From Bacteroidales bacterium (GTDB taxonomy: Bacteria; Bacteroidota; Bacteroidia; Bacteroidales; WRLA01): a stretch of 64,000 bases of DNA. The stretch covers positions 4,732,555 through 4,796,554 of the forward strand of contig OY781097.1 of NCBI GenBank assembly GCA_963676415.1. The letters run 5' to 3'. A program made the position numbers and the translations under genes. Every line of letters starts with the position of its first letter. Positions within the stretch are counted from its first letter, which is position 1. The notes under the pieces were generated by a model, which made no database searches, was not told where the DNA came from, and was given only the letters and a program-made list of their open reading frames with translations. Of the stretch, positions 1 to 64,000 are shown one piece after another.

Positions 1-1
1 A

Positions 2-3000
2 TACACTTTCGCCAATTGGGGCATCCATCAAGTGGAACTCACCGTAACTGATGAAAATGGTTGCCTGGGCACAATACAACACAATGTTGTTGTGGACAGC
101 CTCCCCTTCCCGGGCTTTACATACGATAATCAATGCGTGGGCGAAGTCATCAATTTCACAGATACATCGCATGCTAATGGCTCACCAATTGTCAGCTGGT
201 ACTGGGATTTCGGTGATGGCCACTACAGTACACAACAAAACCCAACCCATATTTTTACAACACACAGCCCGTTTACTGTAAGTCTGACAGTAACTTCAGC
301 ACGCGGCTGCAGCGATTCTATCAGTCAGGTGGTTTTGATGAACCCTCCCTTTGATATTGACTTCTCAGCCGACAGCGTTTGCTTTGGACTGGAAACCCAT
401 TTCAATGACGAGCTTCTGACACCGGGAACTGTTATCGTAAGCCGTGAATGGGACTTTGGTGATGGCAATACCGGCAGTGGCGAAGACCCAACACACACCT
501 ACGCCCTTGCCGGAAATTACAATGTAATGCTCACTGCTATAGATGACTGGGGCTGCATAAAAATCGTAAACCACGTTATTCCGGTTTACCCTGCACCAGA
601 ACCCGATTTTGATTATACTACGCCCTGCGAAGGACTGGCCACAGAATTTACCGACCTCACTCCCGTAACGGGTTCAGGAATTGCCAGCAGATTATGGAAA
701 TTTGGCGACGGCACTACATCAACCGAACAAAACCCGAACCACACTTATCTGAATGACGATATCTATGAAGTTTGGCTGATTATCGAAAACGGCAACGGCT
801 GTATCGACTCCGTGAGCCAGAACGTGCCGGTTTATTCGGTTCCGGTGGCCGATTTCAATACCACACATAATTGCATCGGGCAACCGACACACTTTATCGA
901 TAATTCATCATCACCGGTAGGGAATATCATTAGCTGGGCATGGGATTTCGGCGATGGAAACACTTCCACAGACCAAAATCCAACACATTATTACGCGGCA
1001 GCAGGCGACTTCACCGTCGAGCTGATTGTAAGCAATATAAACAGCTGCACCGATACCATTAGCAAAACCGTCAGCATTTATCCGCCACCTACGGCAGATT
1101 TCTCTGCGGCACCGCTTTGCCTGAACAACCCAACACAGTTTACGGATCTCTCCTCTGCTCCCGGAGGAAATATTGTAAGCTGGTCCTGGGATTTCGGCGA
1201 CGGTTATTCCAGCAACGACCAAAGCCCGGCGCATACCTATGCCGCTTCCGGCGATTATGATGTACACCTGATCGTTACCGATGAAGAAGGCTGCACCAAT
1301 GATACCACAAAAACCATTACGGTTTATCATTTGCCGGCACCGAACTTCACCTACATCAATGCCTGTGAAAACGATACTACATATTTCTTCGATGCCTCAG
1401 CTCCCAATGGCGGCAGTATTGCATCACGTTTATGGAAATTTGGCGACGGGACAACATCTACCGATGAAAACCCTTGGCATATTTATAGCTTAGGAGGAAT
1501 TTATGATGTAACACTCATCATCAGCAACAGCAATGGCTGTACCGATTCCATTGTGAAGCAGGTAGAAGTCCTGCCTCCGCCAATGGCCGATTTTAATGCC
1601 GACAGCGTTTGCTTTGGTGAACCGACACACTTCTTCGACAATTCATCCAGCACCAGCGGAAATATCAATTCCTGGGTATGGACTTTTGGCGATGGAGATG
1701 GCTCCACCGATCAAAACCCAGTACACACATATGCTGCACAAGGCATTTATGACGTACAACTGATCGTAACCAACCTCAATGGCTGCCGCGATACTGTAGT
1801 CAAAGAAGTTGTTGTGCATCAATTGCCTGTAGTTGATTTCGAAAGCGATGAAGCCTGTTTGGGCGATTCCACGCATTTCACCGACCTCAGCACATCCGGC
1901 GGTAACCTCAGCAGCTGGTTCTGGGAATTTGGTGATGGAAATACTTCCACTGTTCAAAACCCAACTCATCTGTTTGCCTCAGCTGGAACTTTCAATACCA
2001 CACTGACAGTAAGCGACGAATTTGGCTGTCAGAGCGATCACAGCGAAAATGTAATTGTGCATCCGCTTCCTGTTGCAGCTTTCAGTTTCAATTCGGTGAC
2101 GTGCTCCAATGATACTATTTTCTTTACAGACGAGTCATCTTCTGCCGCAGGCATCAGCAGCTGGCTGTGGGATTTCGGAGATGGGGCAACATCCACAGCT
2201 CAAAACCCGTGGCACATCTTCCCGTCCGGTGGAAGCAATTTCGTAACACTCACTGTTACCGACGGAAATGGATGCGTGAACAGCATCACACATGAGCTCT
2301 ATATTGCTCCTCCACCTGAGGCAGATTTCGAATATTCAGGAACCTGCGCCTCCATGACCACACAGTTTACTGATCTTTCTTCAACCATTGAAGGAACACT
2401 CATATACTGGCATTGGAATTTCGGCGATCCGGCTTCCGGCATCTACAATACTTCGGAACTGCAAAACCCAACACATATCTACACCACGGAAGGTGATTAT
2501 CAGGTACAGCTCATTGTGCGCAATACGGCCGGATGTGAAGACACCCTGGTTCAAACGATCACTATTGATCCCGATCCGGATGCGGATTTCACTTTCAACA
2601 ATCCATGTGCGCACGATACCAGCTATTTTGCTGATGCATCTGCGCCGGCAACTGCGCCCATAAATTCATGGTTCTGGGAATTTGGCGATGGCCATACCAG
2701 CACGGATCAAAACCCATGGCACCTCTTCACTACCTCCGGGCAGTATATGGTCAGCCTAACGGTTACCGACGACAACGGATGTGCCAATACCGAAACCAAA
2801 ATGGTAGTCATTTATCCATTACCCACAGCTCTCTTCCAGGTAGAACCAAGCTGCGCCGGGCTGATCACACATTTTACAGATTACAGCAACGGCGGTGGCG
2901 CTGACATCACTAATTGGTATTGGGATTTCGGCGATCCCACTTCCGGGGCAAACAACTACAGTACAGCACAAAACCCAACGCATATTTTCAGCACAGCCGG

Positions 3001-6000
3001 GCTTTACAATGTAACACTCACGGTTGTCAATGCACACGGCTGCAGTAATGCCACTACCCTACCCATCGAAGTGCTCAACGCTCCTGTAGCTGATTTCGAA
3101 GCGGACACCGCTTGTAAAGGGACACCAACTTACTTCAATAACCTGTCCTATGATATCGACGATGTAATTGTAAGCTGGTACTGGGACTTTGGCGATGGCT
3201 CAACAAGCACGCTCCAATATCCGTATCACACCTACGACGAAGCAGGCACGTATATCGTTTCGCTGGTCGTAACCAATTCTATTGGCTGCACCGATAATAT
3301 TGCCAAAGAAGTTGTGGTTCATCACAATCCGGAAGTTGAATTCAGCTACACAGATCCAAGCTGTTTTGGCGATTCCATACAATTCTTTGATGAAACCTAT
3401 TTCACCGGAAGCAATATGGTGGACAGCTGGTTATGGTATTTTGGCGATGGCGATTCTTCCCTACTCGAAAACCCAAAACATTATTACGAATTGCCCGGCA
3501 TGTATGTGGTTACACTCCAGGTATATGATACCAGCGGGTGTTTCGGAAGCAAACAGGAAGAAATCTACATCCATGAACCACCGGCTGCCAATTTCAGCTG
3601 GATCGTTCAAAACTGTGATAGCGCTTACTTCACCGACCTGAGTTATGATTCTGACACCACAATCGTACATTGGCAATGGAATTTCGGTGATCCCGCATCG
3701 GGAAGCAATAATGTTTCCAATGACACAAATCCGGTGCATCAATATCTTGTTGGCGGCGATTATGAAGTCAACCTGATTGTCACCAGTGCGCACGGCTGCA
3801 TCGACAGCATCACCAAAACAGTTAATGTCAGTATGCCAGATGCAGGATTTACCGTTGATTCGGCCACACTCTGCAAGAATACGGCTACACAATTCTATGA
3901 CAACAGCAACCCCAATGGCGATTTTTTCGTAAGTTGGCTATGGGATTTCGGTGATGGCACAACCAGCACCCAAGAAAACCCAACACATAATTATGCCAAT
4001 GCAGGCAATTATTATGTCAGCCTGCTCGTCACCAATTCGCAGGGCTGTGAAGACACCGAAACGCACAGCGTACAAATCAATCACGGTCCGCTGGTTGATT
4101 TCGAATACAGCTACCCGAACTGCCTCGGCGACAGTATCCATTTCACCGACCTCACAAACACCTACGGTGGCGTACCGATCACCTCATGGTTCTGGGATTT
4201 CGGCGATGGCAACACCTCTACCGAGCAAAACCCGGGACACATTTACACCTCATCAGGCACCTACAATGTTTCCCTCAGGGTGAACGATGCCAGCAACTGC
4301 CCCGATTATCTGGTAAAACCGGTTTATGTCAGTCCGCTCCCAATGGCACATTTTGAGCACAACATCACCGGTTGCGACACGGTTCAGTTCACCGATCTTT
4401 CCACCGATATTGATACTACGATTGTCGCTTGGTACTGGAATTTTGACGATCCAACATCCGGCTACAACAACATCTCCACAAATCAACATCCTGTACACGT
4501 TTTCCACAACGCAGGCGATTATGATGTAAGCCTGATCGTAACCAACGCTTTGGGCTGCCAGGATACTATAAACCAAACAGTGAACATTTACCGCCCGGAA
4601 GCTGATTTCAGCATAAGCAGCGACAGCAGCTGTATGAATATTGAAGTCTATTTTACCGACGAAAGCGAAACCTATGGTGATGTGATCACTTCCTGGCTGT
4701 GGGAATTTGGCGACGGACAAACATCCACAGCACCGAATCCTTCGCATTCGTACAATGATTACGGTGTGTTTGACGTGAGTTTGACCATCACCACCGCTTA
4801 TGGCTGCTCCGATGTAAAAGTCCTCCCGCTTTATATTTATCCGGGACCGGATGCCGAGTTCTCCATGGAATACCCCAGTTGCCTCGATGATTCCATTCAG
4901 TTCACCAATGAATCCTCCGGCGCAGGCAATATGCCTCTTGTTGGCTTCTATTGGGAGTTTGGCGATGGCAGCACATCTACCGAAGAAAATCCAGCCCACG
5001 AATATGTTATGGCCGGAGAATATTTCGTAACACTGGAAGTTACCGACGAACGCGGCTGCACCAGCCAGATATCGCATCTGCTTACGGTCAGCGAACGTCC
5101 GATGGCCGGATTTAACTATGATGTACACCTTTGCGATACGGTATTCTTCGAAGATGCCTCCGAAGATAACGACACTACCATCGTAGCCTGGTTCTGGGAT
5201 TTCGGCGATCCGCTATCCATCTGGAACAACCAGTCCACACTGCAAAACCCAAGTCACGCCTACCATGAGGAAGGCGATTATACAGTAACCCTGATTGCAA
5301 CCAATGCCTATGGCTGCCGCGATACCGTTCAGGACATCATCACCATCATCAGGCCGGAAGCCGATTTTACTGTAAACGATGACTCTGTTTGCCTCGGAAC
5401 AGCCATTGCCTTTGAAGACATCTCCGATCCACATGGCGGCAATATTATTGACTGGTTCTGGGATTTCGACGACGGAAACACAGCCAACGTTCATAACATA
5501 TCGCATGTTTATGACGAGCCCGGCACTTATTACGTTAGCCTGACCATCACCAACTCACTGGGCTGCCAGGACAATAAAGTCAAGCCGGTTCATGTGTTCT
5601 ATCCTCCTGTAGCTCAGTTTACTTATGATGATGTTACCTGCCTCGGCGATTCCATACATTTTGAAAACGAATCATATACCACAGGCGTAAATTCTATTGT
5701 AAGCTATAACTGGAACTTTGGCGATGGCAGCACATCCACTGAAGAAAATCCGGTGCATTATTTTGATGATCCCGGTTCATATTTCATAACACTTACCATC
5801 ACTGATGATGCCGGTTGTATTGATGTTGCTTCGGAATATATTGAGATATATCCCGCACCATTTGGTAATTTCAACTTCCAGACGGTGGATTGCGACACAA
5901 CCTATTTTACAGACGAAACCATCGACAATAATGCAGCAATCACAAGCTGGTACTGGGATTTTGATGATCCTGCTTCGGGGTGGCAAAATTACAGTACGGC

Positions 6001-9000
6001 ACAAAACCCATCGCACCGCTTCCTCAATGCAGGCGATTATGAGGTACAGCTGATTGTTACCAATGCACTGGGCTGCGTGGACACTGTGTTGCGCACTGTC
6101 AGCATCCACCTGCCCACCGCAGAATTCAGCACCGATGTGGTTTGTGCAGGCTTACCTACCACGTTCACAGATGAATCAAGTGGCAACGGCAGCGCCATTG
6201 TAAGCTGGTTCTGGGAATTTGGTGATGGCGGAACATCAACAATACCAAGTCCTTCCCATACCTATACCAACAGCGGAATCTTCCTGGTGACCCTCACAGT
6301 AACCAATAATGCCGGCTGCATTAGTCAAAAAACCGAGCAAGTCGTTGTGAACCATTTGCCTATTGCCAATTTCACACATGATGCACCAAACTGTAACGGT
6401 TTGCCTGTTCAATTTACTGATGCATCGAGTATGGCCGGAGGAACAGCCATTACAAGCTGGAACTGGGATTTCGGTGACGGATTTACCAGCACCGAACAAA
6501 GCCCAAGTCATCTGTATGAGGCCGCAGGAAGCTACTTTGTTGTTCTGACGGTGGAAGGAGCCAATGGCTGTGCCGATGACACTACCATGACGGTTACCAT
6601 AAACCCAACACCTGATGCAAACTTTGTTTATAATATCGTAAACTGCGACACCTCTTATTTCACGGACATCAGTGCTCCGGGTGGTGCAAATATTATTTTC
6701 TGGGAATGGAATTTTGATGACCCGGCTTCGGGTTTCTTCAACACCTCCAATGAGCAAAACCCATGGCATGTGTACGAAACAGCCGGAACCTACAATGTTC
6801 AGCTCATCGTGACCAATACCAATTACTGTAAAGACACTATTGTTAAACCGCTGATTTTCGATCCTCCAGCAGTACCGGAATTCACCTACGATACTGTATG
6901 TTTTGGCGACAGCACGCATTTCACAAACCTTTCTACAGGTCCGAATATCCTGCTCTACGAATGGACATTCGGAGATGGATTCTTCTCCTACGACGAAAAT
7001 CCGGTACACAAATACACCGCTCCGGGCTCGTATAACGTAACTCTGCGTGTTACAAATTCAATGAGCTGTGTGGATTCCATCACACATGAGGTAATTGTTA
7101 ACCCATTGCCTGATGTGGCTTTCACAACTTCCGACAGTGTTTGCTTCGGAAATTCAGTCAATTTCTTCGATCAAACGATTCCAAATGCCGATAGTATCAG
7201 CGCATGGCTGTGGAATTTCGGCGATGGAAGCACTGCAACGGTACAAAACCCAACACACGATTACGCCAGTGGTGGCAGCTTTGTGGTAAGCCTCACCGTA
7301 ACCAACTCCAATGGCTGTGTTGATTCAGCTGTGCAGGCTGTCTTTGTCAATCCGCTGCCGGTTGCCGATTTCACTTTCGATTCGGCTTGCCTCGGCTACC
7401 CGACACAATTCTTCGATCAGTCCACATCACAATATAGCTATATCGTAAACTGGCAATGGGATTTCGGCGATGGCTCCGACACACTCGGCCTCCCGAACCC
7501 ACCGCACGTTTATGAAAACTATGGCGATTTTGATGTGACGCTTATTGTGGGCGACCTGCTCGGTTGCACCGATACAATTACAAAAGAAGTACATGTGCAT
7601 CAGCCACCAACCGCTGATTTCACGGTTTCTTCCGATACCATTTGTTTGGGCGACACCACTTTCTTCATCGACCAATCCATTGGCAACGAAGCCGGAATTG
7701 CAAGCTGGAACTGGTATTTCGGTGAGCCATCATCCGGCGCAGCCGACTCCAGCGAACTGCAAAACCCAATTCATGTCTATGATACCGCAGGAACATATTA
7801 TGTGCTGCTCATCGTAACCGACAGCAACGGCTGTGTGGGCGATATCCTGAAGCCCGTTGTGGTAAATCCAAAACCCATCGCCAACTTCACATATTCCGCA
7901 GCATGCTCCAATGAAGGTGTTGAGTTTATCGACTTATCGGCCATTAACCAGGACGAAATCGTAAGCTGGAACTGGAACTTTGGCGATGGAGAAACATCTA
8001 CGGAACAAAACCCAATACACTTTTACGACCCAACAAATGTGGATACAACATACAGCGTAACACTTACAGTACAGGCATTGAACGGATGTATCGACAGTGT
8101 AACGCAGGACGTGTCCATTACCGCGGCACCGGTTGCTGATTTCAGCTATGCCGATGCCTGCCTGGGCTATCTGGTAGATTTCACGGATCTGTCGTCCACC
8201 TACAGTGGAATGATTGTGGACTGGCAATGGGATTTCGGTGACGGGGCAACATCAAGCCAGCAGCACCCATACCATTTATATGCACTTGCCGATACTTTTG
8301 ATGTGCAGTTGATAGTGACCAATTCCTGGGGCTGCGTGGACACTACGGTGAAATCCGTCATCATCCACAATTTGCCACTGCCCGAGTTTGAAGCCGATAC
8401 CGTTTGCTTTGGCGATACCACACATTTCACTGATTTGTCCTTCTCGGAAGGCGAAGTAAGCGAATGGCTGTGGCATTTCGGTGATCCATATTCCGGCGAC
8501 AGCGACACCTCAACATTGCAGAACCCCGAGCACTGGTACACCCGTGCAGGAATTTTCAATGTAACACTGGAAGTTGCCGACACCAACGGATGCCGCACTT
8601 CAATAATGCAACAGGTACTGGTGAATCCACTGCCGGTTGCTGAATTCCATTTCGAATCAGCGACTTGCCAAAACCAGGCCATCGACTTCGAAGACCGCTC
8701 GTACAGTCCGGGAGGAGCCATACACGAATGGCACTGGGATTTCGGCGACGGAACCGTCATCACAATTTATCATCCCGGCAATCCGGATGTAAGCCATACC
8801 TACACCGAACAAGGCAACTTTACCGTTGGCCTTACCGTGGTCGATACTAACGGCTGTAGCGAATACACCGAACATTACATCACGGTATATCCGCTCCCAA
8901 CGGCCAATTTCACATTCTCGGATACCGCTTGCGAAGCCGCCCTGATTTACTTCCAGGATTCGTCCATAGCGCAAAACACTCAGCTAAAATCCTGGTTCTG

Positions 9001-10690
9001 GGACCTTAATTATCCAAACCAGTATTACAGCCCGCTGCAAAATCCATATTTTTATTATCCTGAAACCGACATGACCTACACTGTTATGCTGGCCGTTGAG
9101 GATCAGCACGGTTGTGTGGATACCATATTCAAACAGGTTTATGTGAAAAAAGGATTTGAAATCGACTTCCTTGCAGATACGGTTTGTTTTGGAACGCCGA
9201 CCAGCTTTACCGATTCGGTACTTTCGCCCACAGGTGATTCGCTGATTAACTGGAGCTGGAATTTTGGTGATGGAGCTACATCATCCGAAGAAAGCCCGCA
9301 AAACACTTTTGACAATCCCGGCATGCACTTCGTAAGCTTGCAGGCCAATAATCAGGATGGATGTCCGGCTACGGCCACCAAGGAAATCCTGGTTTATGCA
9401 TTGCCCGAACCGGCATTCCGTGCGGCGCCGGCAGGTTGCGAAGACAGCACTGTATTTGAAGACCTGAGCCTTTACCAGAGCGATTCGGTAAACAGCTGGA
9501 CATGGCGCTTTGGCGATGGAACGGACACTACCATTTTATGGCCCGACAGCCCGGATGTGTTCCATTTCTATCCACCGCAGGACAGCACTTATCTGGCAAC
9601 GCTCATCATCGAAAACAGCCGCGGCTGTATCGATTCCATCCAGCAGGATGTCGTGCGTTATCCATGCCTCTTTGTTGATTTTGGCGAAGAAGGCGTGCTC
9701 TGCGACGGTCAAACCGCTACTTTCCGCGATTACAGTTTCACAGGAAGTGAAGATGTGCAAATGCTCGACTGGGAATGGTTCTTCGGCGATGGCAATTCGG
9801 TTTATTATACCGAGCAGCAGGATACACTTTACCACACCTATGCCGCTCCGGGCACATACATGGTAGAACTGGTCATCCGTGCCGAAGGAAATAACGGCAT
9901 CGTACGCGATACTTCACGCCATGAAGTGACCGTTTACAACTCGCCCCAGTCTGAGTTTAATTTCGATAAGTTCTGCGTGAAAGCACCCACGGAGTTTACC
10001 GATTACTCCTTCGTTGACTTTGGCGAAATCGACCGCTGGTACTGGAATTTCGGTGATGGATTTACCAGCCGCCTGCAAAACCCGGAACATGTTTACTTCC
10101 AGGATTCGGTTTATGAAGTGCAACTCGTAACCCAAACCACCGACGGCTGTACCGATACGGTAAAACATAACTTAGAAATCCACGCACTGCCGGAAGTTTA
10201 TCTGGTACCTGATGAAAACAGGGGCTGCGGTGACTCGCTCCGCTTTACTTTCCGCGATACCAGCGCGCAGCAACATGAAGTTTATCGCTGGACTTTTGAT
10301 GATGACGAATTCGTCAATACGGATGAAGACTTCATTAGCAAACTGTTCTATTATGGCGAACACGAAGTAAAACTCAGGGTAACATCGCCATGGGGCTGTA
10401 TCAACAGGGATTCTGCCAGCATTGAGCTCACAAGAAAACCCATTGCCGGCTTCCATCTCTACTCCGACAGCATCAGCATTCTGAACCCACGAGTTCAGAT
10501 TACCGACGAATCGGAAAGCATGGACGCCCTGATCGAATACTGGCACTACAGCTTGGGCAACGGATACGATACCCTGACGCGCACTTTCGACTATATGTAC
10601 AGCGATACAGGACATTACCATATCGAACAAATTGTTCAGGATTATAACGGCTGCCGCGATTCCATCTCGCATAAAGTCTTTATTTATCCC
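2..10690 (+). repeat. Tandem array of PKD-module coding repeats (~260 nt unit), with a higher-order ~760-nt three-module unit between ~3320 and ~6870
   Basis: The GDG-TST-QNP-H-Y motif recurs about every 85-90 codons. Module subtypes recur in the fixed order A-B-C, starting near 3320, 4080, 4840, 5600 and 6350. Confidence 0.85.
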
Positions 10691-10972
10691 GAGCTCACTT
10701 TCCATATTGCAAATGCGTTTACACCCAACGGAGACGGAGTTAATGCCACCTTCAAGCCGCAAGGCAGATATTTTGAAGATAAAGCATATAACTTCCAGAT
10801 TTTCAACCGATGGGGACAGTCCATTTTTGAAACATTTGACTATAATGAAGCCTGGGACGGAACCTTCAATGGCGATCCGGCCCCGGTTGGACTGTACACA
10901 TGGGTAATTACGGTTACAGATACCTGGGGTGTGACCTATACGTACGATGGCTATGTAGTTCTCATTAGATAG
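2..10972 (+). CDS. Giant secreted PKD-repeat protein, 5'-truncated by the window edge, with a T9SS type-B (gliding-motility-associated) C-terminal sorting domain
   Basis: The reading frame is open from base 2; residues before the GTG at 32 read YTFANWGIHQ, the tail of another PKD module. There are roughly forty tandem ~85-90 aa modules with the signature W-x-W-(D/N)-F-G-D-G-x-T-S-x-x-Q-N-P-x-H-x-Y ... G-C-x-D. The last ~90 aa carry NAFTPNGDGVNATF...FNRWGQ...WDG, typical of type-B T9SS CTDs. Confidence 0.9.
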   Translation, partial: YTFANWGIHQVELTVTDENGCLGTIQHNVVVDSLPFPGFTYDNQCVGEVINFTDTSHANGSPIVSWYWDFGDGHYSTQQNPTHIFTTHSPFTVSLTVTSARGCSDSISQVVLMNPPFDIDFSADSVCFGLETHFNDELLTPGTVIVSREWDFGDGNTGSGEDPTHTYALAGNYNVMLTAIDDWGCIKIVNHVIPVYPAPEPDFDYTTPCEGLATEFTDLTPVTGSGIASRLWKFGDGTTSTEQNPNHTYLNDDIYEVWLIIENGNGCIDSVSQNVPVYSVPVADFNTTHNCIGQPTHFIDNSSSPVGNIISWAWDFGDGNTSTDQNPTHYYAAAGDFTVELIVSNINSCTDTISKTVSIYPPPTADFSAAPLCLNNPTQFTDLSSAPGGNIVSWSWDFGDGYSSNDQSPAHTYAASGDYDVHLIVTDEEGCTNDTTKTITVYHLPAPNFTYINACENDTTYFFDASAPNGGSIASRLWKFGDGTTSTDENPWHIYSLGGIYDVTLIISNSNGCTDSIVKQVEVLPPPMADFNADSVCFGEPTHFFDNSSSTSGNINSWVWTFGDGDGSTDQNPVHTYAAQGIYDVQLIVTNLNGCRDTVVKEVVVHQLPVVDFESDEACLGDSTHFTDLSTSGGNLSSWFWEFGDGNTSTVQNPTHLFASAGTFNTTLTVSDEFGCQSDHSENVIVHPLPVAAFSFNSVTCSNDTIFFTDESSSAAGISSWLWDFGDGATSTAQNPWHIFPSGGSNFVTLTVTDGNGCVNSITHELYIAPPPEADFEYSGTCASMTTQFTDLSSTIEGTLIYWHWNFGDPASGIYNTSELQNPTHIYTTEGDYQVQLIVRNTAGCEDTLVQTITIDPDPDADFTFNNPCAHDTSYFADASAPATAPINSWFWEFGDGHTSTDQNPWHLFTTSGQYMVSLTVTDDNGCANTETKMVVIYPLPTALFQVEPSCAGLITHFTDYSNGGGADITNWYWDFGDPTSGANNYSTAQNPTHIFSTAGLYNVTLTVVNAHGCSNATTLPIEVLNAPVADFEADTACKGTPTYFNNLSYDIDDVIVSWYWDFGDGSTSTLQYPYHTYDEAGTYIVSLVVTNSIGCTDNIAKEVVVHHNPEVEFSYTDPSCFGDSIQFFDETYFTGSNMVDSWLWYFGDGDSSLLENPKHYYELPGMYVVTLQVYDTSGCFGSKQEEIYIHEPPAANFSWIVQNCDSAYFTDLSYDSDTTIVHWQWNFGDPASGSNNVSNDTNPVHQYLVGGDYEVNLIVTSAHGCIDSITKTVNVSMPDAGFTVDSATLCKNTATQFYDNSNPNGDFFVSWLWDFGDGTTSTQENPTHNYANAGNYYVSLLVTNSQGCEDTETHSVQINHGPLVDFEYSYPNCLGDSIHFTDLTNTYGGVPITSWFWDFGDGNTSTEQNPGHIYTSSGTYNVSLRVNDASNCPDYLVKPVYVSPLPMAHFEHNITGCDTVQFTDLSTDIDTTIVAWYWNFDDPTSGYNNISTNQHPVHVFHNAGDYDVSLIVTNALGCQDTINQTVNIYRPEADFSISSDSSCMNIEVYFTDESETYGDVITSWLWEFGDGQTSTAPNPSHSYNDYGVFDVSLTITTAYGCSDVKVLPLYIYPGPDAEFSMEYPSCLDDSIQFTNESSGAGNMPLVGFYWEFGDGSTSTEENPAHEYVMAGEYFVTLEVTDERGCTSQISHLLTVSERPMAGFNYDVHLCDTVFFEDASEDNDTTIVAWFWDFGDPLSIWNNQSTLQNPSHAYHEEGDYTVTLIATNAYGCRDTVQDIITIIRPEADFTVNDDSVCLGTAIAFEDISDPHGGNIIDWFWDFDDGNTANVHNISHVYDEPGTYYVSLTITNSLGCQDNKVKPVHVFYPPVAQFTYDDVTCLGDSIHFENESYTTGVNSIVSYNWNFGDGSTSTEENPVHYFDDPGSYFITLTITDDAGCIDVASEYIEIYPAPFGNFNFQTVDCDTTYFTDETIDNNAAITSWYWDFDDPASGWQNYSTAQNPSHRFLNAGDYEVQLIVTNALGCVDTVLRTVSIHLPTAEFSTDVVCAGLPTTFTDESSGNGSAIVSWFWEFGDGGTSTIPSPSHTYTNSGIFLVTLTVTNNAGCISQKTEQVVVNHLPIANFTHDAPNCNGLPVQFTDASSMAGGTAITSWNWDFGDGFTSTEQSPSHLYEAAGSYFVVLTVEGANGCADDTTMTVTINPTPDANFVYNIVNCDTSYFTDISAPGGANIIFWEWNFDDPASGFFNTSNEQNPWHVYETAGTYNVQLIVTNTNYCKDTIVKPLIFDPPAVPEFTYDTVCFGDSTHFTNLSTGPNILLYEWTFGDGFFSYDENPVHKYTAPGSYNVTLRVTNSMSCVDSITHEVIVNPLPDVAFTTSDSVCFGNSVNFFDQTIPNADSISAWLWNFGDGSTATVQNPTHDYASGGSFVVSLTVTNSNGCVDSAVQAVFVNPLPVADFTFDSACLGYPTQFFDQSTSQYSYIVNWQWDFGDGSDTLGLPNPPHVYENYGDFDVTLIVGDLLGCTDTITKEVHVHQPPTADFTVSSDTICLGDTTFFIDQSIGNEAGIASWNWYFGEPSSGAADSSELQNPIHVYDTAGTYYVLLIVTDSNGCVGDILKPVVVNPKPIANFTYSAACSNEGVEFIDLSAINQDEIVSWNWNFGDGETSTEQNPIHFYDPTNVDTTYSVTLTVQALNGCIDSVTQDVSITAAPVADFSYADACLGYLVDFTDLSSTYSGMIVDWQWDFGDGATSSQQHPYHLYALADTFDVQLIVTNSWGCVDTTVKSVIIHNLPLPEFEADTVCFGDTTHFTDLSFSEGEVSEWLWHFGDPYSGDSDTSTLQNPEHWYTRAGIFNVTLEVADTNGCRTSIMQQVLVNPLPVAEFHFESATCQNQAIDFEDRSYSPGGAIHEWHWDFGDGTVITIYHPGNPDVSHTYTEQGNFTVGLTVVDTNGCSEYTEHYITVYPLPTANFTFSDTACEAALIYFQDSSIAQNTQLKSWFWDLNYPNQYYSPLQNPYFYYPETDMTYTVMLAVEDQHGCVDTIFKQVYVKKGFEIDFLADTVCFGTPTSFTDSVLSPTGDSLINWSWNFGDGATSSEESPQNTFDNPGMHFVSLQANNQDGCPATATKEILVYALPEPAFRAAPAGCEDSTVFEDLSLYQSDSVNSWTWRFGDGTDTTILWPDSPDVFHFYPPQDSTYLATLIIENSRGCIDSIQQDVVRYPCLFVDFGEEGVLCDGQTATFRDYSFTGSEDVQMLDWEWFFGDGNSVYYTEQQDTLYHTYAAPGTYMVELVIRAEGNNGIVRDTSRHEVTVYNSPQSEFNFDKFCVKAPTEFTDYSFVDFGEIDRWYWNFGDGFTSRLQNPEHVYFQDSVYEVQLVTQTTDGCTDTVKHNLEIHALPEVYLVPDENRGCGDSLRFTFRDTSAQQHEVYRWTFDDDEFVNTDEDFISKLFYYGEHEVKLRVTSPWGCINRDSASIELTRKPIAGFHLYSDSISILNPRVQITDESESMDALIEYWHYSLGNGYDTLTRTFDYMYSDTGHYHIEQIVQDYNGCRDSISHKVFIYPELTFHIANAFTPNGDGVNATFKPQGRYFEDKAYNFQIFNRWGQSIFETFDYNEAWDGTFNGDPAPVGLYTWVITVTDTWGVTYTYDGYVVLIR

Positions 10973-10990
10973 CAACAGGTTTAAGGTTAA

Positions 10991-11019
10991 AGCCCCGGAG
11001 AGGTCCGGGGCTTTTTTTG
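10991..11019 (+). terminator. Rho-independent terminator of the PKD gene
   Basis: Stem AGCCCCGGA / TCCGGGGCT followed by a T-run, 20 nt after the stop codon. Confidence 0.8.
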
Positions 11020-11252
11020 TTTTCAGGATATTCGCCTCGGGACTTACAGCTCGAAAACCCACAATAAAATTCAGGGAATCTTTCACTTTTACCATAATTT
11101 CGCATCTAATCGAAATAGATTGTTTATATTTGAGCATGAATTTTTTTAGAAGTTGATGCTGTAGGTGATGTAATAGTAATTGGGGTGGGTTTATAGGCAG
11201 GAGTTGTAGGAAAAAATAAGGGCTGACACACCAATGAAATTGAGAATTAGAA

Positions 11253-11945
11253 ATGGAAATAATTGACATAAATTTTGACTTTCGACAAGATAGCAAATGC
11301 GGCGACCCTGACACGGACAGCCAGAAACTATATGAAGCTCACAAGTTGTTATGGAGTAAAAAATTACCTAATGGGAAAGAATTTACATTGGAAATTAAAA
11401 GTGACAGTTATGGCAGGCTGCTCATTAAAAACAACTTGACTATGAATTTGTCAAGCGACAGAATGTGTCCACATTTTGATGGAAAATACAGTAATAAGTT
11501 TGACCGTTGGCTTTCAGACATTGATAGAGAAGAACTAAAACTTAAAGTACGGACAATTGGCGGACATATAATTTTTCCAGCTCACAAAAAGAATGGCTTC
11601 ACAATTAATCAAGCCAGAGGAGTTAGCAGAATAATTTGCGACCGGTTTGACTTGACATTGGAATGCATTAGGCGTTTTTATAGAAACGAAGAAAGCCCAC
11701 TTTCCAAGACCATGACAAATTACAAAGACTTTTTTGACTTGTTTATTGATTTTAAAGGTTATGCCGACTTCTTTCATTTACAAGACTTAATTGACCAACG
11801 TGGACAAATTGAATTTTCTTTGCCGTTTGACAATTTCAACAGACCGCCATTACCTCAGACAATTAATGAGTATAAAGAATACAAAGACCATACATTAGAT
11901 TTCATAAAAAAAAGAAATAAAAGGATTTTAGAAAGTTTATACTAA
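11253..11945 (+). CDS. Hypothetical protein, 230 aa, no family recognised with confidence
   Basis: Clean ORF in an AT-rich patch with no signal peptide or TM segment. Motif-like stretches: DPDTDSQKLYEAHKLLWSKKLPNG, TIGGHIIFP, TINQARG, DRFDLTLECIRRFY. Confidence 0.6.
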   Translation: MEIIDINFDFRQDSKCGDPDTDSQKLYEAHKLLWSKKLPNGKEFTLEIKSDSYGRLLIKNNLTMNLSSDRMCPHFDGKYSNKFDRWLSDIDREELKLKVRTIGGHIIFPAHKKNGFTINQARGVSRIICDRFDLTLECIRRFYRNEESPLSKTMTNYKDFFDLFIDFKGYADFFHLQDLIDQRGQIEFSLPFDNFNRPPLPQTINEYKEYKDHTLDFIKKRNKRILESLY

Positions 11946-12143
11946 CCCAATTAGAACTTTGAACGATAATGGAAACATCGGACAAGAGGAATGTCAGACT
12001 GTAACACGCGGTATATAATATTGCCGTGGTTAGTGCTACTACTCAGTTGAAGATTCTTGCACCAGATGGCAAAAACCGTTTAGCCAACCCTGCCATATAT
12101 TAAATGACCAATAGTCACAATTCAAAAAATCAAAATCAAAAAA

Positions 12144-13052
12144 ATGAAAAACTTAATAACCACCACCCTGGCAATCTTATTGACAATAAGCATTTACGGA
12201 CAGTCGTACATTCCATTGCCCGACTCCAACGCAAAATGGTGTATTCTGCACAATAACGGAACAATCCCCCCACCCGTTCATGGATACACAAACTACTATG
12301 AAACATATTATTCCGGTGATACTACAATTGCGAACCGGCATTACAAGAAAATTGAAAAGACAGAATATGATATTTTCTGTTTGAACACCAAAATCCAGGG
12401 GTCGGATTATCTGGGTGCTATCCGCGATGATTCCATTAAAAGACAAGTATTTTATATTCCAAAAGGCGCGACAGAAGAAAACCTAATCTATGACTTCAAC
12501 TTAGAAGTTGGAGACACCCTTTTTAGCTATCTCAACTGGAACCAGCCCTTAATTGTTGCCTTCATTGATTCCGTTTTAATCAATAACAACCAACATAAAA
12601 AGCTGGTATTCCAATACGGTGAAGCAGAGATAATTGAAGGAATTGGAAGCATAACGGGCATCGTTGAAGAATTAACAGCTTTTGAAGGCGGAAGCAACTT
12701 ATGTGCTTTATATATTGACACTAATCTTGCTTTCCCGGAATATCCCTGCAATTTGTCAGCAACCGACAGCTGTTTAACATTGAGCATTGATTATCATCTT
12801 AATAGCTCCGAAATACGGATTTACCCGAATCCGGCAAAATACAAGTTTCAAATCACCGTCCCGAAAGAAATCCTATTAAAAAAGCCAAATCTCAAAATAA
12901 TGTCGGCTTTAGGCAAGCTATACAGAAGCCAAATGTTAACGACTGAAATTACAAACATTGACGTATGCGATTTAATGTCTGGAATGTACATTATTCAAAT
13001 AATAAGCGGGAACGTATGTATTTTGAGCAAAAAAATTGTAATCGAAAAATAA
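12144..13052 (+). CDS. Secreted protein with a T9SS type-A (Por_Secre_tail-like) C-terminal domain
   Basis: N-terminal signal peptide MKNLITTTLAILLTISIYGQ. C-terminal ~80 aa read IRIYPNPAKYKFQI...GMYIIQIISGN...KKIVIEK, typical of the type-A sorting domain. Confidence 0.75.
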   Translation: MKNLITTTLAILLTISIYGQSYIPLPDSNAKWCILHNNGTIPPPVHGYTNYYETYYSGDTTIANRHYKKIEKTEYDIFCLNTKIQGSDYLGAIRDDSIKRQVFYIPKGATEENLIYDFNLEVGDTLFSYLNWNQPLIVAFIDSVLINNNQHKKLVFQYGEAEIIEGIGSITGIVEELTAFEGGSNLCALYIDTNLAFPEYPCNLSATDSCLTLSIDYHLNSSEIRIYPNPAKYKFQITVPKEILLKKPNLKIMSALGKLYRSQMLTTEITNIDVCDLMSGMYIIQIISGNVCILSKKIVIEK

Positions 13053-13137
13053 GGACATCAATTAATCTGGCCAAACTATTGAGGTTTAGATCAGCTGTAT
13101 AGAAATTTAGCTCGGAAAAATTTGGAAAATGGTATAA

Positions 13138-13157
13138 AAGTACTTATTTTTGTACTT
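13138..13157 (+). promoter_or_regulatory. Candidate YefM-YoeB operator
   Basis: AAGTAC-N8-GTACTT inverted repeat ~25 nt upstream of the yefM ATG. The two GTAC cores (13140-13143, 13152-13155) lie 12 bp centre to centre, which resembles the TGTACA-core operators described for yefM-yoeB. Confidence 0.35.
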
Positions 13158-13182
13158 AAGAAAGAACGTAAAAAAGAAAATT

Positions 13183-13434
13183 ATGATTGCGGCCAATTAT
13201 TCAGAGTTTAGGGCAGAATTAAAAAAATATTTGGATAGTGTTGAAGACAACAATGAAACACTGATCATTAAGCGTAAAAGCGGCAAAGGAACTGTTTTAA
13301 TTTCATTGGATGAATATAACTCCCTAATGGAAACAATTCATTTATTGAGCTCAAGGAAAAATGCTGACCGGCTTTATGAGTCAATTCAACAAATGAAAAC
13401 GGGCAAAACTGTAAAACCAAAAGAGCAAGAATAA
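13183..13434 (+). CDS. yefM: Type II antitoxin, Phd/YefM family
   Basis: MIAANYSEFRAELKKYLDSVEDNNETLIIKRKSGKGTVLISLDEYNSLMETIHLLSS is a classic YefM N-terminal fold sequence. The ATG at 13183 is preferred over the upstream TTG at 13150. The stop lies 2 nt before yoeB. Confidence 0.85.
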   Translation: MIAANYSEFRAELKKYLDSVEDNNETLIIKRKSGKGTVLISLDEYNSLMETIHLLSSRKNADRLYESIQQMKTGKTVKPKEQE

Positions 13435-13436
13435 AT

Positions 13437-13694
13437 ATGCTTATTACATTCTCCGAAAATGCCTGGCAAGACTATTTGTATTGGCAAAAAGCAGATAAAA
13501 GGGTCTTGAAAAAAATAAACGGTTTAATAAAAGACATAAAACGAGAGCCGTTTGAAGGCAAAGGAAAGCCTGAGCCATTAAAGTATGATCTGTCCGGTTA
13601 TTGGTCCAGAAGGATTGACCTTGAACACAGACTTGTTTATCAAGTAATTGAGAATGAACTCCTGATTTATGCATGTAGATTTCATTATGATTAA
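13437..13694 (+). CDS. yoeB: Type II toxin, Txe/YoeB family mRNA interferase
   Basis: 85 aa: FSENAWQDYLYWQKADKRVLKKINGLIKDIKREPFEGKGKPEPLKYDLSGYWSRRIDLEHRLVYQV...CRFHY matches the YoeB family along its whole length. Confidence 0.9.
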   Translation: MLITFSENAWQDYLYWQKADKRVLKKINGLIKDIKREPFEGKGKPEPLKYDLSGYWSRRIDLEHRLVYQVIENELLIYACRFHYD

Positions 13695-13900
13695 AACATA
13701 CCAAGCCTAATCAATTAAATGGCAAAAAGCCAATTGGCTGCCATTACACCACTTTTAAAAATCTCAGGCTTTGCTTTTAAGTCCTTCCGGCTTTAATATT
13801 TTGTTAATTGCTCCTTTAGGGTACTGAGCCCTTTGCATTTTGCACATATTCCCTACATTTGCCCTTGAAACACTAATTAACATACAATAGAACATTCATT

Positions 13901-14806
13901 ATGAAACCAACCTTACTGATACTCGCCGCCGGAATGGGCAGCCGCTATGGTGGCCTAAAGCAAACTGATAAGCTGGGGCCTTCGGGCGAGACCATTATCG
14001 ACTATTCCATTTATGATGCGATTCACGCCGGATTTGGCCGCGTGGTATTCATCATCCGCGAAGCCATACGTGAAGAGTTTGTGGAAGTGGTGATGCGCAA
14101 ATTTGAAGATAAAATCCCCTGCTCTTACGTGATGCAGGAACTTGACAAACTACCGGAAGGCTACGAGCTGCCTGCAGAACGCAAAAAGCCCTGGGGAACA
14201 GGTCATGCCGTTTTAATGGCCGCGCAGGAAATCAAAGAACCTTTTGCCGTAATCAATGCCGACGATTTCTATGGGCGCGATTCTTTTGAGCAAATTGCCC
14301 GTTTCCTGAAACAACAGGATACCGAAAGCCACAATTTTGCTATGGTGGGCTATAGGCTTAAAAACACGCTTTCGGAATTTGGTTATGTATCGCGCGGTAT
14401 CTGCGAAAGCAATGACGAAATGCTACTGACCACTGTTACCGAGCTTACAAAGATCAAGCGCGAAGAAAAGGGCATCCAATATCTTGATGAACAGGAAAAA
14501 CCACATCCGCTCAAAGAAGAGGATATCGTTTCCATGAATTTCTGGGGCTTCACGCCAAAATTTTTCCAGCATCTCAAAACAGGGTTCAAGAATTTCCTGG
14601 ATGAAAGCATAAACAAAGAAAAGTCAGAATATTACATCCCTACCGAAGCAAATAACCTGATCAATAAAGGCACAGCAACAGTTAAGGTTTTACCTACCTC
14701 ATCAAGCTGGTTTGGCATTACTTTTAAAGAAGACAAGCAATTGGCGATGGACAATATCAAGAAGTTGGTTGGGGAGGGTGTTTATCCGGAGAATCTATGG
14801 CCATAA
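13901..14806 (+). CDS. Sugar-1-phosphate nucleotidyltransferase (NTP_transferase fold)
   Basis: N-terminal LILAAGMGSRYGGLKQ nucleotide-binding loop (GxGxR type). It sits next to a NahK-like anomeric sugar kinase. Confidence 0.75.
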   Translation: MKPTLLILAAGMGSRYGGLKQTDKLGPSGETIIDYSIYDAIHAGFGRVVFIIREAIREEFVEVVMRKFEDKIPCSYVMQELDKLPEGYELPAERKKPWGTGHAVLMAAQEIKEPFAVINADDFYGRDSFEQIARFLKQQDTESHNFAMVGYRLKNTLSEFGYVSRGICESNDEMLLTTVTELTKIKREEKGIQYLDEQEKPHPLKEEDIVSMNFWGFTPKFFQHLKTGFKNFLDESINKEKSEYYIPTEANNLINKGTATVKVLPTSSSWFGITFKEDKQLAMDNIKKLVGEGVYPENLWP

Positions 14807-15003
14807 TTAGTTTCTGTCCATAATGCCTCCCGAAGCTTCGGGATTATTCTTGGAGTTGAAACCAGTCATCCCGTACTATTATAATACCAGGAATGCACTT
14901 CGGCTGCGCTTACTTCGGCAAGCTCAGCACATCGCAGCATAACACCTTGACCTCGAACTTTCTGAAACAGAAACATGACTTCATAGACATGCACTAATTA
15001 CAT

Positions 15004-16089
15004 ATGATGATTGACAGTCTGAAATATTTTCAAATAGAAGGAAAAATACAGAAGCTGGAGCCTGTGGGCAATGGGCATATCAACCGCTCCTGGCATTGTG
15101 TCAATGCGGATGCACAGGCTCCGGATTATTTTTTGCAGCAGGTCAATCATCATGTTTTCCCCAATATTCCCGCACTGACTTCCAATGTGGTGCGTGCAGC
15201 TTTTCGGCTGATTGAAAGCCAGGAAAAATCATCGAACCCGGGCAAAGCGGCAAAATTTCCGCGGCCTATCCCCACCTGGGACAAGCAATATTATGCCGTG
15301 GACGGGCAGGGCAGCTATTGGCGGATGTTCACCTTCACAAAAAATGCCCGCTCCTACGAGCGAACCGATTTTGAAGACATTGCCATGGAAGGCGGAAAGG
15401 CGGTTGGGCAATTCCAGAAATATATGCTGGGGCTGAATCTCAAAGGATTTCATGAGCCCATCCCCGATTTTCATAATCTGAAATTCCGCCTTAACAATTT
15501 TGACAAAGCATTGGCCAAAGCCGATGAATCACGAAAAGAAGAAGCCGCTCAAAACATCACATTTGTGCATCAGCGCAGGAAGGAGATGGAGGCGTATTTT
15601 CAGGATCTTGGCTCAGGCGACATCCCATTGCGCATCACGCACAACGACACCAAATTCAACAACATCCTTTTTGATGAGCACGATTTTTCTTTGTGCATGA
15701 TTGATCTGGACACGGTCATGCCTGGCTTTGTGCAGTACGACTTTGGGGATGCGGCAAGGGTTTTATGCAATACTGCCAATGAAGATGAAAAAGACACCAG
15801 CAAAATTTCCTTCCGTATGGATTTGTTCCGGAGCTTTTGTTTTGGTTATAAAATCTATGCCGGAAATTTCCTGACGAAAAAAGAAAAGGCACTCCTGCCC
15901 TTCTCGCCCTTCCTGATGACTTTTATTATGGGCCTGCGTTTTCTAACCGATTACCTGGAAAACGACCGCTATTATAAAATTTCCTGTCCGGGACATAATC
16001 TTGTGCGCAGCAAAGCCCAATTTGCCTTTATTGCTGCGATGGACAAAGTCCGCGATGAAATTGAAAGCTGCACAAAATCTTATTTTTAG
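15004..16089 (+). CDS. APH-fold phosphotransferase, N-acetylhexosamine 1-kinase (NahK)-like
   Basis: GNGHINRSW N-terminal loop. Catalytic HNDTKFNNILFD and IDLDTVMPG...DFGD motifs typical of the NahK/aminoglycoside-phosphotransferase superfamily. Confidence 0.7.
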   Translation: MMIDSLKYFQIEGKIQKLEPVGNGHINRSWHCVNADAQAPDYFLQQVNHHVFPNIPALTSNVVRAAFRLIESQEKSSNPGKAAKFPRPIPTWDKQYYAVDGQGSYWRMFTFTKNARSYERTDFEDIAMEGGKAVGQFQKYMLGLNLKGFHEPIPDFHNLKFRLNNFDKALAKADESRKEEAAQNITFVHQRRKEMEAYFQDLGSGDIPLRITHNDTKFNNILFDEHDFSLCMIDLDTVMPGFVQYDFGDAARVLCNTANEDEKDTSKISFRMDLFRSFCFGYKIYAGNFLTKKEKALLPFSPFLMTFIMGLRFLTDYLENDRYYKISCPGHNLVRSKAQFAFIAAMDKVRDEIESCTKSYF

Positions 16090-16890
16090 ATGAAGGAATT
16101 TCGCCACAGAGCCAATGGAATAGAATTTGAATGCCGCGAAAGCGGAAGTGGCCCCTTACTGCTCATGGCTGGCGGATTTCGTTTTACGATGGATTTATGG
16201 CCCCAAAAACTGATTGAATGCTTATCCGGGCAGTTCAGGCTGGTGCAGTTTAACTTCAGGGGTGTTGCCGGAAGCGGTGATGATGACGTGCAGCATTCTA
16301 TTGCGCTTTATGCTGATGATATAGCTTCTTTGGCGCAATCGCTCAGCCGGGAAAAAGCCATTGTTTTTGGCTGGTCGATGGGCAGTTATGCCGCACAGGA
16401 AGCCCTGATCCGCCATCCTGGATTATTCAGCCATGCCGTTTTGAGCTGCACCAATTGCGGTGGAAAGGAGTTTATCCCAGCAGAAGAAGATGCTTACAAA
16501 CAACTGACACGCCCGTCAAAAAGCCCGGAAGAATCTGCAGAAAGCATGTTCCAATTGCTTTTTGGCCATGACTGGCCCACACAAAACCGCTGGTACTACC
16601 GCGAAATTCCCCGCCCAAAAACTTTTTGCAACGAAATAACAGCTCAAAAGCAGGATCGGGCAATTTTGGATTGGGACGGCACTTTTGAACGCCTTCCCGA
16701 AATCAAAACGCCTGTATTGATCATCAATGGGGAAAAAGACATCATCAACCCCAAAGAGAATGGTGTTTTGATGCAAAAACAGCTCCCTCATTCAGAACTC
16801 GTCCAAATTAGCGATGGAGGACATGGTTTGCTGTATCAGTATCCCGAAAAAGTTGCTAATTTTGTTGCTGGATTTATTGGCAAGGATTAA
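16090..16890 (+). CDS. Alpha/beta-fold hydrolase
   Basis: G-x-S-x-G nucleophile elbow (GWSMGS), a late GGHG with the His region, and length ~266 aa. The start abuts the stop of the kinase gene. Confidence 0.75.
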   Translation: MKEFRHRANGIEFECRESGSGPLLLMAGGFRFTMDLWPQKLIECLSGQFRLVQFNFRGVAGSGDDDVQHSIALYADDIASLAQSLSREKAIVFGWSMGSYAAQEALIRHPGLFSHAVLSCTNCGGKEFIPAEEDAYKQLTRPSKSPEESAESMFQLLFGHDWPTQNRWYYREIPRPKTFCNEITAQKQDRAILDWDGTFERLPEIKTPVLIINGEKDIINPKENGVLMQKQLPHSELVQISDGGHGLLYQYPEKVANFVAGFIGKD

Positions 16891-16965
16891 GCTAAATACT
16901 GCCGAATACTGCCAGATATTTGAAGATGAATTAATTGGGAAATCGTCTCTCAGAAAAACTCTATA

Positions 16966-17691
16966 ATGAAAAAATCAGATATTTTTTTCACACTCGGCCT
17001 TATCGTATTTTTCGGGCCGTTTTTTATTTTCGACAGTTTATTCCAGTTTTACAAAGATGCCAATGCACTGCATCCTTACCTACTGAGTTACATTAAGTTT
17101 GCGCTTCTGGCCTCACTAGGCGAAGTGATCGGTCTGCGTATCCGCGAAGGCGTTTACAACCGAAAAGGCTTCGGTATTTTGCCCCGGGCTTTTGTTTGGG
17201 GTTTTCTGGGCATCCTCATTAAAATGGGCTTCACCATTTTTGGAAGCGGTGCTCCGGTAATGCTGGCCAGTATGGGCGTTGATTTTCCTGCACAATTTGG
17301 CGGAACCGGCGGCATCCTCAAGCACAGCATACTCGAAACCACATCGTGGCTGCATGTTTTGGCCGCATTCTCGGTCAGCACCACACTCAACTTCTTTTTT
17401 GCGCCCTTCTTCATGACCTTGCACAAAATTACTGATGAGCACATCAACAATACAGGTGGCAGCTTATGGAAATTCATTTCCACTCCGATGCCATTCGGAC
17501 ATTATATGGAAACACTCAACTGGGGCGTGATGTGGAATTTTGTTTTCAAGAAGACCATCATCCTCTTTTGGATACCTGCCCAGACCATTACCTTTATGCT
17601 CAATCCGGAATACCGCATACTATTTGCCGCATTCCTCGGAATTGTGTTGGGCGTTTTTATGGCAATTGCTGCTTTAAAAAGCAAATCGTAA
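16966..17691 (+). CDS. Polytopic membrane protein of unknown function
   Basis: Five to six hydrophobic helices by eye; no recognised motif. Confidence 0.6.
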   Translation: MKKSDIFFTLGLIVFFGPFFIFDSLFQFYKDANALHPYLLSYIKFALLASLGEVIGLRIREGVYNRKGFGILPRAFVWGFLGILIKMGFTIFGSGAPVMLASMGVDFPAQFGGTGGILKHSILETTSWLHVLAAFSVSTTLNFFFAPFFMTLHKITDEHINNTGGSLWKFISTPMPFGHYMETLNWGVMWNFVFKKTIILFWIPAQTITFMLNPEYRILFAAFLGIVLGVFMAIAALKSKS

Positions 17692-17753
17692 GAAGACCCC
17701 CAGCAGTTCAACTGAAAACATTATCTTTATATCCAAAATAAAGACGCGATAAA

Positions 17754-19079
17754 ATGAATAGAAAAGACACACCCATCAACTACGAAATTGTAACACAAAA
17801 AATCGCAGAAAGCGGATTGGAAAATGTAGGAAAATCCTCCATCCGTGAAGTAAAAAGACTCGTTGACAACATTGAAAATGCCACGGGGGAAAAATTTGTT
17901 CGCATGGAAATGGGCATTCCGGGCCTGCCTCCTGTACAAAAAGGCGTTGAAGCCCAGATTGACGCCCTCAAAAAGGGAATCGCCGCACTATATCCTGACA
18001 TCCAGGGCATCCCGCAACTCAAAAATGAAATTGCACGCTTTGTTAAGCTGTTTTTGGATGTAGATGTGAATCCTGCTGGTTGCTTGCCAACTGTAGGCTC
18101 TATGCAGGGCGGTTTTGCAGCATTTATGACCGTAAACCGCATGCACGCCGAACGTGAAGGAACACTCTTCCTTGATCCCGGTTTTCCGGTACACAAGCAG
18201 CAAATTAAAATCCTGGGCCAAGATTACCGATCATTCGATGTATATGATTACCGTGGCGAAAAACTGCGCGACAAGCTGGAAGAAATGCTCAGCGACGGGA
18301 AGGTTTCGTCCATTCTGTATTCCAACCCCAATAATCCATCCTGGATTTGCTTCACTGATACTGAACTGCAAATTATCGGTGAAATGGCCAATAAATACAA
18401 TGTGGTTATATTTGAAGACCTGGCTTATTTTGGCATGGATTTCCGCAAGGATTACAGCATCCCTGGAGAAGCGCCTTATCAGCCAACGGTAGCCAAATAC
18501 ACCGACAATTATATCTTTTTCATTTCCAGCTCAAAAGCATTTAGTTATGCCGGTGAACGCATTGGTATGATGGTGATCAGCGACAAACTCTGGAACACCA
18601 CTGCACCGGACCTGAAACGCTATTACGCCAGCGACAGCCTTGGCCATGCCATGGTTTTTGGCGCACTTTATGCGCTAAGCTCCGGAACCAGCCATTCGGC
18701 ACAATATGCGCTTACTGCAATTCTGAAAGCCGTGAACAACAAAGAATTCAACTACCGTGAAGGCGTGCTGGAATATGGCGAAAAAGCCAAAATCATGAAA
18801 AAACTTTTTACTGATAATGGCTTTAAAATCGTGTACGACAAAGACGAAGACAAGCCTGTTGCGGACGGGTTTTACTTCACATTCAGCTATCCGGGTTTCT
18901 CCGGTGCCGATTTGCTGCACGAACTGACCTATTACGGCATCAGCGCGATATCATTGGCGATAACGGGCAGCACACGCCTCGAAGGCATCCGGGCCTGCAC
19001 ATCACTGGTGCAACGCAGCCAGTTTCCTGATTTGGAAGCACGCCTGAAAAAATTCCATGAAAACCATCCGGTTGATTAA
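17754..19079 (+). CDS. Class I/II PLP-dependent aminotransferase
   Basis: 441 aa. The motif SSSKAFSYAGERIG holds the PLP-lysine, with YSNPNNPS upstream. Confidence 0.7.
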   Translation: MNRKDTPINYEIVTQKIAESGLENVGKSSIREVKRLVDNIENATGEKFVRMEMGIPGLPPVQKGVEAQIDALKKGIAALYPDIQGIPQLKNEIARFVKLFLDVDVNPAGCLPTVGSMQGGFAAFMTVNRMHAEREGTLFLDPGFPVHKQQIKILGQDYRSFDVYDYRGEKLRDKLEEMLSDGKVSSILYSNPNNPSWICFTDTELQIIGEMANKYNVVIFEDLAYFGMDFRKDYSIPGEAPYQPTVAKYTDNYIFFISSSKAFSYAGERIGMMVISDKLWNTTAPDLKRYYASDSLGHAMVFGALYALSSGTSHSAQYALTAILKAVNNKEFNYREGVLEYGEKAKIMKKLFTDNGFKIVYDKDEDKPVADGFYFTFSYPGFSGADLLHELTYYGISAISLAITGSTRLEGIRACTSLVQRSQFPDLEARLKKFHENHPVD

Positions 19080-19100
19080 GCGGATCGAATAATTAAAAAA

Positions 19101-19129
19101 GGGTCGAATGAAAATTCGACCCTTTTTTT
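19101..19129 (+). terminator. Rho-independent terminator of the aminotransferase gene
   Basis: GGGTCGAAT-GAAA-ATTCGACCC followed by T7. Confidence 0.8.
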
Positions 19130-19217
19130 ATCGTGCATGCAATCCGCATTCTTTCAATTCGGGGTTTTCCCACCACCATCTTCCGGCGCGGACATCCTCT
19201 CCGGGTTCAATGGCACG
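19126..19217 (-). repeat. Orphan duplicate of the last ~90 nt of cysH (left copy of a 92-bp direct repeat)
   Basis: 89 of 92 positions are identical to 20159-20250, which holds the real cysH 3' end and stop. Confidence 0.9.
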
Positions 19218-19249
19218 AAAATTATCATTCGCTCATTTTTGAATCCATA

Positions 19250-19552
19250 TCATGTCACTGACAATCCAAGATTTTTACCCAGTCCTTCCTCGAAAATCTT
19301 AAACAAGGTAGATATTTGAATATCAATCTTCCCGTTTTCCAATCTTGAAATATAGCTTTTCTTTGTCCCCGTTTTATGCGCAAGATCCTCCTGAGTCATT
19401 CTGGCTTCTCTTCTTGCTTCCCGCACCATTTCACCAATAATAAATGATTTAGCCCGTGCTTCAAAAGCATCTCTTTTTTCTGTGCCTACAGCACCATATT
19501 TTATATTCAGTAGCTCATCAAATGTTTTTGCCTCTCTAATACTTTTCATCAT
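19250..19552 (-). CDS. XRE-family HTH antitoxin (HigA-like)
   Basis: EARMTQEDLAHKTGTKKSYISRLENGK helix-turn-helix. It overlaps the 3' end of the upstream toxin-like ORF, a toxin-first arrangement. Confidence 0.8.
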   Translation of the reverse strand: MMKSIREAKTFDELLNIKYGAVGTEKRDAFEARAKSFIIGEMVREARREARMTQEDLAHKTGTKKSYISRLENGKIDIQISTLFKIFEEGLGKNLGLSVT

Positions 19553-20066
19553 TCAACCCTTTCTTTTTAAAATATTCTTCCTTCAATCTTAAGGCATTAA
19601 TAATCTCACGTTTAGGAGTTTTTCTGCTCTTTTTTTGAAACCCTTGAAACAGAATCACAAGTTTTCCTTCATCAAAGCAACTAAAAATCCGATAACTATT
19701 ATTCCCTTTGCTAATCCGAATTTCATACAATCCTTGTGTTCCTTCAATGTGTTTTAAAAACCTTTGCGAAATCCTATCCACTGTTCTTACAATCTTAACC
19801 TGCTTTATTCATGAAATTTCGTCATGAGCGTTCAAACCGCAATAAGAGAAAGGAAGCGCAGGTTTTTGGCGCACAGGAATAGCCGTAGCTATTTTGAGCA
19901 CCAAAAAGATAGCATTCCTTTCTATTGCAGCGGTTTGGTCGCGTAATAGAATATTTTGTGAATAATGCAGGTTAAAGACATACTCAATTTTTTCCTGAGT
20001 CTGCTCATCAAGAGTAAGATAAAAGTCAATAAAATAATTCTCATAAAAACAGATCTCCCTAAGCAT
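19536..20066 (-). pseudogene. RelE/ParE-superfamily (phage Gp49-like) toxin gene interrupted by a MITE
   Basis: The N-terminal part MLREICFYENYFIDFYLTLDEQTQEKIEYVF (20066 downward) and the C-terminal part KIVRTVDRISQRFLKHIEGTQGLYEIRISKGNNSYRIFSCFDEGKLVILFQGFQKKSRKTP are in the same frame. They are separated by a 173-bp element plus a 4-bp duplication (177 nt), and the element contains a TGA. Confidence 0.75.
19799..19971. mobile_element. 173-bp MITE with imperfect terminal inverted repeats and a TTAA target duplication
   Basis: The ends CCTGCTTTATTCATGAAATTTCG (19799 onward) and CCTGCATTATTCACAAAATATTC (reverse complement of the other end) match at 12 of the first 13 positions. It is flanked by TTAA at 19795-19798 and 19972-19975. 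A second copy lies at 63861-63996. Confidence 0.75.
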
Positions 20067-20102
20067 ACCACAAAGTTAACAAATTTGTTAACTATATCAA
20101 AG

Positions 20103-20136
20103 AAAAAAAACCTGCTCCAAATTTTGTTGAGCAGGT
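20103..20136 (-). terminator. Hairpin terminator just downstream of cysH, located inside the inserted cassette
   Basis: CCTGCTC...GAGCAGG stem flanked by an A-run and a T-run, so it could act in both directions. On the minus strand it follows the cysH stop by ~25 nt. Confidence 0.6.
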
Positions 20137-20158
20137 TTTCAGGAATATTTTGAAAATC

Positions 20159-20250
20159 TTTTATCGCGCATGCAATCCACATTCTTTCAATTCGGGGTTT
20201 TCCCACCACCACCTTCCGGCGCGGACATCCTCTCCGGGTTCAATGGCACG
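20159..20250 (-). repeat. Right copy of the 92-bp direct repeat (functional cysH 3' end)
   Basis: See 19126-19217. Confidence 0.9.
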
Positions 20251-20862
20251 GGTGCAGGGCTGGCAGCCAATGCTCGGAAAACCTTTGTCGTGCAAGCGGT
20301 GATAAGGCACATTATTTTCGTGTATGTAATCCCAAACATCTTCTTCTGACCAATCGATCAGCGGATTGAACTTTACAAGGCCGTTGTTTTCGTCCCATTC
20401 GATCATCTGTCCGTTGGTACGTGTAACCGACTGGCTGCGGCGCAAACCGGTAATCCAAACATCCAAAGAAGATAAGGCACGCTGCAAAGGCTCAATCTTG
20501 CGGATATGACAACAAAGTTTCCGGTTTTCCACGCTATCGTAAAAGAGGTTGATCCCTTTGGTGTTCACCATTTCTTCAATGCGCTTGTAATCCGGGAACA
20601 TCACCCGGATATTGATACCATAACGGCTGTTTGTTCGTTGAATCAGATCATAGGTCTCCGGGAAGACCCTCCCTGTATCGAGGGTAAAAATATCAGCATT
20701 TTTATCTGCAGTAAGCACCATATCGGTTAAAACCTGATCTTCGGCACCCATGCTCGATGACAATGCAATTTTTCCCTTAAAACGCTCATGCATTACCTTG
20801 ATGACCTTTTCAGGAGCTTGACCACGAAACTCTTTGTTCAGTTCTTCTGCTATCTCTTTCAT
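20161..20862 (-). CDS. cysH: Phosphoadenylyl/adenylyl-sulfate reductase (thioredoxin-dependent)
   Basis: PAPS-reductase fold with the C-terminal KECGLH motif, and a CC...CxxC-like cysteine set (LCCH, GCQPC) suggestive of the Fe-S APS-reductase type. Confidence 0.85.
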   Translation of the reverse strand: MKEIAEELNKEFRGQAPEKVIKVMHERFKGKIALSSSMGAEDQVLTDMVLTADKNADIFTLDTGRVFPETYDLIQRTNSRYGINIRVMFPDYKRIEEMVNTKGINLFYDSVENRKLCCHIRKIEPLQRALSSLDVWITGLRRSQSVTRTNGQMIEWDENNGLVKFNPLIDWSEEDVWDYIHENNVPYHRLHDKGFPSIGCQPCTRAIEPGEDVRAGRWWWENPELKECGLHAR

Positions 20863-20983
20863 CTATTTAATGTTCTTTTTTCAGATTTTACGCGGCAGCC
20901 TTCATCATTAAAAGACTGGCCTCCAACTATGTCCACGGCAGCGCATCAAACAAAACGCATAAACCTGCTCAAGGATTATTCGC

Positions 20984-21012
20984 CAAAAGTACAAAAAAGC
21001 TAATAATTCAAA
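20984..21012 (-). promoter_or_regulatory. Candidate Bacteroidetes sigma-A promoter for cysH
   Basis: On the minus strand, TTTG (21012-21009), a 17-nt spacer, then TACTTTTG (20991-20984), which matches the -7 consensus TAnnTTTG exactly. It lies ~120 nt upstream of the ATG. Confidence 0.35.
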
Positions 21013-21026
21013 TTTCGTAGAAACCC

Positions 21027-21626
21027 TTATTTTTTTACCTTTATGGTGCAGCCAATGGCTTTGGTAGTAGCCGGATCGGGCATTTCACCTTTTTCGATTG
21101 CGGCAATTGCGTTTTCGAGGAATTTTTCTTCTACTGCAGAAGCATCTTTATAATTATCATCAATGGCTCCGATATAGCGCACAATAAATTTTTTGCCTTC
21201 GTTCTGTATCAGGAAAATATGCGGTGTGCGTGTAGCTCCGTATTGCGGAAAAACTCTCTGGCCTTCGTCAAAAAGATAAGGAAAATCAAAGTCCTTTTCA
21301 TTAGCACGTTCCTGCATATTCTCAAAAGAATCTTCGGGCACTAATGCCGGGTCATTTGGATTGATGGCCACAACGGGATAGCCTTTGGGCGCATATTTAT
21401 CGTTCAGATCAATAATACGGTCTTCATAGGCAACCGCATACGGGCAATGGTTGCAGGTAAATATCAGGATGACGCCTTTTTCGCTGGTAAAATCATCAAG
21501 TGAAATCATTTTACCGTCGATATTTTTCAGTTTAAAACCGGGTGCTTCATCACCGGGAGAAAGTTGTGCCATGAGGGGAATGTTAAAAAAAACAGCCAGG
21601 ATAAAATTTAAGAATGTTGTCGTCAT
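21027..21626 (-). CDS. Thioredoxin-fold (AhpC/TSA/redoxin-like) secreted protein
   Basis: Signal peptide and a CNHCP CxxC motif. Confidence 0.7.
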   Translation of the reverse strand: MTTTFLNFILAVFFNIPLMAQLSPGDEAPGFKLKNIDGKMISLDDFTSEKGVILIFTCNHCPYAVAYEDRIIDLNDKYAPKGYPVVAINPNDPALVPEDSFENMQERANEKDFDFPYLFDEGQRVFPQYGATRTPHIFLIQNEGKKFIVRYIGAIDDNYKDASAVEEKFLENAIAAIEKGEMPDPATTKAIGCTIKVKK

Positions 21627-21636
21627 TGTTTTGAAT

Positions 21637-22140
21637 TTATGGTTTGATTAAATAATCCAGTTCGGTCATTAATTCCTCAAAATTAAAGCCCTGCTCATAA
21701 AACCGTCGCTGTTCAGCATTATAGATCAATGTGGCCGGAATGGCTCCGCTCCAGTTTTTGTTCACCTGATCAATCCAGATGTGTGCTTTTGGATCATCGA
21801 GCAAAACCACATGGCCATTGATTGGATTTTCTTTAAGGAATGGTTTTACGCGCTTCTCAATATGATGCGCAAAATCAAGGCTCACAAATAAAAACTGAAC
21901 AGGCTGGCCTTCCAAAAGTTCTGCTGCCTGATTGAATGCCGGCAATTCTTCCACACAAGGCTTGCACCATGTCGCCCAGAAATTCACGACATAAACTGTA
22001 TCGTTTTGTTGGTGCAGGAATGGTTTTAAGCCATCAAAATCAAGCACAGAAATTTTTTCCTGAGCAAAACTTTTGGCAGAAAAAATCATTAAAACGAAAA
22101 AAAATATAAGGCTGAGCTTCTTCATTTGATTGTTTTTCAA
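21637..22140 (-). CDS. TlpA-family thiol:disulfide oxidoreductase
   Basis: Signal peptide and the FWATWCKPC active-site motif. Confidence 0.8.
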   Translation of the reverse strand: MKNNQMKKLSLIFFFVLMIFSAKSFAQEKISVLDFDGLKPFLHQQNDTVYVVNFWATWCKPCVEELPAFNQAAELLEGQPVQFLFVSLDFAHHIEKRVKPFLKENPINGHVVLLDDPKAHIWIDQVNKNWSGAIPATLIYNAEQRRFYEQGFNFEELMTELDYLIKP

Positions 22141-22229
22141 TGAAGTAAACAGTCTAATCGGCTTTTTGTTGCCACCGGATTGTTAAGAAATACATAAAGC
22201 TTATGAAAAGTCAATAATGGAACCTCCAT

Positions 22230-23411
22230 CTATTTCTTTTCCCAGGCCGATTTCATTTGCCATGCACCATCCTTATCAGAGATTTGCGCTTCCCATTCCA
22301 TTTTCTTCATCCAGGCTTTTCCGGGAACCGGCGAATAACCTTCTTTGGGTTCGATTTCCAGATAGATGTTCCCGTCAATTTTTTCCAGTTCATATTCTCC
22401 TGCGATGATCCCACCGATTTCATCAACACCTAAAGTAAACCGACCCTCGACTCCAAGATCACCGGCAAGGCAGTTCAATTGTGGGATTGGCGGTGAAAAA
22501 CGGATACGCAGTTCATGGCCATCCTGCCGCCCGATCAATGATGTTATTTCATAAAAACCCTGATTTTCAATAATTTTTAACTCAAAACCCTGATCCGCTA
22601 TACCCCCTATATTAACCGGTATTTCTGCTAAAACGCCTTTAAAATTTTTGTTCCAGCTCAAAGAAACCATATCCATGCTGTACTTGGTTTGCAAGCCTTT
22701 AATTCCGTTGACCTTAACCGGAAGTTTGATCAATTCGGCCGGCTGGCCGTTAATGTCCACAGAAACTTTTTCCTCATCAGCAGCCACGAATCGAAAATGC
22801 TTCATAAAAACCAAAGTCATAAATTCCGGTTCTTTTGCTTCGCCTCCAATGGGTGCTAAGAGGGATGCCGGTTCCATTTGCGGGTTTTGCTCATCAACAT
22901 CCATAAGGATTTTATTTCCAAAACGATCTGTTAAGGATAAATGAATTTTCAGGCAGCCGTTCTTTTCTTCAAAACCATATTCAAAATCAGATGCCGTTAG
23001 CTCCACATCATTGAGTACCGGCGCATACATTTCATGGGTAAGTGCGAGATGCGGGCTGAAATAAATATCTGCTTTGCTTTCACCATCATAATACAAAATG
23101 ACCATGGCTCCCTCATTTCCATCCTTTTCAATAATCTGCAATTCAATAGAACGATAATTGGCCAAAGGCTTAAATTCCACCAGCATCAGGCGCTCAATAA
23201 CCCCGGCATCCCAGTTATTGGTATTCAAACGAAACGGGTTCAAAAGGACATCGCTTTTAGCCGCTCCATAAATACGAATATCATTTTGGCGGTTTCCCAG
23301 ATATTCATTTTCATCAACAACCGAATCCTTAAGCTGGATACAGGCCGCAAAACCCAAGAGAACCAAGAGCACAACAAACTGAACAACAATGAAGTGAAGC
23401 CTGTTTTTCAT
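22230..23411 (-). CDS. Hypothetical lipoprotein
   Basis: The N-terminus ends in LLGFAAC, a lipobox-like cysteine. No recognised domain. Confidence 0.55.
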   Translation of the reverse strand: MKNRLHFIVVQFVVLLVLLGFAACIQLKDSVVDENEYLGNRQNDIRIYGAAKSDVLLNPFRLNTNNWDAGVIERLMLVEFKPLANYRSIELQIIEKDGNEGAMVILYYDGESKADIYFSPHLALTHEMYAPVLNDVELTASDFEYGFEEKNGCLKIHLSLTDRFGNKILMDVDEQNPQMEPASLLAPIGGEAKEPEFMTLVFMKHFRFVAADEEKVSVDINGQPAELIKLPVKVNGIKGLQTKYSMDMVSLSWNKNFKGVLAEIPVNIGGIADQGFELKIIENQGFYEITSLIGRQDGHELRIRFSPPIPQLNCLAGDLGVEGRFTLGVDEIGGIIAGEYELEKIDGNIYLEIEPKEGYSPVPGKAWMKKMEWEAQISDKDGAWQMKSAWEKK

Positions 23412-23518
23412 AATTTACTTTGATTTGCTTTGAGCATCAAATATAGGAATTCAGAAGAAAACAGCATAAAAAAAGGGAATACCAAAGCATTCCCTTTTTT
23501 CAATATTTTAAACCAATT

Positions 23519-25672
23519 TTATTTCAGATTATCATTCATATGATCCGTAATTTTTTGGATCAGATGAGCACGGTCTTTGCCGCGCACGTTATGTTCGTGT
23601 CCGGGATAAATGAAATAATCCAGCTGTATTCCTTTTTCGATACACGCCTGTATGAAACTGAGGCTGTTTTGCCACACCACAACCGGGTCGGTAGTACAGT
23701 GCATCACCAGAAGATCGGTTTTCAGTTCACCGGCTTTATCGCTTAGACGAGCCTGATCATATCCTTCCGGATTTTCTTCAGGCGTATCCATATAGCGTTC
23801 ACCATACATAATTTCATAGTATTTCCAATCGATTACCGGGCCGCCACAACTGGCTGCTTTAAACACATCCGGATGGTTCAGCACCATGCTGATTGTCATA
23901 AAACCACCATAGCTCCAGCCATCTATTCCCATACGGTCGGCATCAATAAAATCAAGGCTTTTGAGGTACTCTACACCTACCATCTGATCCTTCATTTCCT
24001 GCTGGCCCAGATTACGGTGAATCATGCTTTCAAATTCAAAGCCACGGTTTGCTGTTCCGTGATTATCCAGTGTAAACACTACATAACCTTGCTGTGCCAT
24101 ATAATTTAAGAAGATGCCTGCTCCGCCCAGCCAGGTATCATTAACCAGCTGCGAATGAGGCCCACCATAAACATAAAGGAAAACCGGATACTTTTTGCCT
24201 TCTTCAAAATCAGCAGGTTTAATCAAACGGTAATACAAATCATCGCCATTATCGGCTTTGAGTGTTGCTATTTCCATTTCGCCCAGTTTATAATCCTCAA
24301 GCGGATTGGGTGCAGTAAGGATGTTCTGAACGATTTTTCCTTTGTTGCTCAGCACATTAATTATGCGTGGAACATCTGTACTGCTATATGAATCAATCAA
24401 ATATTTCCCAGAGTATGCCACCTGTGCCGAATGCGTACCATGTGCTTGTGTCAGTTTCTCAAGGCTTCCTTTTTTGATATTGAGCTTATAAATCTGTTGC
24501 TGAATCGGGCTGTCTTTTGTAGTGGCAATGAATAAATTCTCGCCTTTGGCATCCTGGCCGGCAATTTCCGTAACCACCCATTCACCTGTTGTCAGCTGCT
24601 TTTTCAGTTCACCTTCCTGGTTGTAAAGGTAAAGATGATTGTAGCCATTGCGCTCGCTGAACCACACAAAATCTTTTGCTTTATTGTTCAGGAAATAGGG
24701 TCCGTGCTCGGGTTCCACCCATGTTTCGGCTTTTTCCTCGAAAAGGGTATTTACCAATGCACCGCTTACCGCATCATAACGGTTTAGCTTCAGATGATCC
24801 TGACCACGGTTCAAAACCGCAATATAGATATATTTTCCATCGGGCGACCATGTAATATTGGTCAGATACTGTTCTTTGGGTTCTCCGGTTTTTAAGTAAA
24901 CCGTTTTTGCAGTGGCCACATCGTACACGCCTAAAGTCACCTGATGGCTTTTCATGCCCGCCATGGGATAGCGAATAGGTTTTTCTTCGGCAATACGGGT
25001 TGTAATATCTACCAGCGGATATTCAGCTACCATGCTTTCGTCCATACGGTAAAAAGCCAGTTTCTGTCCATTGGGCGACCAGAAGGTTCCTTTTGTAATA
25101 CCAAATTCATTACGGTGCACATCGCTGTGGCCATAAACAACGCCTTTGTTATCATCATTGCTTACGGCAAATTCTTCCCCGTCTTTTGATATAAAAAGGT
25201 TGTTTTCGCGCGTAAAAGCCGCAATATATGATTTCGGTGAAACATCAACATTTTCTACATCCTCAGGCCATGAGTTCAACTTTTCCATCTGATTGTTCTC
25301 CAGGTCATAAAGCATCACACTGTTGTTGGCTGTCAGGCGTGCATGTTTGATATCGTTCCAGCGGACACCGGCAATATAGCGCAGGGAATCCAGGCCGGCT
25401 TTGTTCAGCGCGCTGTTTACATCGTCCAAAGTAAAAAGCGTATCGCGGCTCTCTCTTTTAGCTGTACCTTTTATAATTGCGCTGTAATTGGAAGCCAGGT
25501 AAGTAAAATTATCCGATTCGGCCTGCCATTGCAGATTAGGCAAACGCTCAGGATAGAGCGAATAGTTCAGAAATGCGGCATCCGCTGCCGTAAAAACTTT
25601 GTCCTGCGCCATACCTGCGATACTCAGGAATGATAGCAGGAGCGCAAATGATAGTGCACGTAAAATATTCAT
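23519..25672 (-). CDS. S9-family serine peptidase, dipeptidyl-peptidase IV-like
   Basis: 717 aa with a signal peptide, a long beta-propeller-type N-terminal region, the GWSYGG nucleophile motif, and a C-terminal D/H region (HCTTDPVV, YPGHEH). Confidence 0.85.
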   Translation of the reverse strand: MNILRALSFALLLSFLSIAGMAQDKVFTAADAAFLNYSLYPERLPNLQWQAESDNFTYLASNYSAIIKGTAKRESRDTLFTLDDVNSALNKAGLDSLRYIAGVRWNDIKHARLTANNSVMLYDLENNQMEKLNSWPEDVENVDVSPKSYIAAFTRENNLFISKDGEEFAVSNDDNKGVVYGHSDVHRNEFGITKGTFWSPNGQKLAFYRMDESMVAEYPLVDITTRIAEEKPIRYPMAGMKSHQVTLGVYDVATAKTVYLKTGEPKEQYLTNITWSPDGKYIYIAVLNRGQDHLKLNRYDAVSGALVNTLFEEKAETWVEPEHGPYFLNNKAKDFVWFSERNGYNHLYLYNQEGELKKQLTTGEWVVTEIAGQDAKGENLFIATTKDSPIQQQIYKLNIKKGSLEKLTQAHGTHSAQVAYSGKYLIDSYSSTDVPRIINVLSNKGKIVQNILTAPNPLEDYKLGEMEIATLKADNGDDLYYRLIKPADFEEGKKYPVFLYVYGGPHSQLVNDTWLGGAGIFLNYMAQQGYVVFTLDNHGTANRGFEFESMIHRNLGQQEMKDQMVGVEYLKSLDFIDADRMGIDGWSYGGFMTISMVLNHPDVFKAASCGGPVIDWKYYEIMYGERYMDTPEENPEGYDQARLSDKAGELKTDLLVMHCTTDPVVVWQNSLSFIQACIEKGIQLDYFIYPGHEHNVRGKDRAHLIQKITDHMNDNLK

Positions 25673-25689
25673 ATTAAATTATTTGGGGT

Positions 25690-26664
25690 TTAAAAATTTC
25701 GTTCAATCAATTTGTTGGCAAAAGCGCGGAGGATTGCTTTCCGCCCATTGGGCTGATGGATATCGTCAAGCTCTTGCAAAGCCTTTTTGTGGTATATCAG
25801 CATTTCATTTTTTGTAATCCGATCAATGCCCAGTTCTAAAAATAATCCGGTAACGGCAGGCACTTTTTCTTCGCCTTCAAAATCATCAGCAGAATAATAT
25901 TGTTCCAGTTTTTTTCTTTGATCTTCATTGGCCAATTGCAAGGCGCTCAGGTAGAGAAAGGTTTTTTTATTGGTCATGATGTCGTTTCCGGGGCGCTTGC
26001 CGAAGGTTTTTTCATCACCAAAAGTATCGAGATAATCATCCATCAACTGAAAAGCCAGGCCGGTATTGATTCCAAAGCGGTAAATTGCCTCGGCATTTTC
26101 TTCGGATGCATTTGCCACCATGGCACCTATTTTCAGGCTTGCCGCCAGCAAAACGGCCGTTTTCAGGCGGATCATCTCCATATAATCTGCTACGGCAACA
26201 TCATCCATTCTCTCAAAATCCATATCCAGTTGCTGGCCTTCACAAACCTCAATCGCGGTTTTATTAAAGGTTTTCATGATATCCGCAGCTGCATAATGGT
26301 CTAAGCTCAGAAAATGCTGATAAGCCAATGCAAACATCACATCACCGGAAAGGATTGCGGTATTGGCATCCCACTTTCGGTAAACTGTTGTTTTTCCCCT
26401 GCGCACCGGCGATTGATCAAGGATATCATCGTGCACCAGGGTGAAATTATGAAAAGTCTCCAATCCCAATGCCGCGGGCAAAGCTGCTGAAGGCTCACCA
26501 CGGAAAAGATCGCAGGCAGCCAGCATCAGCACAGGACGTATGCGTTTCCCGCCCTGCTGCATGGTATAGTCAATTGGTTCGTAGAGGTTTTTGGGCTCCT
26601 GCAGGAAGATGGCTCTTTCGAGTTCCTTCTGAAAAAGATTGCGTAATTCATCAAGTGTGTACAT
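25690..26664 (-). CDS. Polyprenyl diphosphate synthase (trans-isoprenyl type)
   Basis: First and second Asp-rich motifs: LVHDDILD and MDDYLD. Confidence 0.85.
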   Translation of the reverse strand: MYTLDELRNLFQKELERAIFLQEPKNLYEPIDYTMQQGGKRIRPVLMLAACDLFRGEPSAALPAALGLETFHNFTLVHDDILDQSPVRRGKTTVYRKWDANTAILSGDVMFALAYQHFLSLDHYAAADIMKTFNKTAIEVCEGQQLDMDFERMDDVAVADYMEMIRLKTAVLLAASLKIGAMVANASEENAEAIYRFGINTGLAFQLMDDYLDTFGDEKTFGKRPGNDIMTNKKTFLYLSALQLANEDQRKKLEQYYSADDFEGEEKVPAVTGLFLELGIDRITKNEMLIYHKKALQELDDIHQPNGRKAILRAFANKLIERNF

Positions 26665-26890
26665 GTTGCGAAATTATAAAATATGAGTTATAAAATCCGG
26701 AAAATCTTTTTGAAATGGGTCTGCATTAACAATCCATGATCTTTGGCAAGGACAAATTTATGGATGACAATCCAATTTCCAAAGCCAAGTGATTTGCATT
26801 GCAGCGGGAGTCACAAGGATTCAACGAATGCGAACATTTTTTGGAGAGTGAAAGTTTTGCGTTACTTTCGTAAGCTCAAATGTGCAGTTT

Positions 26891-27685
26891 ATGATGACAA
26901 GTAGTATCGTATGGGATCCGGATCCTGCTATTTTCTCGATTTTCGGACATGAAGTCCGCTGGTATGGTTTACTTTTTGCTTTGGCTTTTGTAGCTGGTTA
27001 TCAAATCATGACATGGATTTACAAAAGCGAAAAGCGCAATTTAAAAGAGCTCGATAAGCTGGCCACTTATGTCATTGTGGGTACTGTTATTGGAGCGAGG
27101 CTGGGTCATTGCCTATTTTATGAGCCCTCCTATTATCTGAGCAATCCCATTAAAATACTTTTTATTTGGGAAGGCGGCCTTGCCAGTCATGGTGCAGCGA
27201 TTGGAATCCTGATTTCACTTTGGCTTTATGCACGCAAAACGGACTGGAATTACCTAAGCCTGGTTGACCGACTGGTTGTGCCCGTTGCTCTTGGAGGCGC
27301 TTTTATCCGCTTGGGCAACCTGATGAACAGTGAAATTATCGGCAGTCCAACGGATATGCCCTGGGGTTTTGTATTTCCATCGGCTATTTATCCGGGCGAC
27401 CTCACACTGGCGCGCCATCCGGCACAGCTTTATGAAGCACTCTGCTATTTTGCCATCTTTGGAATTTTGTTCCTGATCTACAAAAAATATAAAACCCAAA
27501 CTCCACAGGGGCTGATACTCGGCTGGTTTCTGATTTTGGTTTTTGGCGTACGCATACTGATTGAGTTTGTGAAAGAAAACCAGGTTGCTTTTGAAGCCGG
27601 CTTGCCCCTAAATATGGGACAACTGTTGAGTATTCCTTTTGTTTTGGCCGGGATAATTTTCGTGCTACGGAGTATAAAAAGCTGA
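26891..27685 (+). CDS. lgt: Prolipoprotein diacylglyceryl transferase
   Basis: The Lgt family pattern (RWYGLLFALAF, GARLGHC, EGGLASHGAAIG, RLGNLMN.E..G, HPAQLYE) runs throughout. The ATG at 26891 is preferred to the GTG at 26882. Confidence 0.85.
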   Translation: MMTSSIVWDPDPAIFSIFGHEVRWYGLLFALAFVAGYQIMTWIYKSEKRNLKELDKLATYVIVGTVIGARLGHCLFYEPSYYLSNPIKILFIWEGGLASHGAAIGILISLWLYARKTDWNYLSLVDRLVVPVALGGAFIRLGNLMNSEIIGSPTDMPWGFVFPSAIYPGDLTLARHPAQLYEALCYFAIFGILFLIYKKYKTQTPQGLILGWFLILVFGVRILIEFVKENQVAFEAGLPLNMGQLLSIPFVLAGIIFVLRSIKS

Positions 27686-27830
27686 TGATCGCCATTATAA
27701 GCGAAAATCCGGTTTATTATAACATCGGACAGTTCGTAAGTATTGGAACTCTGGCAGCTCAAATAAACCAAGCTTTGGAAAGCTGCGCGGGTTTAAGCTG
27801 AATAACTTGATATTCAATAATCAAAAAAAA

Positions 27831-27862
27831 GGAGGCATTGACCAGATGCCTCCTGTACTTTT
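27831..27862 (+). terminator. Hairpin terminator downstream of lgt
   Basis: GGAGGCAT-N7-ATGCCTCC followed by a T-rich tract, ~145 nt after the lgt stop. Confidence 0.5.
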
Positions 27863-28368
27863 AAAACCAAAAAACAATGTTAATTTACTGCATTATATCT
27901 TATTAAATTTATGGCAGTAGAAAAACATATTATCTGCCACAAAGAAACGAAGATTACAATTCACAAAAAAAAACGGGCTGAAAAGCATGGATTACGGAAT
28001 GAAATGCCGGTATTTTGGAATTATCGTTAAAAGCACGAAAAAAAACGGTAAAGCTTTCCGCCATTTTTCAGGAATCACAATATTTATCCAAGTGTCATTG
28101 GCTGTTTAAATAAAAAAAATTTATCGCCTTTGAATCCATCCGATCTTCTATAACAAATATATATAGCTACAAATGTGGTCATTATAATGTTATTTATACT
28201 TAGTTTAAATTATTTTCTATTATTACCACTTAAATATTAAATTTATATATATTCTCAGATAGGCGGTCATTTTTTAAATATCACACAAAAAAATAGCCAG
28301 GTACACTAATGGCATACATAAAAAAAGGGAGCTGTTTAGCCCCCTTAATAAAAATTCACAAAGTAGTT

Positions 28369-31300
28369 TTATAGTTTTCGCTTGATTTCGTATTCTTCAT
28401 AACCCTCGATAATATCACCAACTTTGATATCATTGAAATTCTCGATGTTCATACCGCAATCCTGACCGGCAATAACTTCTTTCACATCATCTTTAAAGCG
28501 ACGCAGTGAACCAAGCAATCCGGTATAAACAACAATACCGTCACGGATAACACGAACTTTGGAAGTGCGTTGTACTTTACCGTCAATAGCAAAGCAGCCG
28601 GCAATTGTACCCACTTTGGATATTTTAAATATCTCTCGTACTTCGAGGTTACCGATAATTTTTTCTTCAATTTTTGGTGCGAGCAGACCCTCAATAGCCG
28701 ATTTAAGCTCTTCGAGTGCCTGATAAATAATTGAGTACAGTCGTATATCGATTTGTTCTGCTTCAGCCAGCCTGCGTGCCTGAACAGAAGGCCTTACCTG
28801 GAATCCGATAATAACCGCATTGGATGCTGAAGCCAGCAACACATCCGATTCAACAATCTGTCCAACAGCCTGATGTACAACATTAACCTGCACTTCATCG
28901 GTTGATAATTTCAGGATTGCATCTGTAAGTGCTTCAACAGAACCCTGAACATCACCTTTCACAATAACATTCAATTCTTGGAAATCGCCAATGGCAATAC
29001 GGCGGCCAATTTCGTCGAGTGTAATATGTTTTTGCGTACGCAGACCCTGTTCGCGCTGCAACTGAAGACGCTTTGTAGCAATATTTTTTGCTTCGCGTTC
29101 CTCTTTCATCACATTAAAAGCATCACCTGCCCCCGGCGCACCATTCAGTCCCAGCATTAAAACAGGCGTTGATGGCCCAGCTTCTTTTATCTGTTCGTTA
29201 AACTGATTGTACATGGCCTTCACTTTTCCAAAATACGATCCTGCCAAAACAGTATCTCCAATATGCATGGTTCCACTCTGGACCAGCATTTTAGAAACAT
29301 AGCCACGTCCCTTATCGAGTGATGACTCAATAATGGCCCCTTTTGCCAGTCGGTTTGGGTTTGCTTTAAGGTCGAGCATCTCAGATTCGAGCAGTACTTT
29401 TTCAAGCAGTTCATCAATATTGATACCGGCTTTTGCAGAAATTTCCTGACTTTGATATTTACCACCCCAATCTTCAACAAGGTAGTTCATATTTGCCAGT
29501 TGTTCTTTAATCCGCTCAACATTAGCTGTGGGTTTATCAATTTTATTGATAGCAAAAACAATTGGCACACCCGCAGCCGAAGCATGGTTAATAGCCTCTT
29601 TTGTTTGGGGCATCACGCTATCGTCAGCAGCAATCACAATAATTGCCACATCGGTCACCTGGGCACCACGCGCACGCATTGCGGTAAAAGCTTCGTGACC
29701 CGGTGTATCAAGGAAAGTGATTTTTCTTCCATCATCCAGGGTTACTTCATAGGCACCAATGTGCTGTGTAATACCTCCGGCCTCACCGGCAACTACGTTT
29801 GCATTACGGATATAATCGAGTAATTTGGTTTTACCATGATCCACATGCCCCATAACAGTAACGATAGGCGCACGGGATTCCAATTTACTTTCGTCCTCCT
29901 CTTCTTCAATGCCGTCAATGGCTTCAAGAACCTCCACACTAACAAACTCAACTGTATAGCCAAATTCTTCTGCTACAACAGTAATTGTTTCAGCATCAAG
30001 CCTTTGATTAATAGAAACGAAAAGTCCAAGTGACATGCAGGCGCTAATAATATTATTCACCTGTACATCCATCATTGTAGCAAGTTCATTTGCTGTAACA
30101 AATTCAGTTACCTTCAGTACTTTCTTTTCTTCTTCCTGACGGATCATTTCCTCATGACGTACCTGACTGGCCTGTTCACGTTTTGCACGGCGGTGCTTTG
30201 ATCCTTTTGATTTGGATGAGGAAGTAAGTTTTGTTAAAGTTTCACGCACCTTTTGCTGGATTTCTTCAGCAGTTGGTTCCACTTTAGGCTGCTCCTTTTT
30301 CCTTCCACGTGCTGGTTTGTTGCGCTGATTTCGGCGGTCCTGATTACGTTGTTGTCCACCACCTTGTTGTTGGCCGCCCTGCTGTTGACCACCCTGTTGC
30401 TGGTTTTGATTTACAGGGCCGTTTGGACGGATACGTTTCCGCTTTTTCTTACGGTTTTTATTCATCTCACCTGAAGAAGAAGCTACAGGTTTTTTCTTTT
30501 CCGGTTTCTTTTTCTCAGGCAATACTATTTTATCCAAAATCTTTGGCCCAGTAAGTTTCTTAACCTCAGTAGGGATAAAGTTCTCGTCTATTTCTTCTTT
30601 CTTTTCTACTGCTTTTGGTTCCTCTTTGGGCTTTACAGCTTCTTTCTTATCAGGTCCTTGGGTTGCCGGCTTTTTCGTATTTTCGGCGGGCTTTTGCGGT
30701 TTGTGCTGGCTTTTATTCTTCTCCTGTTCCAGACGGCGCTCTTTTCTGCTTTTCTTGGCAGGTTTTGTTTTTTGATTAATTGATGATAGATCAATTGTAC
30801 CAAGAACCTTTGGGCCGCTTTCTTCGGCTACTTCTGCCTGTTGCACTACTTTGCTTTCTTTGGCAGGTTCCTCTTCAACAGGAACTTTTTTCTCTGACTT
30901 TGGTTTCTGCGCTTTCGTTTCCGTCTTCTTCTTTTCAGGAGATTCTTCTACAGCTGCTTTCTTTTCAGTCTTTTCGGCCTTCGGCTCAACAATCAGGTCT
31001 TCTTTTACTGCAGTCACTTCCTTTTCTTCTTTTGCCACTTCTTTTTTCTTTGTTGGCTGCTCTTTAGGCACCTCTTTTGTAGAAGTTTCGGGCTTCTGCT
31101 GTTCAGCAACATCCACTTTTGTTGTTGGTTTCTCTGATTCCTTTTTCTGCTCCTCAGGGCGGCTATCGGGTTTCGGCTCCGTAATAGGATTATCCTTAGA
31201 CTCGTTTGGAGCAGGGGAAGCCATGGTGGTCTTTTTGATCATCAGATCTTCTGAGACCGGAGCATCTGTAGCCTTTTCCTGATTTTTATGGTGAACTGTA

Positions 31301-31560
31301 TCATCGGCAGGCTTAACATCTTCTTTTTCAGCATTTTTACTTTTCAATGCTGCAAGTTCAATGCTTTCGGCCTTTTCTTTGACTTTCCTATCAGACTCGT
31401 ATTCATTAGCCAGCATTCCATATTGTTCGGGACTCAGTTTCGCATTCAAACCGCCATCAATATCATGACCTTTTTTTGCCAAAAAAGCTATGATTGTTTG
31501 CGCACTGATATTGAACTCTCTTGCTGCTTTACCTATTCTTATCGGTCTTCCTTCTGACAT
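28369..31560 (-). CDS. infB: Translation initiation factor IF-2
   Basis: Long K/E/Q-rich N-terminal region, then the GTPase core ([17 protein letters not shown]) and C-terminal IF-2 domains. Confidence 0.95.
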
Positions 31561-31727
31561 ATTTAACTCTTAGTGACTGCTTGTATTAACCAGCCGATTT
31601 TTCTGCACGGCCAAACATTAATTTCAGGCAAAATTATAATAATAAATCTATATTTCTAAAAATCTGAAGTATGAAATACCCTTAGGCCTGTTGTAATATG
31701 ATATTTCATAAGATACTGATTCTGATA

Positions 31728-32963
31728 TTAATCAAATTCAGCTTGCAGAATTTTCACTACTTCCCGCACTGTTTCTTCTTCAAGATCAGTACGTTTTACC
31801 AAATCCGAAACAGGTAATGCAAGTATGCTTTTGGCCGTATCGCAGCCGATAGCTTTGAACTCATCAATGATCCACTGATCGATTTCATCACTAAATTCTT
31901 GTATATCAACATCTTCATTATCATTATCCGCATCACGGTACACGTCAATTTCATAACCTGTCAATTTACCGGCAAGCTTGATATTGTAACCGCCTTTACC
32001 AATTGCAAGCGACACCTGATCGGGTTTCATATACACATCGGCACGGCTGTTTTCGTCATCGATTGTGATTGTAGAAATTTTTGCCGGGCTGAGCGCACGC
32101 TGAATGTACAGGCTCGGATTGGCTGTAAAATTAATCACGTCGATATTCTCATTTTTCAATTCACGGACAATTCCATGGATACGCGAACCTTTCATCCCCA
32201 CGCATGCACCTACCGGGTCGATACGGTCATCGTAGGATTCCACAGAAATTTTGGCACGCTCACCAGGAACACGAACAATTTTTTTAATGGTAATCAATCC
32301 ATCAAAAACTTCAGGCACTTCCTGCTCAAACAATCGTTCCAGGAATATTGGTGATGTGCGCGATAACACAATAATCGGATTTTGGTTGCGCAATTCGACA
32401 CGTGCAACCACCGCGCGGATCGTATCTCCTTTACGGTAATAATCGGAAGGAATCTGCTCGGGCTTTGGCAGCGTGAGCTCAATGCCTTCATCATCAATAA
32501 CCAGGATTTCCCTTTTCCAAACCTGATATACTTCACCGGTTATGATTTCACCAACACGTTCTTCATACTTTTTGAAGATATTGGCTTTTTCATACTCCAT
32601 AATTTTGGACTTCAGGTTTTGGCTGATGGATAAAATTTCACGCCTGCCAAAATCCTTCAATTCAAATTTCTCGGAAACTTCTTCACCCACTTCAAAGTCG
32701 GGTTCAATTTTAATGGCATCAGAAAGGGCAATCTGAAGGTTATCATCCTCAAGTTCGTCGTCGTCAACAATTTCCCGGTAACGGATAATTTCCAGGTCAC
32801 CTTTATCGATATTCACAATGACATCAAAATTTTCGTCGGTACCAAACCTTTTTTCGAGCATATGGCGAAAAACCTCCTCGAGGATCTTCATCATTGTTTC
32901 CCGGTCAATATTTTTGAACTCCTTAAATTCTGCAAAAATCGGAGCCAAATCTCTTGTATCCAT
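31728..32963 (-). CDS. nusA: Transcription termination/antitermination factor NusA
   Basis: NusA N-terminal, S1 and tandem KH regions (ACVGMKGSRI, LAIGKGGYNIKLA). It sits between rimP and infB. Confidence 0.95.
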   Translation of the reverse strand: MDTRDLAPIFAEFKEFKNIDRETMMKILEEVFRHMLEKRFGTDENFDVIVNIDKGDLEIIRYREIVDDDELEDDNLQIALSDAIKIEPDFEVGEEVSEKFELKDFGRREILSISQNLKSKIMEYEKANIFKKYEERVGEIITGEVYQVWKREILVIDDEGIELTLPKPEQIPSDYYRKGDTIRAVVARVELRNQNPIIVLSRTSPIFLERLFEQEVPEVFDGLITIKKIVRVPGERAKISVESYDDRIDPVGACVGMKGSRIHGIVRELKNENIDVINFTANPSLYIQRALSPAKISTITIDDENSRADVYMKPDQVSLAIGKGGYNIKLAGKLTGYEIDVYRDADNDNEDVDIQEFSDEIDQWIIDEFKAIGCDTAKSILALPVSDLVKRTDLEEETVREVVKILQAEFD

Positions 32964-32987
32964 GGCTATTGCATTATATTAAAAACA

Positions 32988-33458
32988 TTATTTAAAGCTA
33001 ATCACGCATTTTGCTGTTTTAATTTCTTCAAAAGCCAAAACCTGCGCTTGTTTTTCTTCATCGCTCATTTTTTTCAGCTTGGTTTTTGAAGATGGCAGTT
33101 CGGGTTGCAGCCTGATGTTGTCATCATTTACTGCCAGCAATTCCCCTTTAAATTTCCGACCGTCTTCCATTTCTACTTTTACTGCACGGCCAATATATTT
33201 TCGGTATTGCCTGAGAGTAAGAAGCGGCTGGTCAATGCCATATGTTGTAACATTGAGTTCATAATCCTCTACATCACGGTCGAATTTCCCCTCAACACAG
33301 CGGCTGATCCGAACACAATCGTCAATGGTAAGCCCTTCATCGCTGTCGAGTACAACAAAAATTTTATTGGAAGCACTTACACGGACATCAACCAGATAGT
33401 GCGCACTGCCTTCCAGTTCGTCCGTTACAAGCTTCTCTATGGTATCTTTATGTATCAT
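32988..33458 (-). CDS. rimP: Ribosome maturation factor RimP
   Basis: 156 aa, conserved position upstream of nusA, RimP-like sequence. Confidence 0.85.
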   Translation of the reverse strand: MIHKDTIEKLVTDELEGSAHYLVDVRVSASNKIFVVLDSDEGLTIDDCVRISRCVEGKFDRDVEDYELNVTTYGIDQPLLTLRQYRKYIGRAVKVEMEDGRKFKGELLAVNDDNIRLQPELPSSKTKLKKMSDEEKQAQVLAFEEIKTAKCVISFK

Positions 33459-33641
33459 TCGTAATCAATAAAGAAGGGGACTCTGTCCCCTCCGCCAATA
33501 TCCTTCATACAAAGAAATCCGGTTCTCACCGGATTTCAGGCTGCAAATATAGAAATAATACTAATCTAAGGCAAATAATTTTGAAGAAAACTCCAAAAAA
33601 CCAAAAAGATACTATAAAAAGAAGCTTTCTTCAGGCAAAAA

Positions 33642-36143
33642 CTAATCCTGTTCCGCTTTTTTCTCTTCTTCCAGTACTTTCTCAATATTCAGTGCATCGG
33701 CAACAGGCTTACTCATTAAAGCATAATCAAGTACATCAATCATATTGCGTACATAATGAAACTCAAGCCCTTTTATGTAGTCTTCCCTGATATCAAGTAT
33801 ATCTTTCTGATTATCAATAGAAATAACGATATCTGATACTTTTACCCGCTTTGCTGCCAAAATTTTTTCTTTAATTCCGCCTACAGGCAAAACCCTACCC
33901 CGCAAGGTAATTTCTCCTGTCATAGCGTATTTGGGATTCACTTTGCGCTGTGTAAACACGGAAGCGAGTGCCGTAAACATAGTAATTCCTGCCGAAGGGC
34001 CATCTTTTGGGGTAGCCCCTTCCGGCACATGGATATGCACATTCCAGTAACGGAAAACCTTAGGGTTGACCCCAACAGCTTCTGCATTGCTTTTCAGGTA
34101 TTCATACGCCAAAGTAGCAGATTCTTTCATCACATCTCCCAAATTTCCTGTAATGCTCAGGCGGCCATTGCCTCTGCTCAAACTGGCCTCAACATAAAGG
34201 ATTTCACCTCCAACCTGAGTCCATGCCAAACCCGTAACCACTCCGGGGCGGTCATAGGCAACAGAGCTGTCACGCTGAAAACGTGGCACACCCAGTATAT
34301 CCTGAAGGCTCTTGGCCGAAACTTTTTGTTCATAATCCTCCCCCTCAGCAATAAAACGCGCATTGTACCGGATAATTTTTGCAATGGCCTTATCCAGCGA
34401 GCGTACACCACTTTCGCGTGTATAGTCTTCAATCACCTTGGAAAGCGTTGCTTTTGGGATACTCAACTGCTTTTTGTCCACACCGTGATATTCCAATTGA
34501 CGCGGAATGAGGTGGCGACGTGCAATTTCGAGTTTTTCTTCCATCAGGTAACCACTAATGTCGATAATTTCCATGCGGTCGCGCAAAGCGGGATGAATGG
34601 TTGAAAGCGTATTGGCTGTGGCCACAAACATGATACGCGACAGGTCGTACTCAATTTCAAGAAAATTATCGTAAAAAGTATTGTTTTGTTCCGGATCAAG
34701 CACTTCGAGCAAAGCAGATGCCGGATCGCCATTAATATTGGAACCGATAATTTTATCTACTTCATCGAGCACAAAGACCGGATTGGATGTTTTGACTTTT
34801 TTCAGGTTTTGGATAATCCTGCCCGGCATGGCACCGATATAGGTTTTACGGTGTCCACGAATTTCCGCTTCATCGCGCAAACCGCCCAGTGACATGCGTA
34901 CATATTTCCGGCCGATGCTGCGCGCCAGGGATTTTCCCAAACTGGTTTTACCCACACCCGGAGGTCCCACCAAACACAGGATTGGCGAGCGCATATCGCC
35001 CTTAAGCTTTAAAACAGCAAGATATTCCAGTATGCGTTCTTTCACTTTTTCAAGCCCGTAGTGATCTTCATCCAGCACTTTACGGGCATGTTTCAGATCC
35101 AGATTATCTTTGGAACATTCGTTCCAGGGCAAACTGACCAATGTATCAAGATAATTAAGCTGGATAGAATATTCGGCGGCAATGGGGTTCATTCGCTGCA
35201 GCTTTTTAAGCTCCCGTTCAAAAACTTCCTGCACCGGTTTTCCCCATTTCTTTTTGGCAGCTTTTTCTTCGAACTCATGAACTGCCTGCTCATGCGGATT
35301 ATCGCCCAGCTCTTCCTGAATAGTTTTCATTTGCTGATGGAGCATATAATCGCGTTGCTGCTTGTCCATCTCCACTTTTACCTTGCTCTGTATTTTATTC
35401 TGCAGCTCAAGCATCTGCATCTCCTGCACCAAAAGCGAAAGCACTTCCCTGCCCCGTTCCAGCATATCGGTCATTTCCAGTAATTTTTGCTTCACGGGAA
35501 CTTCAGATTTCAGATTAGAGGAAATAAAATTAATCAGGAAATGAGGGCTATCGATATTTTTAATTGCAAATTCCGCCTCGGATGGCATATTTGGCGATTT
35601 TTTTATGATCTGTATTGATGTATCCTTCAGGCTGCTAATCAATACATCCGTATCAATATCAGTCATATACAATTCTGTAGAATCTACAGGACTAATATTG
35701 GACATCATGTATGGTTCATTGGAAACCAAATAGTTCATGCGGAAATTGCGTTTCCCTTGCAGGATTACGGTTGTGTTTCCATCCGGCATTTGAAGCGTAC
35801 GCAGGATTTGCGCCATAGTGCCCACTTTGTAGAGGTCCTCAAAATTTGGCTCTTCTTCCGAAGAATCCAATTGTGTAACCACACCAATACGCCGGTTTCC
35901 GTTGTAATAATCACGGATCAGACGGATAGATTTGTCGCGGCCAACAGTTATCGGCAGTACAACACCGGGAAATAAAACAGTATTGCGCAGGGGAAGTATC
36001 GGCAATTCTTCCGGGACTTCTTCATTGCGCATATTTTTTTCGTCATCCGAGGACATCAAGGGAATAAAATCCGTGTCCCCATCTGCAATATTTGTCATCT
36101 TAATTATCAAATTTTCAGATTTATTTTGAAGAAAATCAGCCAT
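33642..36143 (-). CDS. lon: ATP-dependent Lon protease
   Basis: Walker A GPPGVGKTS, and protease Ser/Lys region PKDGPSAG ... GGIKEK. Confidence 0.95.
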   Translation of the reverse strand: MADFLQNKSENLIIKMTNIADGDTDFIPLMSSDDEKNMRNEEVPEELPILPLRNTVLFPGVVLPITVGRDKSIRLIRDYYNGNRRIGVVTQLDSSEEEPNFEDLYKVGTMAQILRTLQMPDGNTTVILQGKRNFRMNYLVSNEPYMMSNISPVDSTELYMTDIDTDVLISSLKDTSIQIIKKSPNMPSEAEFAIKNIDSPHFLINFISSNLKSEVPVKQKLLEMTDMLERGREVLSLLVQEMQMLELQNKIQSKVKVEMDKQQRDYMLHQQMKTIQEELGDNPHEQAVHEFEEKAAKKKWGKPVQEVFERELKKLQRMNPIAAEYSIQLNYLDTLVSLPWNECSKDNLDLKHARKVLDEDHYGLEKVKERILEYLAVLKLKGDMRSPILCLVGPPGVGKTSLGKSLARSIGRKYVRMSLGGLRDEAEIRGHRKTYIGAMPGRIIQNLKKVKTSNPVFVLDEVDKIIGSNINGDPASALLEVLDPEQNNTFYDNFLEIEYDLSRIMFVATANTLSTIHPALRDRMEIIDISGYLMEEKLEIARRHLIPRQLEYHGVDKKQLSIPKATLSKVIEDYTRESGVRSLDKAIAKIIRYNARFIAEGEDYEQKVSAKSLQDILGVPRFQRDSSVAYDRPGVVTGLAWTQVGGEILYVEASLSRGNGRLSITGNLGDVMKESATLAYEYLKSNAEAVGVNPKVFRYWNVHIHVPEGATPKDGPSAGITMFTALASVFTQRKVNPKYAMTGEITLRGRVLPVGGIKEKILAAKRVKVSDIVISIDNQKDILDIREDYIKGLEFHYVRNMIDVLDYALMSKPVADALNIEKVLEEEKKAEQD

Positions 36144-36324
36144 TCTGTCAGTTTAATTTAGAGCCAAAAACGAATCGGGCTTTTAAAGCCTCTTAAATCA
36201 GTATTTTACAATACATTAGAGAAAGCCGACTAATACAGGTAAAATTAATTTTCAAAAGCTGTGCCACAAAAAAACAGACCTGCTTTCAGAAACAGATCTG
36301 TTCTTCATCTTCAGAAAAACCTAA

Positions 36325-37509
36325 TTAAATCCTGCTATTGTGGTATGTGAGGTGATAAACTTCTTTTAAAATTGCTTTTTCAACCTCATCAAATTCTTTA
36401 TTTCGTCTTTTATAAACGATTTCCGCCACATCAATGGCACGCTTGATATCATAGCCCTGATAGCCGGCAGTACTTCCCCAGATAAAGCTGGATACATAAT
36501 TCCGGTGGTATCCGGCTCCATAAAGGTTTGAGCTTATACCCACAACCGTTCCGGTATTGAACATAGTATCAATGCCGCTCTTGCTGTGATCGCCCATAAT
36601 CAAACCGAGAAACTGGAGGCCGGTATCTACGAAACGTTCTTTGGTATAGCACCAGGCTTTCACGTTTTTGTAATTATTGTTCAGGTTGGATGTATTGGTA
36701 CCTGCTGCAAGGTTGCACCATTCGGCAATAACCGAGCTTCCGAGGTAGCCTCCATGGGGTTTATTGGCATAACTGAACAATATTGAGTTTTCGATTTCAC
36801 CGCCTACTTTACAATACGGACCAATGGTTGTACCGCCATAAATGACCGTTTGCATTTTCACGGTGGCGTTTTCACCCAATGCAACTGGCCCGCGCAGCAA
36901 TGAGCCTTCCATCACAGTAGCATTTTTGCCAATATAAACAGCGCCGGTTTTACTGTTCAGGCTGGCATGGCCTATATCAGCCCCTTCCTCAATAAAAATC
37001 CGGTCGCCGATTGCCATAACACCTTCCGGGATGGCAGCCGATTTACGCCCCTTAGTAATTAAATCGAAATCATCTTCAATAGCACGGGCATTTTGGGCCA
37101 CAATCTCCCATGCATAGCTGATGCGCATAATTTCTGATTGTGTACCGACCTCTTTGATGCCGCCCGTATCGCCTTCACCGATTTTGTCCAGATCTTTGGC
37201 ATCAACCTGAAGTGCGATAATCACATCATCACTGACCAATGCTTCACCCGCTTTTAGGTTTTTAATTTCTTCAACCAAGGTCGGGTTGGGCAATACAGAA
37301 CCATTTATAAGAATATTATGCTCGCCTTTGACTATAGGATATTTAACATTCAGATATTCTTCTGTAAGTGTGGATGTTTTTTCATCCAGATACTTCTCCC
37401 ATTTTTCACGGATTGTCAGTATGCCGACACGCATATCCGCGACCGGGCGCATAAATGTCAATGGCAAAAGTTGGTTTCTTGCATAATCATCAAATAATAT
37501 GTAGTTCAT
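36325..37509 (-). CDS. GlmU-like sugar nucleotidyltransferase / left-handed beta-helix protein
   Basis: The N-terminal MNYILFDD...LPLTF...P is typical of the alternative GlmU-like family, and the C-terminal half has hexapeptide-repeat character. Start placed at MNYILFDD rather than the upstream alternative start. Confidence 0.6.
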   Translation of the reverse strand: MNYILFDDYARNQLLPLTFMRPVADMRVGILTIREKWEKYLDEKTSTLTEEYLNVKYPIVKGEHNILINGSVLPNPTLVEEIKNLKAGEALVSDDVIIALQVDAKDLDKIGEGDTGGIKEVGTQSEIMRISYAWEIVAQNARAIEDDFDLITKGRKSAAIPEGVMAIGDRIFIEEGADIGHASLNSKTGAVYIGKNATVMEGSLLRGPVALGENATVKMQTVIYGGTTIGPYCKVGGEIENSILFSYANKPHGGYLGSSVIAEWCNLAAGTNTSNLNNNYKNVKAWCYTKERFVDTGLQFLGLIMGDHSKSGIDTMFNTGTVVGISSNLYGAGYHRNYVSSFIWGSTAGYQGYDIKRAIDVAEIVYKRRNKEFDEVEKAILKEVYHLTYHNSRI

Positions 37510-37949
37510 GCCTGTAGTTTTTGGTTCAACAATTAGGTTTCGCATGCTAAAAAAGCCCTTATACACTGCATAAGAGCTTTTTTAGTGAGATTGTTCAAAT
37601 ATAGGAAAGATTCTCTGTTCCGACAAATAAGAGCCAAAGTTTTTCATTAAATCTTCATAAACAATTTTAGAGGTCAGTAGACAAATACATAGTTTATGAA
37701 CACCCGTTTATGAATAAATTTTCCTCTACCGAAGCTTCGGTATCTTCGAAATGACTTTTTAATCAGTTGTTTAGGCAAAGGCAGCGCATTTCGGCTTAAT
37801 CCAAATAATTCGCTTAATATGAGATTATTGCAAATTGCAATCATTTATAACAACAGGTCATCTTGATATACGCTTACCTACTTACCCCTAAACATTTTCC
37901 TACACCAAAAAAATCACGAAGAAAAAGGGGCTTCGCTTATCCACAAACA

Positions 37950-37976
37950 AAAAAACTCCCATTGAAAAACGGGAGT
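37950..37976 (-). terminator. Terminator downstream of rpmE2
   Basis: CTCCC...GGGAG stem with a T-run on the minus strand, ~25 nt after the stop. Confidence 0.55.
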
Positions 37977-38001
37977 CAGAAAAATATTTTTGACTAAAAA
38001 T

Positions 38002-38268
38002 CTATTGATTCTTTTTGTCGAAATGCTTTTTGTAGCGGTTCTTGAACTTATCAACACGTCCGGCGCTATCCACAAGTTTGATTTTACCAGTATAAAACGG
38101 GTGAGATGTATGGGAAATCTCCAGCTTTACCAAAGGATATTCGTTACCATCCTCCCACTCGATTGTTTCTTTTGTGTTTACGGTTGAACGTGTTACAAAG
38201 CTATAACCGTTCGACATATCTTTAAAAACAACTTTTCTGTACTCCTTCGGATGTATGTCCTTTTTCAT
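38002..38268 (-). CDS. rpmE2: 50S ribosomal protein L31, type B
   Basis: [10 protein letters not shown]...SHPFYTG without the CxxC zinc motif, which marks type B. Confidence 0.9.
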
Positions 38269-38375
38269 TATAATATTGTCTTAAAAAATTTAGGACTGCA
38301 AAAGTACTTAATTTCCTTGAATGCGCAAACCTAATCTTATTTTTTTTGAAAATTCTTTTTAACCTTTAGTCCTTA

Positions 38376-39470
38376 TTATAAGCCCATCAAAAATCCCATC
38401 GTATCCACCCCATCGGCATAATCCTCAATATTAGGATTTTGCGCATCACCGAAATGAACAGCGCCGGCCAAAAAAGCATGATTGGCAACAATACACTGAA
38501 TTTGATCTGCCTGCAATGCAAGTTGATTTTTGAGCTGATCCAAATCCTGATAAACCTCATAGTGCAAAACTGAAACCGGACTGTTGATGGCCGTATTTTC
38601 CTGCACCAAAAGGAATCCGTTATCAAAATGCGTTTCCTTGTTTACCAAAAAAATGGATTTACGGTAATCGTAATTGTTCTTGTATTTATGATGATTAATA
38701 ATCTCCGCAAAAGGCTCTAAATGAGGGAACAAATCCATTAAAAAATTCTGGTCGGGAATATATATTTTTGAGACCGAACGGCATCCCAAACCGAAAAAAC
38801 TGAAAATGTCGCTGCCCAGGGAATGCAGTTGTTCCGGACTTTCATCACCTTTGAGCACAGCAATGGCATTACGGTTTTTTCGAATGATGTGCGGATATTT
38901 CCCGAAATAATAGTCAAAATAGCGCGCGCTGTTGTTGCTGCCCGTAGCGATGTAAGCTCCGGCGTTTTTGAGCGTGGCGTCCGTAAAGCTGATTTCTTCC
39001 TTCAGACCAGGCAGGACGGCACAGAGCATATCGGACAAAGCCGGGATTAATTCATCGTCGGAAGACGACAATTTTCCCCGAAAACGGTGTCCGCTCATCA
39101 AAACGCACATAAAATCGTGAAAGCCCACGGCAGGAAGGTTGCCCGCCATAATCACGCCGACTTCTTTCGGATTTGCGCTCACTTCCGGATAATTTCCGCG
39201 CCATGCCGCTATTTTTCTTTTATCGGAAAGCATAAAAACCAAAGCGTCCAAAGCCTGACGCACAGATTTTTCCGTAAACCAGGCATTATGGTAATAACTT
39301 TCTGTAATTAAATCTTTTAGCTTCTCAGCAGATGCCTGAAAAGCAAAATCCAGGCTTTCAGTTTCATCAAGCAAAACAGCCCGGATATGCTGACCCAGCT
39401 GATAAAACGCATCAATTCTTTCTTCGGTTCCCGGCTTCATATTCTTTTTTGTAATTTTATGCCGCTTCAT
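38376..39470 (-). CDS. Acyl-CoA reductase (LuxC-like) family protein
   Basis: Length and N-terminal EERIDAFYQLG pattern resemble the Bacteroidetes LuxC-like family. The start could instead be the ATG at 39440. Confidence 0.5.
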   Translation of the reverse strand: MKRHKITKKNMKPGTEERIDAFYQLGQHIRAVLLDETESLDFAFQASAEKLKDLITESYYHNAWFTEKSVRQALDALVFMLSDKRKIAAWRGNYPEVSANPKEVGVIMAGNLPAVGFHDFMCVLMSGHRFRGKLSSSDDELIPALSDMLCAVLPGLKEEISFTDATLKNAGAYIATGSNNSARYFDYYFGKYPHIIRKNRNAIAVLKGDESPEQLHSLGSDIFSFFGLGCRSVSKIYIPDQNFLMDLFPHLEPFAEIINHHKYKNNYDYRKSIFLVNKETHFDNGFLLVQENTAINSPVSVLHYEVYQDLDQLKNQLALQADQIQCIVANHAFLAGAVHFGDAQNPNIEDYADGVDTMGFLMGL

Positions 39471-39535
39471 TCAAAGCAGACGAAAAAATAAATTGCAAAT
39501 TTAGTACGTTTCATAAAACAAACGGGATAACAGCA

Positions 39536-40531
39536 ATGCCTTTAAATATGACGCATAATTATATCAATAAACGAAAAACAAAATATTCCATTCTAAAGAT
39601 ACTGATTTTCAGCTTACTGACACTTATCTCACCGATGCTGTTGCCGGCGCAAAACAGTTTATCTGATGAAAGACTAAGCACTTTGAAAAAAGAAGGGCAA
39701 ATAATTATTGGCAGTCAGGATGCAGGCGAACGCGCAGCAGCCAATCAAAAATTCAAAGCAGAACTTCAAAACCTGCTTAAAGATGCAAAAAGTTACGGGC
39801 TGACTTTCGACAGTATTAGCAATTTGTCCGTTTTATCTCCGCCCGACAATAGTTTCCGTATTTTCAACTGGATGCTTCCCGAAAAGTGGGGCGAAATGGA
39901 ATTTTTAGGCATCATTCAAATTGCGCCGAAAAATGGCAGCGACAAATGCCACATCATTGAACTTCACGACAAATCGCAGGAAATTGATGAAGCAGAATTC
40001 AAACAGCTCAATAATTCGAATTGGTTTGGTGCATTATACTATGCGATGATCCCACATGAAACTGACGAAGGAATCAATTACACCCTTCTGGGCTGGAACG
40101 GCAACAACAACACATCGAATAAAAAAGTGATTGAAATCATGCAATTTGATGATAAAGGAAATGTTGTTTTCGGGAAAAACTGCTTTCGGGACCAACCTAT
40201 GATCATGCGCCGGATTTTTGAATATCATGAACAAACCAGTATGTCGTTGAAATATGAAGAGCAAAGCTATTTTGAAAGCGACAAAGACCGCATGAAAGGC
40301 AAATCGAAGAGTGAACAAATGATTGTTTTCACCCGTTTGTATCCCTTGTCGCCACAACTCAAAGGCCAGTACGAATATTATTATCCATCGGCCAATGTGG
40401 TGGATGGATATGTTTTTCGAGACGGACAATGGACATTATACGAACATATTGACGCGCGCAATGCCGCATCGCCCGGCGACATGAAAAAACTGGATGAAAG
40501 TAAAATGGATCTTTTTCAACAACCTAAATAA
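39536..40531 (+). CDS. Hypothetical secreted protein
   Basis: Signal-peptide-like hydrophobic stretch ILKILIFSLLTLISPMLLPAQ; no recognised domain. Confidence 0.55.
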   Translation: MPLNMTHNYINKRKTKYSILKILIFSLLTLISPMLLPAQNSLSDERLSTLKKEGQIIIGSQDAGERAAANQKFKAELQNLLKDAKSYGLTFDSISNLSVLSPPDNSFRIFNWMLPEKWGEMEFLGIIQIAPKNGSDKCHIIELHDKSQEIDEAEFKQLNNSNWFGALYYAMIPHETDEGINYTLLGWNGNNNTSNKKVIEIMQFDDKGNVVFGKNCFRDQPMIMRRIFEYHEQTSMSLKYEEQSYFESDKDRMKGKSKSEQMIVFTRLYPLSPQLKGQYEYYYPSANVVDGYVFRDGQWTLYEHIDARNAASPGDMKKLDESKMDLFQQPK

Positions 40532-40537
40532 AACTAA

Positions 40538-41275
40538 ATGTACCGCATTACTGCCGTTTCCTACCTCAACACTTACCCACTCATTTACGGACTGAAAAAT
40601 TTCCTGCCCGATGAAAATGGATTGCATTTTGAAACTGCCGTACCTTCGGAAGTGGCGCGCAGACTCAAAAATCAGGAAACGCAAATCGGACTGATTCCCG
40701 TGGCCGCATTTCCCGGAATCCCACAGGGCAACATCATCAGCAAGTATTGTATTGGGGCTGAAGGAGCCGTAAGAACCGTAATGCTCTATTCGAAAAAGCC
40801 GCTGAATGAGATCAAAAGCATTGCACTCGACAGCGATTCGCGCACATCGGTAATGCTTGCTCGCGTTTTGGCCAAACATTACTGGAAAATCAGTCCCGAA
40901 TGGGAAAAAATGAAGTCAAACAGTTTAAATCAGGCAGAGGCAATGGTTTTGATCGGCGATAAGACTTTCGGTGCATTTCCCGAACACCATTTTGTTTATG
41001 ACCTGGCCGAAAGCTGGAAGGAATTTACCGGCCTGCCTTTCGTTTTCGCCGTATGGGCAGCCAATTGTCCCATTCCCGGAGATTTTAAGGATCAGTTTGA
41101 CATGGCGCAGTCAGAAGGACTGAAACGAATTGCCGAAAGCATCCTCCGCCTTCCGGAAAATGTGAGCATGGCCCGGGCGGTGGATTATTTGCAATGCTCC
41201 ATCAGTTTTGATCTGGATGATGCAAAAAAAGAAGCAATGGCTTTGTTCTTAAACTATTGCGATTCCTTATCCTGA
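40538..41275 (+). CDS. mqnA: Chorismate dehydratase (futalosine pathway step 1)
   Basis: YRITAVSYLNTYPLIYGL N-terminus and ~245 aa periplasmic-binding-protein-like fold typical of MqnA. Confidence 0.6.
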   Translation: MYRITAVSYLNTYPLIYGLKNFLPDENGLHFETAVPSEVARRLKNQETQIGLIPVAAFPGIPQGNIISKYCIGAEGAVRTVMLYSKKPLNEIKSIALDSDSRTSVMLARVLAKHYWKISPEWEKMKSNSLNQAEAMVLIGDKTFGAFPEHHFVYDLAESWKEFTGLPFVFAVWAANCPIPGDFKDQFDMAQSEGLKRIAESILRLPENVSMARAVDYLQCSISFDLDDAKKEAMALFLNYCDSLS

Positions 41276-41949
41276 TTTTCTTTTTTGATTTGCATGGTGT
41301 AGATGTACTTGGCAATCATTAAAGCAATAACGATGGCCACATAAAACTGCCCGAAAATCCCAAAAAGGATAGACAACATCCGTGAAGCCGAAAGCTGTGG
41401 CAAAATATCCCCATAACCGATTGTAATCAGCGTGGTAAAGCTGTAATAAGTCAAATCGACCAAAACATTTTCACCGCTACCGCTGATATTAAATGCGTGG
41501 GGGTAGAGAATAAAGATCAAGTGGTTCAGTATCGCAAAAATAAAGCCCAACAATAAATATCCTGAGGCCACTCCGGCGATGGCATCTTCATCCACTTCCG
41601 GAATGCGAAAAAGCTGCTTCATCAGGTTAACAAAAACCCCAATTAAGAAAAGAGCACTAAAAGCTGTCCCTGCGATATCAAGCTTTGAATCAGCATACTG
41701 CACCTGAACCCAATGCAGCAGAAGAGCGCCAATGGCCAGAAATACAATCCCCTGCAATAATGCACGGAACTGCCGGATAAAATTCACACAAGCCAAAAGA
41801 AATAAAGTAAACACAAAAGCCCTTAAACTTTTCAATGCTAAGGTATTCTGATATAAAACTACCGGCAAGACTATTTGCAGAATCAAGGTAATCAGCAGCA
41901 GCCAGAAACGCTGTTTGAGAAGGCTTTTTAGATAGTGGATCTTTTTCAT
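41254..41949 (-). CDS. Small potassium-channel family protein
   Basis: Selectivity filter TTLITIGYGD preceded by several TM helices. Start placed at MKKIHYLK; the longer ORF would run into the recF promoter region. Confidence 0.75.
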   Translation of the reverse strand: MKKIHYLKSLLKQRFWLLLITLILQIVLPVVLYQNTLALKSLRAFVFTLFLLACVNFIRQFRALLQGIVFLAIGALLLHWVQVQYADSKLDIAGTAFSALFLIGVFVNLMKQLFRIPEVDEDAIAGVASGYLLLGFIFAILNHLIFILYPHAFNISGSGENVLVDLTYYSFTTLITIGYGDILPQLSASRMLSILFGIFGQFYVAIVIALMIAKYIYTMQIKKENQDKESQ

Positions 41950-42013
41950 AGTTTTCAAAAATAAGAAATTCATCAAAACCAAGGGAAAATGTATTTTTGC
42001 ACAAAGCTTTGCC

Positions 42014-43123
42014 ATGCACTTAAAAAAACTCAAACTGGCCCAATTTAAAAACTGCTTGGAAGCAGATCTGGAATTATCAGAAAAAATCAATTGCTTTGTG
42101 GGATACAATGGCGCAGGCAAAACCAATATCCTCGATGCCATTTATTACCTTTCTTTTTGCAAAAGCTATTTCAATCCTTCCGACAGCCAGAACATCAAGC
42201 ATGGGGAAGATTTTTTTGCCATTCATGGCTATTACGAAAACAGCGCGGGCGAGGAAGACCTGGTGCAGTGCATACAGAAAAAAGGCCAGCCCAAGCAGTT
42301 CCGCAAAAACAAAAAAGACTACCAGCGCCTGGCCGATCATATCGGGCTTATCCCTTTGGTAATGATCAGCCCTTACGACCGCGACCTCATCAACGATGGC
42401 TCGGAGCTGCGCCGGAAATATATGGACAGCGTTATCGCACAATTTGATAAAGATTATCTGGACAATCTTATCCGCTATAATAAAAGTGTACAGCAAAGAA
42501 ATATCTTACTGAAACATTTTGCCACACAGCAGCAATTCGACCAAAACCTGCTTGAGCCCTGGGATCAGCAACTGATTGTGCTGGGAGAAAAAATCCATGA
42601 AGTGCGCAAGAAATTTATTGAAGAATTCGCGCCGGTTTTTCAGGATTATTACCGCTTTATTTCCGGGCAACAGGAGGAAGTAAGCATAGAATACAGTTCA
42701 CAGCTTTTGCAGCACAGCACCGAAGAACTGCTGCGCAAAAACCTGGAGCGCGACCGCATATTGAAATTTACCGGAAGCGGCGTACACCGCGACGACCTGA
42801 ATTTCAGGATTTCGGGATATCCTCTCAAAAAATTCGGCTCCCAGGGCCAGCAAAAATCCTTTGTTATTGCCATTAAGCTGGCACAATACAAGCACACCCG
42901 GATCATCAAAAATTTCAAACCGATTATTTTACTGGATGATATTTTTGACAAACTGGACGACAAACGGGTGGACCAGATTATTGAAATGGTGAGCAATGAC
43001 GGTTTTGGCCAGATTTTCATCAGCGACACACAGCGCGAACGCGTAGAACGGATTTTCCAACACCACAAAGTAGCGCACAGGATATTTTCGGTGGATGGAG
43101 GAATAATTCAGAATGAAAAATAG
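42014..43123 (+). CDS. recF: DNA replication and repair protein RecF
   Basis: Walker A GYNGAGKTNILDAIY, SMC-like signature GSQGQQKS, and Walker B ILLDDIFDKLD. Confidence 0.9.
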   Translation: MHLKKLKLAQFKNCLEADLELSEKINCFVGYNGAGKTNILDAIYYLSFCKSYFNPSDSQNIKHGEDFFAIHGYYENSAGEEDLVQCIQKKGQPKQFRKNKKDYQRLADHIGLIPLVMISPYDRDLINDGSELRRKYMDSVIAQFDKDYLDNLIRYNKSVQQRNILLKHFATQQQFDQNLLEPWDQQLIVLGEKIHEVRKKFIEEFAPVFQDYYRFISGQQEEVSIEYSSQLLQHSTEELLRKNLERDRILKFTGSGVHRDDLNFRISGYPLKKFGSQGQQKSFVIAIKLAQYKHTRIIKNFKPIILLDDIFDKLDDKRVDQIIEMVSNDGFGQIFISDTQRERVERIFQHHKVAHRIFSVDGGIIQNEK

Positions 43124-43194
43124 AATTAGGCCTCCACATACCAAACAAAGATGCCGGAGCGTTGTTATTTCTCAAACAAGAAACGCGTAAAAAA

Positions 43195-43425
43195 ATGCTC
43201 AAATTACTCCTTCTGACTACAGTTCTTCTCGGAATTGCCTTTGCCGGCATTGCCATTAAGATGTTTGTGTTTAAAAACGGTGTTTTTACCAAGTCATGCA
43301 GCTCTCACGACGACAGTGCAGGGAAACATGGCGGTTGTGTGTGCGGCGGCACGGATAAATCGAAATGCAAAAACAAGAACAAGCATAAAGAGTTCAACAT
43401 TAAGGTGGAGCCCTATCGCGGATAA
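43195..43425 (+). CDS. Small membrane protein with a Cys-rich tail
   Basis: One N-terminal TM helix (LLLLTTVLLGIAFAGIAI), then CSSHDD...GGCVCGG...KC. The ATG at 43195 is preferred to the TTG at 43162. Confidence 0.45.
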   Translation: MLKLLLLTTVLLGIAFAGIAIKMFVFKNGVFTKSCSSHDDSAGKHGGCVCGGTDKSKCKNKNKHKEFNIKVEPYRG

Positions 43426-43553
43426 ACCTTGCCTAAGAAGTATCTGCTGTTTTTAAGCTGTTTTCTCATTTAGAAAAACCTTTGTATTGGCGTTGCAATG
43501 CCGTTGCAACACCGTTTCAACAGCATTGCAAGGCCAATGCAGATTATATAAAC

Positions 43554-43592
43554 GAAAGATTTACACCCATTCTTCCTTTAGCAATTCTCCCT
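43554..43592. repeat. Left copy of a 39-bp direct repeat (orphan copy of the 3' end, including the stop, of the 4Fe-4S gene)
   Basis: 37 of 39 positions are identical to 44119-44157. The reverse complement encodes GELLKEEWV-stop. Confidence 0.85.
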
Positions 43593-44118
43593 CCTGTTTT
43601 CCAGATAAGACACCAGTTTTTAACTTTAGGCATCTGTAAACTCTAAAAATATTGAATATAAAGCATGTCTTCGACCACTGTTTTTATTCCTTTTGTCTTG
43701 GCACAAAAGGAACCAAAAAGCCAAGTCAAAACAATGCTTCCCCCCGCTCTTCCCGATACCAAGAATTTCCAATCAAAGTAGTGCCTCGTGCCTCGGCAAA
43801 GCTGTTGCCCTTTGATGGAAATTCTAAGCATCGGGAATTCACCCTCATCCGGCCCGCTGTTTTGACAGGCCGCCCCACTGTCTAAACGAGGATGATTCTT
43901 GTTTTAAAAACAATTGGATTAAAATTTTCGTCTAACGTAAAATCAATAGACGTATGCGCATAACAGGAGAATAATCCTGATTGCACAAATATCTTTATTG
44001 CCAACAAATAGCTATTAAAATGAAATCAAGACGCCCAAACTCAAAGCATTAGCCTCATTAAAATATTGATATTAAGATAATTAACTTTTTGACTATTTAT
44101 TATCCAAAAAACAGAAAA
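43593..44118. mobile_element. Element E1: 526-bp non-coding insert (conserved core plus AT-rich arm)
   Basis: Homologous along its whole length to 45897-46397: the core is nearly identical and the arm roughly two-thirds identical by eye. It is bracketed by the 39-bp direct repeat. Confidence 0.7.
43665..43905 (-). ncRNA. Candidate structured RNA (conserved core of E1); strand tentative
   Basis: ~241 nt are nearly identical to 45969-46209, with a 1-nt indel that breaks any common reading frame. There is a 26-27-nt imperfect hairpin (43752-43778 with 43810-43835) and a 9-bp hairpin (TCCTTTTGT/ACAAAAGGA). Two plus-strand A.C/C.A mismatches become G.U on the minus strand. Confidence 0.35.
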
Positions 44119-44157
44119 GAAAGATTTACACCCATTCTTCCTTCAGCAATTCCCCCT
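44119..44157. repeat. Right copy of the 39-bp direct repeat (functional 3' end of the 4Fe-4S gene)
   Basis: See 43554-43592. Confidence 0.85.
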
Positions 44158-45028
44158 GCAAGCCAACAATAATGGATTTCACCGGCACTTTTCGGTTGGC
44201 ATTGGCCTGTGCAGCTTTCACGATATGGAGCAAACCGCTGCAACAAGGCACCTGCATCATCATCACTGTGATGGTATTCACTTTTGCGTCATCAATCATC
44301 ATGCGCACTTTTTCGATATAAGAATCTATGCCCTGATCCAGCTTGGGGCAAAGCACGGCCAGACTTTTGCCTTTAAGGTAATCCTGATGGAAATTTCCCA
44401 TAGAAAACGCAACACAATCGGCTGCAAGCAAAAGGTCGGAGTTTTGAAAATAGCTGGCATTGGGCTGCACGAGATGCATTTGCACCGGCCACTGCTTTAG
44501 TTGGCTAGGCTGCGTTCCCAAGGCAGCAGCCGGCACATCCGGATCAATATTTCCAAAGTCCATACTTTTTGAGCCCGGACATCCCCCTCCTTGGTGATGA
44601 TGCATTTGAGCGACTTGCTGAACGGCTTGTGGTTTTTTGCCACTGTTATGCACCTCACGGATGACTTCTTTTACATCAAAATCAATTTTTCCTTCATTTT
44701 CGAGCAAATAATTTACGGCCTCTTTGAGATAAACCGTTTCATTATGATCTTTCAGGTGCTTCATATGTGCCAAGACCGTATTGCGGCCTTTTTGGATCAT
44801 CAAGGCAATTACCTCTGTTTCGCTATAGGGCTGTGCTTCACGCTTTTCAATACTGATGGCGTCCTGCGGACAATGTCCCAGGCAGGCACCCAACCCATCG
44901 CACATCAAATCACTAACTAAGCGCGCTTTTCCATCAATGATCTGCAAAGCACCTTCATGGCATCCGGGCACACAAAGTCCGCAACCATTACATTTTTCTT
45001 CGTCGATATGAACAATTTCTCTTTCCAT
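44126..45028 (-). CDS. 4Fe-4S dicluster (ferredoxin-type) domain protein
   Basis: The N-terminal CNGCGLCVPGC ... CDGLGACLGHCP gives two CxxCxxCxxxCP-type clusters. The C-terminal domain has additional cysteines (VPCCSG). Confidence 0.75.
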   Translation of the reverse strand: MEREIVHIDEEKCNGCGLCVPGCHEGALQIIDGKARLVSDLMCDGLGACLGHCPQDAISIEKREAQPYSETEVIALMIQKGRNTVLAHMKHLKDHNETVYLKEAVNYLLENEGKIDFDVKEVIREVHNSGKKPQAVQQVAQMHHHQGGGCPGSKSMDFGNIDPDVPAAALGTQPSQLKQWPVQMHLVQPNASYFQNSDLLLAADCVAFSMGNFHQDYLKGKSLAVLCPKLDQGIDSYIEKVRMMIDDAKVNTITVMMMQVPCCSGLLHIVKAAQANANRKVPVKSIIVGLQGELLKEEWV

Positions 45029-45083
45029 GGCGTATCATTTTTTTAATTTTGAGACAAATATATTGTGCCCCAGAATTAAAAAC

Positions 45084-45099
45084 TGTAACCTAAGTTACA
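45084..45099. promoter_or_regulatory. Candidate Crp/Fnr-family operator, TGTAAC-N4-GTTACA
   Basis: Perfect 6-4-6 palindrome in the 106-bp divergent region between the 4Fe-4S gene and the Crp/Fnr gene. A second palindrome, GGTAT-TTTG-ATACC, lies at 45104-45117. Confidence 0.45.
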
Positions 45100-45134
45100 A
45101 TTTGGTATTTTGATACCGAAATTAACAAAATATT

Positions 45135-45812
45135 ATGACAACTGCCGCATATCTCAGCCAATGCATTCTTTTTAAGGGATTAAAGGAGCATGAAATCGAA
45201 CTCCTTTTAAATCAAATCCATTATCAGGAAAAGAGTTTTAAAAGGGAATCTCTCATCGCACAAAGCGGAGATGAAACCACCGCCCAACTGATTCTTTTGA
45301 GCGGCAGTGTACGCGGTGAAATGATGGACTTCAATGGAAAAGCCATTAAAATTGAAGATATAAAAGCCGTACGTATGCTTGCTCCTGCATTTTTGTTTGG
45401 GAAGCAGAATCATTATCCGGTTTCCATTATTGCCAACGAAGAAAGCCGGGTTCTCCACATCCCCAAAAATGATTTCCTGAAATTGCTTGGCTCCAACGAG
45501 CTGATTTTAAGGAATTACTTAGATAATATTTCCAGCCGGGCCCAATTTTTATCTGAAAAAATTAAATTCCTGTTTTTCCAGGACATCAAGGGGAAACTGG
45601 CACATTATTACATGACAAAACTCAGGGAAAGCAGTTCTCAAACCATTAGAATGGAAAGTTCGCAGGAACAATTGGCGGTACTTTTTGGCGTTAGCCGTCC
45701 GGCATTGGCGCGGAGTATCAAAGAGTTGCGCGAAGATAAAATCATTGAAACACATGGAAAAGAAATCCGGATCCTGAATGTTCAGGCCTTAAAAGCCTTG
45801 GTCAGGGAATAG
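45135..45812 (+). CDS. Crp/Fnr-family transcriptional regulator
   Basis: N-terminal cNMP-binding-like beta-roll and a C-terminal HTH (SQEQLAVLFGVSRPALARSIKELRED). Confidence 0.85.
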   Translation: MTTAAYLSQCILFKGLKEHEIELLLNQIHYQEKSFKRESLIAQSGDETTAQLILLSGSVRGEMMDFNGKAIKIEDIKAVRMLAPAFLFGKQNHYPVSIIANEESRVLHIPKNDFLKLLGSNELILRNYLDNISSRAQFLSEKIKFLFFQDIKGKLAHYYMTKLRESSSQTIRMESSQEQLAVLFGVSRPALARSIKELREDKIIETHGKEIRILNVQALKALVRE

Positions 45813-45896
45813 TCCTAACCGCCAATTTTATAAGTCAATACAATACCCGAACCTCCACCGGGCATAATTGCCGGGGCAAAACTGAATTTCCTCTTT
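45740..45896. repeat. Left copy of a 157-bp direct repeat (functional Crp/Fnr 3' end plus an orphan PAP2 3' end)
   Basis: 154 of 157 positions are identical to 46398-46554. Confidence 0.9.
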
Positions 45897-46397
45897 CCAA
45901 ATTTCCTTATAAGACAGCCATTTGTAAAATAGAGTGTTAGTATTTCATATGGATACTGGATATCAATTATGCCTTCGACCGCTGTTTTATTCCTTTTGTC
46001 TTGGCACAAAAGGAAGCAAAAAGCCAAGTCAAAACAAAGCTTCCCCCCCGCTCTTCCCGATGCCAAGAATTTCCAATCAAAGTAGTGCCTCGTGCCTCGG
46101 CAAAGCTTTAGCCCTTTGATGGAAATTCTAAGCATCGGGAATTCACCCTCATCCGGCCCGCTGTTTTGACAGGCCGCCCCGCGGTCTAAACGAGGATGAT
46201 TTTTGTTTTGCAAACATTTTGACAAGATAAAAAATAATAGAAGTGATCTGATTTAAAACCCTTCATTATTAATACGTATGGCTGACAATTATCACTTAAG
46301 ATGAAATCAAAAACCATATTCTTACAGTTTAGAGCTATAAAATATTAATAATGAACAACTAATTTTATAATTGTATCAAATACAGAAAACACAAAAG
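45897..46397. mobile_element. Element E2: 501-bp non-coding insert, sibling of E1
   Basis: Same architecture and orientation as E1, bracketed by the 157-bp direct repeat. Confidence 0.7.
45969..46209 (-). ncRNA. Candidate structured RNA (conserved core of E2); strand tentative
   Basis: See 43665-43905. In this copy the A.C position of the long hairpin is a G-C pair. Confidence 0.35.
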
Positions 46398-46554
46398 AAT
46401 CATCGAAACACATGGAAAAGAAATCCGGGTCCTGAATGTTCAGGCCTTAAAAGCCTTGATCAGGGAATAGTCCTAACCGCCAATTTTATAAGTCAATACA
46501 ATACCCGAACCTCCACCGGGCATAATTGCCGGGGCAAAACTGAATTTCCTCTTT
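46398..46554. repeat. Right copy of the 157-bp direct repeat (orphan Crp/Fnr 3' end plus the functional PAP2 3' end)
   Basis: See 45740-45896. Confidence 0.9.
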
Positions 46555-47324
46555 TCGGCATCCATTCTTCCCGAAGCACGCTTATGAACAAAACGGCCAA
46601 TAGCATAGCCCAGAACAGAACCTGCAAGCACATCGGAAGCCCAGTGTTTGTTTCCGTATATGCGCGAGATGGCCGTAAGCCCTGCCAGACCGTAGGCGAT
46701 CCCTCCTACCCATTTATTTTCAGAATATTCGGAGGCTACAACCGCAGCCACAGCAAACGAAAGCGAAGAATGCCCGGAAGGAAAGGACAAAAAATCCGTA
46801 CTCAATGAAGGACCGCCCCAGATATAGGCATCCGGAGGCTCATGCTCGTTGGGGCGGTGACGATGAAAAAACATTTTGAAGCCTCCTGTAAAAACCGTGG
46901 TAACCATAAAAGCCCGAAAAGCAGTGAGGCTGGTAAAAGCAAGGCGGTCATTTTTCCCGATTCGGGCAGCGGTATAAGTCAGCCCCATCGCAGGCAGCAC
47001 ATATTGAAACGACCACATATCATTCAATAAATTCTCACTTTGCTGTGTGATAAAGGGCGAATCATGATCAAGCAAAAAAGTATGGATATCTTCATCAAAA
47101 ACCATCAATCCGCCGGTTACCGCTGCAAAGCCACCAAATTTTATCCATGATTTGCCGTCCCATTTCAGGGGAGCCAGACCCGTTTGAATAAAATCACCCC
47201 CAAAATCCTGAAACCATTGCCCGTTAATTCGTACCGGATAATGTACAGCACTGTCCTGAGCTTTTGCAGTTGTACGTGTTAGTCCCAGCAAAAGGATCAA
47301 AAAAAACAAATTCCTTAACCTCAT
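46473..47324 (-). CDS. PAP2-superfamily phosphatase
   Basis: Signal peptide plus the tripartite PAP2 signature (HRHRP, PSGHS, SRIYGNKHWASD). Confidence 0.85.
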   Translation of the reverse strand: MRLRNLFFLILLLGLTRTTAKAQDSAVHYPVRINGQWFQDFGGDFIQTGLAPLKWDGKSWIKFGGFAAVTGGLMVFDEDIHTFLLDHDSPFITQQSENLLNDMWSFQYVLPAMGLTYTAARIGKNDRLAFTSLTAFRAFMVTTVFTGGFKMFFHRHRPNEHEPPDAYIWGGPSLSTDFLSFPSGHSSLSFAVAAVVASEYSENKWVGGIAYGLAGLTAISRIYGNKHWASDVLAGSVLGYAIGRFVHKRASGRMDAEKRKFSFAPAIMPGGGSGIVLTYKIGG

Positions 47325-47632
47325 TTACTGACTTTCCCTATTTTTTCTTCAATGCTGGCCGGCTTTTTTTCCATGCGGTTTTCAGCACCTTTTCGGATAT
47401 CGAATTTCAGGCTGGAATACACGCGTTCGCAATCTTCTTCCAGCTGTGCATAGGATTCCCTGACCACTTCCAAAGCTTCATCCAGTGTATCGGTTTCAAC
47501 GATGGTTCCCATTGCAGTGAGTTGGTAGTTATAACCTTTATCACGGATATGGGCAATGATGCGCTTCACATAATCGCTTACGCTTGCTCCCTTATCGGTT
47601 GGGAACATAGCAAATTCGAGCAATACTGACAT
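47321..47632 (-). CDS. MTH1187/YkoF-like thiamine-binding family protein (DUF77)
   Basis: ~100 aa. MSVLLEFAMFPTDKG.SVS.YV...I..I...G..Y.LT.MGT..E is typical of the family. A 4-nt overlap with the downstream PAP2 gene suggests an operon. Confidence 0.6.
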   Translation of the reverse strand: MSVLLEFAMFPTDKGASVSDYVKRIIAHIRDKGYNYQLTAMGTIVETDTLDEALEVVRESYAQLEEDCERVYSSLKFDIRKGAENRMEKKPASIEEKIGKVSK

Positions 47633-47691
47633 ATTTTATAAAATCATTGATGTTTGTGCCTCCAAAAATAACCCTAAAAGCCGAATAACGT

Positions 47692-48435
47692 TCAAAGCTG
47701 CGATTTATTCCATATCTCCCATGATGCATCTGCTTGCAATTCCAGCATTTTCAGGCCATTTTCGGTTTGCGCTCCCCTTGCAGCAGCTTTTTGGAGAAAT
47801 GCGGTCTGCTCCGGATTATACACCAGGTCAAAAAATAACTGGTGACTGCCCGCCCCATCCCAAGGTAGATCAGGACAGCTTTCCACATTGGGATACATTC
47901 CCAAAGGCGTGGTATTGATGATCAAATCAAAAGCGGTAAAAGCAGCCTCATCCAAAGTTTTGTAGCACAAGATATTTGCTGCAGGATTTCGGGAAACCAA
48001 ATGGCAGGAAATACCCAGTTTTTGCAAAACATAAACCACAGCTTTTGATGCACCGCCTGTACCCAATACCAAAGCATTTTTTCGTTGATGACCGTTTTTC
48101 AGGCGCAAAGCTTTTTCAAAACCATAAGCATCGGTATTGTAGCCCTTGAATTTCCCTTCCGGGCTTTTCAGGATGCAGTTTACTGCGCCAATAGCTGATG
48201 CTGCATCATCAAGCAAATCCATGAAAGGGATTACCGATTGTTTATAAGGAACCGTCACGTTCAGCCCCATGAGCCGGGGATAAGTTTTCCAGAGTTCGGG
48301 AAATCCTTGTATGTTTTCTATAGGAAATAGCCGGTAAGCATGATCATCAAGTTCCAAATGGCGGAACTTTTCAGCAAAATAAACAGCCGACCATGAATGT
48401 CCCAGCGGATATCCGATCAGGCCGAAAGTTTTCAT
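47692..48435 (-). CDS. aroE: Shikimate dehydrogenase
   Basis: GLIGYPLGHSWS N-terminal motif, NVTVPYK, and the NAD(P) loop LGTGGASKAV. Confidence 0.85.
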   Translation of the reverse strand: MKTFGLIGYPLGHSWSAVYFAEKFRHLELDDHAYRLFPIENIQGFPELWKTYPRLMGLNVTVPYKQSVIPFMDLLDDAASAIGAVNCILKSPEGKFKGYNTDAYGFEKALRLKNGHQRKNALVLGTGGASKAVVYVLQKLGISCHLVSRNPAANILCYKTLDEAAFTAFDLIINTTPLGMYPNVESCPDLPWDGAGSHQLFFDLVYNPEQTAFLQKAAARGAQTENGLKMLELQADASWEIWNKSQL

Positions 48436-48437
48436 GC

Positions 48438-49052
48438 TTAAAAAAGATATTTGATCGCCACAAAACCACCAATTAGAAGAACAGTAAAGAGGATGGCGAG
48501 CAGGTTAAAGTATTTGTCGATGAACGCTTTAATGGATTTTCCGTATTTCCAGATGAGCCATGCCACGAGGAAGAACCTTCCGGCTCGTGACACCAAAGAA
48601 GCAATGACCACCATAAAAATGTTCACGTTGAAGGCCCCTGCTGCGATGGTAAATACTTTAAACGGAATGGGTGTAAATCCGGCGGTGAAAACCACCCAGA
48701 AATTCCACTGTTCGTACAATGCCTGTACTCGGTCGAAAACTACTGTCGTAAATCCGGGAATATTATCGAAGAAGAAATTGGCCACGGAAGAGAAGGAACC
48801 ATCGGCGCCCCACCAAATGGCATAGCCGATATAATATCCGAAAATGGCTCCGGTAGCCGAGCCAATGGTTGCATTGAGTGCATAGCGGAAGGCTTTGTTT
48901 TGCGCGCCCAGCACCAGCGCAATCAACAGAGGATCGGGAGGAACGGGGAAAAAGGATGCTTCGGCAAAAGACAAAACAAAAAGCGCCACAGCCCCGTAAG
49001 GACTTTCTGCCCAGTGCAATACCCAATCGTATAATTTTCGGAAAATATTCAT
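48438..49052 (-). CDS. YqaA/DedA-like (SNARE-associated) membrane protein
   Basis: Four to five TM helices with FPVPPDPLL, typical of the family. Confidence 0.6.
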   Translation of the reverse strand: MNIFRKLYDWVLHWAESPYGAVALFVLSFAEASFFPVPPDPLLIALVLGAQNKAFRYALNATIGSATGAIFGYYIGYAIWWGADGSFSSVANFFFDNIPGFTTVVFDRVQALYEQWNFWVVFTAGFTPIPFKVFTIAAGAFNVNIFMVVIASLVSRAGRFFLVAWLIWKYGKSIKAFIDKYFNLLAILFTVLLIGGFVAIKYLF

Positions 49053-49156
49053 CAGCTTTTATTTTTGGTCGGCAAATTATGATTAAGCAGCCTTTTTATA
49101 CTATTCTGTTTTAATAATTTTTCCTTTCGGAAAGTAGAAATCCTGCTTTCAGATAC

Positions 49157-50581
49157 TTATTGTTCGTCGGTAAAATCATCACCTGCATATTGATCCAGCA
49201 AATCAAGAAATGCTTCATTCTCAACCAGACCGGCATCATAAACATAGGTTTCATGAAAAAGCCGGGCGTTGATTTGCAGTCCTTTTTCAAATTCTGCAAG
49301 AGCTGTTGGGACATCACCACTTAAAGCCAAAATGCCGGCCAGTCGAAAATGCAGTACTGCATGTGCCGGAATATGGATCAAAGCCTCCTGCAGTGATGCA
49401 ATAGCTTCTTGTGTATTTTCGAGTTCGAGATAGGCAGCAGCACGTTCCAACCAGGCGTCCGCATTTTCTTTTTCCAGAAAAATAACCCGGTTATAGGCTT
49501 CGACTGCTTTATCAAAACGATTCAGGCGCATTTGCAGGTCGCCCATCACAAACCAGTTATCGCCGGTATTGGGTTCCAGCTCAATAGCTTTTTCCACATA
49601 AGGCAAAGCCTCTGACGGACGCTCCATTTCTGCCAGACAAACACCGATACCCAGCCAGGTATCTGATGAAAAGCTGTCGAGTTCGAGCGATTTGCGGTAA
49701 TTTTCCAGCGCATTGGCATAATCGCCCAGCTTTTCAAAACACTCGCCCATATAGAAATAAGTAAGGTAGTCGCCGGGTTCGTATTTTGCAGAATCCCTGT
49801 ACGATTCTATGGCCTCCTGAAAACGGCCCAGATTGGCCAGGCTGTTTGCACGGTTGAAAATGGATGAAGCATGTTCTTCATCAATGGCCAAAGCAAAATC
49901 ATATGCTTCAATGGCTTCTTCCTGCTGGTCGAGGGCACTATAAGCCAAACCCAGATTAAACCAGCCAATGGTAGAAAAAGGGCGTTCATCGAGATAGGCC
50001 TTGTAAAAACCAATAGCATCGCTGTGCTTTTGCGCCATTTCGTAGCAAAAAGCCAGCTCAGTCAGTACAGATTCATTATCATAATCCAGCGCCAGTGATT
50101 TCTTCAGGTAATCGATTGCTTGTCCGTATTCGCCCAGCTTTTCATATTCGAGGGCAATGCTCGAAAAAGCTTCTTCCTGCACGTCTTCATCGCTGAGCGA
50201 TTTCATAAATTCAGCAATAGAAGCTTCATTACGGTTGAGCTTACTGTATATAGCGCCTTTGGTAAGGAATATTTCGGAATTTCCGGGTTCCAGCTGTTCT
50301 GCCTGAGAAAGGATGTTCAAAGCCTTGTCCTCTTTGTTCTCAGCAGAAAAAAGTTGTGCCTGCTTAATTTTCAGGCTAACATGAGAAGGATAAATCTGCA
50401 ATGCAAATCGCAATGCCTGATTGGCGCGCGAAAGCATGTCATTATCAAGGTAATAGTTAATGATGCTCTCGAAATCTTCCACATCAAAGAAGTAAGATTC
50501 CTTCCGGTTCAGCATATCTTCATAGCGACCCAGAAGCCCCCCGAATTCCTCCTCATCTATTGGACCAAATTGTGTATTCAT
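49157..50581 (-). CDS. Tetratricopeptide-repeat protein
   Basis: Repeated 34-aa A/Y/L/G/P patterns run through 474 aa (e.g. AIEAYDFALAIDEEHA, ALENYRKSLELD). Confidence 0.8.
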   Translation of the reverse strand: MNTQFGPIDEEEFGGLLGRYEDMLNRKESYFFDVEDFESIINYYLDNDMLSRANQALRFALQIYPSHVSLKIKQAQLFSAENKEDKALNILSQAEQLEPGNSEIFLTKGAIYSKLNRNEASIAEFMKSLSDEDVQEEAFSSIALEYEKLGEYGQAIDYLKKSLALDYDNESVLTELAFCYEMAQKHSDAIGFYKAYLDERPFSTIGWFNLGLAYSALDQQEEAIEAYDFALAIDEEHASSIFNRANSLANLGRFQEAIESYRDSAKYEPGDYLTYFYMGECFEKLGDYANALENYRKSLELDSFSSDTWLGIGVCLAEMERPSEALPYVEKAIELEPNTGDNWFVMGDLQMRLNRFDKAVEAYNRVIFLEKENADAWLERAAAYLELENTQEAIASLQEALIHIPAHAVLHFRLAGILALSGDVPTALAEFEKGLQINARLFHETYVYDAGLVENEAFLDLLDQYAGDDFTDEQ

Positions 50582-50863
50582 TCAGTGCTTTTAGCATGTT
50601 CACTCTGCAAAATTAATAAAATTGGTTTGCAAAGCGCTTCTGTGAATAACTTTGGGATAAGTTAAAAAGACTTAAAGCTTTGGATTGCAGGTATTGAAAG
50701 CCCATAATTATCGGCCCAGGCAACATTCCATAAAGAAGCAAGTCCTGAACTGCCTTTCCTGGCCGCGCAGCATCAAGCTTGCCCTAATTCCTAATTGTGC
50801 ATTTTTTTAGTTCAACTCTATGTGCATTAGGAATGCTTATTGGAAAGTTTCTCAAAAGCTGCT

Positions 50864-50900
50864 CCCCGTTCCCGCGCGTGTCCTCACGCGCGGCTTAACG
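50864..50900. repeat. REP-like hairpin unit upstream of the transposase fragment
   Basis: CCGCGCGTG-TCCT-CACGCGCGG (50872-50893). A related unit lies at 56406-56442, and related inverted units lie at 51123-51148 and 57113-57159. Confidence 0.65.
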
Positions 50901-50922
50901 GATAAACCGCTATCTTTAGCCC

Positions 50923-51111
50923 ATGAGTCGCAACTATAAATTTCATAATCCAGAGGCTGTGTATTTTATTGGCTTTGCTGTTGTTGCGTGGATAGATGTT
51001 TTTACGAGGATCGAAGTTTCCCAAAATCCAGTCGAAGAAGGCCTGATGTTTTCAGTAGTGCATAGGATTATGCAGAAAGAAAGGGATACCCAAAGATGTT
51101 ATTGTGGTTGA
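50923..51111 (+). pseudogene. Fragment of an IS200-like Y1 transposase of the REP-associated (RAYT) type
   Basis: MSRNYKFHNPEAVYFIGFAVVAWIDVFTR matches the conserved N-terminus of Bacteroidetes Y1/RAYT-like transposases. The ORF then degenerates and stops at 62 aa, before the HUH and catalytic Tyr regions. Confidence 0.6.
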
Positions 51112-51154
51112 CCTTTGTGCAGTACCGCGCTTGAGGACATGCGCGGTAGCTGGG
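51065..51154. repeat. Left copy of a ~90-bp diverged direct repeat (transposase-fragment tail plus REP-like hairpin)
   Basis: Roughly 87% identical by eye to 57055-57144. Contains the hairpin TACCGCGC-N10-GCGCGGTA (51123-51148). Confidence 0.7.
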
Positions 51155-51631
51155 GAAGAAATTGCAGAAACACGAATGAACATTGTAGTGGGATTTTGCA
51201 CCCACTGTGGGGCCAGGATGCGGCTCGTGGAAATCATCCCCGAATCATTCCATCAGCGCATCCGGGCGCCGGATGCAAGCTGAGAAAATCCGCATGCTTT
51301 ATTGTTTTCCTTCTGCCCCTGCAATGCAGGACTGATATGGTTATGCCAAAGCCCCACAAAATGGACTGTGGCAGGCATCATATCTTGACAAAACGTTCAT
51401 TTGAATTATTGCAAACCAAAGCTTTTCGGCTGAAAATGGCCTGTTTTCCCTGCCCTTAAGGTATTTGGCAGAAAATACCGCAAAAATTGATTCCCCAATA
51501 TATTTGTAACCCGGATTTCCCGAATGGCTCGGGACAGGCTCTTCAACACAAAGCACACCCGCCCCGAGTAATTCGTGGGTATTCCGGCTTAGGCCGGAAA
51601 ACGTTGCTTAATTGTTAGCTGTTAGGGCTTT

Positions 51632-52204
51632 TTACAATTCATATCCAATACCTATGTAATTACTCAAATTAAATTTATCAAGCATCAAAAAAAAACCATT
51701 GTATGAACCAATTCCAGTGCCTACAAATAAATTCAATTTATTATTAATAAATTTATAATTCATTCCAATTGTTGCTGTATTTTCAACAACAAATTCTTGA
51801 CGTGTTTCCTTAAAAGGATATCCATGCTGATATTCTTCAAATTCTATTCGAAACACAGAAAAGTTAAATTGTCCGTATATTTGTAAATTATTAATTAATT
51901 CTTTTGTGTAGTATCTATAACCGAAATTAATACCAAATGCATTATTCTCATAAATTTCATTTGCAACTGGAGTAGGCTGGAAAATATATGAATATTGAGG
52001 CCCCACATAAAAATCATGACTATTTAACCTGTATGAGCAAACAAGAATATGATGTATAACCCTGAAATTATAATCACGTTTTACTTCAAAATCATAAGAA
52101 AATGTATAGCGTAAACCAAAACCTGATTTTTTTGTTTCCTGACAATATGTATCGGTAAATGAAATGAATACAATTAAAAAGACAATGATTTTTCTTATTT
52201 CCAT
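51632..52204 (-). CDS. Hypothetical secreted protein, possibly a small outer-membrane beta-barrel
   Basis: Signal peptide, then alternating aromatic/hydrophobic strand-like segments rich in Y, F, N and G. There is a 1-nt overlap with the upstream GH16 reading frame. Confidence 0.5.
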   Translation of the reverse strand: MEIRKIIVFLIVFISFTDTYCQETKKSGFGLRYTFSYDFEVKRDYNFRVIHHILVCSYRLNSHDFYVGPQYSYIFQPTPVANEIYENNAFGINFGYRYYTKELINNLQIYGQFNFSVFRIEFEEYQHGYPFKETRQEFVVENTATIGMNYKFINNKLNLFVGTGIGSYNGFFLMLDKFNLSNYIGIGYEL

Positions 52205-53595
52205 TATTTTAAAATTATTTTTTCCAAAACTGAATTATCACCAAAGAATCCTGTTAGAATATATACTCCTTTTGCAAGATTAGAAATATCTATATTTATT
52301 CTATTCTCAGTAATATTGTCCTTAATAAAGACAACAATTCCTGTTGAACTGGTTAATGTTATTTTAATTTTTCTATCAATTTTACCAACAAATTCAATAT
52401 CAATTTTTCCATCAGTAGGGTTTGGGTAAATTTTCGTATATAATAAAGGTGGATTATCTATGTTTGCTTTTGTTTGTGATTGCTGCAAACTATCTGGAAC
52501 AACTTCGGAAATAATATGCAATATGCTATCGTGGGTTTCTTGAATTTTAAGGCTTTTATTTGGGCTAGGACAATCAACAATTTTGGCACTAAAATTACTT
52601 CCTGCTTCAGCTACAAACCCAGGTTTTAATTCAATTTTATCAGTAGCAATTAATTCAAGATATTGGCCACTTTGTAAATTTGCATTTCCATTATTACCTC
52701 CCACAGTAATTTGACTGCCTGTAATAACTGTAGGGTCAGTGTTGCTTTGAGAATAATTCTCCATTGTTATATTCTGTTCACAATCAAGTCTTGTCCATAT
52801 ACGAATATAATCAATTTCAAAAATTGAAGGAAATGGGGTTGTATTATCAGGTCCAGGGGAAAATGGTCCATTATCATTTGCTATTGCTAAATTTGCAATA
52901 ACTTTTTCTTGATAATCTAAATTGCCCAACCAAATTGCAAATTCTTGACCATTTAAATACCAAAAAGCTACATTTGGCCCCCATTCACCCATCATTACAT
53001 TATAACTATCTGAAAAATTCCCTGAAGCCGTTACCCATTCACCAAAATTATCACATTCATTGCCCGGACAGTGCATATCTATGTGAATTATGTTAGGTAT
53101 TTCTCCTTTATATTCAAAGATGTCAAATTCTTCATTAGGGTTTCCACCATAAAGCCAGAAAGCAGGCCAAAGCCCTCTTCCTTCAGGTAGTTTAAAACGA
53201 ATTTCAAAAAGCCCATACTTAAATTTCTTTTTTGTTTAAATCCAACCAGATGTGTATTCAAAATATTTTTGCTCAATATGTGCTCCTCCGTCAAACCTCC
53301 AAACATCATAATACCCTGGTTCTTCTTTAGCAATCAGTTTCAATATTCCATTATCTAATACAATATTATAATCTAAGTAATACTGTAATTCATTTCCATG
53401 TTCTCTATTCCAACCATCCTCACAAGTATACCATTTAGTATTATCTAACTCTATTCCATTAAATTCGTCTCCACCTGAATATGCCCACCGAATAATTGAG
53501 CCATCCATTAATAATTGCCAAATTGTTTCTGGCTGTCCTTTTACATTGCTGATTATTGTTAGCATTGCTGTCATAATGATTATTGTTCTTTTCAT
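52204..53595 (-). pseudogene. Glycoside hydrolase family 16 protein with a T9SS type-A CTD, interrupted by one in-frame TAA
   Basis: ORFs 53236-53688 and 52204-53076 are in the same frame. Read across the TAA at 53236-53238, the sequence is ...YTSGWI*TKKKFKYGLFEIRFKLPEGRGLWPAFWLYGG..EEFDIFE..., which holds the GH16 E-x-D-x-x-E catalytic motif (EFDIFE). The N-terminal signal peptide starts at MKRTIIIMTAML, and the C-terminus reads KIYPNPTDGKIDIEF...GVYILTG. Confidence 0.75.
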
Positions 53596-53804
53596 AGTAT
53601 TTTGTTTTTTCAGCCTTACCGCTAACGGTTTGGCTATGTGGAGTGCGGGACTTTGAAACGCTTCACTGTCAGGCTGCCACTGAGCCAATTCGTTTATTCA
53701 TATTTTAGTTTTTATAGCCAAATCGTCAAAGACGAATTGGCGTTGCCGCTGCGAAGAACTGCGTTTGATTTACCCGCTGTACCCCGCATTACATATAGCT
53801 TTTG

Positions 53805-55865
53805 TTACCTGCTGGGTTTTATTTCTTTTAGTTCTTCTGGTATTTCTAGTAATTCAATAAATGCCTTGATATTTGACATGTTTCGATATTTATTAAATAA
53901 TGTCCGAATAATTATTGCAGAAAAAATCGTAGCACCCACGAATACAATAAAGCTGACTATAATGTTACCTTTTAAACTGATAAACAATTCGGTGGCAACG
54001 CTCAAATTCCAATTTGACTTGAATAACAGAATTATAAGAACTATTAAAGCGATTAGTATAGAAATTCCCAATTCAATCCAAGATTTTTTCCTCCATTTTG
54101 CGAGTTCCTTTTCAATGTATTTTTCTCTCTTAAGTTCTAGGATTTTGTTTTCTTTTTGAAAGTCTTTTGACTTAAGTTTTGTCAATTCATCTTGCAATTT
54201 GCCATTTTCAATTTTTTTCGCATCAAGGCTTGCTTTCTCCTTCTTAATATTTTCAGATTCCTTCTTTAGGTCAACAACAATTTTTTCAATCTGTGCAACA
54301 CGTTTTTCTTCAATCTTTCTCTGTTTTTCTGCTTCATCTTCTAATCGTTTTACAAATTTTCCCTTATTCTCATGGGCAAGTTTATTTAGGTTTTCAACTC
54401 TTGAAATTTGTTTGTTAGCAATTCTTGTAGCAACTCTTACAATTTGCTCGTCGCTTAACTTGTCTTTTGCATATTTCTGAATGTTATCGTCTAACTCTCT
54501 GATAATTGCATTTTTGGGCAGAGACTCATTTAAAGTGCTTGAAATTAGTGCTGGCAATCCAACATTAATAATTTCTTCGCTATTTAGATTATTGCCAATA
54601 TTGGGATTACTTAGCCATAAAATATTTAATAAAACATCAGCTTTAATTATTTCTGGTTGATATCCATTTCCAAATACTTCTTCACATTGTGAAAAGTCAT
54701 CGTACTCCGTATTAAAAGCATTGTTTACAAACCAACAGTTTACTTTTTCAAAGGCTTTGAATTTTTTGTTTCCTCTTTTCCCACGAACATAATAAATGGC
54801 AGTTGCATCGTGTAGAGCTGCTGCTTTGTTGTTCCGATATTTTTGAAGGTTTCTATACTCCTTGCTAAATTTTGCAATATTTGAATATTTCGTTGTTACA
54901 GGGACAGTTATAATTCCAAAATTGTCATTGAGGATTTTAGGGATGTTGTCTGCAATGTTTTCTAAATCTGTCTTTGTTAATCCTCTTCGGTCACAGGCGT
55001 TATATATATCCTCTGGGTTTACTTTTTTAGTTAAGAAAGATTCATGGAAATGTTCAGCACGTCTTAAAATTAACCTTTGAATTTCATCAATTGTGTCATT
55101 CAAAATTGAAATTTTATATCCATTGTGTTTGGCAATTTTTACAAGCTTTTTGCAAGTGTCAGTTGATTCAGGGGTGTTTAAATCAATGAGACTGATTATG
55201 AAATTTGTATCAAACAGGAGTTCAACCTCTAGTTCAATAGGGTTGGTTGAATACTCAATGTATGATGAAAGAATTGAACCTAGATATAACTCTTTAATTG
55301 TATTATAAACTTGGGGTATTTGTTTAAAAAAACTAACAAATTGCGCCTCAATTGTGTAATCTTCTTTTTTGTCAGATTTGTGTTTTTCTGCCAAGTATTT
55401 GGAGATTGTTGTTTTGTTGATTTCTAAAAAGTTGAATATTGAAGTATATTCCTTTTTATCAATATTGTTTAGACCGCAAAATTCTTGAAATAATCGCTCG
55501 ATGTTTTCAATCAGCACCTTTTTTTCATCAATCAGGGATTCAAATTCATTAAAAACATAATTATTTATAGAAAATGCTCCGTCTTTGTAGATTGTGAATT
55601 TTACTTCATTGTCAGTGTTTACTTCATTAGCAATTTGATGAAGGATATTTATTAAGACTGGAATTGGTATGTCTATGGAATAGAAATCCAGAATTACCCT
55701 TTTTATCTCCGAAATATTCTTTCCACTATAAATCCCTTCAGAGTTCATTTCTGCCAAGGCACTTTTTGCCAAAGGGACGAAAATGTCAATAAGTCCTTTT
55801 GTCAATGTCCCTGTGTTATTTATGTGGGCAAGTAAACTGTATGTAACTAATCTCGTTTTATTCAT
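53805..55865 (-). CDS. Hypothetical 686-aa protein: N-terminal domain of unknown function, predicted PIN-like nuclease core, long coiled coil, two C-terminal TM helices
   Basis: Residues ~213-385 carry hydrophobic-strand-plus-Asp motifs (ELLFDTNFIISL with D219, TIDEI with E261, ALHDATAIYYV with D353). Residues ~490-595 are K/E-rich with heptad character. Residues ~596-616 and ~634-655 are strongly hydrophobic. The gene is very AT-rich. Confidence 0.6.
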   Translation of the reverse strand: MNKTRLVTYSLLAHINNTGTLTKGLIDIFVPLAKSALAEMNSEGIYSGKNISEIKRVILDFYSIDIPIPVLINILHQIANEVNTDNEVKFTIYKDGAFSINNYVFNEFESLIDEKKVLIENIERLFQEFCGLNNIDKKEYTSIFNFLEINKTTISKYLAEKHKSDKKEDYTIEAQFVSFFKQIPQVYNTIKELYLGSILSSYIEYSTNPIELEVELLFDTNFIISLIDLNTPESTDTCKKLVKIAKHNGYKISILNDTIDEIQRLILRRAEHFHESFLTKKVNPEDIYNACDRRGLTKTDLENIADNIPKILNDNFGIITVPVTTKYSNIAKFSKEYRNLQKYRNNKAAALHDATAIYYVRGKRGNKKFKAFEKVNCWFVNNAFNTEYDDFSQCEEVFGNGYQPEIIKADVLLNILWLSNPNIGNNLNSEEIINVGLPALISSTLNESLPKNAIIRELDDNIQKYAKDKLSDEQIVRVATRIANKQISRVENLNKLAHENKGKFVKRLEDEAEKQRKIEEKRVAQIEKIVVDLKKESENIKKEKASLDAKKIENGKLQDELTKLKSKDFQKENKILELKREKYIEKELAKWRKKSWIELGISILIALIVLIILLFKSNWNLSVATELFISLKGNIIVSFIVFVGATIFSAIIIRTLFNKYRNMSNIKAFIELLEIPEELKEIKPSR

Positions 55866-56405
55866 GGTGTTTGTTTTTTTAACCTTGCAGGTAACTCCCG
55901 CATATAAGAACCCCCAATTACCATTACATCGCCTTTGTCCGCAGCTGGTATTTGCCTATCAGGCTTTATTTCAACAAAATTAGTATGGGCGCATGCCGGT
56001 TTCATATGCTTTTTCTTTGTTTCTCAACAAATTTAGATAATATTGTCTAATTTCCAAGGATGATTTCTGCAAATCTTTCATTTTTTCCACGCAAAATATT
56101 TTGCTTTGACACATTAATAAGCTGCACTTTTGGCTTCTTCCCTGCCCGAACCGAAACGAAATGAAATGAAGCCTAAACCATGCTGCTTGTGAAACGAACA
56201 TATTTCATAAAAATGCCACGATCCTGTTGTGCTTAGCCCATGTGCATTATAAAATGTTCGTAAGCTAAAAAACCTTAACCTAAATTTATCCAAAATCGCT
56301 TTCGTAGCCGTTTTAATAAACGGTTATAACCGGATATAAGCGTTTATTAAAACGGATAAGCCCGCCTGTTTTTGGCAAAAATGCCGGATTCCGGCTAAGC
56401 AAACC

Positions 56406-56442
56406 CCGTTCCCGCTCGTGTCCTCACGCGTGGCTTAGCAAG
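56406..56442. repeat. 37-nt REP-like unit flanked by a 16-bp direct repeat
   Basis: CCGTTCCCGCTCGTGTCCTCACGCGTGGCTTAGCAAG lies between two copies of TCCGGCTAAGCAAACC (56390-56405 and 56443-56458). Confidence 0.7.
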
Positions 56443-57054
56443 TCCGGCTAAGCAAACCAATACCTTCCGCAAGGCACAAAAGCAGCTTTCTTTCAACAGC
56501 TCTTGTTGCCTTGATATTTTCATGCGCATCAAAAATTATTTCTACGACTATGATCATCAATCTAAATACTTGAAGTAAATCCAACAAGACCTTAGCAATT
56601 ATTAAAAGCATGCGGGATTACGGCAATTTTGTAAGGCAAATTTTTACCGATTTTTTCGGTAATTTCCCGCAAAACCCTGATTATCCCTACAGGGGTTTTC
56701 CTGCTACCATCGCTATACCATCGCGCTACCAAGACGCTGCAAATACTTTGCGGGCAGCCGGCTGCTGCGGGCTTGCTTCGGGCAGATATTCTGTAAATAT
56801 ACTAATTAGAGTTTGTCCACAGAGTCGAGAGTTTGCTCTATAAAGTTCAAATTCAAGGCGTGTGAAAAATCCAAACCGGATAATACTCAAGTATTTGAGG
56901 ATTTGGATTTTGAGCAACAACGCAGAAGTTGGACTTTATAGACGAACTCCAATTAAGGCAAATTAGACCTACTCATCGGATGACTGGGAGTCATCCGATG
57001 AGTAGCGTTATCCGATGGGTGCTATGAATCATATGAGGTATCACGGAATATCAG

Positions 57055-57159
57055 GGATTATGCAGAAAAAAAGCGATACACGAAGATGTTATTGTGGTTG
57101 ATATTTAAGCAGTACCACGCGTGAGGACACGCGCGGTAGCTGGGACACGCGCGGTAGCT
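57055..57159. repeat. Right copy of the ~90-bp diverged repeat plus a duplicated REP half-site
   Basis: 57055-57144 matches 51065-51154. GGACACGCGCGGTAGCT occurs twice in tandem (57124-57140 and 57143-57159). Confidence 0.7.
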
Positions 57160-57220
57160 TTGTCCGTTAAAGCGGAAGCTTGATGGCTGGGCTATAGAGG
57201 GCGCCAATATATCCAAAGTT

Positions 57221-57430
57221 TCACTCTTCCATGAACCAATGGATATAGCCGCACTGCTCACATATATAATTGGTGGCTTTTTTATTGGCCCAATCAATAT
57301 TCAGGAAACTGAAAGCCACCGTATTCATCAAAGTTTTGCGGGTATAAAAACGTTTATGGCCACATATTTGGCAGGTCAGCCTGATGTTGCGGCCAACAAT
57401 AAATTCCTTAGATGTTTTGTCTTTACTCAT
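57221..57430 (-). CDS. Small zinc-ribbon protein
   Basis: Two CxxC pairs (CQICGH, CEQCGY). It is probably translationally coupled to the upstream HTH gene. Start placed at MSKDK. Confidence 0.5.
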   Translation of the reverse strand: MSKDKTSKEFIVGRNIRLTCQICGHKRFYTRKTLMNTVAFSFLNIDWANKKATNYICEQCGYIHWFMEE

Positions 57431-57647
57431 TTTGAAAGTCATTTTGAGGTTCATATTCCAGGATATCGCCGGGCTGGCATTCCAATACTTCGCAAATAGC
57501 TTCCAGCGTGCTGAAGCGCACGGCTTTGGCTTTTCCTTTTTTTAGGATGCTGAGATTGGCCATAGTGATCCCAATGCGACCGCTCAATTCGGTGAGGCTC
57601 ATCTTTCGTTTGGCCAGCATCACGTCAAGGTTAACTATTATACCCAT
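57423..57647 (-). CDS. YozG-like Cro/C1-type HTH transcriptional regulator
   Basis: IIVNLDVMLAKRKMSLTELSGRIGITMANLSILKKGKAKAVRFSTLEAICEVLECQPGDILEY is a near-canonical member of this small regulator family. Confidence 0.85.
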   Translation of the reverse strand: MGIIVNLDVMLAKRKMSLTELSGRIGITMANLSILKKGKAKAVRFSTLEAICEVLECQPGDILEYEPQNDFQNE

Positions 57648-57649
57648 AA

Positions 57650-58279
57650 TTAAATAGTTAAATCGTTATTTTCCTGTAATTCGACGCCTTTTACAAATAC
57701 ATGCGAGAGCACCCAAATAAAAAGGGCTGCAAGCAAAACAGCAGGATAGAACTGCAAATCTGCGGCACTGTCGAGTACCGGATAATCGAGGCGCTGCACA
57801 ATGTAGAAATACTGAAAATAAGCATAAAACAGCATAAACAACCAGCCAAGAGCAACAGCATAGGCAATCCTTTTAAGAAGGCCGATATTTCTTTTATTGA
57901 AATAATCGCCTTTATAAATTGTGCCGATGAAGTTTTTAAAGGTGTAAAAGACGTAGAAAAACAATGCAATGGCCAGCAGCATAAAAACACCGTATATGCG
58001 CCCTATAAACTGAGGTGTTCCATCGCTAAAGCGCATCCTGCCCTGCATCTCAACAAAACGCACTGCAATATCGTGACCATCAATTTGAAGCAGGCCGTTT
58101 TGTGCCAGATCCAAACCAACAGGAACACCTACAGCGAGATTATCCGGTCGGATGAAGCCATAAATAAAGCCTACAGACAGATAAACGCCCACAAGCAAAG
58201 AGGCACAAAAGAGCCAAAAAGTAATTTGAGTGCCCCAATAAATTAATTTGATACTCAAGGATTGATTTTGTGTTTCCAT
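57650..58279 (-). CDS. DUF2975-like membrane protein
   Basis: Four TM helices and the conserved genomic pairing with the YozG-like HTH. Start placed at METQNQ. Confidence 0.6.
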   Translation of the reverse strand: METQNQSLSIKLIYWGTQITFWLFCASLLVGVYLSVGFIYGFIRPDNLAVGVPVGLDLAQNGLLQIDGHDIAVRFVEMQGRMRFSDGTPQFIGRIYGVFMLLAIALFFYVFYTFKNFIGTIYKGDYFNKRNIGLLKRIAYAVALGWLFMLFYAYFQYFYIVQRLDYPVLDSAADLQFYPAVLLAALFIWVLSHVFVKGVELQENNDLTI

Positions 58280-58437
58280 AGCAATTGATTTTTGATGCAG
58301 CAAAGATAGGCAAGAATTATTAAAAAGCAAGAAAAATTTATTGTTAAACAATAATTTTATTTTGAATAACAATAATTACTCCTTATATTAGAGGTTCTAC
58401 ACTGTATTTCGTGGAAAGAAACTTGAATGCTATTCCA

Positions 58438-58649
58438 AACAGATTCCTCCAAAGTTTCCTCATACTTCGGAAAACTTTGTCGGAATGACGCGTTTTTATG
58501 AAGTCAGGAGGCAAATGCGGCGAGGACACAGTAGTATATTTTAAATACGTCCTCGCCGCATTTGCCTTAAACACCTAATAAACAGCGTCATTCCGACCGG
58601 AACAAAGCTAAACGAAATGATTAAAGCTTTGTGTAGGGAGGAATCTGTT
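58438..58649. repeat. 212-bp nested-palindrome element
   Basis: Three concentric perfect inverted repeats: AACAGATTCCTCC (58438-58450 with 58637-58649), GTCGGAATGACGC (58479-58491 with 58585-58597), and GGCAAATGCGGCGAGGAC (58510-58527 with 58549-58566). Confidence 0.8.
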
Positions 58650-58808
58650 AGGGATACCATAGGTCATTAATAAATATCTGCATATTTTTTTTCAAACATT
58701 ATTGTAACCCACGAAATTCCTAGTAGAACCATTTAGAATACAGCCTGGAAAGATAATTGTGCAAGCACTATTTTCCAGAATGCGCCGTTTATAAAGAAAG
58801 CCCATTTT

Positions 58809-59066
58809 ATGAAATTCACGAAACTGCTCCCATATCTTTTTGGTTTGGCGCTCCTGCTGACCGGCTTAGGTTATTTGATTGATTCGGATGAAGCTTATGC
58901 GAATTTTTGGCATACTGTCCTCGAATTTTCCGTAATCACCTTAATTGTATTTTCGGCCTTGTCGTTGATGGGATTACTGTTTATGGGATTGAGGATTTTG
59001 GTACGCACAGTATGCAGGCGCAAAATGGCCGGGCAGGGATCAGATAAATGCCGCATAATATTTTAA
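58809..59066 (+). CDS. Small hypothetical membrane protein
   Basis: Two hydrophobic helices; no recognised family. Confidence 0.4.
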   Translation: MKFTKLLPYLFGLALLLTGLGYLIDSDEAYANFWHTVLEFSVITLIVFSALSLMGLLFMGLRILVRTVCRRKMAGQGSDKCRIIF

Positions 59067-59477
59067 AATAGCAGCATCCCAAAAGGCCTGATATTCAAAG
59101 ATTATTTTAAAGGAAAGCTCATTAGTCTTATGGGCAGCAAGCATTTTAGTTGCTGATAAAGACAATATCAACCCAAAAAAATCCAATTAAAATAAATTTA
59201 ATGTTGAGCGTATTGAAAAGTAATCTACTTTTGCACCCTCAAATTTTCAGAAGAAAAATTCATTTTAAGCTACTGAGAATAAGAAATTTAATTTTAAATT
59301 AAGAAGAAATTAACGTTCATACAGCCTAAAGCAATTAGTGAGATCAAGAGAAATTGGACCTTTAGCAAAGCCGGGATGAACATAATATGCTTTGCAGCGG
59401 TTCAATTTTTTTATGTTTTCATCTGAGAGCAGGCACTTTATAGAAGAAAGTACTAATCATTATAAATAAATTTTAAA

Positions 59478-61556
59478 ATGTCTTTAAGTCGTTTGAGGAA
59501 CATCGGAATAGCAGCCCATATTGATGCGGGAAAAACCACAACAACAGAACGCATACTGTTTTTCACGGGTGTAAACCGAAAGTTGGGCGAAGTCCATGAT
59601 GGCCAAGCCACCATGGACTTCATGAAACAGGAACAGGAACGCGGGATTACCATTGCATCAGCTGCGATCAGCGCAAAATGGAACGATCACAATATCAATA
59701 TCATAGATACTCCCGGCCACGTTGACTTCACTATTGAGGTAGAACGTTCGCTGCGTGTAATCGACGGTATGGTTGCCCTTTTCTGCGCCGTAAGCGGTGT
59801 TGAACCTCAAAGTGAAACCGTTTGGAACCAGGCCGACCGTTACAAAGTGCCACGCATTGCATTCATCAATAAAATGGACCGTACCGGTGCTGATTTTGCA
59901 CAGGCGGTTGGCTCAATGGACGAATATCTGGATGCCAATGCAACTCCATTCCAGCTTCCAATTGGTGCTGAAGACGATTTTAAAGGCATTATCGACCTGA
60001 TCGAAGAGAAAGCGCATATTTTTGATGAAGACGGAAGCCGCCAGATTGTTGAAATTCCTGCAGATATGAAAGATGCAGCAGAAGAAGCACGCAACAACCT
60101 GATCGAAAAACTAGCAGAATTCGATGAAAAAATGATGGAACTTTTCTTAGAAGAGCAACCCATCTCCAATGAAATGATTAAAGAAGCGGCTCGCGAAGCA
60201 GCTTTAAAAATGTACATCACTCCGGTTTTCTGCGGTTCTGCCTATAAAAACAAAGGTGTCCAGATGCTGCTTGACGCGGTAATTGACTATCTGCCAAGCC
60301 CGCTGGATGTTGAAGCCGTTGTAGGAACAGATGTAGATGATGAAGAAAAAACACATACACGCGGCCCGAGCTGCAAAGAGCCTTTTGCTGCACTGGCATT
60401 TAAACTGATCAACGACCCTTATGTTGGCCAGCAGACTTTTATCCGCATGTATTCCGGCACCCTGAAAAGCGGCATGCAGGTGTATAACAGCACAAAAGGC
60501 AAGATGGAACGTATTGGCCGCATTATGAAAATCCGCGCGAAAGACCGTGAGGAGATTGAAGAAGCAATGCCCGGCGATATCGTTGCGCTCATTGGCATGA
60601 AAGTCACTAAAACCGGTGATACACTTTGTGCTCCGGATGCTCCGGTCTATCTCGAATCAATTAATGTACCGCCATCAGTAGTTGAGCTGCGCATCGAACC
60701 CAAAACCCGCAAAGATCAGGGCAAACTGGGCGAAGCATTGCACAAGCTCTCTATTGAAGACCCTTCTTTCAATGTGCATTTTGATGATGAAACAGAAGAA
60801 ACCCTCATCGCAGGTATGGGCGAGCTGCACCTTGAAATCATGGTTGACCGCCTCAAAGACGAGTTCAAAATTGAAGTAAACGTGGGCGAGCCTGCCGTTG
60901 CGTACCGCGAAACGATCCAATCTGAAATCAGGGCAGAACACCGTCACTCCAAGCAAACCGGTGGTAAAGGACAGTTTGCACAAACTACATTCCGCATGGA
61001 ACCCAACGGCGGCAACGGATACGAGTTTATCGACAATATCAAAGGCGGTGTTATTCCTAACGAATTCATCCCATCGGTTGATAAAGGAATCAGAAAAACC
61101 ATGGAACGCGGTGTTTTGGCCGAATTCCCTGTTGTGGATGTTAAAATCGTACTTGTTGACGGCAAGCACCATCCGGTAGATTCTTCGGATATGGCCTTCC
61201 AAACCTGTGCCTCCATTGCTTTTAAAGAAGCCTTTATGAAAGCCAACCCTGTACTGCTGGAGCCGGTGATGAAAGTAGAAGTTAACACTCCTGATGAATA
61301 TATCGGCGACATTGTAGGCAACCTCAACCGTCGTCGCGGCAAGGTAGAATCCATGCGCCGTTTCCGCAAGGGATCGCAAAAACTGCTTGCTTTTGTTCCG
61401 CTGAGCGGGATGTTTGGCTATGCCAGCACATTGCGCAACCTTTCCAGCGGCCGCGCCAGCTATTCTATGGACTTCCACCAGTATATGCCGGTTTCACCAT
61501 CGGTACAGGAAGAAATCCTGAAGAAACTTGCTGACAAGAAAAATGACAACAAATAA
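59478..61556 (+). CDS. Elongation factor G family GTPase, stand-alone paralogue
   Basis: [25 protein letters not shown] and all five EF-G domains are recognisable. It is not adjacent to rpsL/rpsG. Confidence 0.9.
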
Positions 61557-61601
61557 TTTTGTTTGAGTACATGTAAACCTTCGATAACCTTTTTGTTAAA
61601 G

Positions 61602-61632
61602 GCCGGTCTTTTTTTTTGACCGGCTTTTTTTT
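61602..61632 (+). terminator. Rho-independent terminator of the EF-G paralogue
   Basis: GCCGGTC-T9-GACCGGC followed by T8. Confidence 0.75.
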
Positions 61633-61770
61633 ATGCGCGGAGGTTACGCTTCTTTGCTTCGACCGGGTATCAGGGGGGGATTTTTTCGTGCAGATTTCTT
61701 CTAAACTAACCAAGACTTTACAAAAAGCTTGTTAAGCGAATTAAGGGAGAATCAGTAACCGCCAAATCCA

Positions 61771-62256
61771 CTAATAAAAAGCTTCTACCTCCAATTGCCT
61801 GCCTTCGCGTGCAGCCTTCTTATCCATGGAAGCACCGATAGCTATTCCAATGGACATCCCGATAGGCAAACCAATGCCAATAAAAGCCATTTGATCGAGT
61901 ATTGTGGCGAAAATAAAACCGAGAGGCACGCCAAAAACCAGCCCCAAAGCCAGGTATTTATTCTGATAATGGTTTTTGGGCACAAGCTGCACGTCCCTTT
62001 CAAGCATATCAATAATCTGCACCAAAGCCGAACGCAAGTACTTTCCGAACCTATTGTCATCATTGGGCACAGCAATAAGAAAATCCGTTTTTTGGTTGAT
62101 AAAGCCGCGGATGCTATCCGGCAATTCCCGCTGATTAAGTTCGGCTATAAGTTTTTGGTATTGGGCAAATCTTTTTGTAAGCAATCTTCGGCCCTGCAAA
62201 TCAGACCTGTCATTTAAACTTTTGAGTTTCATGCTTCGAAAGTACAATTTTCTCAA
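61771..62256 (-). CDS. Hypothetical membrane protein with a glycine-zipper-like C-terminal helices
   Basis: The C-terminal half reads LALGLVFGVPLGFIF...FIGIGLPIGMSIGIAIGASM. The start is uncertain (62256 or 62232). Confidence 0.5.
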   Translation of the reverse strand: MRKLYFRSMKLKSLNDRSDLQGRRLLTKRFAQYQKLIAELNQRELPDSIRGFINQKTDFLIAVPNDDNRFGKYLRSALVQIIDMLERDVQLVPKNHYQNKYLALGLVFGVPLGFIFATILDQMAFIGIGLPIGMSIGIAIGASMDKKAAREGRQLEVEAFY

Positions 62257-62726
62257 AAAAAAGGTTCGACACGGAATTTCGTCAGGGCAAACGCATCATA
62301 AATATTATACCATTCTTTCACAATCCTATTCCTATGCATTTCAAATCCATTGATAATAAAGCTGTTAGCTGCCTAAATCCATTTCGGCTTCAATCCCAAA
62401 GGGGTTGCATATCTATAAAAGGAAATGTTAATTAAAGGTTCGACCCCGGACGGGGTCGTATGTGGCGTTCTGTGGTAACTCTTTATACATATTTGACCGC
62501 TCTGCGGTCTAAGCCGATTTATTTTTTTGCGGCATTTTCAGGCTGTTGAGGGTTCTTGTTAAGCTTATAACCCTCTGGTTTTCGTAAATGAGGCAATTTG
62601 CTGCTTTGTGCTTTCAAACAGAAAAACTGTAATATATCAATCTGAAACAAGACGTAAGTTTTTTTCAACCACAACAAATATCCAGCCTGACAAATATAGC
62701 TTGATCAAGATGCGTTTGCCCTGGGA

Positions 62727-62817
62727 ATTTCGTGGAAAGTCAAAAGTTAAATCTCCAACAGATTTCCCCTTCCGGAGGCTATCGGAATTCCTCATGCTTC
62801 GGAAAACTTTGTCGGAA
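62727..62817. repeat. Partial relative of the left arm of the 58.4-kb palindromic element
   Basis: ATTTCGTGGAAAG ... TTCCTCATGCTTCGGAAAACTTTGTCGGAA matches 58406-58486, with one ~12-nt indel. Confidence 0.6.
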
Positions 62818-62913
62818 CTGAAAATAAAGGAGTCTGCGCAGCTTCGGGATGCCTGTGCTGAGCTAGCCGAAGTGACTGTTTTCAATACCAGGAACAACAA
62901 AGTGCTAATAACA

Positions 62914-63822
62914 TTACTGCCTTTTGAACCGTATCCGGTATTTTGCAGGTGTAATATTTACCGATTTTTTAAAACATTTAGTAAAATAGTTGCTATCGGA
63001 AAAACCACATTGAAAGGCTATCTCAGAAATCGATCTTGACGATTCACGAAGCAAGCCACAAGCCTTTTTGATCCGGAGCTGGCAGAGGTAATTTCCCGGC
63101 GAAAGCCCAATAGTCATTTTGAAGCTGCGCATAAAATTCCTTTTCGACATATTGGCCATTCCTGCCAGTCCCTCAAGTTTCAGGCTTTCGGAAATATTGT
63201 TTTCCATATAGTCCATTACCCTGCTTAACTGCACCAAACTTTGAGCTTTATTTGAGGGGATATTGCTGAAATGCCGCGAAAGATGGATAATGAGTTCCTG
63301 AAAGCGGTTGGACAGGATAAGGGCGCTGCCCTCCAGCATTTGTTCTTGTTCAAAAAACATTACACTCAAAATCAATTCAATAGCGGCAAGATCCTTAGGA
63401 TGTAGCCGAAGCATATTCCGGAAATTGTTCCGTGCCCTGTAGGACGGCTCCAGAATAAACAAGGCTTTGTAACCGTCCATTTGCCTGATTTCCACTGGAA
63501 TCAACTCAGGTTTTTGTTTTGCATCGAACATTACATTTACAATTTCCAGTTTTTGCGCATCCCTGAAATAATGCCTTTGATTGCCCTGCAGCACAAAAAC
63601 ATCGCCCATGCTCACGGGGTATTCCCTTCCTTCCAACATCTGTATTCCTTGTCCGTTGAGGATAAAAACGATTTCAATAAAATCGTGGAAGTGCTCTGTT
63701 TCGGTCAGGTCATGATCATGCGAGAGCTGTTTCTGCCGGCATACCCTCTTCAGGTTTACCGGGCAGCCAGGAATAGAAAAATAATTTTGCCCCAGTGCTT
63801 GCTTGGTCATATCCATACTCAT
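62914..63822 (-). CDS. AraC-family transcriptional regulator with an N-terminal cupin-type sensor domain
   Basis: The C-terminal double HTH ends with ISEIAFQCGFSDSNYFTKCFKK. The N-terminus has a cupin-like region (HFHDFIEIVFILNG). Confidence 0.85.
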   Translation of the reverse strand: MSMDMTKQALGQNYFSIPGCPVNLKRVCRQKQLSHDHDLTETEHFHDFIEIVFILNGQGIQMLEGREYPVSMGDVFVLQGNQRHYFRDAQKLEIVNVMFDAKQKPELIPVEIRQMDGYKALFILEPSYRARNNFRNMLRLHPKDLAAIELILSVMFFEQEQMLEGSALILSNRFQELIIHLSRHFSNIPSNKAQSLVQLSRVMDYMENNISESLKLEGLAGMANMSKRNFMRSFKMTIGLSPGNYLCQLRIKKACGLLRESSRSISEIAFQCGFSDSNYFTKCFKKSVNITPAKYRIRFKRQ

Positions 63823-63860
63823 AATTCAGCATTAATATTAAAGCTTTTTTTTGAGTTAAG

Positions 63861-63996
63861 CCTGAATAATTCACAAAATATCTATTACGGGCACAAACCG
63901 CTGCAATAGAAAGGAATGCTATCTTTTATTGCGTTTTGTACTTGGTCACTGAGCTTGTCGAATGTGCTCATGACGAAATTTCATGAATTAATCAGG
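63861..63996. mobile_element. Second, shorter copy (136 bp) of the MITE seen at 19799-19971
   Basis: Shares the left ~55 nt (CCTGAATAATTCACAAAATATCTATTACG..CAAACCGCTGCAATAGAAAGGAATGCTATCTTTT) and the right ~33 nt (GCTCATGACGAAATTTCATGAAT.A..CAGG), in the opposite orientation to the first copy. TTAA lies 1 nt before its left end. The right flank is cut by the window end. Confidence 0.65.
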
Positions 63997-64000
63997 CAAG

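Follow-up and report, generated by a model that had tools for sequence, protein, structure and literature searches.

Two described systems provide precedents for the structures analysed here. Insertion with long target duplication has been described for restriction-modification gene complexes (Nobusato et al., 2000, Gene 259:99; Furuta et al., 2010, PMC2853133), in which the flanking repeats measure 46-423 bp and often lie over gene 3' ends, and the insert carries no mobility gene (PMC2853133). Furuta et al. (2010) also observed that such insertions are associated with species that are naturally competent, and proposed that double-strand breaks are involved (PMC2853133). The elements IS1549 and IS1634 are flanked by direct repeats of 8-514 bp, a duplication for which the literature offers no mechanistic model (PMC2266710). 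A preliminary description of the DNA studied here had stated that no described bacterial mechanism produces its pattern of repeat-flanked inserts; in view of these precedents, that statement is incorrect, the pattern being rare, yet already described.

The window (the whole 64,000-nt stretch that was analysed) contains three inserts, designated E1, E2, and E3, each flanked by a direct repeat. These repeats, and a shorter one found elsewhere in the window, are as follows.

19126-19217, unstranded: E1 repeat copy 1, which duplicates the final 90 nt of cysH, along with 2 nt, as a non-functional remnant
20159-20250, minus strand: E1 repeat copy 2, the functional cysH 3' end (cysH at 20161-20862)
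43553-43592, unstranded: E2 repeat copy 1, a remnant of the 3' end of a 4Fe-4S protein gene, with 2 mismatches
44118-44157, minus strand: E2 repeat copy 2, in which the 4Fe-4S protein gene (44126-45028) has its functional 3' end
45740-45896, unstranded: E3 repeat copy 1, which holds the functional 3' end of a Crp-family gene (to 45812) and a PAP2 3'-end remnant
46398-46554, unstranded: E3 repeat copy 2, which holds a Crp 3'-end remnant and the functional 3' end of the PAP2 gene (46473-47324)
56390-56458, unstranded: a REP-like hairpin of 37 nt (56406-56442) with a flanking exact 16-nt direct repeat (56390-56405 and 56443-56458)

All three repeat pairs reported in the preliminary description were recovered, with lengths of 92, 40, and 157 nt and 3, 2, and 3 mismatches for E1, E2, and E3, respectively; the E2 pair, given there as 39 nt, extends by one base, and the 16-bp duplication around the REP-like unit was confirmed as exact. 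The last 90 nt of cysH and the last 32 nt of the 4Fe-4S protein gene lie inside their repeats, and the E3 repeat spans the 3' ends of both convergent genes, which encode a Crp-family regulator and a PAP2 phosphatase. The genes at all three repeats are equal in length to their orthologues, consistent with the earlier view that gene 3' ends were duplicated and that insertion left the host genes intact. The repeat pairs cannot be explained by chance, since by our own estimate the expected number of such pairs in 64 kb (39-mers no more than 12 kb apart and with at most 2 mismatches) was approximately 1e-11.

Sequence comparison with related genomes proves the polarity of these structures: E1, E2, and E3 are insertions with a duplicated target, because the single copy at the empty site of relatives aligns to both repeats of the corresponding insert. 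The E3 site is empty in the relatives L006 and L007, which each carry a single copy of the 157 nt (at 9133-9289 in both) and in which the PAP2 and Crp genes are only 2 nt apart. L006 is also empty at the E2 site, with a single copy of the 40 nt at 10872-10914, and E2 repeat copy 2 is identical to the empty-site sequence. In L007, an independent assembly, the E2 site is occupied by E2 with its repeats. Single copies of the E1 repeat mark the empty sites of L011 (1770-1860) and L009 (2586-2674), and L015, also an independent assembly, carries E1 at the same site as the window. Both E3 repeat copies carry SNPs that are common with L007 and absent from L006, so the copies were made from local sequence; each copy also has its own private change.

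Two additional cases were found in L006, where repeats of approximately 365-400 bp surround a nucleotidyltransferase gene and repeats of approximately 280 bp surround an MNT/HEPN toxin-antitoxin pair; at both positions, the window represents the empty site. No inverted repeats were found at these L006 cassettes. The earlier proposal that long target stretches of variable length were duplicated by insertion is correct, and the pattern recurs in the window and its relatives.

The E1 insert is a toxin-antitoxin cassette with an interrupted toxin gene.

19218-20158, minus strand: E1 insert, 941 bp, a higBA toxin-antitoxin cassette (Pfam Gp49 and HTH_3) with its own bidirectional terminator (20102-20139)
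19250-19552, minus strand: higA antitoxin gene, 100 aa, intact, with a Pfam match to HTH_3
19536-20066, minus strand: higB toxin gene of the Gp49 family, interrupted by a MITE, which introduces a stop codon, and thus present as 19972-20066 and 19536-19798
19799-19971, unstranded: palindromic MITE of 173 bp within higB, with a TTAA target duplication

The inverted repeats of this MITE resemble IS1380 ends found in relatives, and the MITE is, judging by its sequence, IS1380-type or IS1380-derived. A second MITE-type duplication in the window, of approximately 9 bp, was observed at 37669-37890. In L015, higB is uninterrupted and encodes a 117-aa HigB, and protein P0241 is 99% identical to the HigA of the window. 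E1 repeat copy 1, the remnant, matches the L015 cysH end with 100% identity and thereby has the L015 allele at all three sites that separate the two window copies. There were no inverted repeats at the E1 ends, and related higBA cassettes in three other genomes had no flanking repeats. The A-rich tract beside the E1 duplication, previously likened to retroposon architecture, is the A/U tract of the bidirectional intrinsic terminator and not a junction tail.

The three cargos had been regarded as unrelated, but E2 and E3 are of the same family and share a core of approximately 240 nt with 97% identity, E1 being the higBA cassette. From their alignment, E2 and E3 are evidently copies of one non-coding, non-autonomous element of approximately 0.5 kb.

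43593-44117, minus strand: E2, a 525-bp non-coding element with the ends CCTGTTTTCCAGATAAG ... ATCCAAAAAACAG, its site empty in L006 and occupied in L007
43682-43918, minus strand: structured core conserved in E2, which putatively encodes a non-coding RNA in minus-strand sense
45897-46397, minus strand: E3, a 501-bp copy of the E2 element family identified by alignment to E2, its site empty in L006 and L007
45985-46222, minus strand: structured core conserved in E3, with 97% identity to that of E2

The core (about 240-250 nt, 97% conserved, and highly structured) had no match in Rfam. Its RNA sense is the minus strand, as judged by fold energy (-101.7 vs. -72.2 kcal/mol) and by 86 G-U cells vs. 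3 A-C cells, and both elements carry a putative conserved structured RNA gene of approximately 250 nt on the minus strand of the window. The family is bounded by imperfect inverted repeats (CCTG…CAG, 5'-CCTGTTTTCCRGATAAG ... ATAATCCAAAAAACAG-3') that are weak in any one copy (p 0.04-0.19); the end motifs are kept in all copies, whereas the adjoining internal sequence is only approximately 60% identical. The plus-strand right end is A-rich with a slightly variable junction, and the right junction of E3 contains 12 nt of filler without explanation.

Five further copies of the element were present in a sister genome, two of them with flanking repeats of approximately 140 and 222 bp. The approximately 140-bp repeat (L002) extends across convergent genes for a SpoU methylase and ComEC. 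The copy with the 222-bp repeat (L003) is located between co-directional genes, and this repeat includes a dispersed 157-nt repeat, rendering the case less certain. No flanking repeat was detectable at the copies L001 and L005, and no 5'-truncated copies were seen. The family was found at six sites or more, each with an unrelated repeat, and the same element has duplications of different length by site (E2, 40 bp; E3, 157 bp; L002, approximately 140 bp; L003, 222 bp).

No transposase, integrase, or reverse transcriptase was found in the inserts or in the whole window, in line with the earlier remark on reverse transcriptase. In approximately 110 kb of sequence from relatives, the transposases comprised only one IS1380 and one IS110 fragment, and the IS1380 showed classical 4-bp duplications and ends unlike those of E2 and E3.

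Our analysis favours target breakage with gap filling as the most likely origin of the duplications. The two target strands would be broken at positions separated by tens to hundreds of bp, the element ends would be joined to these breaks, gap filling would then duplicate the interval between them, and the responsible enzyme would act in trans from outside the window. The boundaries of E2 and E3 fall at the same conserved motifs in independent insertions, which indicates end recognition. IS1549/IS1634 behave likewise, and such a route has been proposed for the restriction-modification insertions. In a dense genome, presumably only those insertions survive whose duplication takes in one or both 3' ends of the neighbouring genes, with both genes intact, and the signature of 3' ends and convergent junctions may be explained by such survivorship.

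At a given site, the insert together with its repeats was later passed between related lineages. A comparison of E2 and both its repeats in L007 and the window shows 2 substitutions and a single 23-nt indel over 605 nt, compared with 4.4% divergence in the flanks, and the tract of identity (43485 to 44193) ends 36-68 nt from the repeat edges. E1 differs between the window and L015 by approximately 3%, compared with approximately 10% in the flanks. This far lower divergence implies later lateral spread of E1 and E2 by homologous recombination, which may have proceeded by import via the flanks or by excision of a circle through the repeats and Campbell re-integration. For this explanation as a whole (three genuine insertions with long target duplication, arising by breakage and gap filling, filtered by survivorship, and subsequently spread), we consider the case evenly balanced. 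Against it stand the failure to find a matching transposase in the window or in approximately 110 kb of relatives, the weak inverted repeats, the copies L001 and L005 and the higBA cassettes of three genomes without repeats, the filler at E3, and the less certain case of L003. E1 and the L006 cassettes, moreover, have no inverted repeats, and one mechanism may therefore not fit all cargos.

Host break repair appears unlikely. In this reading, which follows the general route suggested for restriction-modification genes, staggered chromosome breaks would be joined to any small linear DNA (acquired, e.g., via competence), with subsequent filling of the overhangs and no part for an element-encoded transposase. 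It would accommodate E1 and the toxin-antitoxin cassettes of L006, which share the signature although they have no inverted repeats, as well as the filler at some junctions; the lineage has a comEC gene, and competent species and double-strand breaks figure in the account of Furuta et al. (PMC2853133). The conserved end motifs bounding independent insertions of E2 and E3 argue against it, and neither competence nor end-joining genes are directly evidenced.

We consider it similarly improbable that circles composed of an insert and one local copy integrated by single crossover, as had been suggested to account for both the repeats and their 2-5% divergence. The near-identity of E2 and its repeats in L007 and the window, the edges of that tract, the low divergence of E1, and the L015 alleles in the remnant cysH copy all fit such events, and direct repeats of 40-157 nt can release an insert as a circle. 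However, a circle gains target sequence only after an earlier insertion there, which excludes it as the origin; furthermore, no two of the at least six sites of the E2/E3 family have related repeats, and both E3 repeat copies carry local-lineage SNPs, with one private change per copy. A length of 40 nt is also near the lower limit for RecA-dependent crossover. Campbell integration therefore fails as the origin and is consistent with the later spread of E1 and E2.

Target-primed reverse transcription, with E2 and E3 as SINE-like RNA copied into staggered nicks, is very unlikely, although the variable duplication length, the structured RNA core, and the A-rich plus-strand right end with its slightly variable junction would suit it. 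Neither the window nor the fetched loci of relatives contain a reverse transcriptase, and the A-rich end lies on the 5' side of the RNA because the RNA sense is the minus strand. Inverted-repeat motifs at both ends, the want of 5'-truncated copies, and the terminator origin of the E1 tract likewise speak against the retroposon architecture proposed before. Even less credence attaches to an unknown recombinase that uses gene 3' ends or terminators as sites, the repeats being element-borne att sites. In four of the five clear cases, the insert sits where two genes converge, and E1 and E2 each occupy the same site in different lineages, but the repeats share no sequence, vary from 40 to 222 bp, and have no common boundary motif, and no recombinase gene was found. 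There is no need to invoke the recombinase suggested earlier for convergent gene ends, given the lack of a target motif at the junctions, the co-directional genes at L003, and a positional bias explained by selection for intact genes. An assembly artefact merging reads with and without the insert, set beforehand as a possible refutation, has a negligible probability, as no support for it was found, the repeat copies diverge by 2-5%, older copies have decayed repeats (L002, 77-87% identity), and the same structures in the independent assemblies L007 (E2) and L015 (E1) refute it.

The inserts share features with several known systems. SINE/LINE-type retroposons have variable target duplications and a structured RNA core in common with E2 and E3, which differ in having no reverse transcriptase, an A-rich end on the wrong strand, and inverted repeats at both ends. 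NBU1 and NBU2 of Bacteroides are integrative elements at gene or tRNA 3' ends, which they restore. Here, too, the repeats include a gene 3' end, the host gene is intact, and the site is re-used across strains; in contrast, there is no integrase, the repeats differ by site and vary in length, and the repeat would be made from the recipient's own sequence. Bacterial MITEs, such as the 173-bp MITE in the same window, are likewise short, non-coding, multi-copy elements with terminal inverted repeats that are mobilised in trans, but they have fixed short duplications (TTAA for the 173-bp MITE and approximately 9 bp at 37669-37890) rather than the 40-222 bp of E2/E3, and the latter have a long conserved structured core. 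IS1549 and IS1634 (IS1634 family, related to IS4) resemble E2/E3 in that repeat length varies widely by site within one family. IS4-type ends often begin with CTG, as do the E2/E3 termini; E2/E3 differ in having no transposase gene, and no IS1634-family gene was present in the available sequence. The restriction-modification insertions share a small insert without a mobility gene, long direct repeats of variable length, a repeat that is single-copy in the empty relative and often over a gene 3' end, and addiction-type cargo, E1 and the L006 cassettes being toxin-antitoxin pairs. They differ in that the present inserts carry a toxin-antitoxin pair and a non-coding RNA element in place of restriction-modification genes, that these inserts belong to an uncultured Bacteroidales lineage, and that E2/E3 form a multi-copy family with conserved ends, a feature unreported for restriction-modification insertions.

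A direct-repeat search recovered, at the positions claimed in the preliminary description, the three long repeat pairs bracketing the small inserts E1 (19218-20158), E2 (43593-44117), and E3 (45897-46397), the E2 repeat being 40 nt long where 39 nt had been reported. These were the longest local direct repeats in the window once the PKD-repeat gene at 32-10972 was set aside (a single 3646-aa ORF with ~40 PKD-like repeats at periods of ~246-261 nt, which dominates repeat searches). The only comparable repeats in the window were the core shared by E2 and E3 and one REP-like family, and we estimated the chance expectation for such 39-mers at ~1e-11. The repeats cover gene ends, identified by Pfam and sequence, as listed below.

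Direct repeats flanking the three inserts and the gene ends that they cover
19126-19217 and 20159-20250: E1 repeat pair, 92 nt, 3 mismatches
20161-20862, minus strand: cysH, last 90 nt covered by the E1 repeat
43553-43592 and 44118-44157: E2 repeat pair, 40 nt, 2 mismatches
44126-45028, minus strand: 4Fe-4S protein gene, last 32 nt covered by the E2 repeat
45740-45896 and 46398-46554: E3 repeat pair, 157 nt, 3 mismatches
45135-45812, plus strand: Crp-family regulator gene, one end of a convergent pair covered by the E3 repeat
46473-47324, minus strand: PAP2 phosphatase gene, the other end of that convergent pair covered by the E3 repeat

The host genes at the inserts had been described as intact, and their lengths were indeed unchanged in all cases (225, 283, 300, and 233 aa).

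We compared these loci with related genomes to find empty sites, in which the repeated stretch is single copy and the insert is absent. Two close relatives, L006 (ERZ21878204, contig ctg9566l) and L007 (OZ245940.1, a Bacteroidales MAG), were reached via homologues of the 4Fe-4S protein; locus L015 comes from the same genome as L006. In both L006 and L007, only 2 nt separate the PAP2 gene from the Crp gene, and one 157-nt stretch aligns to both E3 repeat copies; therefore, E3 is absent from both. The 40-nt stretch is single copy in L006, which is thus empty for E2, and E2 with the same two repeats is present in L007. E1 occupies the same site in L015, with 89-nt repeats. One copy in L011, a relative at 70-75% identity in which cysH-aminotransferase synteny is preserved, aligns to both E1 repeats of the window, and one copy in L009 aligns to both E1 repeats of L015, providing a second empty site.

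These loci were then set against the features by which Furuta et al. (2010) recognized insertions with long target duplication. Empty sites whose flanks align on both sides were found for E3 (L006 and L007), E2 (L006), and E1 (L011 and L009). The repeats exceed 30 bp (40, 92, and 157 bp) and are single copy in the empty genome, and the inserts, at 0.5-0.94 kb, fall well within the 20-kb limit and carry no mobility gene, HigB and HigA being the only proteins found by Pfam. The cargo is higBA or a non-coding RNA element and not a restriction-modification gene pair, which served in that study as a search criterion and not as a mechanistic requirement. The comparisons demonstrated that E1, E2, and E3 are real insertions that duplicated local target sequence. 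An assembly artefact of a mixed population, which the preliminary description had named as a refuting case, is excluded because the structures recur in independent assemblies and the two copies of each repeat have diverged from one another.

The substitutions in the repeats bear on the source of the duplicated DNA. Both E3 repeat copies carry the substitutions that L007 and the window have in common against L006; a private change of its own is found in each copy. The functional copy of the E2 repeat, which forms the real gene 3' end, is identical to the empty-site sequence, and the non-functional remnant copy has two changes. These patterns indicate that the duplicated DNA is local, as for a target duplication, and not derived from a distant donor.

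Divergence within the inserts points, unexpectedly, to a later phase of movement. Over the 605 nt of E2 and both its repeats, the window and L007 differ by 2 substitutions and one 23-nt indel, against an expectation of about 27 differences and a flank divergence of 4.4%; the tract of near-identity (43485-44193) ends 36-68 nt past the repeats. E1 is ~3% diverged between the window and L015 and its flanks ~10%, and the remnant cysH copy of the window carries the L015 cysH allele at the three sites where the window copies differ. Because the inserts are less diverged than their flanks, insert and repeats have moved between lineages, into the same site, after divergence, and the inserts are younger than the genomes carrying them. 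The route could have been ordinary homologous import, or excision of a circle through the repeats and Campbell re-integration. Campbell integration, one of the explanations first offered for all three loci, accordingly survives in part: it fits the later same-site spread and low divergence of E1 and E2, but it cannot account for the arrival of an insert at a new site.

E1 is a higBA cassette, comprising a Gp49-family HigB toxin gene (PF05973, 5e-16) and an HTH_3 HigA antitoxin gene (PF01381, 3.7e-13). The toxin gene precedes and overlaps the antitoxin gene, as in type II higBA toxin-antitoxin systems, and L015 has an intact pair with an uninterrupted 117-aa higB gene. In the window, higA is intact and higB is interrupted and inactivated by a palindromic MITE of 173 bp (19799-19971) that has the TIR CCTGCTTTATTCATGAAA and duplicated TTAA on insertion; a second copy of this MITE is located at 63856-63996, upstream of an AraC-family gene at the window end. 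The MITE ends resemble those of an IS1380 element of OZ245940.1 that makes 4-bp duplications, and this IS1380 of the relatives does explain the MITE in higB. The A-rich tract at the E1 end, previously read as a retroposon sign, is the bidirectional terminator of the cassette (20102-20139). We found no terminal inverted repeats in E1 or in the L006 cassette, and related higBA cassettes from three other genomes lacked flanking repeats. A 3.7 kb block encoding a tyrosine decarboxylase and an amino-acid permease (L015 8429-12102) lies exactly at the outer edge of the cysH repeat in L015 and is also found in L009; neither L011 nor the window (where it would fall between 19125 and 19126) has it. It has no flanking repeats, and its position indicates that the same convergent junction took a second indel.

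E2 and E3, initially regarded as unrelated cargos, align from end to end, with a 240-nt core that is 97% identical and arms that are ~60% identical. A search with a core 20-mer identified four further copies in OZ245940.1 (L001, L002, L003, and L005) and a chance match (L004); the L007 copy is orthologous to E2. All seven copies share the core 21-mer CAAAAAGCCAAGTCAAAACAA without a change. A metagenome scan with this 21-mer gave chance matches only, BLAST of E2 against plasmids and phages gave no match, and among the collections searched the element has been seen only in this lineage. The element ends (left, CCTGTTTTCCRGATAAGACA; right, ATAATCCAAAAAACAG) are kept in all copies despite unconserved adjoining sequence and appear to constitute an imperfect inverted repeat of ~16 bp starting with CTG. 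The inverted repeat matched at 13/17 positions in E2, and the motif was also found in L002, L003, and L001, with weak per-copy p values (0.04-0.19); a cognate insertion sequence would be expected to have ends like CCTGTTTTCCRGATAAG / CTGTTTTTTGGATWAT. A 23-nt core insertion, TGGTTCTTGAGCCTGYCGAAAGR, is common to L002 (3125-3420) and the E2 orthologue of L007 (11095-11395) and absent from E2 of the window (compared at 43856), a pattern suggestive of gene conversion among the copies or of an indel that arose more than once. A near-perfect palindrome (GTTGCAATGCCGTTGCAAC...; 43488-43536) immediately upstream of the E2 site, which gave a spurious mir-33 match, is probably a terminator or operator.

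The core folds on the minus strand at -101.7 kcal/mol (z -6.9 vs shuffles) and on the plus strand at -72.2 kcal/mol (z -4.3). The consensus helices of the minus strand contain 86 G-U cells vs 3 A-C, a count biased by the structure-prediction method. Because of the energy gap and the agreeing G-U/A-C count, the core is read as a putative RNA of ~250 nt made from the minus strand. Covariation amounted to 1 compensatory pair in 79, the core holding too little variation for support. Rfam gave no match at gathering thresholds in the whole window and nothing meaningful for the inserts at E up to 1-10. No conserved ORF was found in E2/E3. A 38-aa ORF (MSSTTVFIPFVLAQKEPKSQVKTMLPPALPDTKNFQSK; window 43665-43781, plus strand, antisense to the RNA core) is present in 4/6 copies and stays open in E3 via two compensating frameshifts; it is probably non-coding because its start codon is missing in two copies, and a small toxic peptide was rejected on these same features of the ORF.

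The long-duplication signature was seen repeatedly in ~170 kb of related sequence, as listed below.

Further inserts between long direct repeats in related genomes
L002, copy of the E2/E3 element: repeat ~140 bp, 77-87% identical, across the junction where a SpoU methylase gene and comEC converge at their 3' ends
L003, copy of the E2/E3 element: repeat 222 bp, 97% identical, containing a dispersed 157-nt repeat
L006, nucleotidyltransferase gene insert: repeat ~365-400 bp, window is the empty site
L006, MNT/HEPN toxin-antitoxin pair: repeat ~280 bp, window is the empty site, region complicated by REP-like repeats

The L002 insertion is an old event, and the L003 case is less sure because its repeat holds the dispersed 157-nt repeat. 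The L001 and L005 copies showed no flanking repeats above noise. In the same sequences, the duplications at classical MITEs are short (TTAA; ~9 bp at 37669-37890). The latter insert, of 222 bp, has TAGRGGTMAGTAG-type inverted ends and is absent from L006, and a related copy is nested in the L003 element.

Other repeats were observed in these sequences. The previously noted 16-nt repeat (56390-56405 / 56443-56458) around a 37-nt GC-rich, REP-like hairpin was recovered and is exact; a similar sequence without the hairpin, at 61857-61878, resembles an unoccupied site, and related hairpins occur at 50864-50897 and 57115-57145. Repeats of 34 nt and 90 nt (94% and 88% identical; 50864-51154 and 56404-57144) bracket a ~5.3 kb island of 30-35% GC with T9SS-tail (Por_Secre_tail) and unknown genes, which may be a further long-duplication insertion or no more than a pair of copies of the REP-like family, also present in L006 and L007. 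A MITE-like repeat of ~345 nt (85-93% identical; window 58388-58734, L006 13011-13350, L015 649-998, L005 1493-1753) sits at different places across three related genomes. L007 contains a 2.05 kb tandem duplication (11944-16168, 97.7% identical) of a pair of T9SS-tail genes, within a 4.4 kb segment absent from the window, between a recF-like gene and an 87-aa ORF.

The E2/E3 family combines constant ends with variable duplications (40, 157, ~140, and 222 bp; none detectable in two copies). Such products most likely form when the two target strands break at points separated by tens to hundreds of bp, the ends of the element are joined to the breaks, and gap filling duplicates the interval. In a dense genome, both genes would survive only where the duplication spans the gene ends; a bias to convergent junctions would then need no targeting, because only such duplications spare both genes. 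More speculatively, each element end might insert into a different daughter duplex behind a replication fork, at positions slightly offset from one another.

Neither the inserts nor the window contain a transposase, integrase, or reverse transcriptase gene, and the only transposases in the loci of the relatives are of IS1380 and IS110. The relatives' IS1380 was rejected as mobilizer of E2/E3, since its ends (CCTAAATTATTCATAAAC / CCTGTTTAATTCATAAAC) have no more than CCTGTTT...ATAA in common with those of the element and it makes 4-bp duplications; an IS110 fragment beside the L005 copy was rejected because it lies in divergent orientation and IS110 makes no duplication. A recombinase acting at gene 3' ends, proposed earlier, is not borne out: the window has no recombinase gene, the insertions have no common att core and no shared target motif at the junctions, and the repeats are unrelated in sequence. 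The SINE-like retroposon reading does not agree with the minus-strand sense of the RNA, the full-length copies, or the lack of a reverse transcriptase, which the preliminary description had itself correctly noted for the window. A diversity-generating retroelement was rejected because the mismatches (E1, T/C, G/A, T/C; E3, T/C, A/G, G/A) are not adenine-directed and there is no reverse transcriptase in the window; an integron attC reading of the hairpins was rejected by eye, no R''/R' core consensus being seen, and the window has no tRNA or tmRNA as an integration target.

The view that no described bacterial mechanism gives this pattern needs correction, since it has been reported for restriction-modification genes (PMC2853133) and for IS1549 and IS1634 (PMC2266710). 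The phenomenon is already known but poorly understood; the earlier interpretation was partly right, the observation being real with two corrections. Work on restriction-modification genes (Nobusato et al., 2000; Furuta et al., 2010) defined "insertion with long target duplication", with repeats of 46-423 bp that are single copy in the empty genome and often lie over gene 3' ends; the inserts lack a mobility gene, and the mechanism was left unsettled (PMC2853133). These genes were hypothesized to have a life cycle in which they insert, are amplified via the repeats, and are released (PMC2853133). The direct repeats of IS1549 and IS1634 span 8-514 bp, and there is no model for these (PMC2266710).

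Long-target-duplication insertions have been known since 2000, but as scattered single events. In this lineage, the signature occurs with toxin-antitoxin cassettes and with a multi-copy element with recognizable ends, open to genome-wide survey. A dense genome can thus take insertions at nearly overlapping convergent genes and lose neither; the flanking repeats, once present, seem to allow transfer of the insert among related strains, which fits the "virus-like life cycle" hypothesized for restriction-modification genes. Of the new items, the most valuable is the RNA-bearing element, present in multiple copies and with target duplications that are long and variable; it makes the mechanism testable. 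That E2/E3 represents a new kind of non-autonomous, TIR-bounded element, with a conserved ~250-nt structured RNA and routinely duplicating 40-230 bp of target, is a tentative and rather unlikely reading. If true, insertion with long target duplication would gain its first multi-copy system that is tractable by experiment, and the element might reveal unrecognized transposase behaviour, e.g., strand transfer to a pair of sister duplexes behind the replication fork, and also a role of the RNA in its own mobility or maintenance.

Compared with IS1549 and IS1634, the E2/E3 family is alike in its variable repeats but lacks a transposase gene of its own, and neither the 64-kb window nor the loci of the relatives yielded a cognate insertion sequence. 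With the long-duplication insertions of restriction-modification genes, the inserts share all structural criteria, the difference being that the cargo here is a toxin-antitoxin pair and an RNA element.

Follow-up and report, generated by a model that had tools for sequence, protein, structure and literature searches.

The window analysed here, a 64,000-nt stretch of DNA, is ordinary Bacteroidales chromosome, with genes for IF-2, NusA, Lon, EF-G and similar proteins. Within it, a 39-nt direct repeat (43554-43592 and 44119-44157, 37/39 identical) brackets a 526-bp non-coding insert, E1 (43593-44118). At both mismatched positions the left copy has T and the right copy C. The right copy covers the last 29 coding nucleotides of a 4Fe-4S gene and its stop codon (44126-44128), plus 7 nt of the 3' flank. 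A sequence-only reading of this DNA had described the repeat as the last 39 nt of the gene; the stop-proximal location stands, but with 7 nt of flank included the repeat is not strictly gene sequence. Public assemblies contain two orthologues of the 4Fe-4S protein, both 98% identical to it (P0001 and P0002). A second insert, E2, lies nearby, and the features of both sites are as follows.

43554..43592, no strand: left copy of the E1 target-site duplication, which repeats the stop-proximal end of the 4Fe-4S gene but is non-functional (37/39 identical to 44119-44157)
43593..43624, no strand: conserved left terminus, (C)CTGYTTTYCRGAWAAGAYACC..TTTTTAAC, from junction comparison and profile search
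43649..43918, minus strand: conserved structured core, a probable non-coding RNA, from identity between copies and RNA fold
43919..44106, no strand: AT-rich variable arm (27.8% G+C), from its composition; missing from the empty site along with the whole element
44107..44118, no strand: A-rich, weakly conserved right terminus, from junction comparison; it holds an inverted partial match to the left terminus
44119..44157, no strand: right copy of the E1 duplication, the functional end of the 4Fe-4S gene (stop 44126-44128), identical to the single copy in the L006 empty site
44126..45028, minus strand: 4Fe-4S ferredoxin-domain gene, its 3' end duplicated and left intact, from the ORF, Pfam Fer4 families and the orthologues P0001/P0002
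45740..45896, no strand: left copy of the 157-bp E2 duplication (154/157 identical to the right copy), carrying the functional 3' end of a Crp-like gene (45135..45812, plus strand)
45897..46397, no strand: E2, a further copy of the element (501 bp), oriented like E1, from the shared layout and profile search; absent from L006 and L007
46398..46554, no strand: right copy of the 157-bp E2 duplication, carrying the functional 3' end of a PAP2 gene (46473..47324, minus strand)

The ORFs within the 526-bp insert encode only 40-77 aa, and the frames that are open over the core are frameshifted in two other copies (E2 and L004), so that the insert can be considered non-coding, as had been proposed from the letters alone. 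Its G+C content is 36.9%, vs. 42.4% for the window, with 46.4% in the core and 27.8% in the AT-rich arm. The E1 junctions show microhomology (‘CCCT’ on the left, ‘G/AAAG’ on the right), and the duplication can therefore be read as 30-43 bp long, according to the position chosen for the ends.

Empty and filled sites in relatives

We have compared the locus with those of two relatives reached through the 4Fe-4S orthologues, L006 (ERZ21878204) and L007 (OZ245940.1). In L006 the 39-mer is single-copy (10872-10910) and there is no insert: the gene directly adjoins the sequence found to the left of position 43554 in the window, and the whole 526 bp are missing from an otherwise colinear site. In the independently assembled L007 the insert is present and is flanked by both copies of the repeat, which differ from each other at the same two positions as in E1. 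The empty site in L006 and the filled site with identical mismatches in L007 rule out chance and assembly artefact. This confirmed that E1 is a true insertion and that the 39-bp repeat is a genuine target-site duplication. Since the orthologous site in L007 is filled, E1 is older than the split of the window's strain from OZ245940.1.

The E2 site is empty in both relatives, where the 157-bp sequence is single-copy and the Crp-like and PAP2 genes are convergent and lie 2 nt apart. Given this spacing, the E2 duplication provided each of the two genes with its own intact 3' end. The association of repeat and insert suggested by the sequence-only reading is thus borne out by sites that are empty in L006 for E1, and in L006 and L007 for E2.

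The window also contains a toxin-antitoxin cassette of 941 bp (19218-20158) between 92-nt direct repeats (89/92 identical) that correspond to the stop-proximal end of a PAPS reductase gene. The cassette encodes an HTH antitoxin and a Gp49/HigB-like toxin, the latter interrupted by a ~180-nt repeat element. It is located between convergent genes and runs in the direction of the upstream gene. The arrangement recurs, with the toxin intact, in a fourth relative (L013), and both known cassettes are filled sites. As the cassette contains its own promoter/operator and an upstream terminator, it moved as DNA. Comparison of its ends with those of E revealed no common termini. Two further insertions in this lineage leave other footprints: a MITE nested in one copy of the element (L003) has an ordinary 8-bp duplication and 12-bp inverted repeats, and a 4.5-kb block of secreted-protein genes was inserted without duplication.

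Copies, termini and core

The E2 insert has the same layout as E1, as the sequence-only reading had noticed, and the two cores are 92% identical (43649-43918 vs. 45953-46222). A scan with a core 24-mer over one genome per species gave matches only in OZ245940.1, four in number (the E1 orthologue, L003, L004 and L001). A protein-database search with the translated minus-frame pseudo-ORF of the core recovered L003 and one new copy, L009. The copies other than E1 and E2 can be summarised as follows.

L003 (= L010): insert of 834 bp including the nested MITE; duplication of 222 bp, 215/222 identical
L009: insert of 483 bp; exact 12-bp duplication (TAGCGCACAATC) spanning the stop of a PKD gene
L004: right arm ending early, adjoining another small repeat element; no recognisable flanking duplication
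L001: copy cut by the locus end

Further copies had been put forward as the mark of a family as opposed to a local duplication, and the four core matches in OZ245940.1 together with L009 answer that question. The three copies of known position are at ~1.14, 2.06 and 2.38 Mb on the OZ245940.1 chromosome (5.1 Mb). With copies dispersed more than 1 Mb apart in that relative, E1 and E2 do not represent a local segmental duplication. Each genome has five copies or more, which are 82-92% identical. Of the four bounded copies, three measure ~0.5 kb and L003, with its nested MITE, 0.83 kb. The duplications are 39, 157, 222 and 12 bp long at four targets unrelated in sequence (E1, E2, L003 and L009, respectively). 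Duplication length is thus not determined by the element, ranging from 12 to 222 bp between copies.

Wider searches did not extend this set. A profile search of the conserved module over the window and the fetched loci found no further copies, and BLASTN of E1 against phage and plasmid collections gave no match. Three exact-pattern scans of viral contigs returned two matches (L011 and L012), both in a protein-coding stretch unrelated to E, and the one match of a metagenome 20-mer scan (L005) was a chance hit in unrelated sequence. The plus-frame pseudo-ORF of the core had no match in protein databases, and a representative protein library queried with the core pseudo-ORF yielded only a spurious, repetitive 4504-aa protein. 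So far as exact-word searches tell, the family would appear to be confined to one Bacteroidales species. The best explanation for E1 is that it represents one copy of a low-copy, non-autonomous, non-coding mobile family.

All copies have in common a conserved module of ~333 bp (82-92% identical), formed by the left terminus, a diverged spacer and the ~270-nt core. Across four independent insertions (E1, E2, L003 and L009) the start of the left terminus shifts by no more than 1 nt, and the profile search aligned every copy from module position 2. Scanning the window and eight fetched loci for the left-terminus pattern located it only within E copies, with no other carrier. The core is 90-93% identical between copies, with arms that are near random: E1, L003 and L004 have homologous AT-rich arms, the homology is marginal for the arm of E2, and the arms of L009 and L001 are unrelated. 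The right terminus is purine-rich and weakly conserved (AAAACAGAAAAG in E1, counting G44119; AAAACACAAAAG in E2; AAAACATAAGAC in L009). All four bounded copies are full length, from the left terminus to the right end.

The weak terminal inverted repeats pointed out in the sequence-only reading have marginal support in E1 and L003 (p about 0.01-0.03): in E1, 12 of 15 positions match between the left end and the inverted right end (p 0.026, shuffle), and the E1 left end matches the L003 right end with p 0.013. In E2 (p 0.13) and L009 (p 0.14) the match is weaker and not significant. Conservation lies in the left terminus and the core rather than in a symmetric pair of ends.

The predicted RNA fold of the core is markedly strand-dependent, with -104.8 kcal/mol (z -7.0) for the minus strand vs. 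-74.4 kcal/mol (z -3.7) for the plus strand. With DNA parameters, the values are -55.1 and -47.6 kcal/mol, respectively, so that the minus-strand advantage is ~30 kcal/mol with RNA parameters and 7.5 kcal/mol with DNA parameters. In all five complete copies, the minus-strand fold contains 12-18 G·U pairs and no A·C 1x1 mismatch, and A·C mismatches appear, as their mirror image, in the plus-strand fold. If the core were a DNA palindrome in decay, the two kinds would be expected in equal measure, hence the presence of G·U only indicates an RNA-type asymmetry. A comparison of six sequences gave sixteen one-sided changes and one compensatory change that preserve pairing, although the similarity of these sequences is too high for true covariation analysis; the most diverged copy accounts for most of the pair breaks. 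No Rfam 15 family (among them group II introns, HEARO/omega RNA and 6S) matched the window at gathering score, and lowering the threshold to E-values of up to 10 over 43400-46600 gave noise only. Based on folding and pair preservation, the core probably specifies a non-coding RNA on the minus strand.

A 23-nt insertion in the core hairpin loop (L007) and the MITE nested in the arm (L003) are tolerated by resident copies. This tolerance suggests that conservation of the core reflects what a copy needs in order to spread, and not a function for the host.

In E1, E2, L003 and L009 the element closely follows a host gene, and its RNA-sense strand has the same direction as that gene. The element starts 7 (E1), 75 (E2), 240 (L003) and 0 nt (L009) after the stop codon of the upstream gene. 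All four bounded copies therefore have the same orientation relative to the upstream gene; L004 sits between divergent genes. The 64,000-nt window encodes no transposase, reverse transcriptase or integrase. The only transposase present in the fetched loci, near E1 in L007, was considered as a partner and rejected, since it belongs to the IS1380 family and has unrelated ends. Remnants of a REP-associated Y1 transposase are found nearby in the window. RNA-guided insertion was likewise discarded, because matches of the element to its own target (8-10 nt) are no longer than those to the targets of other copies, and the core is 90-93% identical across different targets.

Comparison with known mobile units

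The mode called ‘insertion with long target duplication’ was reportedly described by Nobusato et al. in 2000. It is known for restriction-modification units from many phyla, with duplications of 30 to >400 bp (Furuta et al. 2010, PMC2853133), and the repeats often span start or stop codons, so that the target gene survives (PMC2853133). For short DNAs, the mode was ‘not yet’ recognised according to Lim et al. 2012, from the same group (PMC3457768). These insertions resemble E in their verified empty sites, in a variable duplication of tens to hundreds of base pairs, in the lack of a mobility gene and in repeats that often span a stop codon. E has empty sites, duplications of more than 30 bp in three copies (39, 157 and 222 bp, with 12 bp in the fourth) and no mobility gene. 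The published units differ in that they are protein-coding restriction-modification or other genes, each seen once, whereas E is 0.5 kb long, non-coding and multi-copy, and has a precise terminus and a structured core.

Among insertion sequences, IS1634/IS1549 generate direct repeats of 8-514 bp, and there is no mechanistic model for this (PMC2266710); duplications of 19-26 bp are made by IS1630, a Mycoplasma element of the IS30 family (cited in PMC2853133). Considering these ranges, and the 30 to >400 bp of restriction-modification units, the earlier statement that 39 bp lies beyond known bacterial elements has to be withdrawn. E is similar to IS1634/IS1549 in its variable direct repeats (12-222 vs. 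8-514 bp) and poorly conserved ends. These insertion sequences are, however, autonomous elements of 1.5-2 kb that encode a transposase, duplications of 5-6 bp are the rule in their family, and what E conserves is an internal core and not the ends. Neither an IS1634-family gene nor matching ends were found in the window or the fetched loci, and placing E in this family would require such a partner. IS1630 shares with E the long variable duplications, but over a much narrower range, and is autonomous.

Bacterial MITEs are, like E, small, non-coding, AT-rich and multi-copy, show presence/absence polymorphism and are presumably mobilised in trans. They differ in having clear terminal inverted repeats, a short fixed duplication and conservation of the ends rather than of the middle. 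With duplications of no fixed length (12, 39, 157 and 222 bp) and inverted repeats that are marginal at best, E falls outside the MITE definition. SINEs and other non-LTR retroposons have in common with E the variable duplications, an RNA-like body, one strongly conserved end with a purine/A-rich end opposite, and dependence on a partner. They differ from E, whose A-rich end is on the 5' side of the better-folding strand and which has neither 5'-truncated copies nor a reverse transcriptase. Taken together, E is best described as the first small, repeated, non-coding element with the signature of long target duplication, which has in addition a novel structured core.

Proposed mechanism and significance

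The sequence-only reading had called the mobilisation mechanism unclear, and we concur. The reading that we favour, with a probability of roughly one half, is that the element is inserted as DNA at nicks whose stagger is wide and variable, by machinery that it does not itself encode and that is specified elsewhere. The element would be joined as DNA to two single-strand breaks on opposite strands of the target, the spacing of which would differ from event to event (12-222 bp), and repair (fill-in) synthesis across the interval would generate the duplication. Breaking and joining could be performed by a transposase of loose target geometry, as may be the case for IS1634/IS1549, or by the ‘insertion with long target duplication’ pathway. 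The part acting in cis would be the conserved 333-bp left module, that is, the precise left terminus and the 270-nt core, and it is most likely as a folded minus-strand RNA that the core is recognised or acts. Near gene ends, long duplications would be the ones to survive because each flanking gene is left with an intact 3' end.

A DNA-level event is favoured by the defined ends, by the four of four bounded copies that are full length, by the toxin-antitoxin cassette having moved as DNA, and by published precedent. Against it stand the failure to find a partner in the window, the unequal ends, the RNA-like core and the orientation bias. A plain DNA transposon would need no large internal core with an RNA-type strand asymmetry. 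Furthermore, if one machinery served both the cassette and E, it would not be end-specific, and the precise ends of E would then be unexplained.

The core, the single strongly conserved end and the orientation would be accommodated by a SINE-like, RNA-mediated retroposition, in which a reverse transcriptase acting in trans copies the minus-strand RNA onto a nicked target; the precise 5' ends and the lack of truncation would not. The transcript would start in or upstream of the AT-rich arm, or result from read-through from the upstream gene, and would fold into the core; copying would proceed from the conserved RNA 3' end (the left terminus), and a second-strand break at a variable distance would produce the 12-222-bp duplications. 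The strand-specific, RNA-type core structure fits such a cycle, as do the variable duplication length and the position of the RNA-sense strand, co-directional with and downstream of a gene in E1, E2, L003 and L009. Conservation of the core and of one terminus recalls retroposons that are recognised through their 3' end, and the tolerance of a 23-nt core insertion and a nested MITE suggests that this conservation serves movement. The window, however, contains no reverse transcriptase, and 5' truncations are entirely missing: E1 and E2 have the same RNA-sense 5' start (CTTTT...), and the right-end motif is kept in three copies. There is also no tail at the RNA 3' end, only one compensatory pair speaks for the fold, and the cassette with a similarly long duplication moved as DNA. 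To our knowledge, neither SINE-like retroposons nor such a life cycle have been documented in bacteria, and overall we regard retroposition as unlikely. If true, it would mean that eukaryote-style variable target duplications arise in bacteria through a reverse transcriptase acting in trans.

Alternatively, no element-specific enzyme might be involved. General host capture, either by end joining into a filled-in, widely staggered break or by template switching at a replication fork, would yield ‘insertion with long target duplication’, and the core would be cargo, a small-RNA gene under selection. The unrelated cassette in the same window, with its 92-bp duplication of a gene 3' end and its ends unlike those of E, is what this explanation would lead one to expect, although the cassette is known from filled sites alone. 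Literature cases from many phyla, in which units without mobility genes are flanked by repeats often spanning stop codons, and the microhomology at both E1 junctions point in the same direction. Generic capture should nevertheless produce arbitrary boundaries, and in E the left boundary falls within 1 nt in four independent insertions and the right motif recurs. At least five copies per genome, 82-92% identical, are likewise unexpected for a passive cassette, and for these reasons we think it improbable that host capture accounts for E.

Transposition of single-stranded DNA by an HUH/rolling-circle enzyme (IS91, Helitron or Replitron type), with one origin-like end and the other loose, would explain the asymmetric ends, the strand-specific structure and the orientation bias, and remnants of a REP-associated Y1 transposase lie nearby in the window. 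Unlike E, canonical HUH elements leave no target duplication. In addition, both strands of the core fold almost equally with DNA parameters, and the right ends show no donor-flank sequence. Variable duplications and ‘fuzzy’ right ends have been reported for Replitron-1 and some Helitrons in Chlamydomonas (PMC10288648). On balance, a mechanism of this kind seems very unlikely for E.

Three last readings can be dismissed: integrase attachment sites, for which the repeat at a gene 3' end is a typical target, are countered by four repeats unrelated in sequence and length and by the lack of an integrase in the window; a diversity-generating retroelement repeat pair, suggested by E1 mismatches that in the gene sense have A in the non-coding copy vs. 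G in the gene copy, by the lack of a reverse transcriptase in the window, by E2 mismatches that are mixed transitions and not adenine-specific, and by an empty site that reveals a plain duplication; and an assembly or segmental-duplication artefact by the same structure in two independent assemblies, by copies more than 1 Mb apart and by empty sites with the full repeat present once.

Regarding annotation, duplicated gene 3' ends beside inserts of this type should not be called pseudogenes or assembly errors. Long and variable target duplications in bacteria have been unexplained for 25 years, the known cases being two insertion sequences and restriction-modification genes that were each inserted once. 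Being small and repeated, with a defined end and with filled and empty sites in sister strains, E offers a compact substrate for studying the mechanism and the enzyme responsible. If the core RNA were a transposition intermediate or cofactor, E would represent a new kind of bacterial mobile element.

A toxin-antitoxin cassette between long direct repeats

The 941-bp toxin-antitoxin cassette lying within window positions 19126-20250, which encodes a Gp49/HigB-like toxin and an HTH antitoxin, is placed between convergent genes and has 92-nt direct repeats (89/92) on both sides, corresponding to the 3'-terminal part of the PAPS reductase gene. The cassette is a second "long target duplication" insert of the window. 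The same arrangement was found in a relative (locus L013). This locus also contained a 3.7-kb block with tyrosine-decarboxylase and amino-acid-permease genes (L013 5426-9102) that is not in the window, with the start of the block coinciding with the exact outer edge of a copy of the 92-nt repeat.

We have also observed a repeat element of ~180 nt, present in the window as two copies in inverted orientation (19799-19976 and 63856-63996). The first copy interrupts the cassette toxin gene; the toxin of L013 is intact.

Surroundings of the E1 insertion

A long imperfect palindrome (window 43478-43547) separates the convergent 87-aa ORF and 4Fe-4S gene and is likely to be a bidirectional terminator. 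It was also found in the empty site, and it produced spurious Rfam microRNA matches on both strands.

Comparison of the window with the L002 locus and with L007 (OZ245940.1, which carries the E1 orthologue) revealed a 4.5-kb block with four genes of the secretion-tail (Por_Secre_tail) type, L002 1585-6051 being equivalent to L007 11938-16294. The block is composed of two tandem units of ~2.17 kb and stands in place of ~30 bp of the window (43108-43137), with no flanking duplication.

Features within or beside E copies of relatives

The core of the E1 orthologue in L007 presented a 23-nt insertion (TCTTTCGACAGGCTCAAGAACCA, E1 orientation) at ~11140-11165, in the loop of its first hairpin, which looks like a slipped partial duplication. 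The AT-rich arm of the L003 E copy harbours a nested MITE of the classical kind (L003 ~4235-4510): its terminal inverted repeats measure 12 bp (TAGAGGTCAGTA), its duplication 8 bp (AATTTCGT), and it contains a hairpin (GGCAAATGCGGC...GCCGC); a hairpin element related to the latter adjoins the truncated E arm of L004. Another dispersed repeat, of ~150 nt and 89-91% identical, occurs at window 56802-56949 and at L003 3809-3958 and 4865-5014, lying in L003 inside the target sequence of 222 bp duplicated around the E copy.

In the L009 E copy, the target flank just past the 12-bp duplication (5807-5823, inside the PKD gene end) resembles the E core segment GGCCGGATG.GGGTGAA, matching its own core (6062-6078) at 15/17 positions and the E1 core at 16/17, with a roughly estimated chance probability of ~4e-4. 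The PKD protein of this related locus is similar to the product of a giant ORF of the window (32-10972, 3646 aa), which is built of ~40 tandem 246-nt repeats that look PKD-like.

A strain-variable island with REP-like repeats

Palindromic repeats of a REP-like family (CCCAGCTACCGCGCGTGTCC.CACGCG.GG) were found inside a strain-variable island.

REP-like repeats and island, by location
Window: 50860-51160 and 56400-57150
L006 (ERZ21878204, relative with the empty E1 site): 3311-4791
L007: 4252-4321

An ORF of the window at ~50926-51060 may encode the N-terminal part of a REP-associated Y1 transposase. In relatives, the island comprised nucleotidyltransferase/HEPN pairs, a TIR-domain protein, Fic and an IS1380 element.

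Follow-up and report, generated by a model that had tools for sequence, protein, structure and literature searches.

Within the window that we analysed, a stretch of 64,000 nucleotides from the genome of a Bacteroidales bacterium, a gene for a Crp/Fnr-family regulator (45135-45812, plus strand; 225 aa) converges on a gene for a PAP2-family phosphatase (46473-47324, minus strand; 283 aa). Both were taken from the list of open reading frames and carry the expected Pfam domains (cNMP_binding and HTH_Crp_2 in the regulator, PAP2 in the phosphatase). Between their coding ends lies E2, a non-coding insert of 501 bp (45897-46397, plus strand) that begins with CCAAATTTCC and finishes with CACAAAAG, and each of its sides is bordered by one copy of a 157-nt direct repeat (45740-45896 on the left and 46398-46554 on the right). 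A repeat search of the window and a scripted comparison agree with the original prediction that the two copies are identical at 154 of their 157 positions (98%). The three mismatches fall at 45746 (T/C), 45771 (A/G) and 45801 (G/A), and the similarity ends abruptly at both edges; a match of 157 nt between sequences 658 nt apart is far beyond chance. The reading frames and the Pfam domains also support the composition that had been proposed for the repeated unit, i.e., the last 73 nt of the Crp/Fnr gene, a 2-nt spacer and the last 82 nt of the PAP2 gene. In the left copy the spacer thus separates the functional end of Crp/Fnr (45740-45812) from an orphan PAP2 end (45815-45896), and in the right copy an orphan Crp end (46398-46470) from the functional end of PAP2 (46473-46554). 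That a tightly packed convergent pair had taken up an insertion without damage to either gene holds true as well, because both proteins keep the lengths of their orthologs in relatives that lack E2.

A sibling element of 526 bp, E1, occupies positions 43593-44118 of the plus strand, with CCTGTTTTCC as its first letters and ACAGAAAA as its last. The two elements match one family profile (E = 8e-112 for E2) and have in common a segment of 270 nt with 92% identity and the same orientation (43649-43918 in E1 and 45953-46222 in E2); relative to the minus-strand host gene E2 is oriented like E1, as had been noticed from the sequence. The duplication around E1 is 39 nt long, with two mismatches between its copies. 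The right copy (44119-44157) contains the working end and the stop codon of a minus-strand 4Fe-4S protein gene (44126-45028, Pfam Fer4), and the left one (43554-43592) is an orphan that carries two C-to-T changes. Between E1 and a small upstream gene there is a near-palindromic hairpin (43488-43536), probably the terminator of the convergent pair, which gave a spurious match below threshold to the Rfam family mir-33 on both strands.

The origin of these duplications can be read from related genomes. An exact-protein look-up of the window Crp and PAP2 proteins gave no match, and relatives were reached by a homolog search with the Crp protein: L007, whose Crp is 90% identical to that of the window at the protein level, L008, which corresponds to the 5.14-Mb sequence OZ245940.1, and L009, a contig of 3.06 Mb. 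In all three the Crp/Fnr and PAP2 genes are convergent and separated by 2 nt, the 157 bp occur once and E2 is absent, with flanks that are continuous at the nucleotide level with those of the window. An uninterrupted Crp/Fnr-PAP2 junction, which the original prediction had pointed to as the comparison to be made, is therefore present in each of these relatives. The other possibility raised at that time, that one of the two copies had been imported with the element, does not survive the comparison, since the copies are equally close to the L008 ortholog (155/157 and 154/157 identical) and carry the same letter at all sites that distinguish the window from L008 or L009. Single-copy empty sites, together with two copies that both match the local lineage, argue that the 157-bp repeat is a true target-site duplication of local DNA, neither copy being foreign. 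E2 is an insertion, and its duplication is real and locally made. From the equal closeness to L008 and the shared sites it follows that the mismatches between the copies postdate the duplication, by mutation or by recombination between strains. In this regard, two of the three differences lie at sites that are polymorphic among related strains, and these may stem from inter-strain homologous recombination, as at E1.

The 39-nt repeat of E1 tells a similar story. In L009 and L007 the sequence GAAAGATTTACACCCATTCTTCCTTCAGCAATTCCCCCT is single-copy and E1 is missing, the right copy in the window being identical to the single copy of L009, while the OZ245940.1 genome (L008, where the E1 ortholog is our locus L003) carries E1 and the same 39-nt duplication. 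With the repeat single-copy in two relatives free of E1, these alignments argue that it is likewise a genuine target-site duplication. Moreover, a tract of 709 bp (43485-44193) that comprises E1 and about 100 bp of flank on each side differs from OZ245940.1 by only two mismatches and one 23-nt indel, whereas the adjoining genes are 92-97% identical between the two genomes. Such a near-identical tract within flanks that differ by 3-8% implies that the E1 insertion was recently moved between strains, or homogenised, by homologous recombination. The only three changes between E1 and its ortholog are clustered in the core of the element, and the 23-nt indel among them is common to the paralog L004, a pattern that would fit gene conversion among cores. 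At the same locus of OZ245940.1 we also find an insertion of 4.5 kb adjoining recF (L003, 1584-6052), missing from the window at 43107-43138, which contains two near-identical gene pairs for secreted proteins with C-terminal sorting domains.

E1 and E2 belong to a family, referred to here as the E family. A scan of the genome collection with a 20-mer from the conserved core gave six matches, all of them in OZ245940.1, which is closely related to the source genome. A seventh copy in the same sequence, L010, was found through the translation of a spurious ORF in the core, compared with 5.8 billion proteins. Altogether, two copies are present in the window and seven in OZ245940.1 (a 5.1-Mb Bacteroidales genome), with sizes of 335-834 bp. 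Five of those seven are flanked by direct repeats, whose identity ranges from 72% to 97%. L001 sits between two small convergent genes within a repeat of 164 nt (91% identity), and L004 between the convergent ends of a methyltransferase gene and ComEC within one of about 140 nt (77-87%), and in both cases the repeat covers the two gene ends. The repeat of L005 measures 222 nt (97%), that of the short copy L010 about 165 nt (72%) and that of L003, the ortholog of E1, 39 nt. No flanking direct repeats were detectable for L002 and L006, both of which have other insertion sequences nearby. The lengths for the family as a whole are therefore 39, about 140, 157, 164, about 165 and 222 nt, and repeat identities spread between 72% and 98% imply insertions of very different ages, which in turn indicates a family active repeatedly over a long period. 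In two short copies, L010 and L002, the right arm is missing together with its terminus; both break off at one and the same nucleotide, and in L010 the repeat of about 165 nt abuts this short end.

Searches beyond these genomes returned no further members. E2 had no BLAST match in the plasmid and phage collections, a pattern scan of viral contigs gave no match to the family, and in the JGI metagenome contigs the 20-mer from the core found nothing, whereas a 19-mer hit 36 loci that BLAST revealed to be chance matches in every case. An nhmmer run of the family profile over all the sequences gathered (the window and the loci) added no copies, and the E family is so far known from one Bacteroidales lineage only. 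Other repeats share these loci. A dispersed repeat of about 155 nt is found in the window at 56802-56955 and twice in L005 (3809-3964 and 4865-5020), where it is part of the 222-nt target duplication; the E-family copy there had thus entered another repeat element. The window copy was considered as an empty site for the repeat of L005 and rejected, as it is merely another dispersed repeat. Small palindromic dispersed repeats, made of nested inverted repeats up to 100% complementary, occur in the window (58380-58740 and 37663-37786) and in L005 (4260-4470), L010 (9419-9541) and L009 (1617-1749), and copies of them are nested in the A+T-rich arms of L005 and L001.

An alignment of the copies divides the element into three parts. 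In E2, a fast-evolving left arm with the left terminus (45897-45988, plus strand; 64.9% mean pairwise identity among paralogs) is followed by a conserved, G+C-richer and structured core (45989-46217; 92.8% mean pairwise identity among eight paralogs) and by an A+T-rich right arm with the right terminus (46218-46397, plus strand), which aligns weakly to other copies (63-77%). The right arm was also examined as a separate nested MITE, an idea rejected because it is never found alone. E1 and E2, two independent insertions, have ends that are collinear to about 1 nt. The two consensus termini are similar when one of them is inverted (CCTGTTTTCCRGATAAGAC against the reverse complement YCTG.TTT..GGATTATAAA), but in local alignments of single copies the terminal inverted repeats reach only p = 0.06-0.7 against shuffled controls, and the tips of E2 are degenerate.

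The core, of about 230 nt, is predicted to fold into a 10-bp hairpin, a long hairpin of about 28 bp and a further stem, with folding z-scores of -6.6 and -6.0 and a strong fold on either strand. No match to Rfam was found in the window at gathering thresholds, nor for the core at E values up to 5. Indels in the core disrupt all reading frames and the element has no conserved ORF, from which we take it to be non-coding. The paralog alignment revealed no compensatory base-pair changes in the stems; several one-sided substitutions keep G-U pairs on the minus strand but give A.C mismatches on the plus strand, and hint, if weakly, at a minus-strand RNA. The Bacteroidetes promoter motif TAnnTTTG is not conserved anywhere in the element. 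In old copies, with flanking repeats now down to 72-87% identity, the cores are still 93-96% identical to the consensus. Cores so well preserved beside decayed repeats must have been constrained, or homogenised, in place, and probably the element requires its core, or gene conversion keeps the copies alike.

A third insertion in the window has a comparable architecture. A toxin-antitoxin cassette of 941 bp (19218-20158), with an HTH antitoxin-like ORF (19250-19552, minus strand) and a split RelE/Gp49-like toxin gene, lies inside a 92-nt repeat (19126-19217 and 20159-20250, 97% identical). The right copy forms the 3' end of a PAPS reductase gene (20161-20862, minus strand) and the left one is an orphan beside the terminator of a convergent aminotransferase gene. 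The cassette has no inverted termini and its ends are unrelated to those of E1 and E2, so in this lineage long duplications may be independent of any single set of termini. A clean empty site for the cassette was not found in the short contigs L048, which has the same junction, and L047, which has a different neighbouring gene. The toxin gene is split by a 173-bp MITE (19799-19971) with inverted termini of 19 nt (CCTGCTTTATTCATGAAA...) and a TTAA duplication, of which a second, partial copy is located near the end of the window (63856-63996); its termini match those of an IS1380-family insertion sequence at L002 (6236-7935) and L006 (1-856). At the other end of the window, an ORF of 3646 aa (32-10972) is composed of about 24 diverged tandem units of about 246 nt (82 aa) with a conserved W-x-F-G-D-G motif, and probably encodes a giant PKD-type repeat surface protein, the ortholog at L010 having PKD domains.

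To our knowledge, no more than two insertion sequences are on record as producing target duplications that are both long and variable, and how they do so has awaited an explanation since the late 1990s. IS1549 from Mycobacterium smegmatis and IS1634 from Mycoplasma mycoides are atypical members of the IS1634 family. According to a review of the IS4 superfamily, these two produce long variable direct repeats of 8-514 bp for which there is no mechanistic model, a trait exclusive to them in a family whose usual duplication is 5-6 bp and whose end consensus is C-----YT (PMC2266710). The target repeats of the E family are similarly long and vary from copy to copy (39 to about 222 bp). However, IS1549 and IS1634 are autonomous elements of 1.5-2 kb with a DDE transposase, whereas E1 and E2 are non-coding, measure 526 and 501 bp, and belong to a Bacteroidales family with a strongly conserved structured core. 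The sequences CCTGTTTT of E1 and CCAAATTT of E2 fit C-----YT, a three-base consensus that carries almost no weight in A+T-rich DNA. With no coding capacity of their own, and no IS1634-type transposase found in the window, E1 and E2 cannot be filed with the IS1634 family, of which they could at most be derivatives.

Small size, lack of coding capacity, multiple copies and flanking target duplications are features that the E family shares with MITEs, which are often intergenic and mobilised in trans, and its weakly inverted consensus termini may be a further one. Known examples such as Correia, RUP and ERIC have fixed short duplications of 2-10 bp, and the termini are their best-conserved part. 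In the E family, on the contrary, the duplications span 39-222 bp, the termini are poorly conserved and it is an internal core of about 230 nt that is kept. With the resident IS1380-family insertion sequence and its 173-bp MITE the family has in common the tip CCTG.TTT, but the duplications of those elements are of 4 bp (CTAA and TTAA); the IS1380-family element near two of the copies was for this reason rejected as a partner, there being no similarity beyond the tip. A resemblance also exists to the genomic islands found at gene 3' ends, in which the insert likewise lies between direct repeats and the gene that it enters retains a complete 3' end. Such islands, however, bring the restoring copy with them and use a fixed site, whereas the E family inserts at unrelated sites and both of its repeat copies are target DNA.

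Element ends that stay constant at unrelated targets, together with empty sites that have one copy and duplications of variable length, are most simply accounted for by staggered nicks followed by fill-in. On these grounds, the best explanation for E2 is probably a non-autonomous transposon of about 0.5 kb that inserted at staggered nicks in the target, with filling of the gaps; the nicking and fill-in mechanism as well as a transposase acting in trans are what we infer from the sequences. The ends of the element would have been joined to target strands nicked 157 bp apart, with one nick within the coding end of Crp/Fnr and the other within that of PAP2. Filling of the two single-stranded gaps would then have copied the 157 bp on both sides, so that each gene kept a whole 3' end and the remaining half of each copy became an orphan. 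A stagger that varies between 39 and about 222 bp would suggest that an enzyme acting in trans, with its gene at another place in the genome, transfers the strands in a loosely coordinated way. Pfam and ORF searches of the 64-kb window found neither a transposase nor an integrase gene, only housekeeping genes. The insertion of E2 is recent.

Several facts sit uneasily with this transposon. A partner enzyme did not come to light in the window, the terminal inverted repeats of single copies are weak, and E2, although inserted recently, has degenerate tips. The core is far better conserved than the termini, which a transposase reading the termini alone would not explain; the short copies L010 and L002 have no right terminus, yet L010 is flanked by its repeat of about 165 nt; and the 92-nt duplication around the toxin-antitoxin cassette, with its unrelated ends, hints at a process untied to the E-family termini. 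A minor possibility is that the structured core is a functional RNA or DNA structure that takes part in mobilising the element, the family representing an undescribed bacterial mechanism of insertion, maybe RNA-templated and maybe able to move other cargo such as the cassette at 19218-20158. If true, such a mechanism would duplicate 40-220 bp of its target and so could enter gene ends without destroying them.

Recombination or replication could also have given rise to the repeats, either by template switching at a stalled fork or by Campbell-type integration of a circle that carried the element and one target copy, an origin that we consider improbable. A cassette unrelated to the family and devoid of inverted termini in a long duplication of its own would be at home in such a process, as would the differences between the E2 repeat copies at strain-polymorphic sites (two of three), and the 709-bp tract around E1, near-identical within flanks 3-8% different, shows homologous recombination moving these inserts between strains. 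Nevertheless, the same element ends are found at unrelated sites, where template switching would give variable ends. A circle, for its part, would have had to be homologous to at least six different sites, to each of them before it first inserted there, and Campbell integration spreads insertions that already exist without being able to make new ones.

Insertion through an RNA is quite improbable. In such a case, a minus-strand transcript of the core, made in the direction of the upstream host gene, would be reverse-transcribed into a staggered break as in the target-primed reverse transcription of SINEs, a process that would yield variable duplications and 5'-truncated copies. Duplications as long and variable as those of the E family are consistent with this route, and L010 and L002 are missing exactly what would be the 5' region of the RNA, with the L010 repeat abutting the truncation. 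The one-sided stem changes that keep G-U pairs on the minus strand and leave A.C mismatches on the plus strand point in the same direction, as does a core much better conserved than the termini. However, both short copies stop at one nucleotide and not at random, there is no A-tail, the termini resemble inverted repeats, and neither compensatory changes in the core nor a conserved promoter motif of the Bacteroidetes type accompany the proposed transcript. Moreover, no reverse transcriptase gene is present in the window or in the fetched loci, and we know of no bacterial RNA-mediated (SINE-like) element of this kind.

The remaining explanations fare worse. We give almost no credit to a site-specific tyrosine or serine integrase acting on an element whose attachment site included substitute gene ends, like that of islands in tRNA genes: direct repeats that rebuild a gene 3' end are typical of such islands, but the repeats of E1, E2 and the other copies are unrelated, of differing lengths and at unrelated sites, no integrase gene exists in the window, and both copies of each repeat tested (E1 and E2) derive from a local target that is single-copy in the empty sites, a comparison in which this model and that of a foreign copy both fail. 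An assembly artefact, i.e., a false duplication from the joining of reads or strain variants, is very unlikely, since even if E2 itself is seen in one assembly only and two of its repeat differences coincide with strain polymorphisms, the source contig measures 4.86 Mb, a mis-join does not produce a 501-bp member of a defined family with ends that exactly abut the duplication, and the architecture of E1 is the same in two independent assemblies, with five further flanked copies in OZ245940.1.

Long target duplication is a known behaviour, though a rare and unexplained one, and the E family adds a small non-coding variant to it, whose duplications measure 39-222 bp and whose structured core is conserved. 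Its clean pairs of filled and empty sites, and insertions of several ages in complete genomes, make the question of long duplications tractable. A target duplication of about 150 bp lets an element enter the coding ends of packed convergent genes with both genes left unharmed, and elements that duplicate in this way gain access to sites in compact genomes that are closed to ordinary transposons. Homologous recombination between the long repeats also gives the element a ready means of precise excision, and the structured core is a candidate for a new non-coding RNA or protein-binding module.

Follow-up and report, generated by a model that had tools for sequence, protein, structure and literature searches.

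The window, i.e., the whole stretch of 64,000 nucleotides that was analysed, contains two complete copies of one DNA element. E1 extends from position 43593 to 44119 on the plus strand (527 nt, ending in ...CAGAAAAG) beside the Fer4 gene (44126-45028, minus strand), and E2 from 45897 to 46397 on the plus strand (501 nt, ending in ...CACAAAAG) between the genes crp and PAP2. A third copy was not present in the 64-kb window. Each copy contains a conserved core, assigned to the minus strand, at 43682-43900 in E1 and at 45985-46204 in E2, the latter being the proposed structured RNA. These cores lie within the intervals 43665-43905 and 45969-46209 that the original prediction had described as a structured core. 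The observation was real, but the core proved to be the centre of a mobile MITE-like element and not a free-standing RNA gene.

Both copies are enclosed by direct repeats of the target. The E1 repeat measures 38 nt (43 nt when AAACG is counted in); its left copy (43555-43592) is what remains of the final 32 nt of the Fer4 gene, its right copy (44120-44157) carries the real stop codon and the last codons of this gene. E2 is flanked by 157 bp, identical at 154 of the 157 positions (the differences are T/C, A/G and G/A); in the left copy (45740-45896) the crp 3' end is intact and the PAP2 3' end a remnant, in the right copy (46398-46554) the reverse holds. The complete or near-complete related genomes include OZ245940.1, ERZ21831251 ctg13056l and ERZ21878204 ctg9566l. 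The E2 site was empty in three relatives (the MAG at locus L011, L015 and L017): crp and PAP2 were 2 nt apart, and the target segment was single-copy (in L011 at 18188-18344). The E1 site was empty in L015 and L017, where the Fer4 gene and a gene for 87/91 amino acids were separated by 136 nt and the target segment was single-copy as well (in L015 at 12511-12553). At every empty site, in three genomes for E2 and in two for E1, the flanking repeat was present exactly once. An insertion polymorphism of filled and empty sites with target duplication, small size, multiple copies and the lack of a transposase gene are features of MITEs, and E1 and E2 are most likely two copies of a small, gene-less, non-autonomous MITE-like transposable element of about 500-530 nt. 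Recombination between the long repeats, with exact excision of the element, is a conceivable alternative origin of an empty site, which would then not be the state before insertion.

Five more copies were found in a related Bacteroidales MAG. One is the orthologue of E1, nearly identical to the window copy and located in L011 at about 16018-16567; the loci L001-L004 are unrelated to the E1 and E2 sites, and the element ends were consistent there. In total, seven copies from two genomes and six loci were obtained, with a length of 501-575 nt without nested inserts, and the element is mobile within this group of closely related Bacteroidales genomes. Among the MAG copies, the duplication was about 140 bp in L002, where it has decayed to about 80 % identity, and about 230 bp in L003; none was detectable in L001. 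Two other MITE families in the same genomes have duplications of just 5-7 bp, so the long duplications are specific to the E1/E2 family. The element would insert where genes end, either at the 3' end or slightly within it; there, the two target strands would be cut far apart and at a variable distance, such that 38 to about 230 bp are duplicated. Due to the long duplication the element can land in the last codons and the neighbouring genes stay intact, even convergent genes only 2 nt apart: E2 and the L002 copy both sit between convergent genes whose two 3' ends are restored by the duplication. The exact filled and empty sites in sister genomes make both cut positions directly readable. A REP-like target motif (CCGTTGCAAC) and a common target motif CAyCCATTCTTCC were rejected, as the former occurred with chance frequency and the latter matched at chance level (16 of 20). 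An integration site of the tRNA type was considered and rejected. A diversity-generating retroelement was dismissed as well: the differences between the E2 repeats are not confined to adenines, a reverse transcriptase was not found among the scanned ORFs of the window, and the repeat is single-copy in the relatives.

The termini were recognizable in all copies. The left terminal repeat of E1, CCTGTTTTCCAGATAAGA (43593-43610, plus strand), is kept at the left end of all copies and corresponds to CCAAATTTCCTTATAAGA in E2 (45897-45914); the right terminus of E1, TTATCCAAAAAACAG followed by AAAAG (44098-44119, plus strand), has its equivalent at 46377-46397 in E2. An autonomous partner would be a longer element bounded by CCTGTTTTCCGGATAAGA ... 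TTATCC(N)AAAAACAGAAAAG. The ends of E1 and E2 probably form weak and imperfect terminal inverted repeats of about 15 nt (CTGTTTTCCGGATAA); in E1, the left end and the reverse-complemented right subterminus match at 12 of 15 positions. Shuffling gave p values of 0.02-0.67 per copy for the inverted repeat, and every copy has the motif at its two ends. Left and right differ by five extra nucleotides (AAAAG) on the right, which belong to the element because both empty sites read AAACG at this position. The terminal repeats have drifted and are less conserved than the core. In a DDE transposon one would not usually expect termini that are less conserved than the interior. A DDE-type partner transposase would act in trans on the element, as judged from IS1634 and IS1549. 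Transposase, reverse transcriptase or integrase domains were not detected among the scanned ORFs of the window, and neither an IS1634-type transposase gene nor any other partner transposase for the element was found in the window or the fetched loci. An IS1380-type insertion sequence near L001 and L004 was rejected as partner, its ends being unrelated to those of the element.

The core evolves slowly. E1 and E2 match at 211 of 219 positions (96 %) over 43682-43900, and at 64 % and 60 % in the left and right flanks. Six copies from two genomes were compared in all 15 pairings; the core was 92-97 % identical, compared to 59-85 % for the left and 38-72 % for the right flank (38-85 % for the flanks together), in agreement with the constraint on the core suggested in the original prediction. 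The earlier count of about ten differences corresponds to ten substitutions and two one-base indels over the 241-nt cores. E2 alone shared 95-97 % of its core and 41-67 % of its flanks with the five other copies, and L002 has kept its core at 93-96 % although its duplication has decayed. The left flank of E1 is closer to that of L004 from the other genome (85 %) than to that of E2 (64 %), thus subfamilies differ in their flanks and share the core. The core is probably homogeneous in part through gene conversion between copies. Where the window E1 differs from its MAG orthologue, it does so within about 85 nt of the core, a clustering that indicates conversion, and such conversion could inflate the apparent constraint.

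A coding function for the core was rejected. The substitutions were distributed evenly over the codon positions (13/16/14), with a ratio of synonymous to non-synonymous changes of about 1:3 in every frame. The six-frame translation of the core, used as protein query against 5.8 billion sequences, had no relative. On the minus strand a frame is open for 86-96 codons in four copies; it is shifted in E2, broken in L002 and L004, and has no conserved start. An ORF common to all six copies does not exist, and together with the missing codon-position bias this agrees with the earlier view that a conserved peptide is unlikely. That view had been based on a frameshift by an indel in a C-run. The indel is real, but a second one in a T-run at 43681 compensates it in frame, and the frameshift argument alone is therefore weaker than stated; the conclusion holds on six copies. 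A small protein-coding gene is rejected for want of a conserved ORF, a codon-position bias and a relative.

The predicted fold of the core consists of several helices. All hairpins listed previously were present. The most conspicuous helix is a long hairpin of 27 pairs (43750-43837 in E1; 46054-46141 in E2, minus strand), whose outer 22-nt arms are 86 % complementary in E1 and 91 % in E2 and whose apical part holds a GAGGCAC GAGGCAC repeat. Three single-side changes in this hairpin either preserve a pairing that exists in the minus strand alone or bring back a Watson-Crick pair. In accordance with the mismatches A.C and C.A described before, E1 has A at position 43758 where the five other copies have G, and positions 43760 and 43827 form C.A except in L002, where they form T-A. 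A hairpin of 10 bp (helix 7) with a 6-nt loop, TTCCTTTTGT-CTTGGC-ACAAAAGGAA, is located at 43687-43712 in E1 and at 45990-46015 in E2 (minus strand), and its ten stem pairs are invariant in six copies. The loop is complementary to GCCAAG at 43720-43725 and 46023-46028, respectively, which may form a pseudoknot; of two changes in the loop one fits the pseudoknot on each strand, hence they are uninformative. A CGGCC/GGCCG stem is enclosed by TCATCC/GGATGA. Domain 1 of the minus-strand fold (46143-46199, minus strand) comprises helices of 11 bp and 8 bp separated by an internal loop. These helices 2 and 3 are paired to 100 % and 96 %, and five fixed or near-fixed G.U pairs in them would be A.C on the plus strand; the consensus fold of the plus strand retains just two pairs in this domain. 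Domain 1 is also the site of a 23-nt variant that provides a GAAA-capped hairpin in two MAG copies, GCCUGUC-GAAA-GACGGGC in the copy of E1 and GCCUGCC-GAAA-GGCGGGC in L002. The two differ by a compensatory change from U-A to C-G below the GNRA loop, which applies to the minus strand alone.

Both strands folded better than chance, with z-scores of -4.0 (plus) and -6.1 (minus) for E1 and -5.65 (plus) and -5.6 (minus) for E2. The RNAalifold consensus energy was -87 kcal/mol for the minus and -64 kcal/mol for the plus strand. All fixed wobble pairs and wobble-creating substitutions were G.U on the minus strand: helices 2-4 contain six fixed or nearly fixed G.U pairs, and four changes at Watson-Crick pairs led to G.U on the minus strand, none to A.C. 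There is some circularity in this asymmetry, as the minus-strand fold was used to delimit helices 2 and 3. DNA in single-stranded form would have an equal bias of wobbles. The weak preference for a minus-strand transcript expressed in the original prediction is in line with the better consensus energy and the G.U asymmetry. The predicted pairs were formed in 97.5 % of the cells; 60 of 80 pairs never vary, and one compensatory pair occurred in the main alignment. In these six to seven very similar sequences shuffle controls reached the observed covariation values; the copies are too similar for a statistical demonstration, and the poor harvest of homologues left no power for covariation. Of the structured RNA suggested earlier, the fold better than chance and the place outside the Rfam families stood, while covariation gave no statistical support.

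Searches for relatives recovered few sequences. Rfam 15 had no relevant match at the gathering threshold over the whole 64-kb window, and at E <= 10 around E1, E2 and the long-form MAG copy only chance matches far below gathering scores appeared, namely eukaryotic miRNA and snoRNA models and two unrelated bacterial RNA models. The core had not been recognized as a named RNA family before, and the Rfam check, which included HEARO/omega-RNA, group II intron, retron, 6S and tmRNA, agreed. ARAGORN predicted no tRNA or tmRNA. E2 had no blastn match among PLSDB plasmids and INPHARED phages, and exact-pattern scans of IMG/VR gave no match. A 22-mer retrieved one MAG only from a genome collection, and a pattern with 19 specified bases just six chance 20-mers from metagenomes. 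Nhmmer profiles of the core and the right arm revealed no further or diverged copies in the window and all fetched loci except L005-L010 and the right arm of L016. The next relative (RecF 73 % identical) has lost the synteny and carries no copy.

Taken together, a mobile MITE-like element with long target duplications, in which the core is a functional module and likely a structured RNA of the minus strand, is the best joint explanation, and we consider it moderately probable. About half of the weight of this statement lies on a structured minus-strand RNA as the working form of the core. The core would most likely be a structured RNA module of a new MITE-like family that is read through from an adjacent gene. 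Five of six copies have a gene that stops 11-85 nt from the element's right end or is in another way directed into its minus strand. A promoter scan found no conserved Bacteroidetes-type promoter inside the element, and sigma-70 and terminator scans performed no better than on shuffles. Read-through from the gene whose 3' end abuts the right end would yield a minus-strand RNA that may fold into the domain of 11 + 8 bp, the long hairpin of 27 bp and the hairpin of 10 bp. Such an RNA may persist as a stable 3'-UTR structure or as a processed small RNA, and it may make insertions tolerable or useful to the host or serve the element itself. The core is then a candidate for a new RNA motif without counterpart in Rfam. 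A centre that is better conserved than the ends, combined with helices that favour one strand, points to a transposon-borne RNA or a single-strand function, and the element may be an example of one that owes its upkeep or its mobility to a structured RNA.

Alternatively, the core may act on the DNA level as a binding platform or an extruded-hairpin substrate for the putative transposase or a host factor, without any RNA function, so that only copies with an intact core propagate. A core that is kept across subfamilies with differing flanks is expected if selection is on the ability to transpose, with terminal repeats this weak, recognition might depend on the interior, the long hairpins have few enough mismatches to be extruded from DNA, and a single-stranded DNA intermediate gives the strand asymmetry of an RNA. 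However, at the ends of DDE transposons the sites for transposase and host factors need far less than 219 nt, and 219 contiguous nucleotides at 92-97 % identity are far beyond the size of known sites. The helices depend on many pairs of the G.U type in one strand, and the GNRA-type GAAA loop and the compensatory pair in one variant are typical for RNA. Old copies with decayed duplications such as L002 retain 93-96 % of the core, pointing to a constraint after insertion. We regard a purely DNA-based role as unlikely.

Still less probable is a core without selected function that is homogenised by gene conversion in a concerted evolution, halting once the flanks are too dissimilar. Over about 650 nt, just three differences separate the window E1 from its MAG orthologue, i.e., one substitution, the 23-nt indel that is also present in the non-orthologous L002, and one more substitution. 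Variant sites of the core (for example 43735, 43790, 43804 and 43872-43873) group the copies in conflicting ways, which suggests exchange. But since new copies start identical over their full length, conversion fails to explain flanks at 38-70 % beside an unchanged core. The core of E2 is as near to the MAG copies (95-97 %) as those are to one another, and the substitutions in the helices are biased to keep the pairing of one strand.

An insertion through RNA was given little credit in two forms. In the first, the core would be the cis-acting RNA of an undescribed bacterial mobility mechanism, an RNA-dependent (retroposon-like or RNA-assisted) insertion that prefers gene 3' ends; this appears quite improbable. 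If true, strands would be nicked tens to hundreds of base pairs apart and the 3' ends regenerated by the long duplications, a bacterial counterpart of SINEs. The second, a SINE-like retroposon with a reverse transcriptase primed at the target nick and recognising the core as RNA structure, is a shade more doubtful; we know of no bacterial retroposon of this type. Long and variable duplications are a natural outcome of nick priming, the right terminus ...CA(G/C)AAAAG is A-rich, which makes the two ends unlike, the first duplicated target bases resemble this terminus at three sites (AAACG, TAAAAT, GGCAAAG), and an internal structured region is more conserved than the ends. Against this, a retroposon has no need of inverted termini such as the weak ones of this element, and 5'-truncated copies were not seen, L001 retaining both ends. 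The A-rich end implies an RNA of the plus strand, whereas the structure favours the minus strand, and no reverse transcriptase was found in the window or the loci. Immobile paralogous host genes for a small RNA or a small protein, as two well-conserved intergenic copies and a minus-strand frame open over 86-96 codons in four copies could suggest, are hardly credible in view of the presence/absence polymorphism with exact single-copy target sites in three related genomes, the consistent element ends at unrelated loci, and a frame that is shifted in E2, broken in L002 and L004, free of codon-position bias and without protein relative.

The preferred reading, a MITE-like element with a structured RNA module, shares traits with several known systems. 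IS110 bridge RNA, omega-RNA (HEARO), group II introns and retron msr/msd likewise have a structured RNA of 150-300 nt in a mobile element, but the core studied here has neither an Rfam match nor an adjacent cognate protein gene, and those systems cause no or very short duplications, unlike the E1/E2 family. A bridge RNA of the IS110 type was rejected, as the long duplications contradict it; only L004 has a truncated IS110-type gene nearby (837-1262), with another MITE between this gene and the element, on the strand opposite to the favoured RNA strand. CORE-type SINEs are eukaryotic, transcribed by polymerase III, mobilised by LINEs and without terminal inverted repeats. Merely as an analogy, they resemble the element in being non-autonomous, with a centre conserved across subfamilies and variable duplication lengths.

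Duplications of tens to hundreds of base pairs are rare among bacterial transposons, and their origin has never been explained. To our knowledge, target duplications this long and variable are known only for IS1634 and IS1549. Both have direct repeats of 8-514 bp that arise by an unknown mechanism (PMC2266710). The family described here has long and variable direct repeats as well (38-43, 157, about 140 and about 230 bp), but IS1634 and IS1549 are autonomous, measure 1.5-2 kb and carry a transposase gene, whereas the E1/E2 element is gene-less. The end consensus of the IS1634 family, C-----YT, is too vague for a comparison, and most members of the family duplicate 5-6 bp. Correia/NEMIS, ERIC, RUP and BOX elements are small, gene-less, multi-copy MITEs bounded by inverted repeats, which insert in intergenic regions or at 3' ends, are co-transcribed and form stable hairpins. 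The E1/E2 element has the small size, the lack of genes, the multiple copies and the placement at gene 3' ends in common with them, and would resemble them in its weak inverted repeats, its co-transcription and its stable hairpins. Those elements are 100-200 nt long, duplicate 2-10 bp and fold mainly via their terminal repeats; the element of the present study has about 500 nt and duplications 10-100 times longer, and its structure is an internal module of 220 nt that is better conserved than the termini.

Each core lies within a unit of 500-530 nt that is bracketed on both sides by long direct repeats of local sequence. The first copy, E1 (43593-44119), stands between repeats of 38 nt (43555-43592 and 44120-44157; 43 nt with one extra mismatch), the second, E2 (45897-46397), between repeats of 157 nt with 154 identical positions (45740-45896 and 46398-46554). 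The window holds no further copy. A 22-mer from the core, scanned against 185,579 species representatives, matched at four loci (L001 to L004), all in one genome, the MAG Bacteroidales bacterium OZ245940.1. Searches of plasmids, phages, viral contigs and metagenomes gave no real match, and a six-frame protein query revealed no relative. Alignment of the six copies yielded one common architecture: a left terminus CCTGTTTTCCGGATAAGA, a moderately conserved left arm of ~85 nt, the core, a poorly conserved right arm of ~200 nt and, ahead of a final AAAAG, a right terminus TTATAATCC-AAAAACAG. In E1 the right terminus matches the reverse complement of the left one at 12 of 15 positions; the terminal inverted repeat is weak in any one copy taken singly. 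In the MAG, L002 is flanked by convergent genes (SpoU methylase, ComEC) and has a repeat of ~140 nt with roughly 80 % identity, the repeat at L003 is ~230 nt long and 97 % identical, and L001 possesses both termini and no detectable repeat. The right end of L004 is broken up by a member of a second MITE family, an IS110-type gene fragment and an IS1380-type insertion sequence. Nested insertion sequences occupy L004 1-1262 and L001 6236-7936; the IS1380-type element (DDE_Tnp_1_4, E = 1e-144 for the L001 copy) cuts the IS110-type gene off at 141 codons, and its ends (CCTAACCTAAATTATTCATAAAC) bear no relation to the termini of the studied family.

Comparison of filled and empty sites was possible in related genomes. 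Window RecF shares 98 % identity with one from the MAG, and window positions 32543-49332 are collinear with locus L011 of that genome, with 92-98 % nucleotide identity. Two more related genomes (loci L015 and L017) were found via the PAP2 cluster, with 92-97 % nucleotide identity. Two convergent genes, encoding a Crp-family regulator (plus strand, 45135-45812) and a PAP2 phosphatase (minus strand, 46473-47324), have their 3' ends within the E2 repeat, thus each gene retains one complete 3' end. In L011 the gap between these genes is 2 nt and the 157-nt segment is single (18188-18344), aligning to both window copies; the E2 site is also empty in L015 and L017. The E1 repeat includes the stop codon and final 32 nt of the 4Fe-4S protein (Fer4) gene (44126-45028, minus strand). 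E1 occupies the orthologous place in the MAG, and its site is empty in L015 and L017, where the 38-43-nt segment occurs once. Hence the window genome carries E1 and E2, the MAG E1 only at these sites, and the L015 and L017 genomes neither. The right junction of E1 reads AAAAG against AAACG at the empty sites, and E2 also ends in AAAAG, so these five bases belong to the element. Precise loss by homologous recombination between such long repeats would leave the same single-copy site; insertion is favoured by parsimony, since each site is empty in two or three genomes. Together, the copies and sites show an element without genes but with consistent ends that moves into new sites, duplicating 38 to ~230 bp of target; the surviving insertions sit at gene 3' ends, where the duplication leaves the genes whole.

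The same region differs otherwise between the genomes. Between recF and an 87-aa gene, the MAG holds 4.4 kb (L011 11094-15562, corresponding to window 43107-43138) with four genes encoding T9SS C-terminal sorting domains; the block is missing from the window and L017, and a similar one is present in L015. Elsewhere in the window, 32-10972 is a single ORF of 3646 codons starting no more than 32 bases from the edge of the window. Two other MITE families are polymorphic among the related genomes, with duplications of only 5-7 bp; the long duplications are therefore a property of the studied family, not of the host. One of them, the family that interrupts the right end of the L004 copy (~338 nt; window 58393-58730, L004 1493-1753 and 5856-5954, L017 14649-14988), has terminal inverted repeats of ~25 nt (GGTTCTAC...GTAGAACC) and a GC-rich hairpin at its centre, duplicates 6-7 bp, and in L017 fills a site empty in the window (41955-41984). 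The other (~220-280 nt, termini AGAGGTCAGTAGA...; window 37670-37889, L003 4236-4519) is absent from the MAG orthologue of the window site, duplicates ~5 bp (ATTTT) and has a relative nested within the studied element at L003. An imperfect hairpin some 145 nt long (-55 kcal/mol, z = -7.7), which could be a small RNA or a foldback element, occurs at window 56810-56955 and at L003 3809-3964 and 4865-5020, in L003 within the ~230-bp target duplication; window and MAG versions are 88-90 % identical and have no Rfam match.

The two near-identical cores of the original prediction were recovered, with 10 substitutions and two one-base indels over 241 nt, one indel in a T-run at 43681 and the other in a C-run. 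In a tighter core (43682-43900 and 45985-46204), 211 of 219 positions match; outside the core E1 and E2 share 60-64 % identity only. Each of the 15 pairwise comparisons among the six copies gives a core identity of 92-97 %, against 59-85 % for the left and 38-72 % for the right arm. The left arm of E1 is nearer to L004, in another genome at another locus (85 %), than to E2 (64 %), which indicates subfamilies with different arms and a common core. Even L002, an old insertion with a duplication that is down to ~80 % identity, retains a core 93-96 % identical to the others. Gene conversion probably contributes to this homogeneity. Window and MAG E1 are nearly identical over ~650 nt, whereas neighbouring genes differ by 2-8 %; the tract 43486-44200, comprising E1, its duplication and the adjoining hairpin, differs from L011 by two substitutions and one indel, which suggests a recent homologous exchange between the lineages. 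All three differences fall in ~85 nt of core, one being a 23-nt indel shared with L002, a clustering best explained by conversion between copies. Conversion alone cannot account for arms that diverged while the core did not.

A coding gene was rejected, and a conserved peptide is as improbable as had been proposed. No ORF is common to all six copies; the longest, in a minus-strand frame, is frameshifted in E2 and interrupted in both L002 and L004. The 43 substitution cells spread evenly over the codon positions (13/16/14), with a synonymous to non-synonymous ratio of ~1:3 in every frame. The reading as a structured non-coding RNA fared better, although in part. The hairpins listed in the original prediction are present, and both strands of both cores fold better than shuffled sequence (E1: plus -74 kcal/mol, z = -4.0, minus -105 kcal/mol, z = -6.1; E2: z = -5.65 and -5.6). 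No Rfam family matches the element, and membership in a known family was rejected. Covariation, the proposed check, did not reach significance, as 60 of the 80 pairs are invariant. The weak preference for the minus strand was strengthened: the RNAalifold consensus reaches -87 kcal/mol with 80 pairs on this strand versus -64 kcal/mol on the plus strand. The predicted minus-strand fold comprises, in E2, an 11+8-bp domain at 46143-46199, a hairpin of 27 bp at 46054-46141 and one of 10 bp at 45990-46015. The 11+8-bp domain and the 27-bp hairpin together contain six pairs that are G.U in at least five of the six copies, equivalent to A.C on the plus strand, and four substitutions at Watson-Crick pairs lead to G.U on the minus strand, none to A.C. 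The 23-nt variant forms a minus-strand hairpin closed by GAAA, in which the two carriers differ by a compensatory U-A to C-G change. Together, G.U bias, fold energy and this variant favour an RNA, or a single-stranded form, of the minus strand. Around the long hairpin, 43720-43733 and 43859-43871 show perfect 9-bp plus 3-bp complementarity (GCC..GTCAAAACA / TGTTTTGAC.GGC) that competes with the 8-bp helix of the first domain; both pairings could coexist in the 23-nt long-form variant, which hints at alternative conformations.

No conserved Bacteroidetes-type promoter was found inside the element. Five of the six copies have a neighbouring gene whose end is 11-85 nt away from the right terminus or which reads into the minus strand in another way, hence read-through from the neighbouring gene is, judged by gene order, the likely source of any RNA. 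E1 lies between the Fer4 stop codon and a large hairpin (43483-43541), which we take as the former terminator of that gene.

The movement would be explained by a transposase acting in trans that cuts the target strands at wide and variable spacing. No transposase with matching ends is encoded in the window or the fetched loci. A retroposon-like mechanism is a minority possibility: the duplications vary in length, the A-rich, asymmetric right end resembles the beginning of the target repeat, and the core is better conserved than the termini, but the termini are inverted, truncated copies are absent and the strand of the structure argues against it. Identity with a DGR, a retron or an IS110 bridge-RNA locus was rejected.

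By architecture the element is a MITE. Described bacterial MITEs are smaller, their target duplications are 10-100 times shorter, and they conserve the terminal repeats, whereas here an internal structured module is conserved. The cutting behaviour proposed for the transposase resembles that of IS1549 and IS1634 in its long repeats of variable length; these insertion sequences produce repeats of 8-514 bp, without a mechanistic model (PMC2266710). The family is best described as MITE-like, combining long duplications of the IS1634 kind with a core that is strongly conserved and probably acts at the RNA level.
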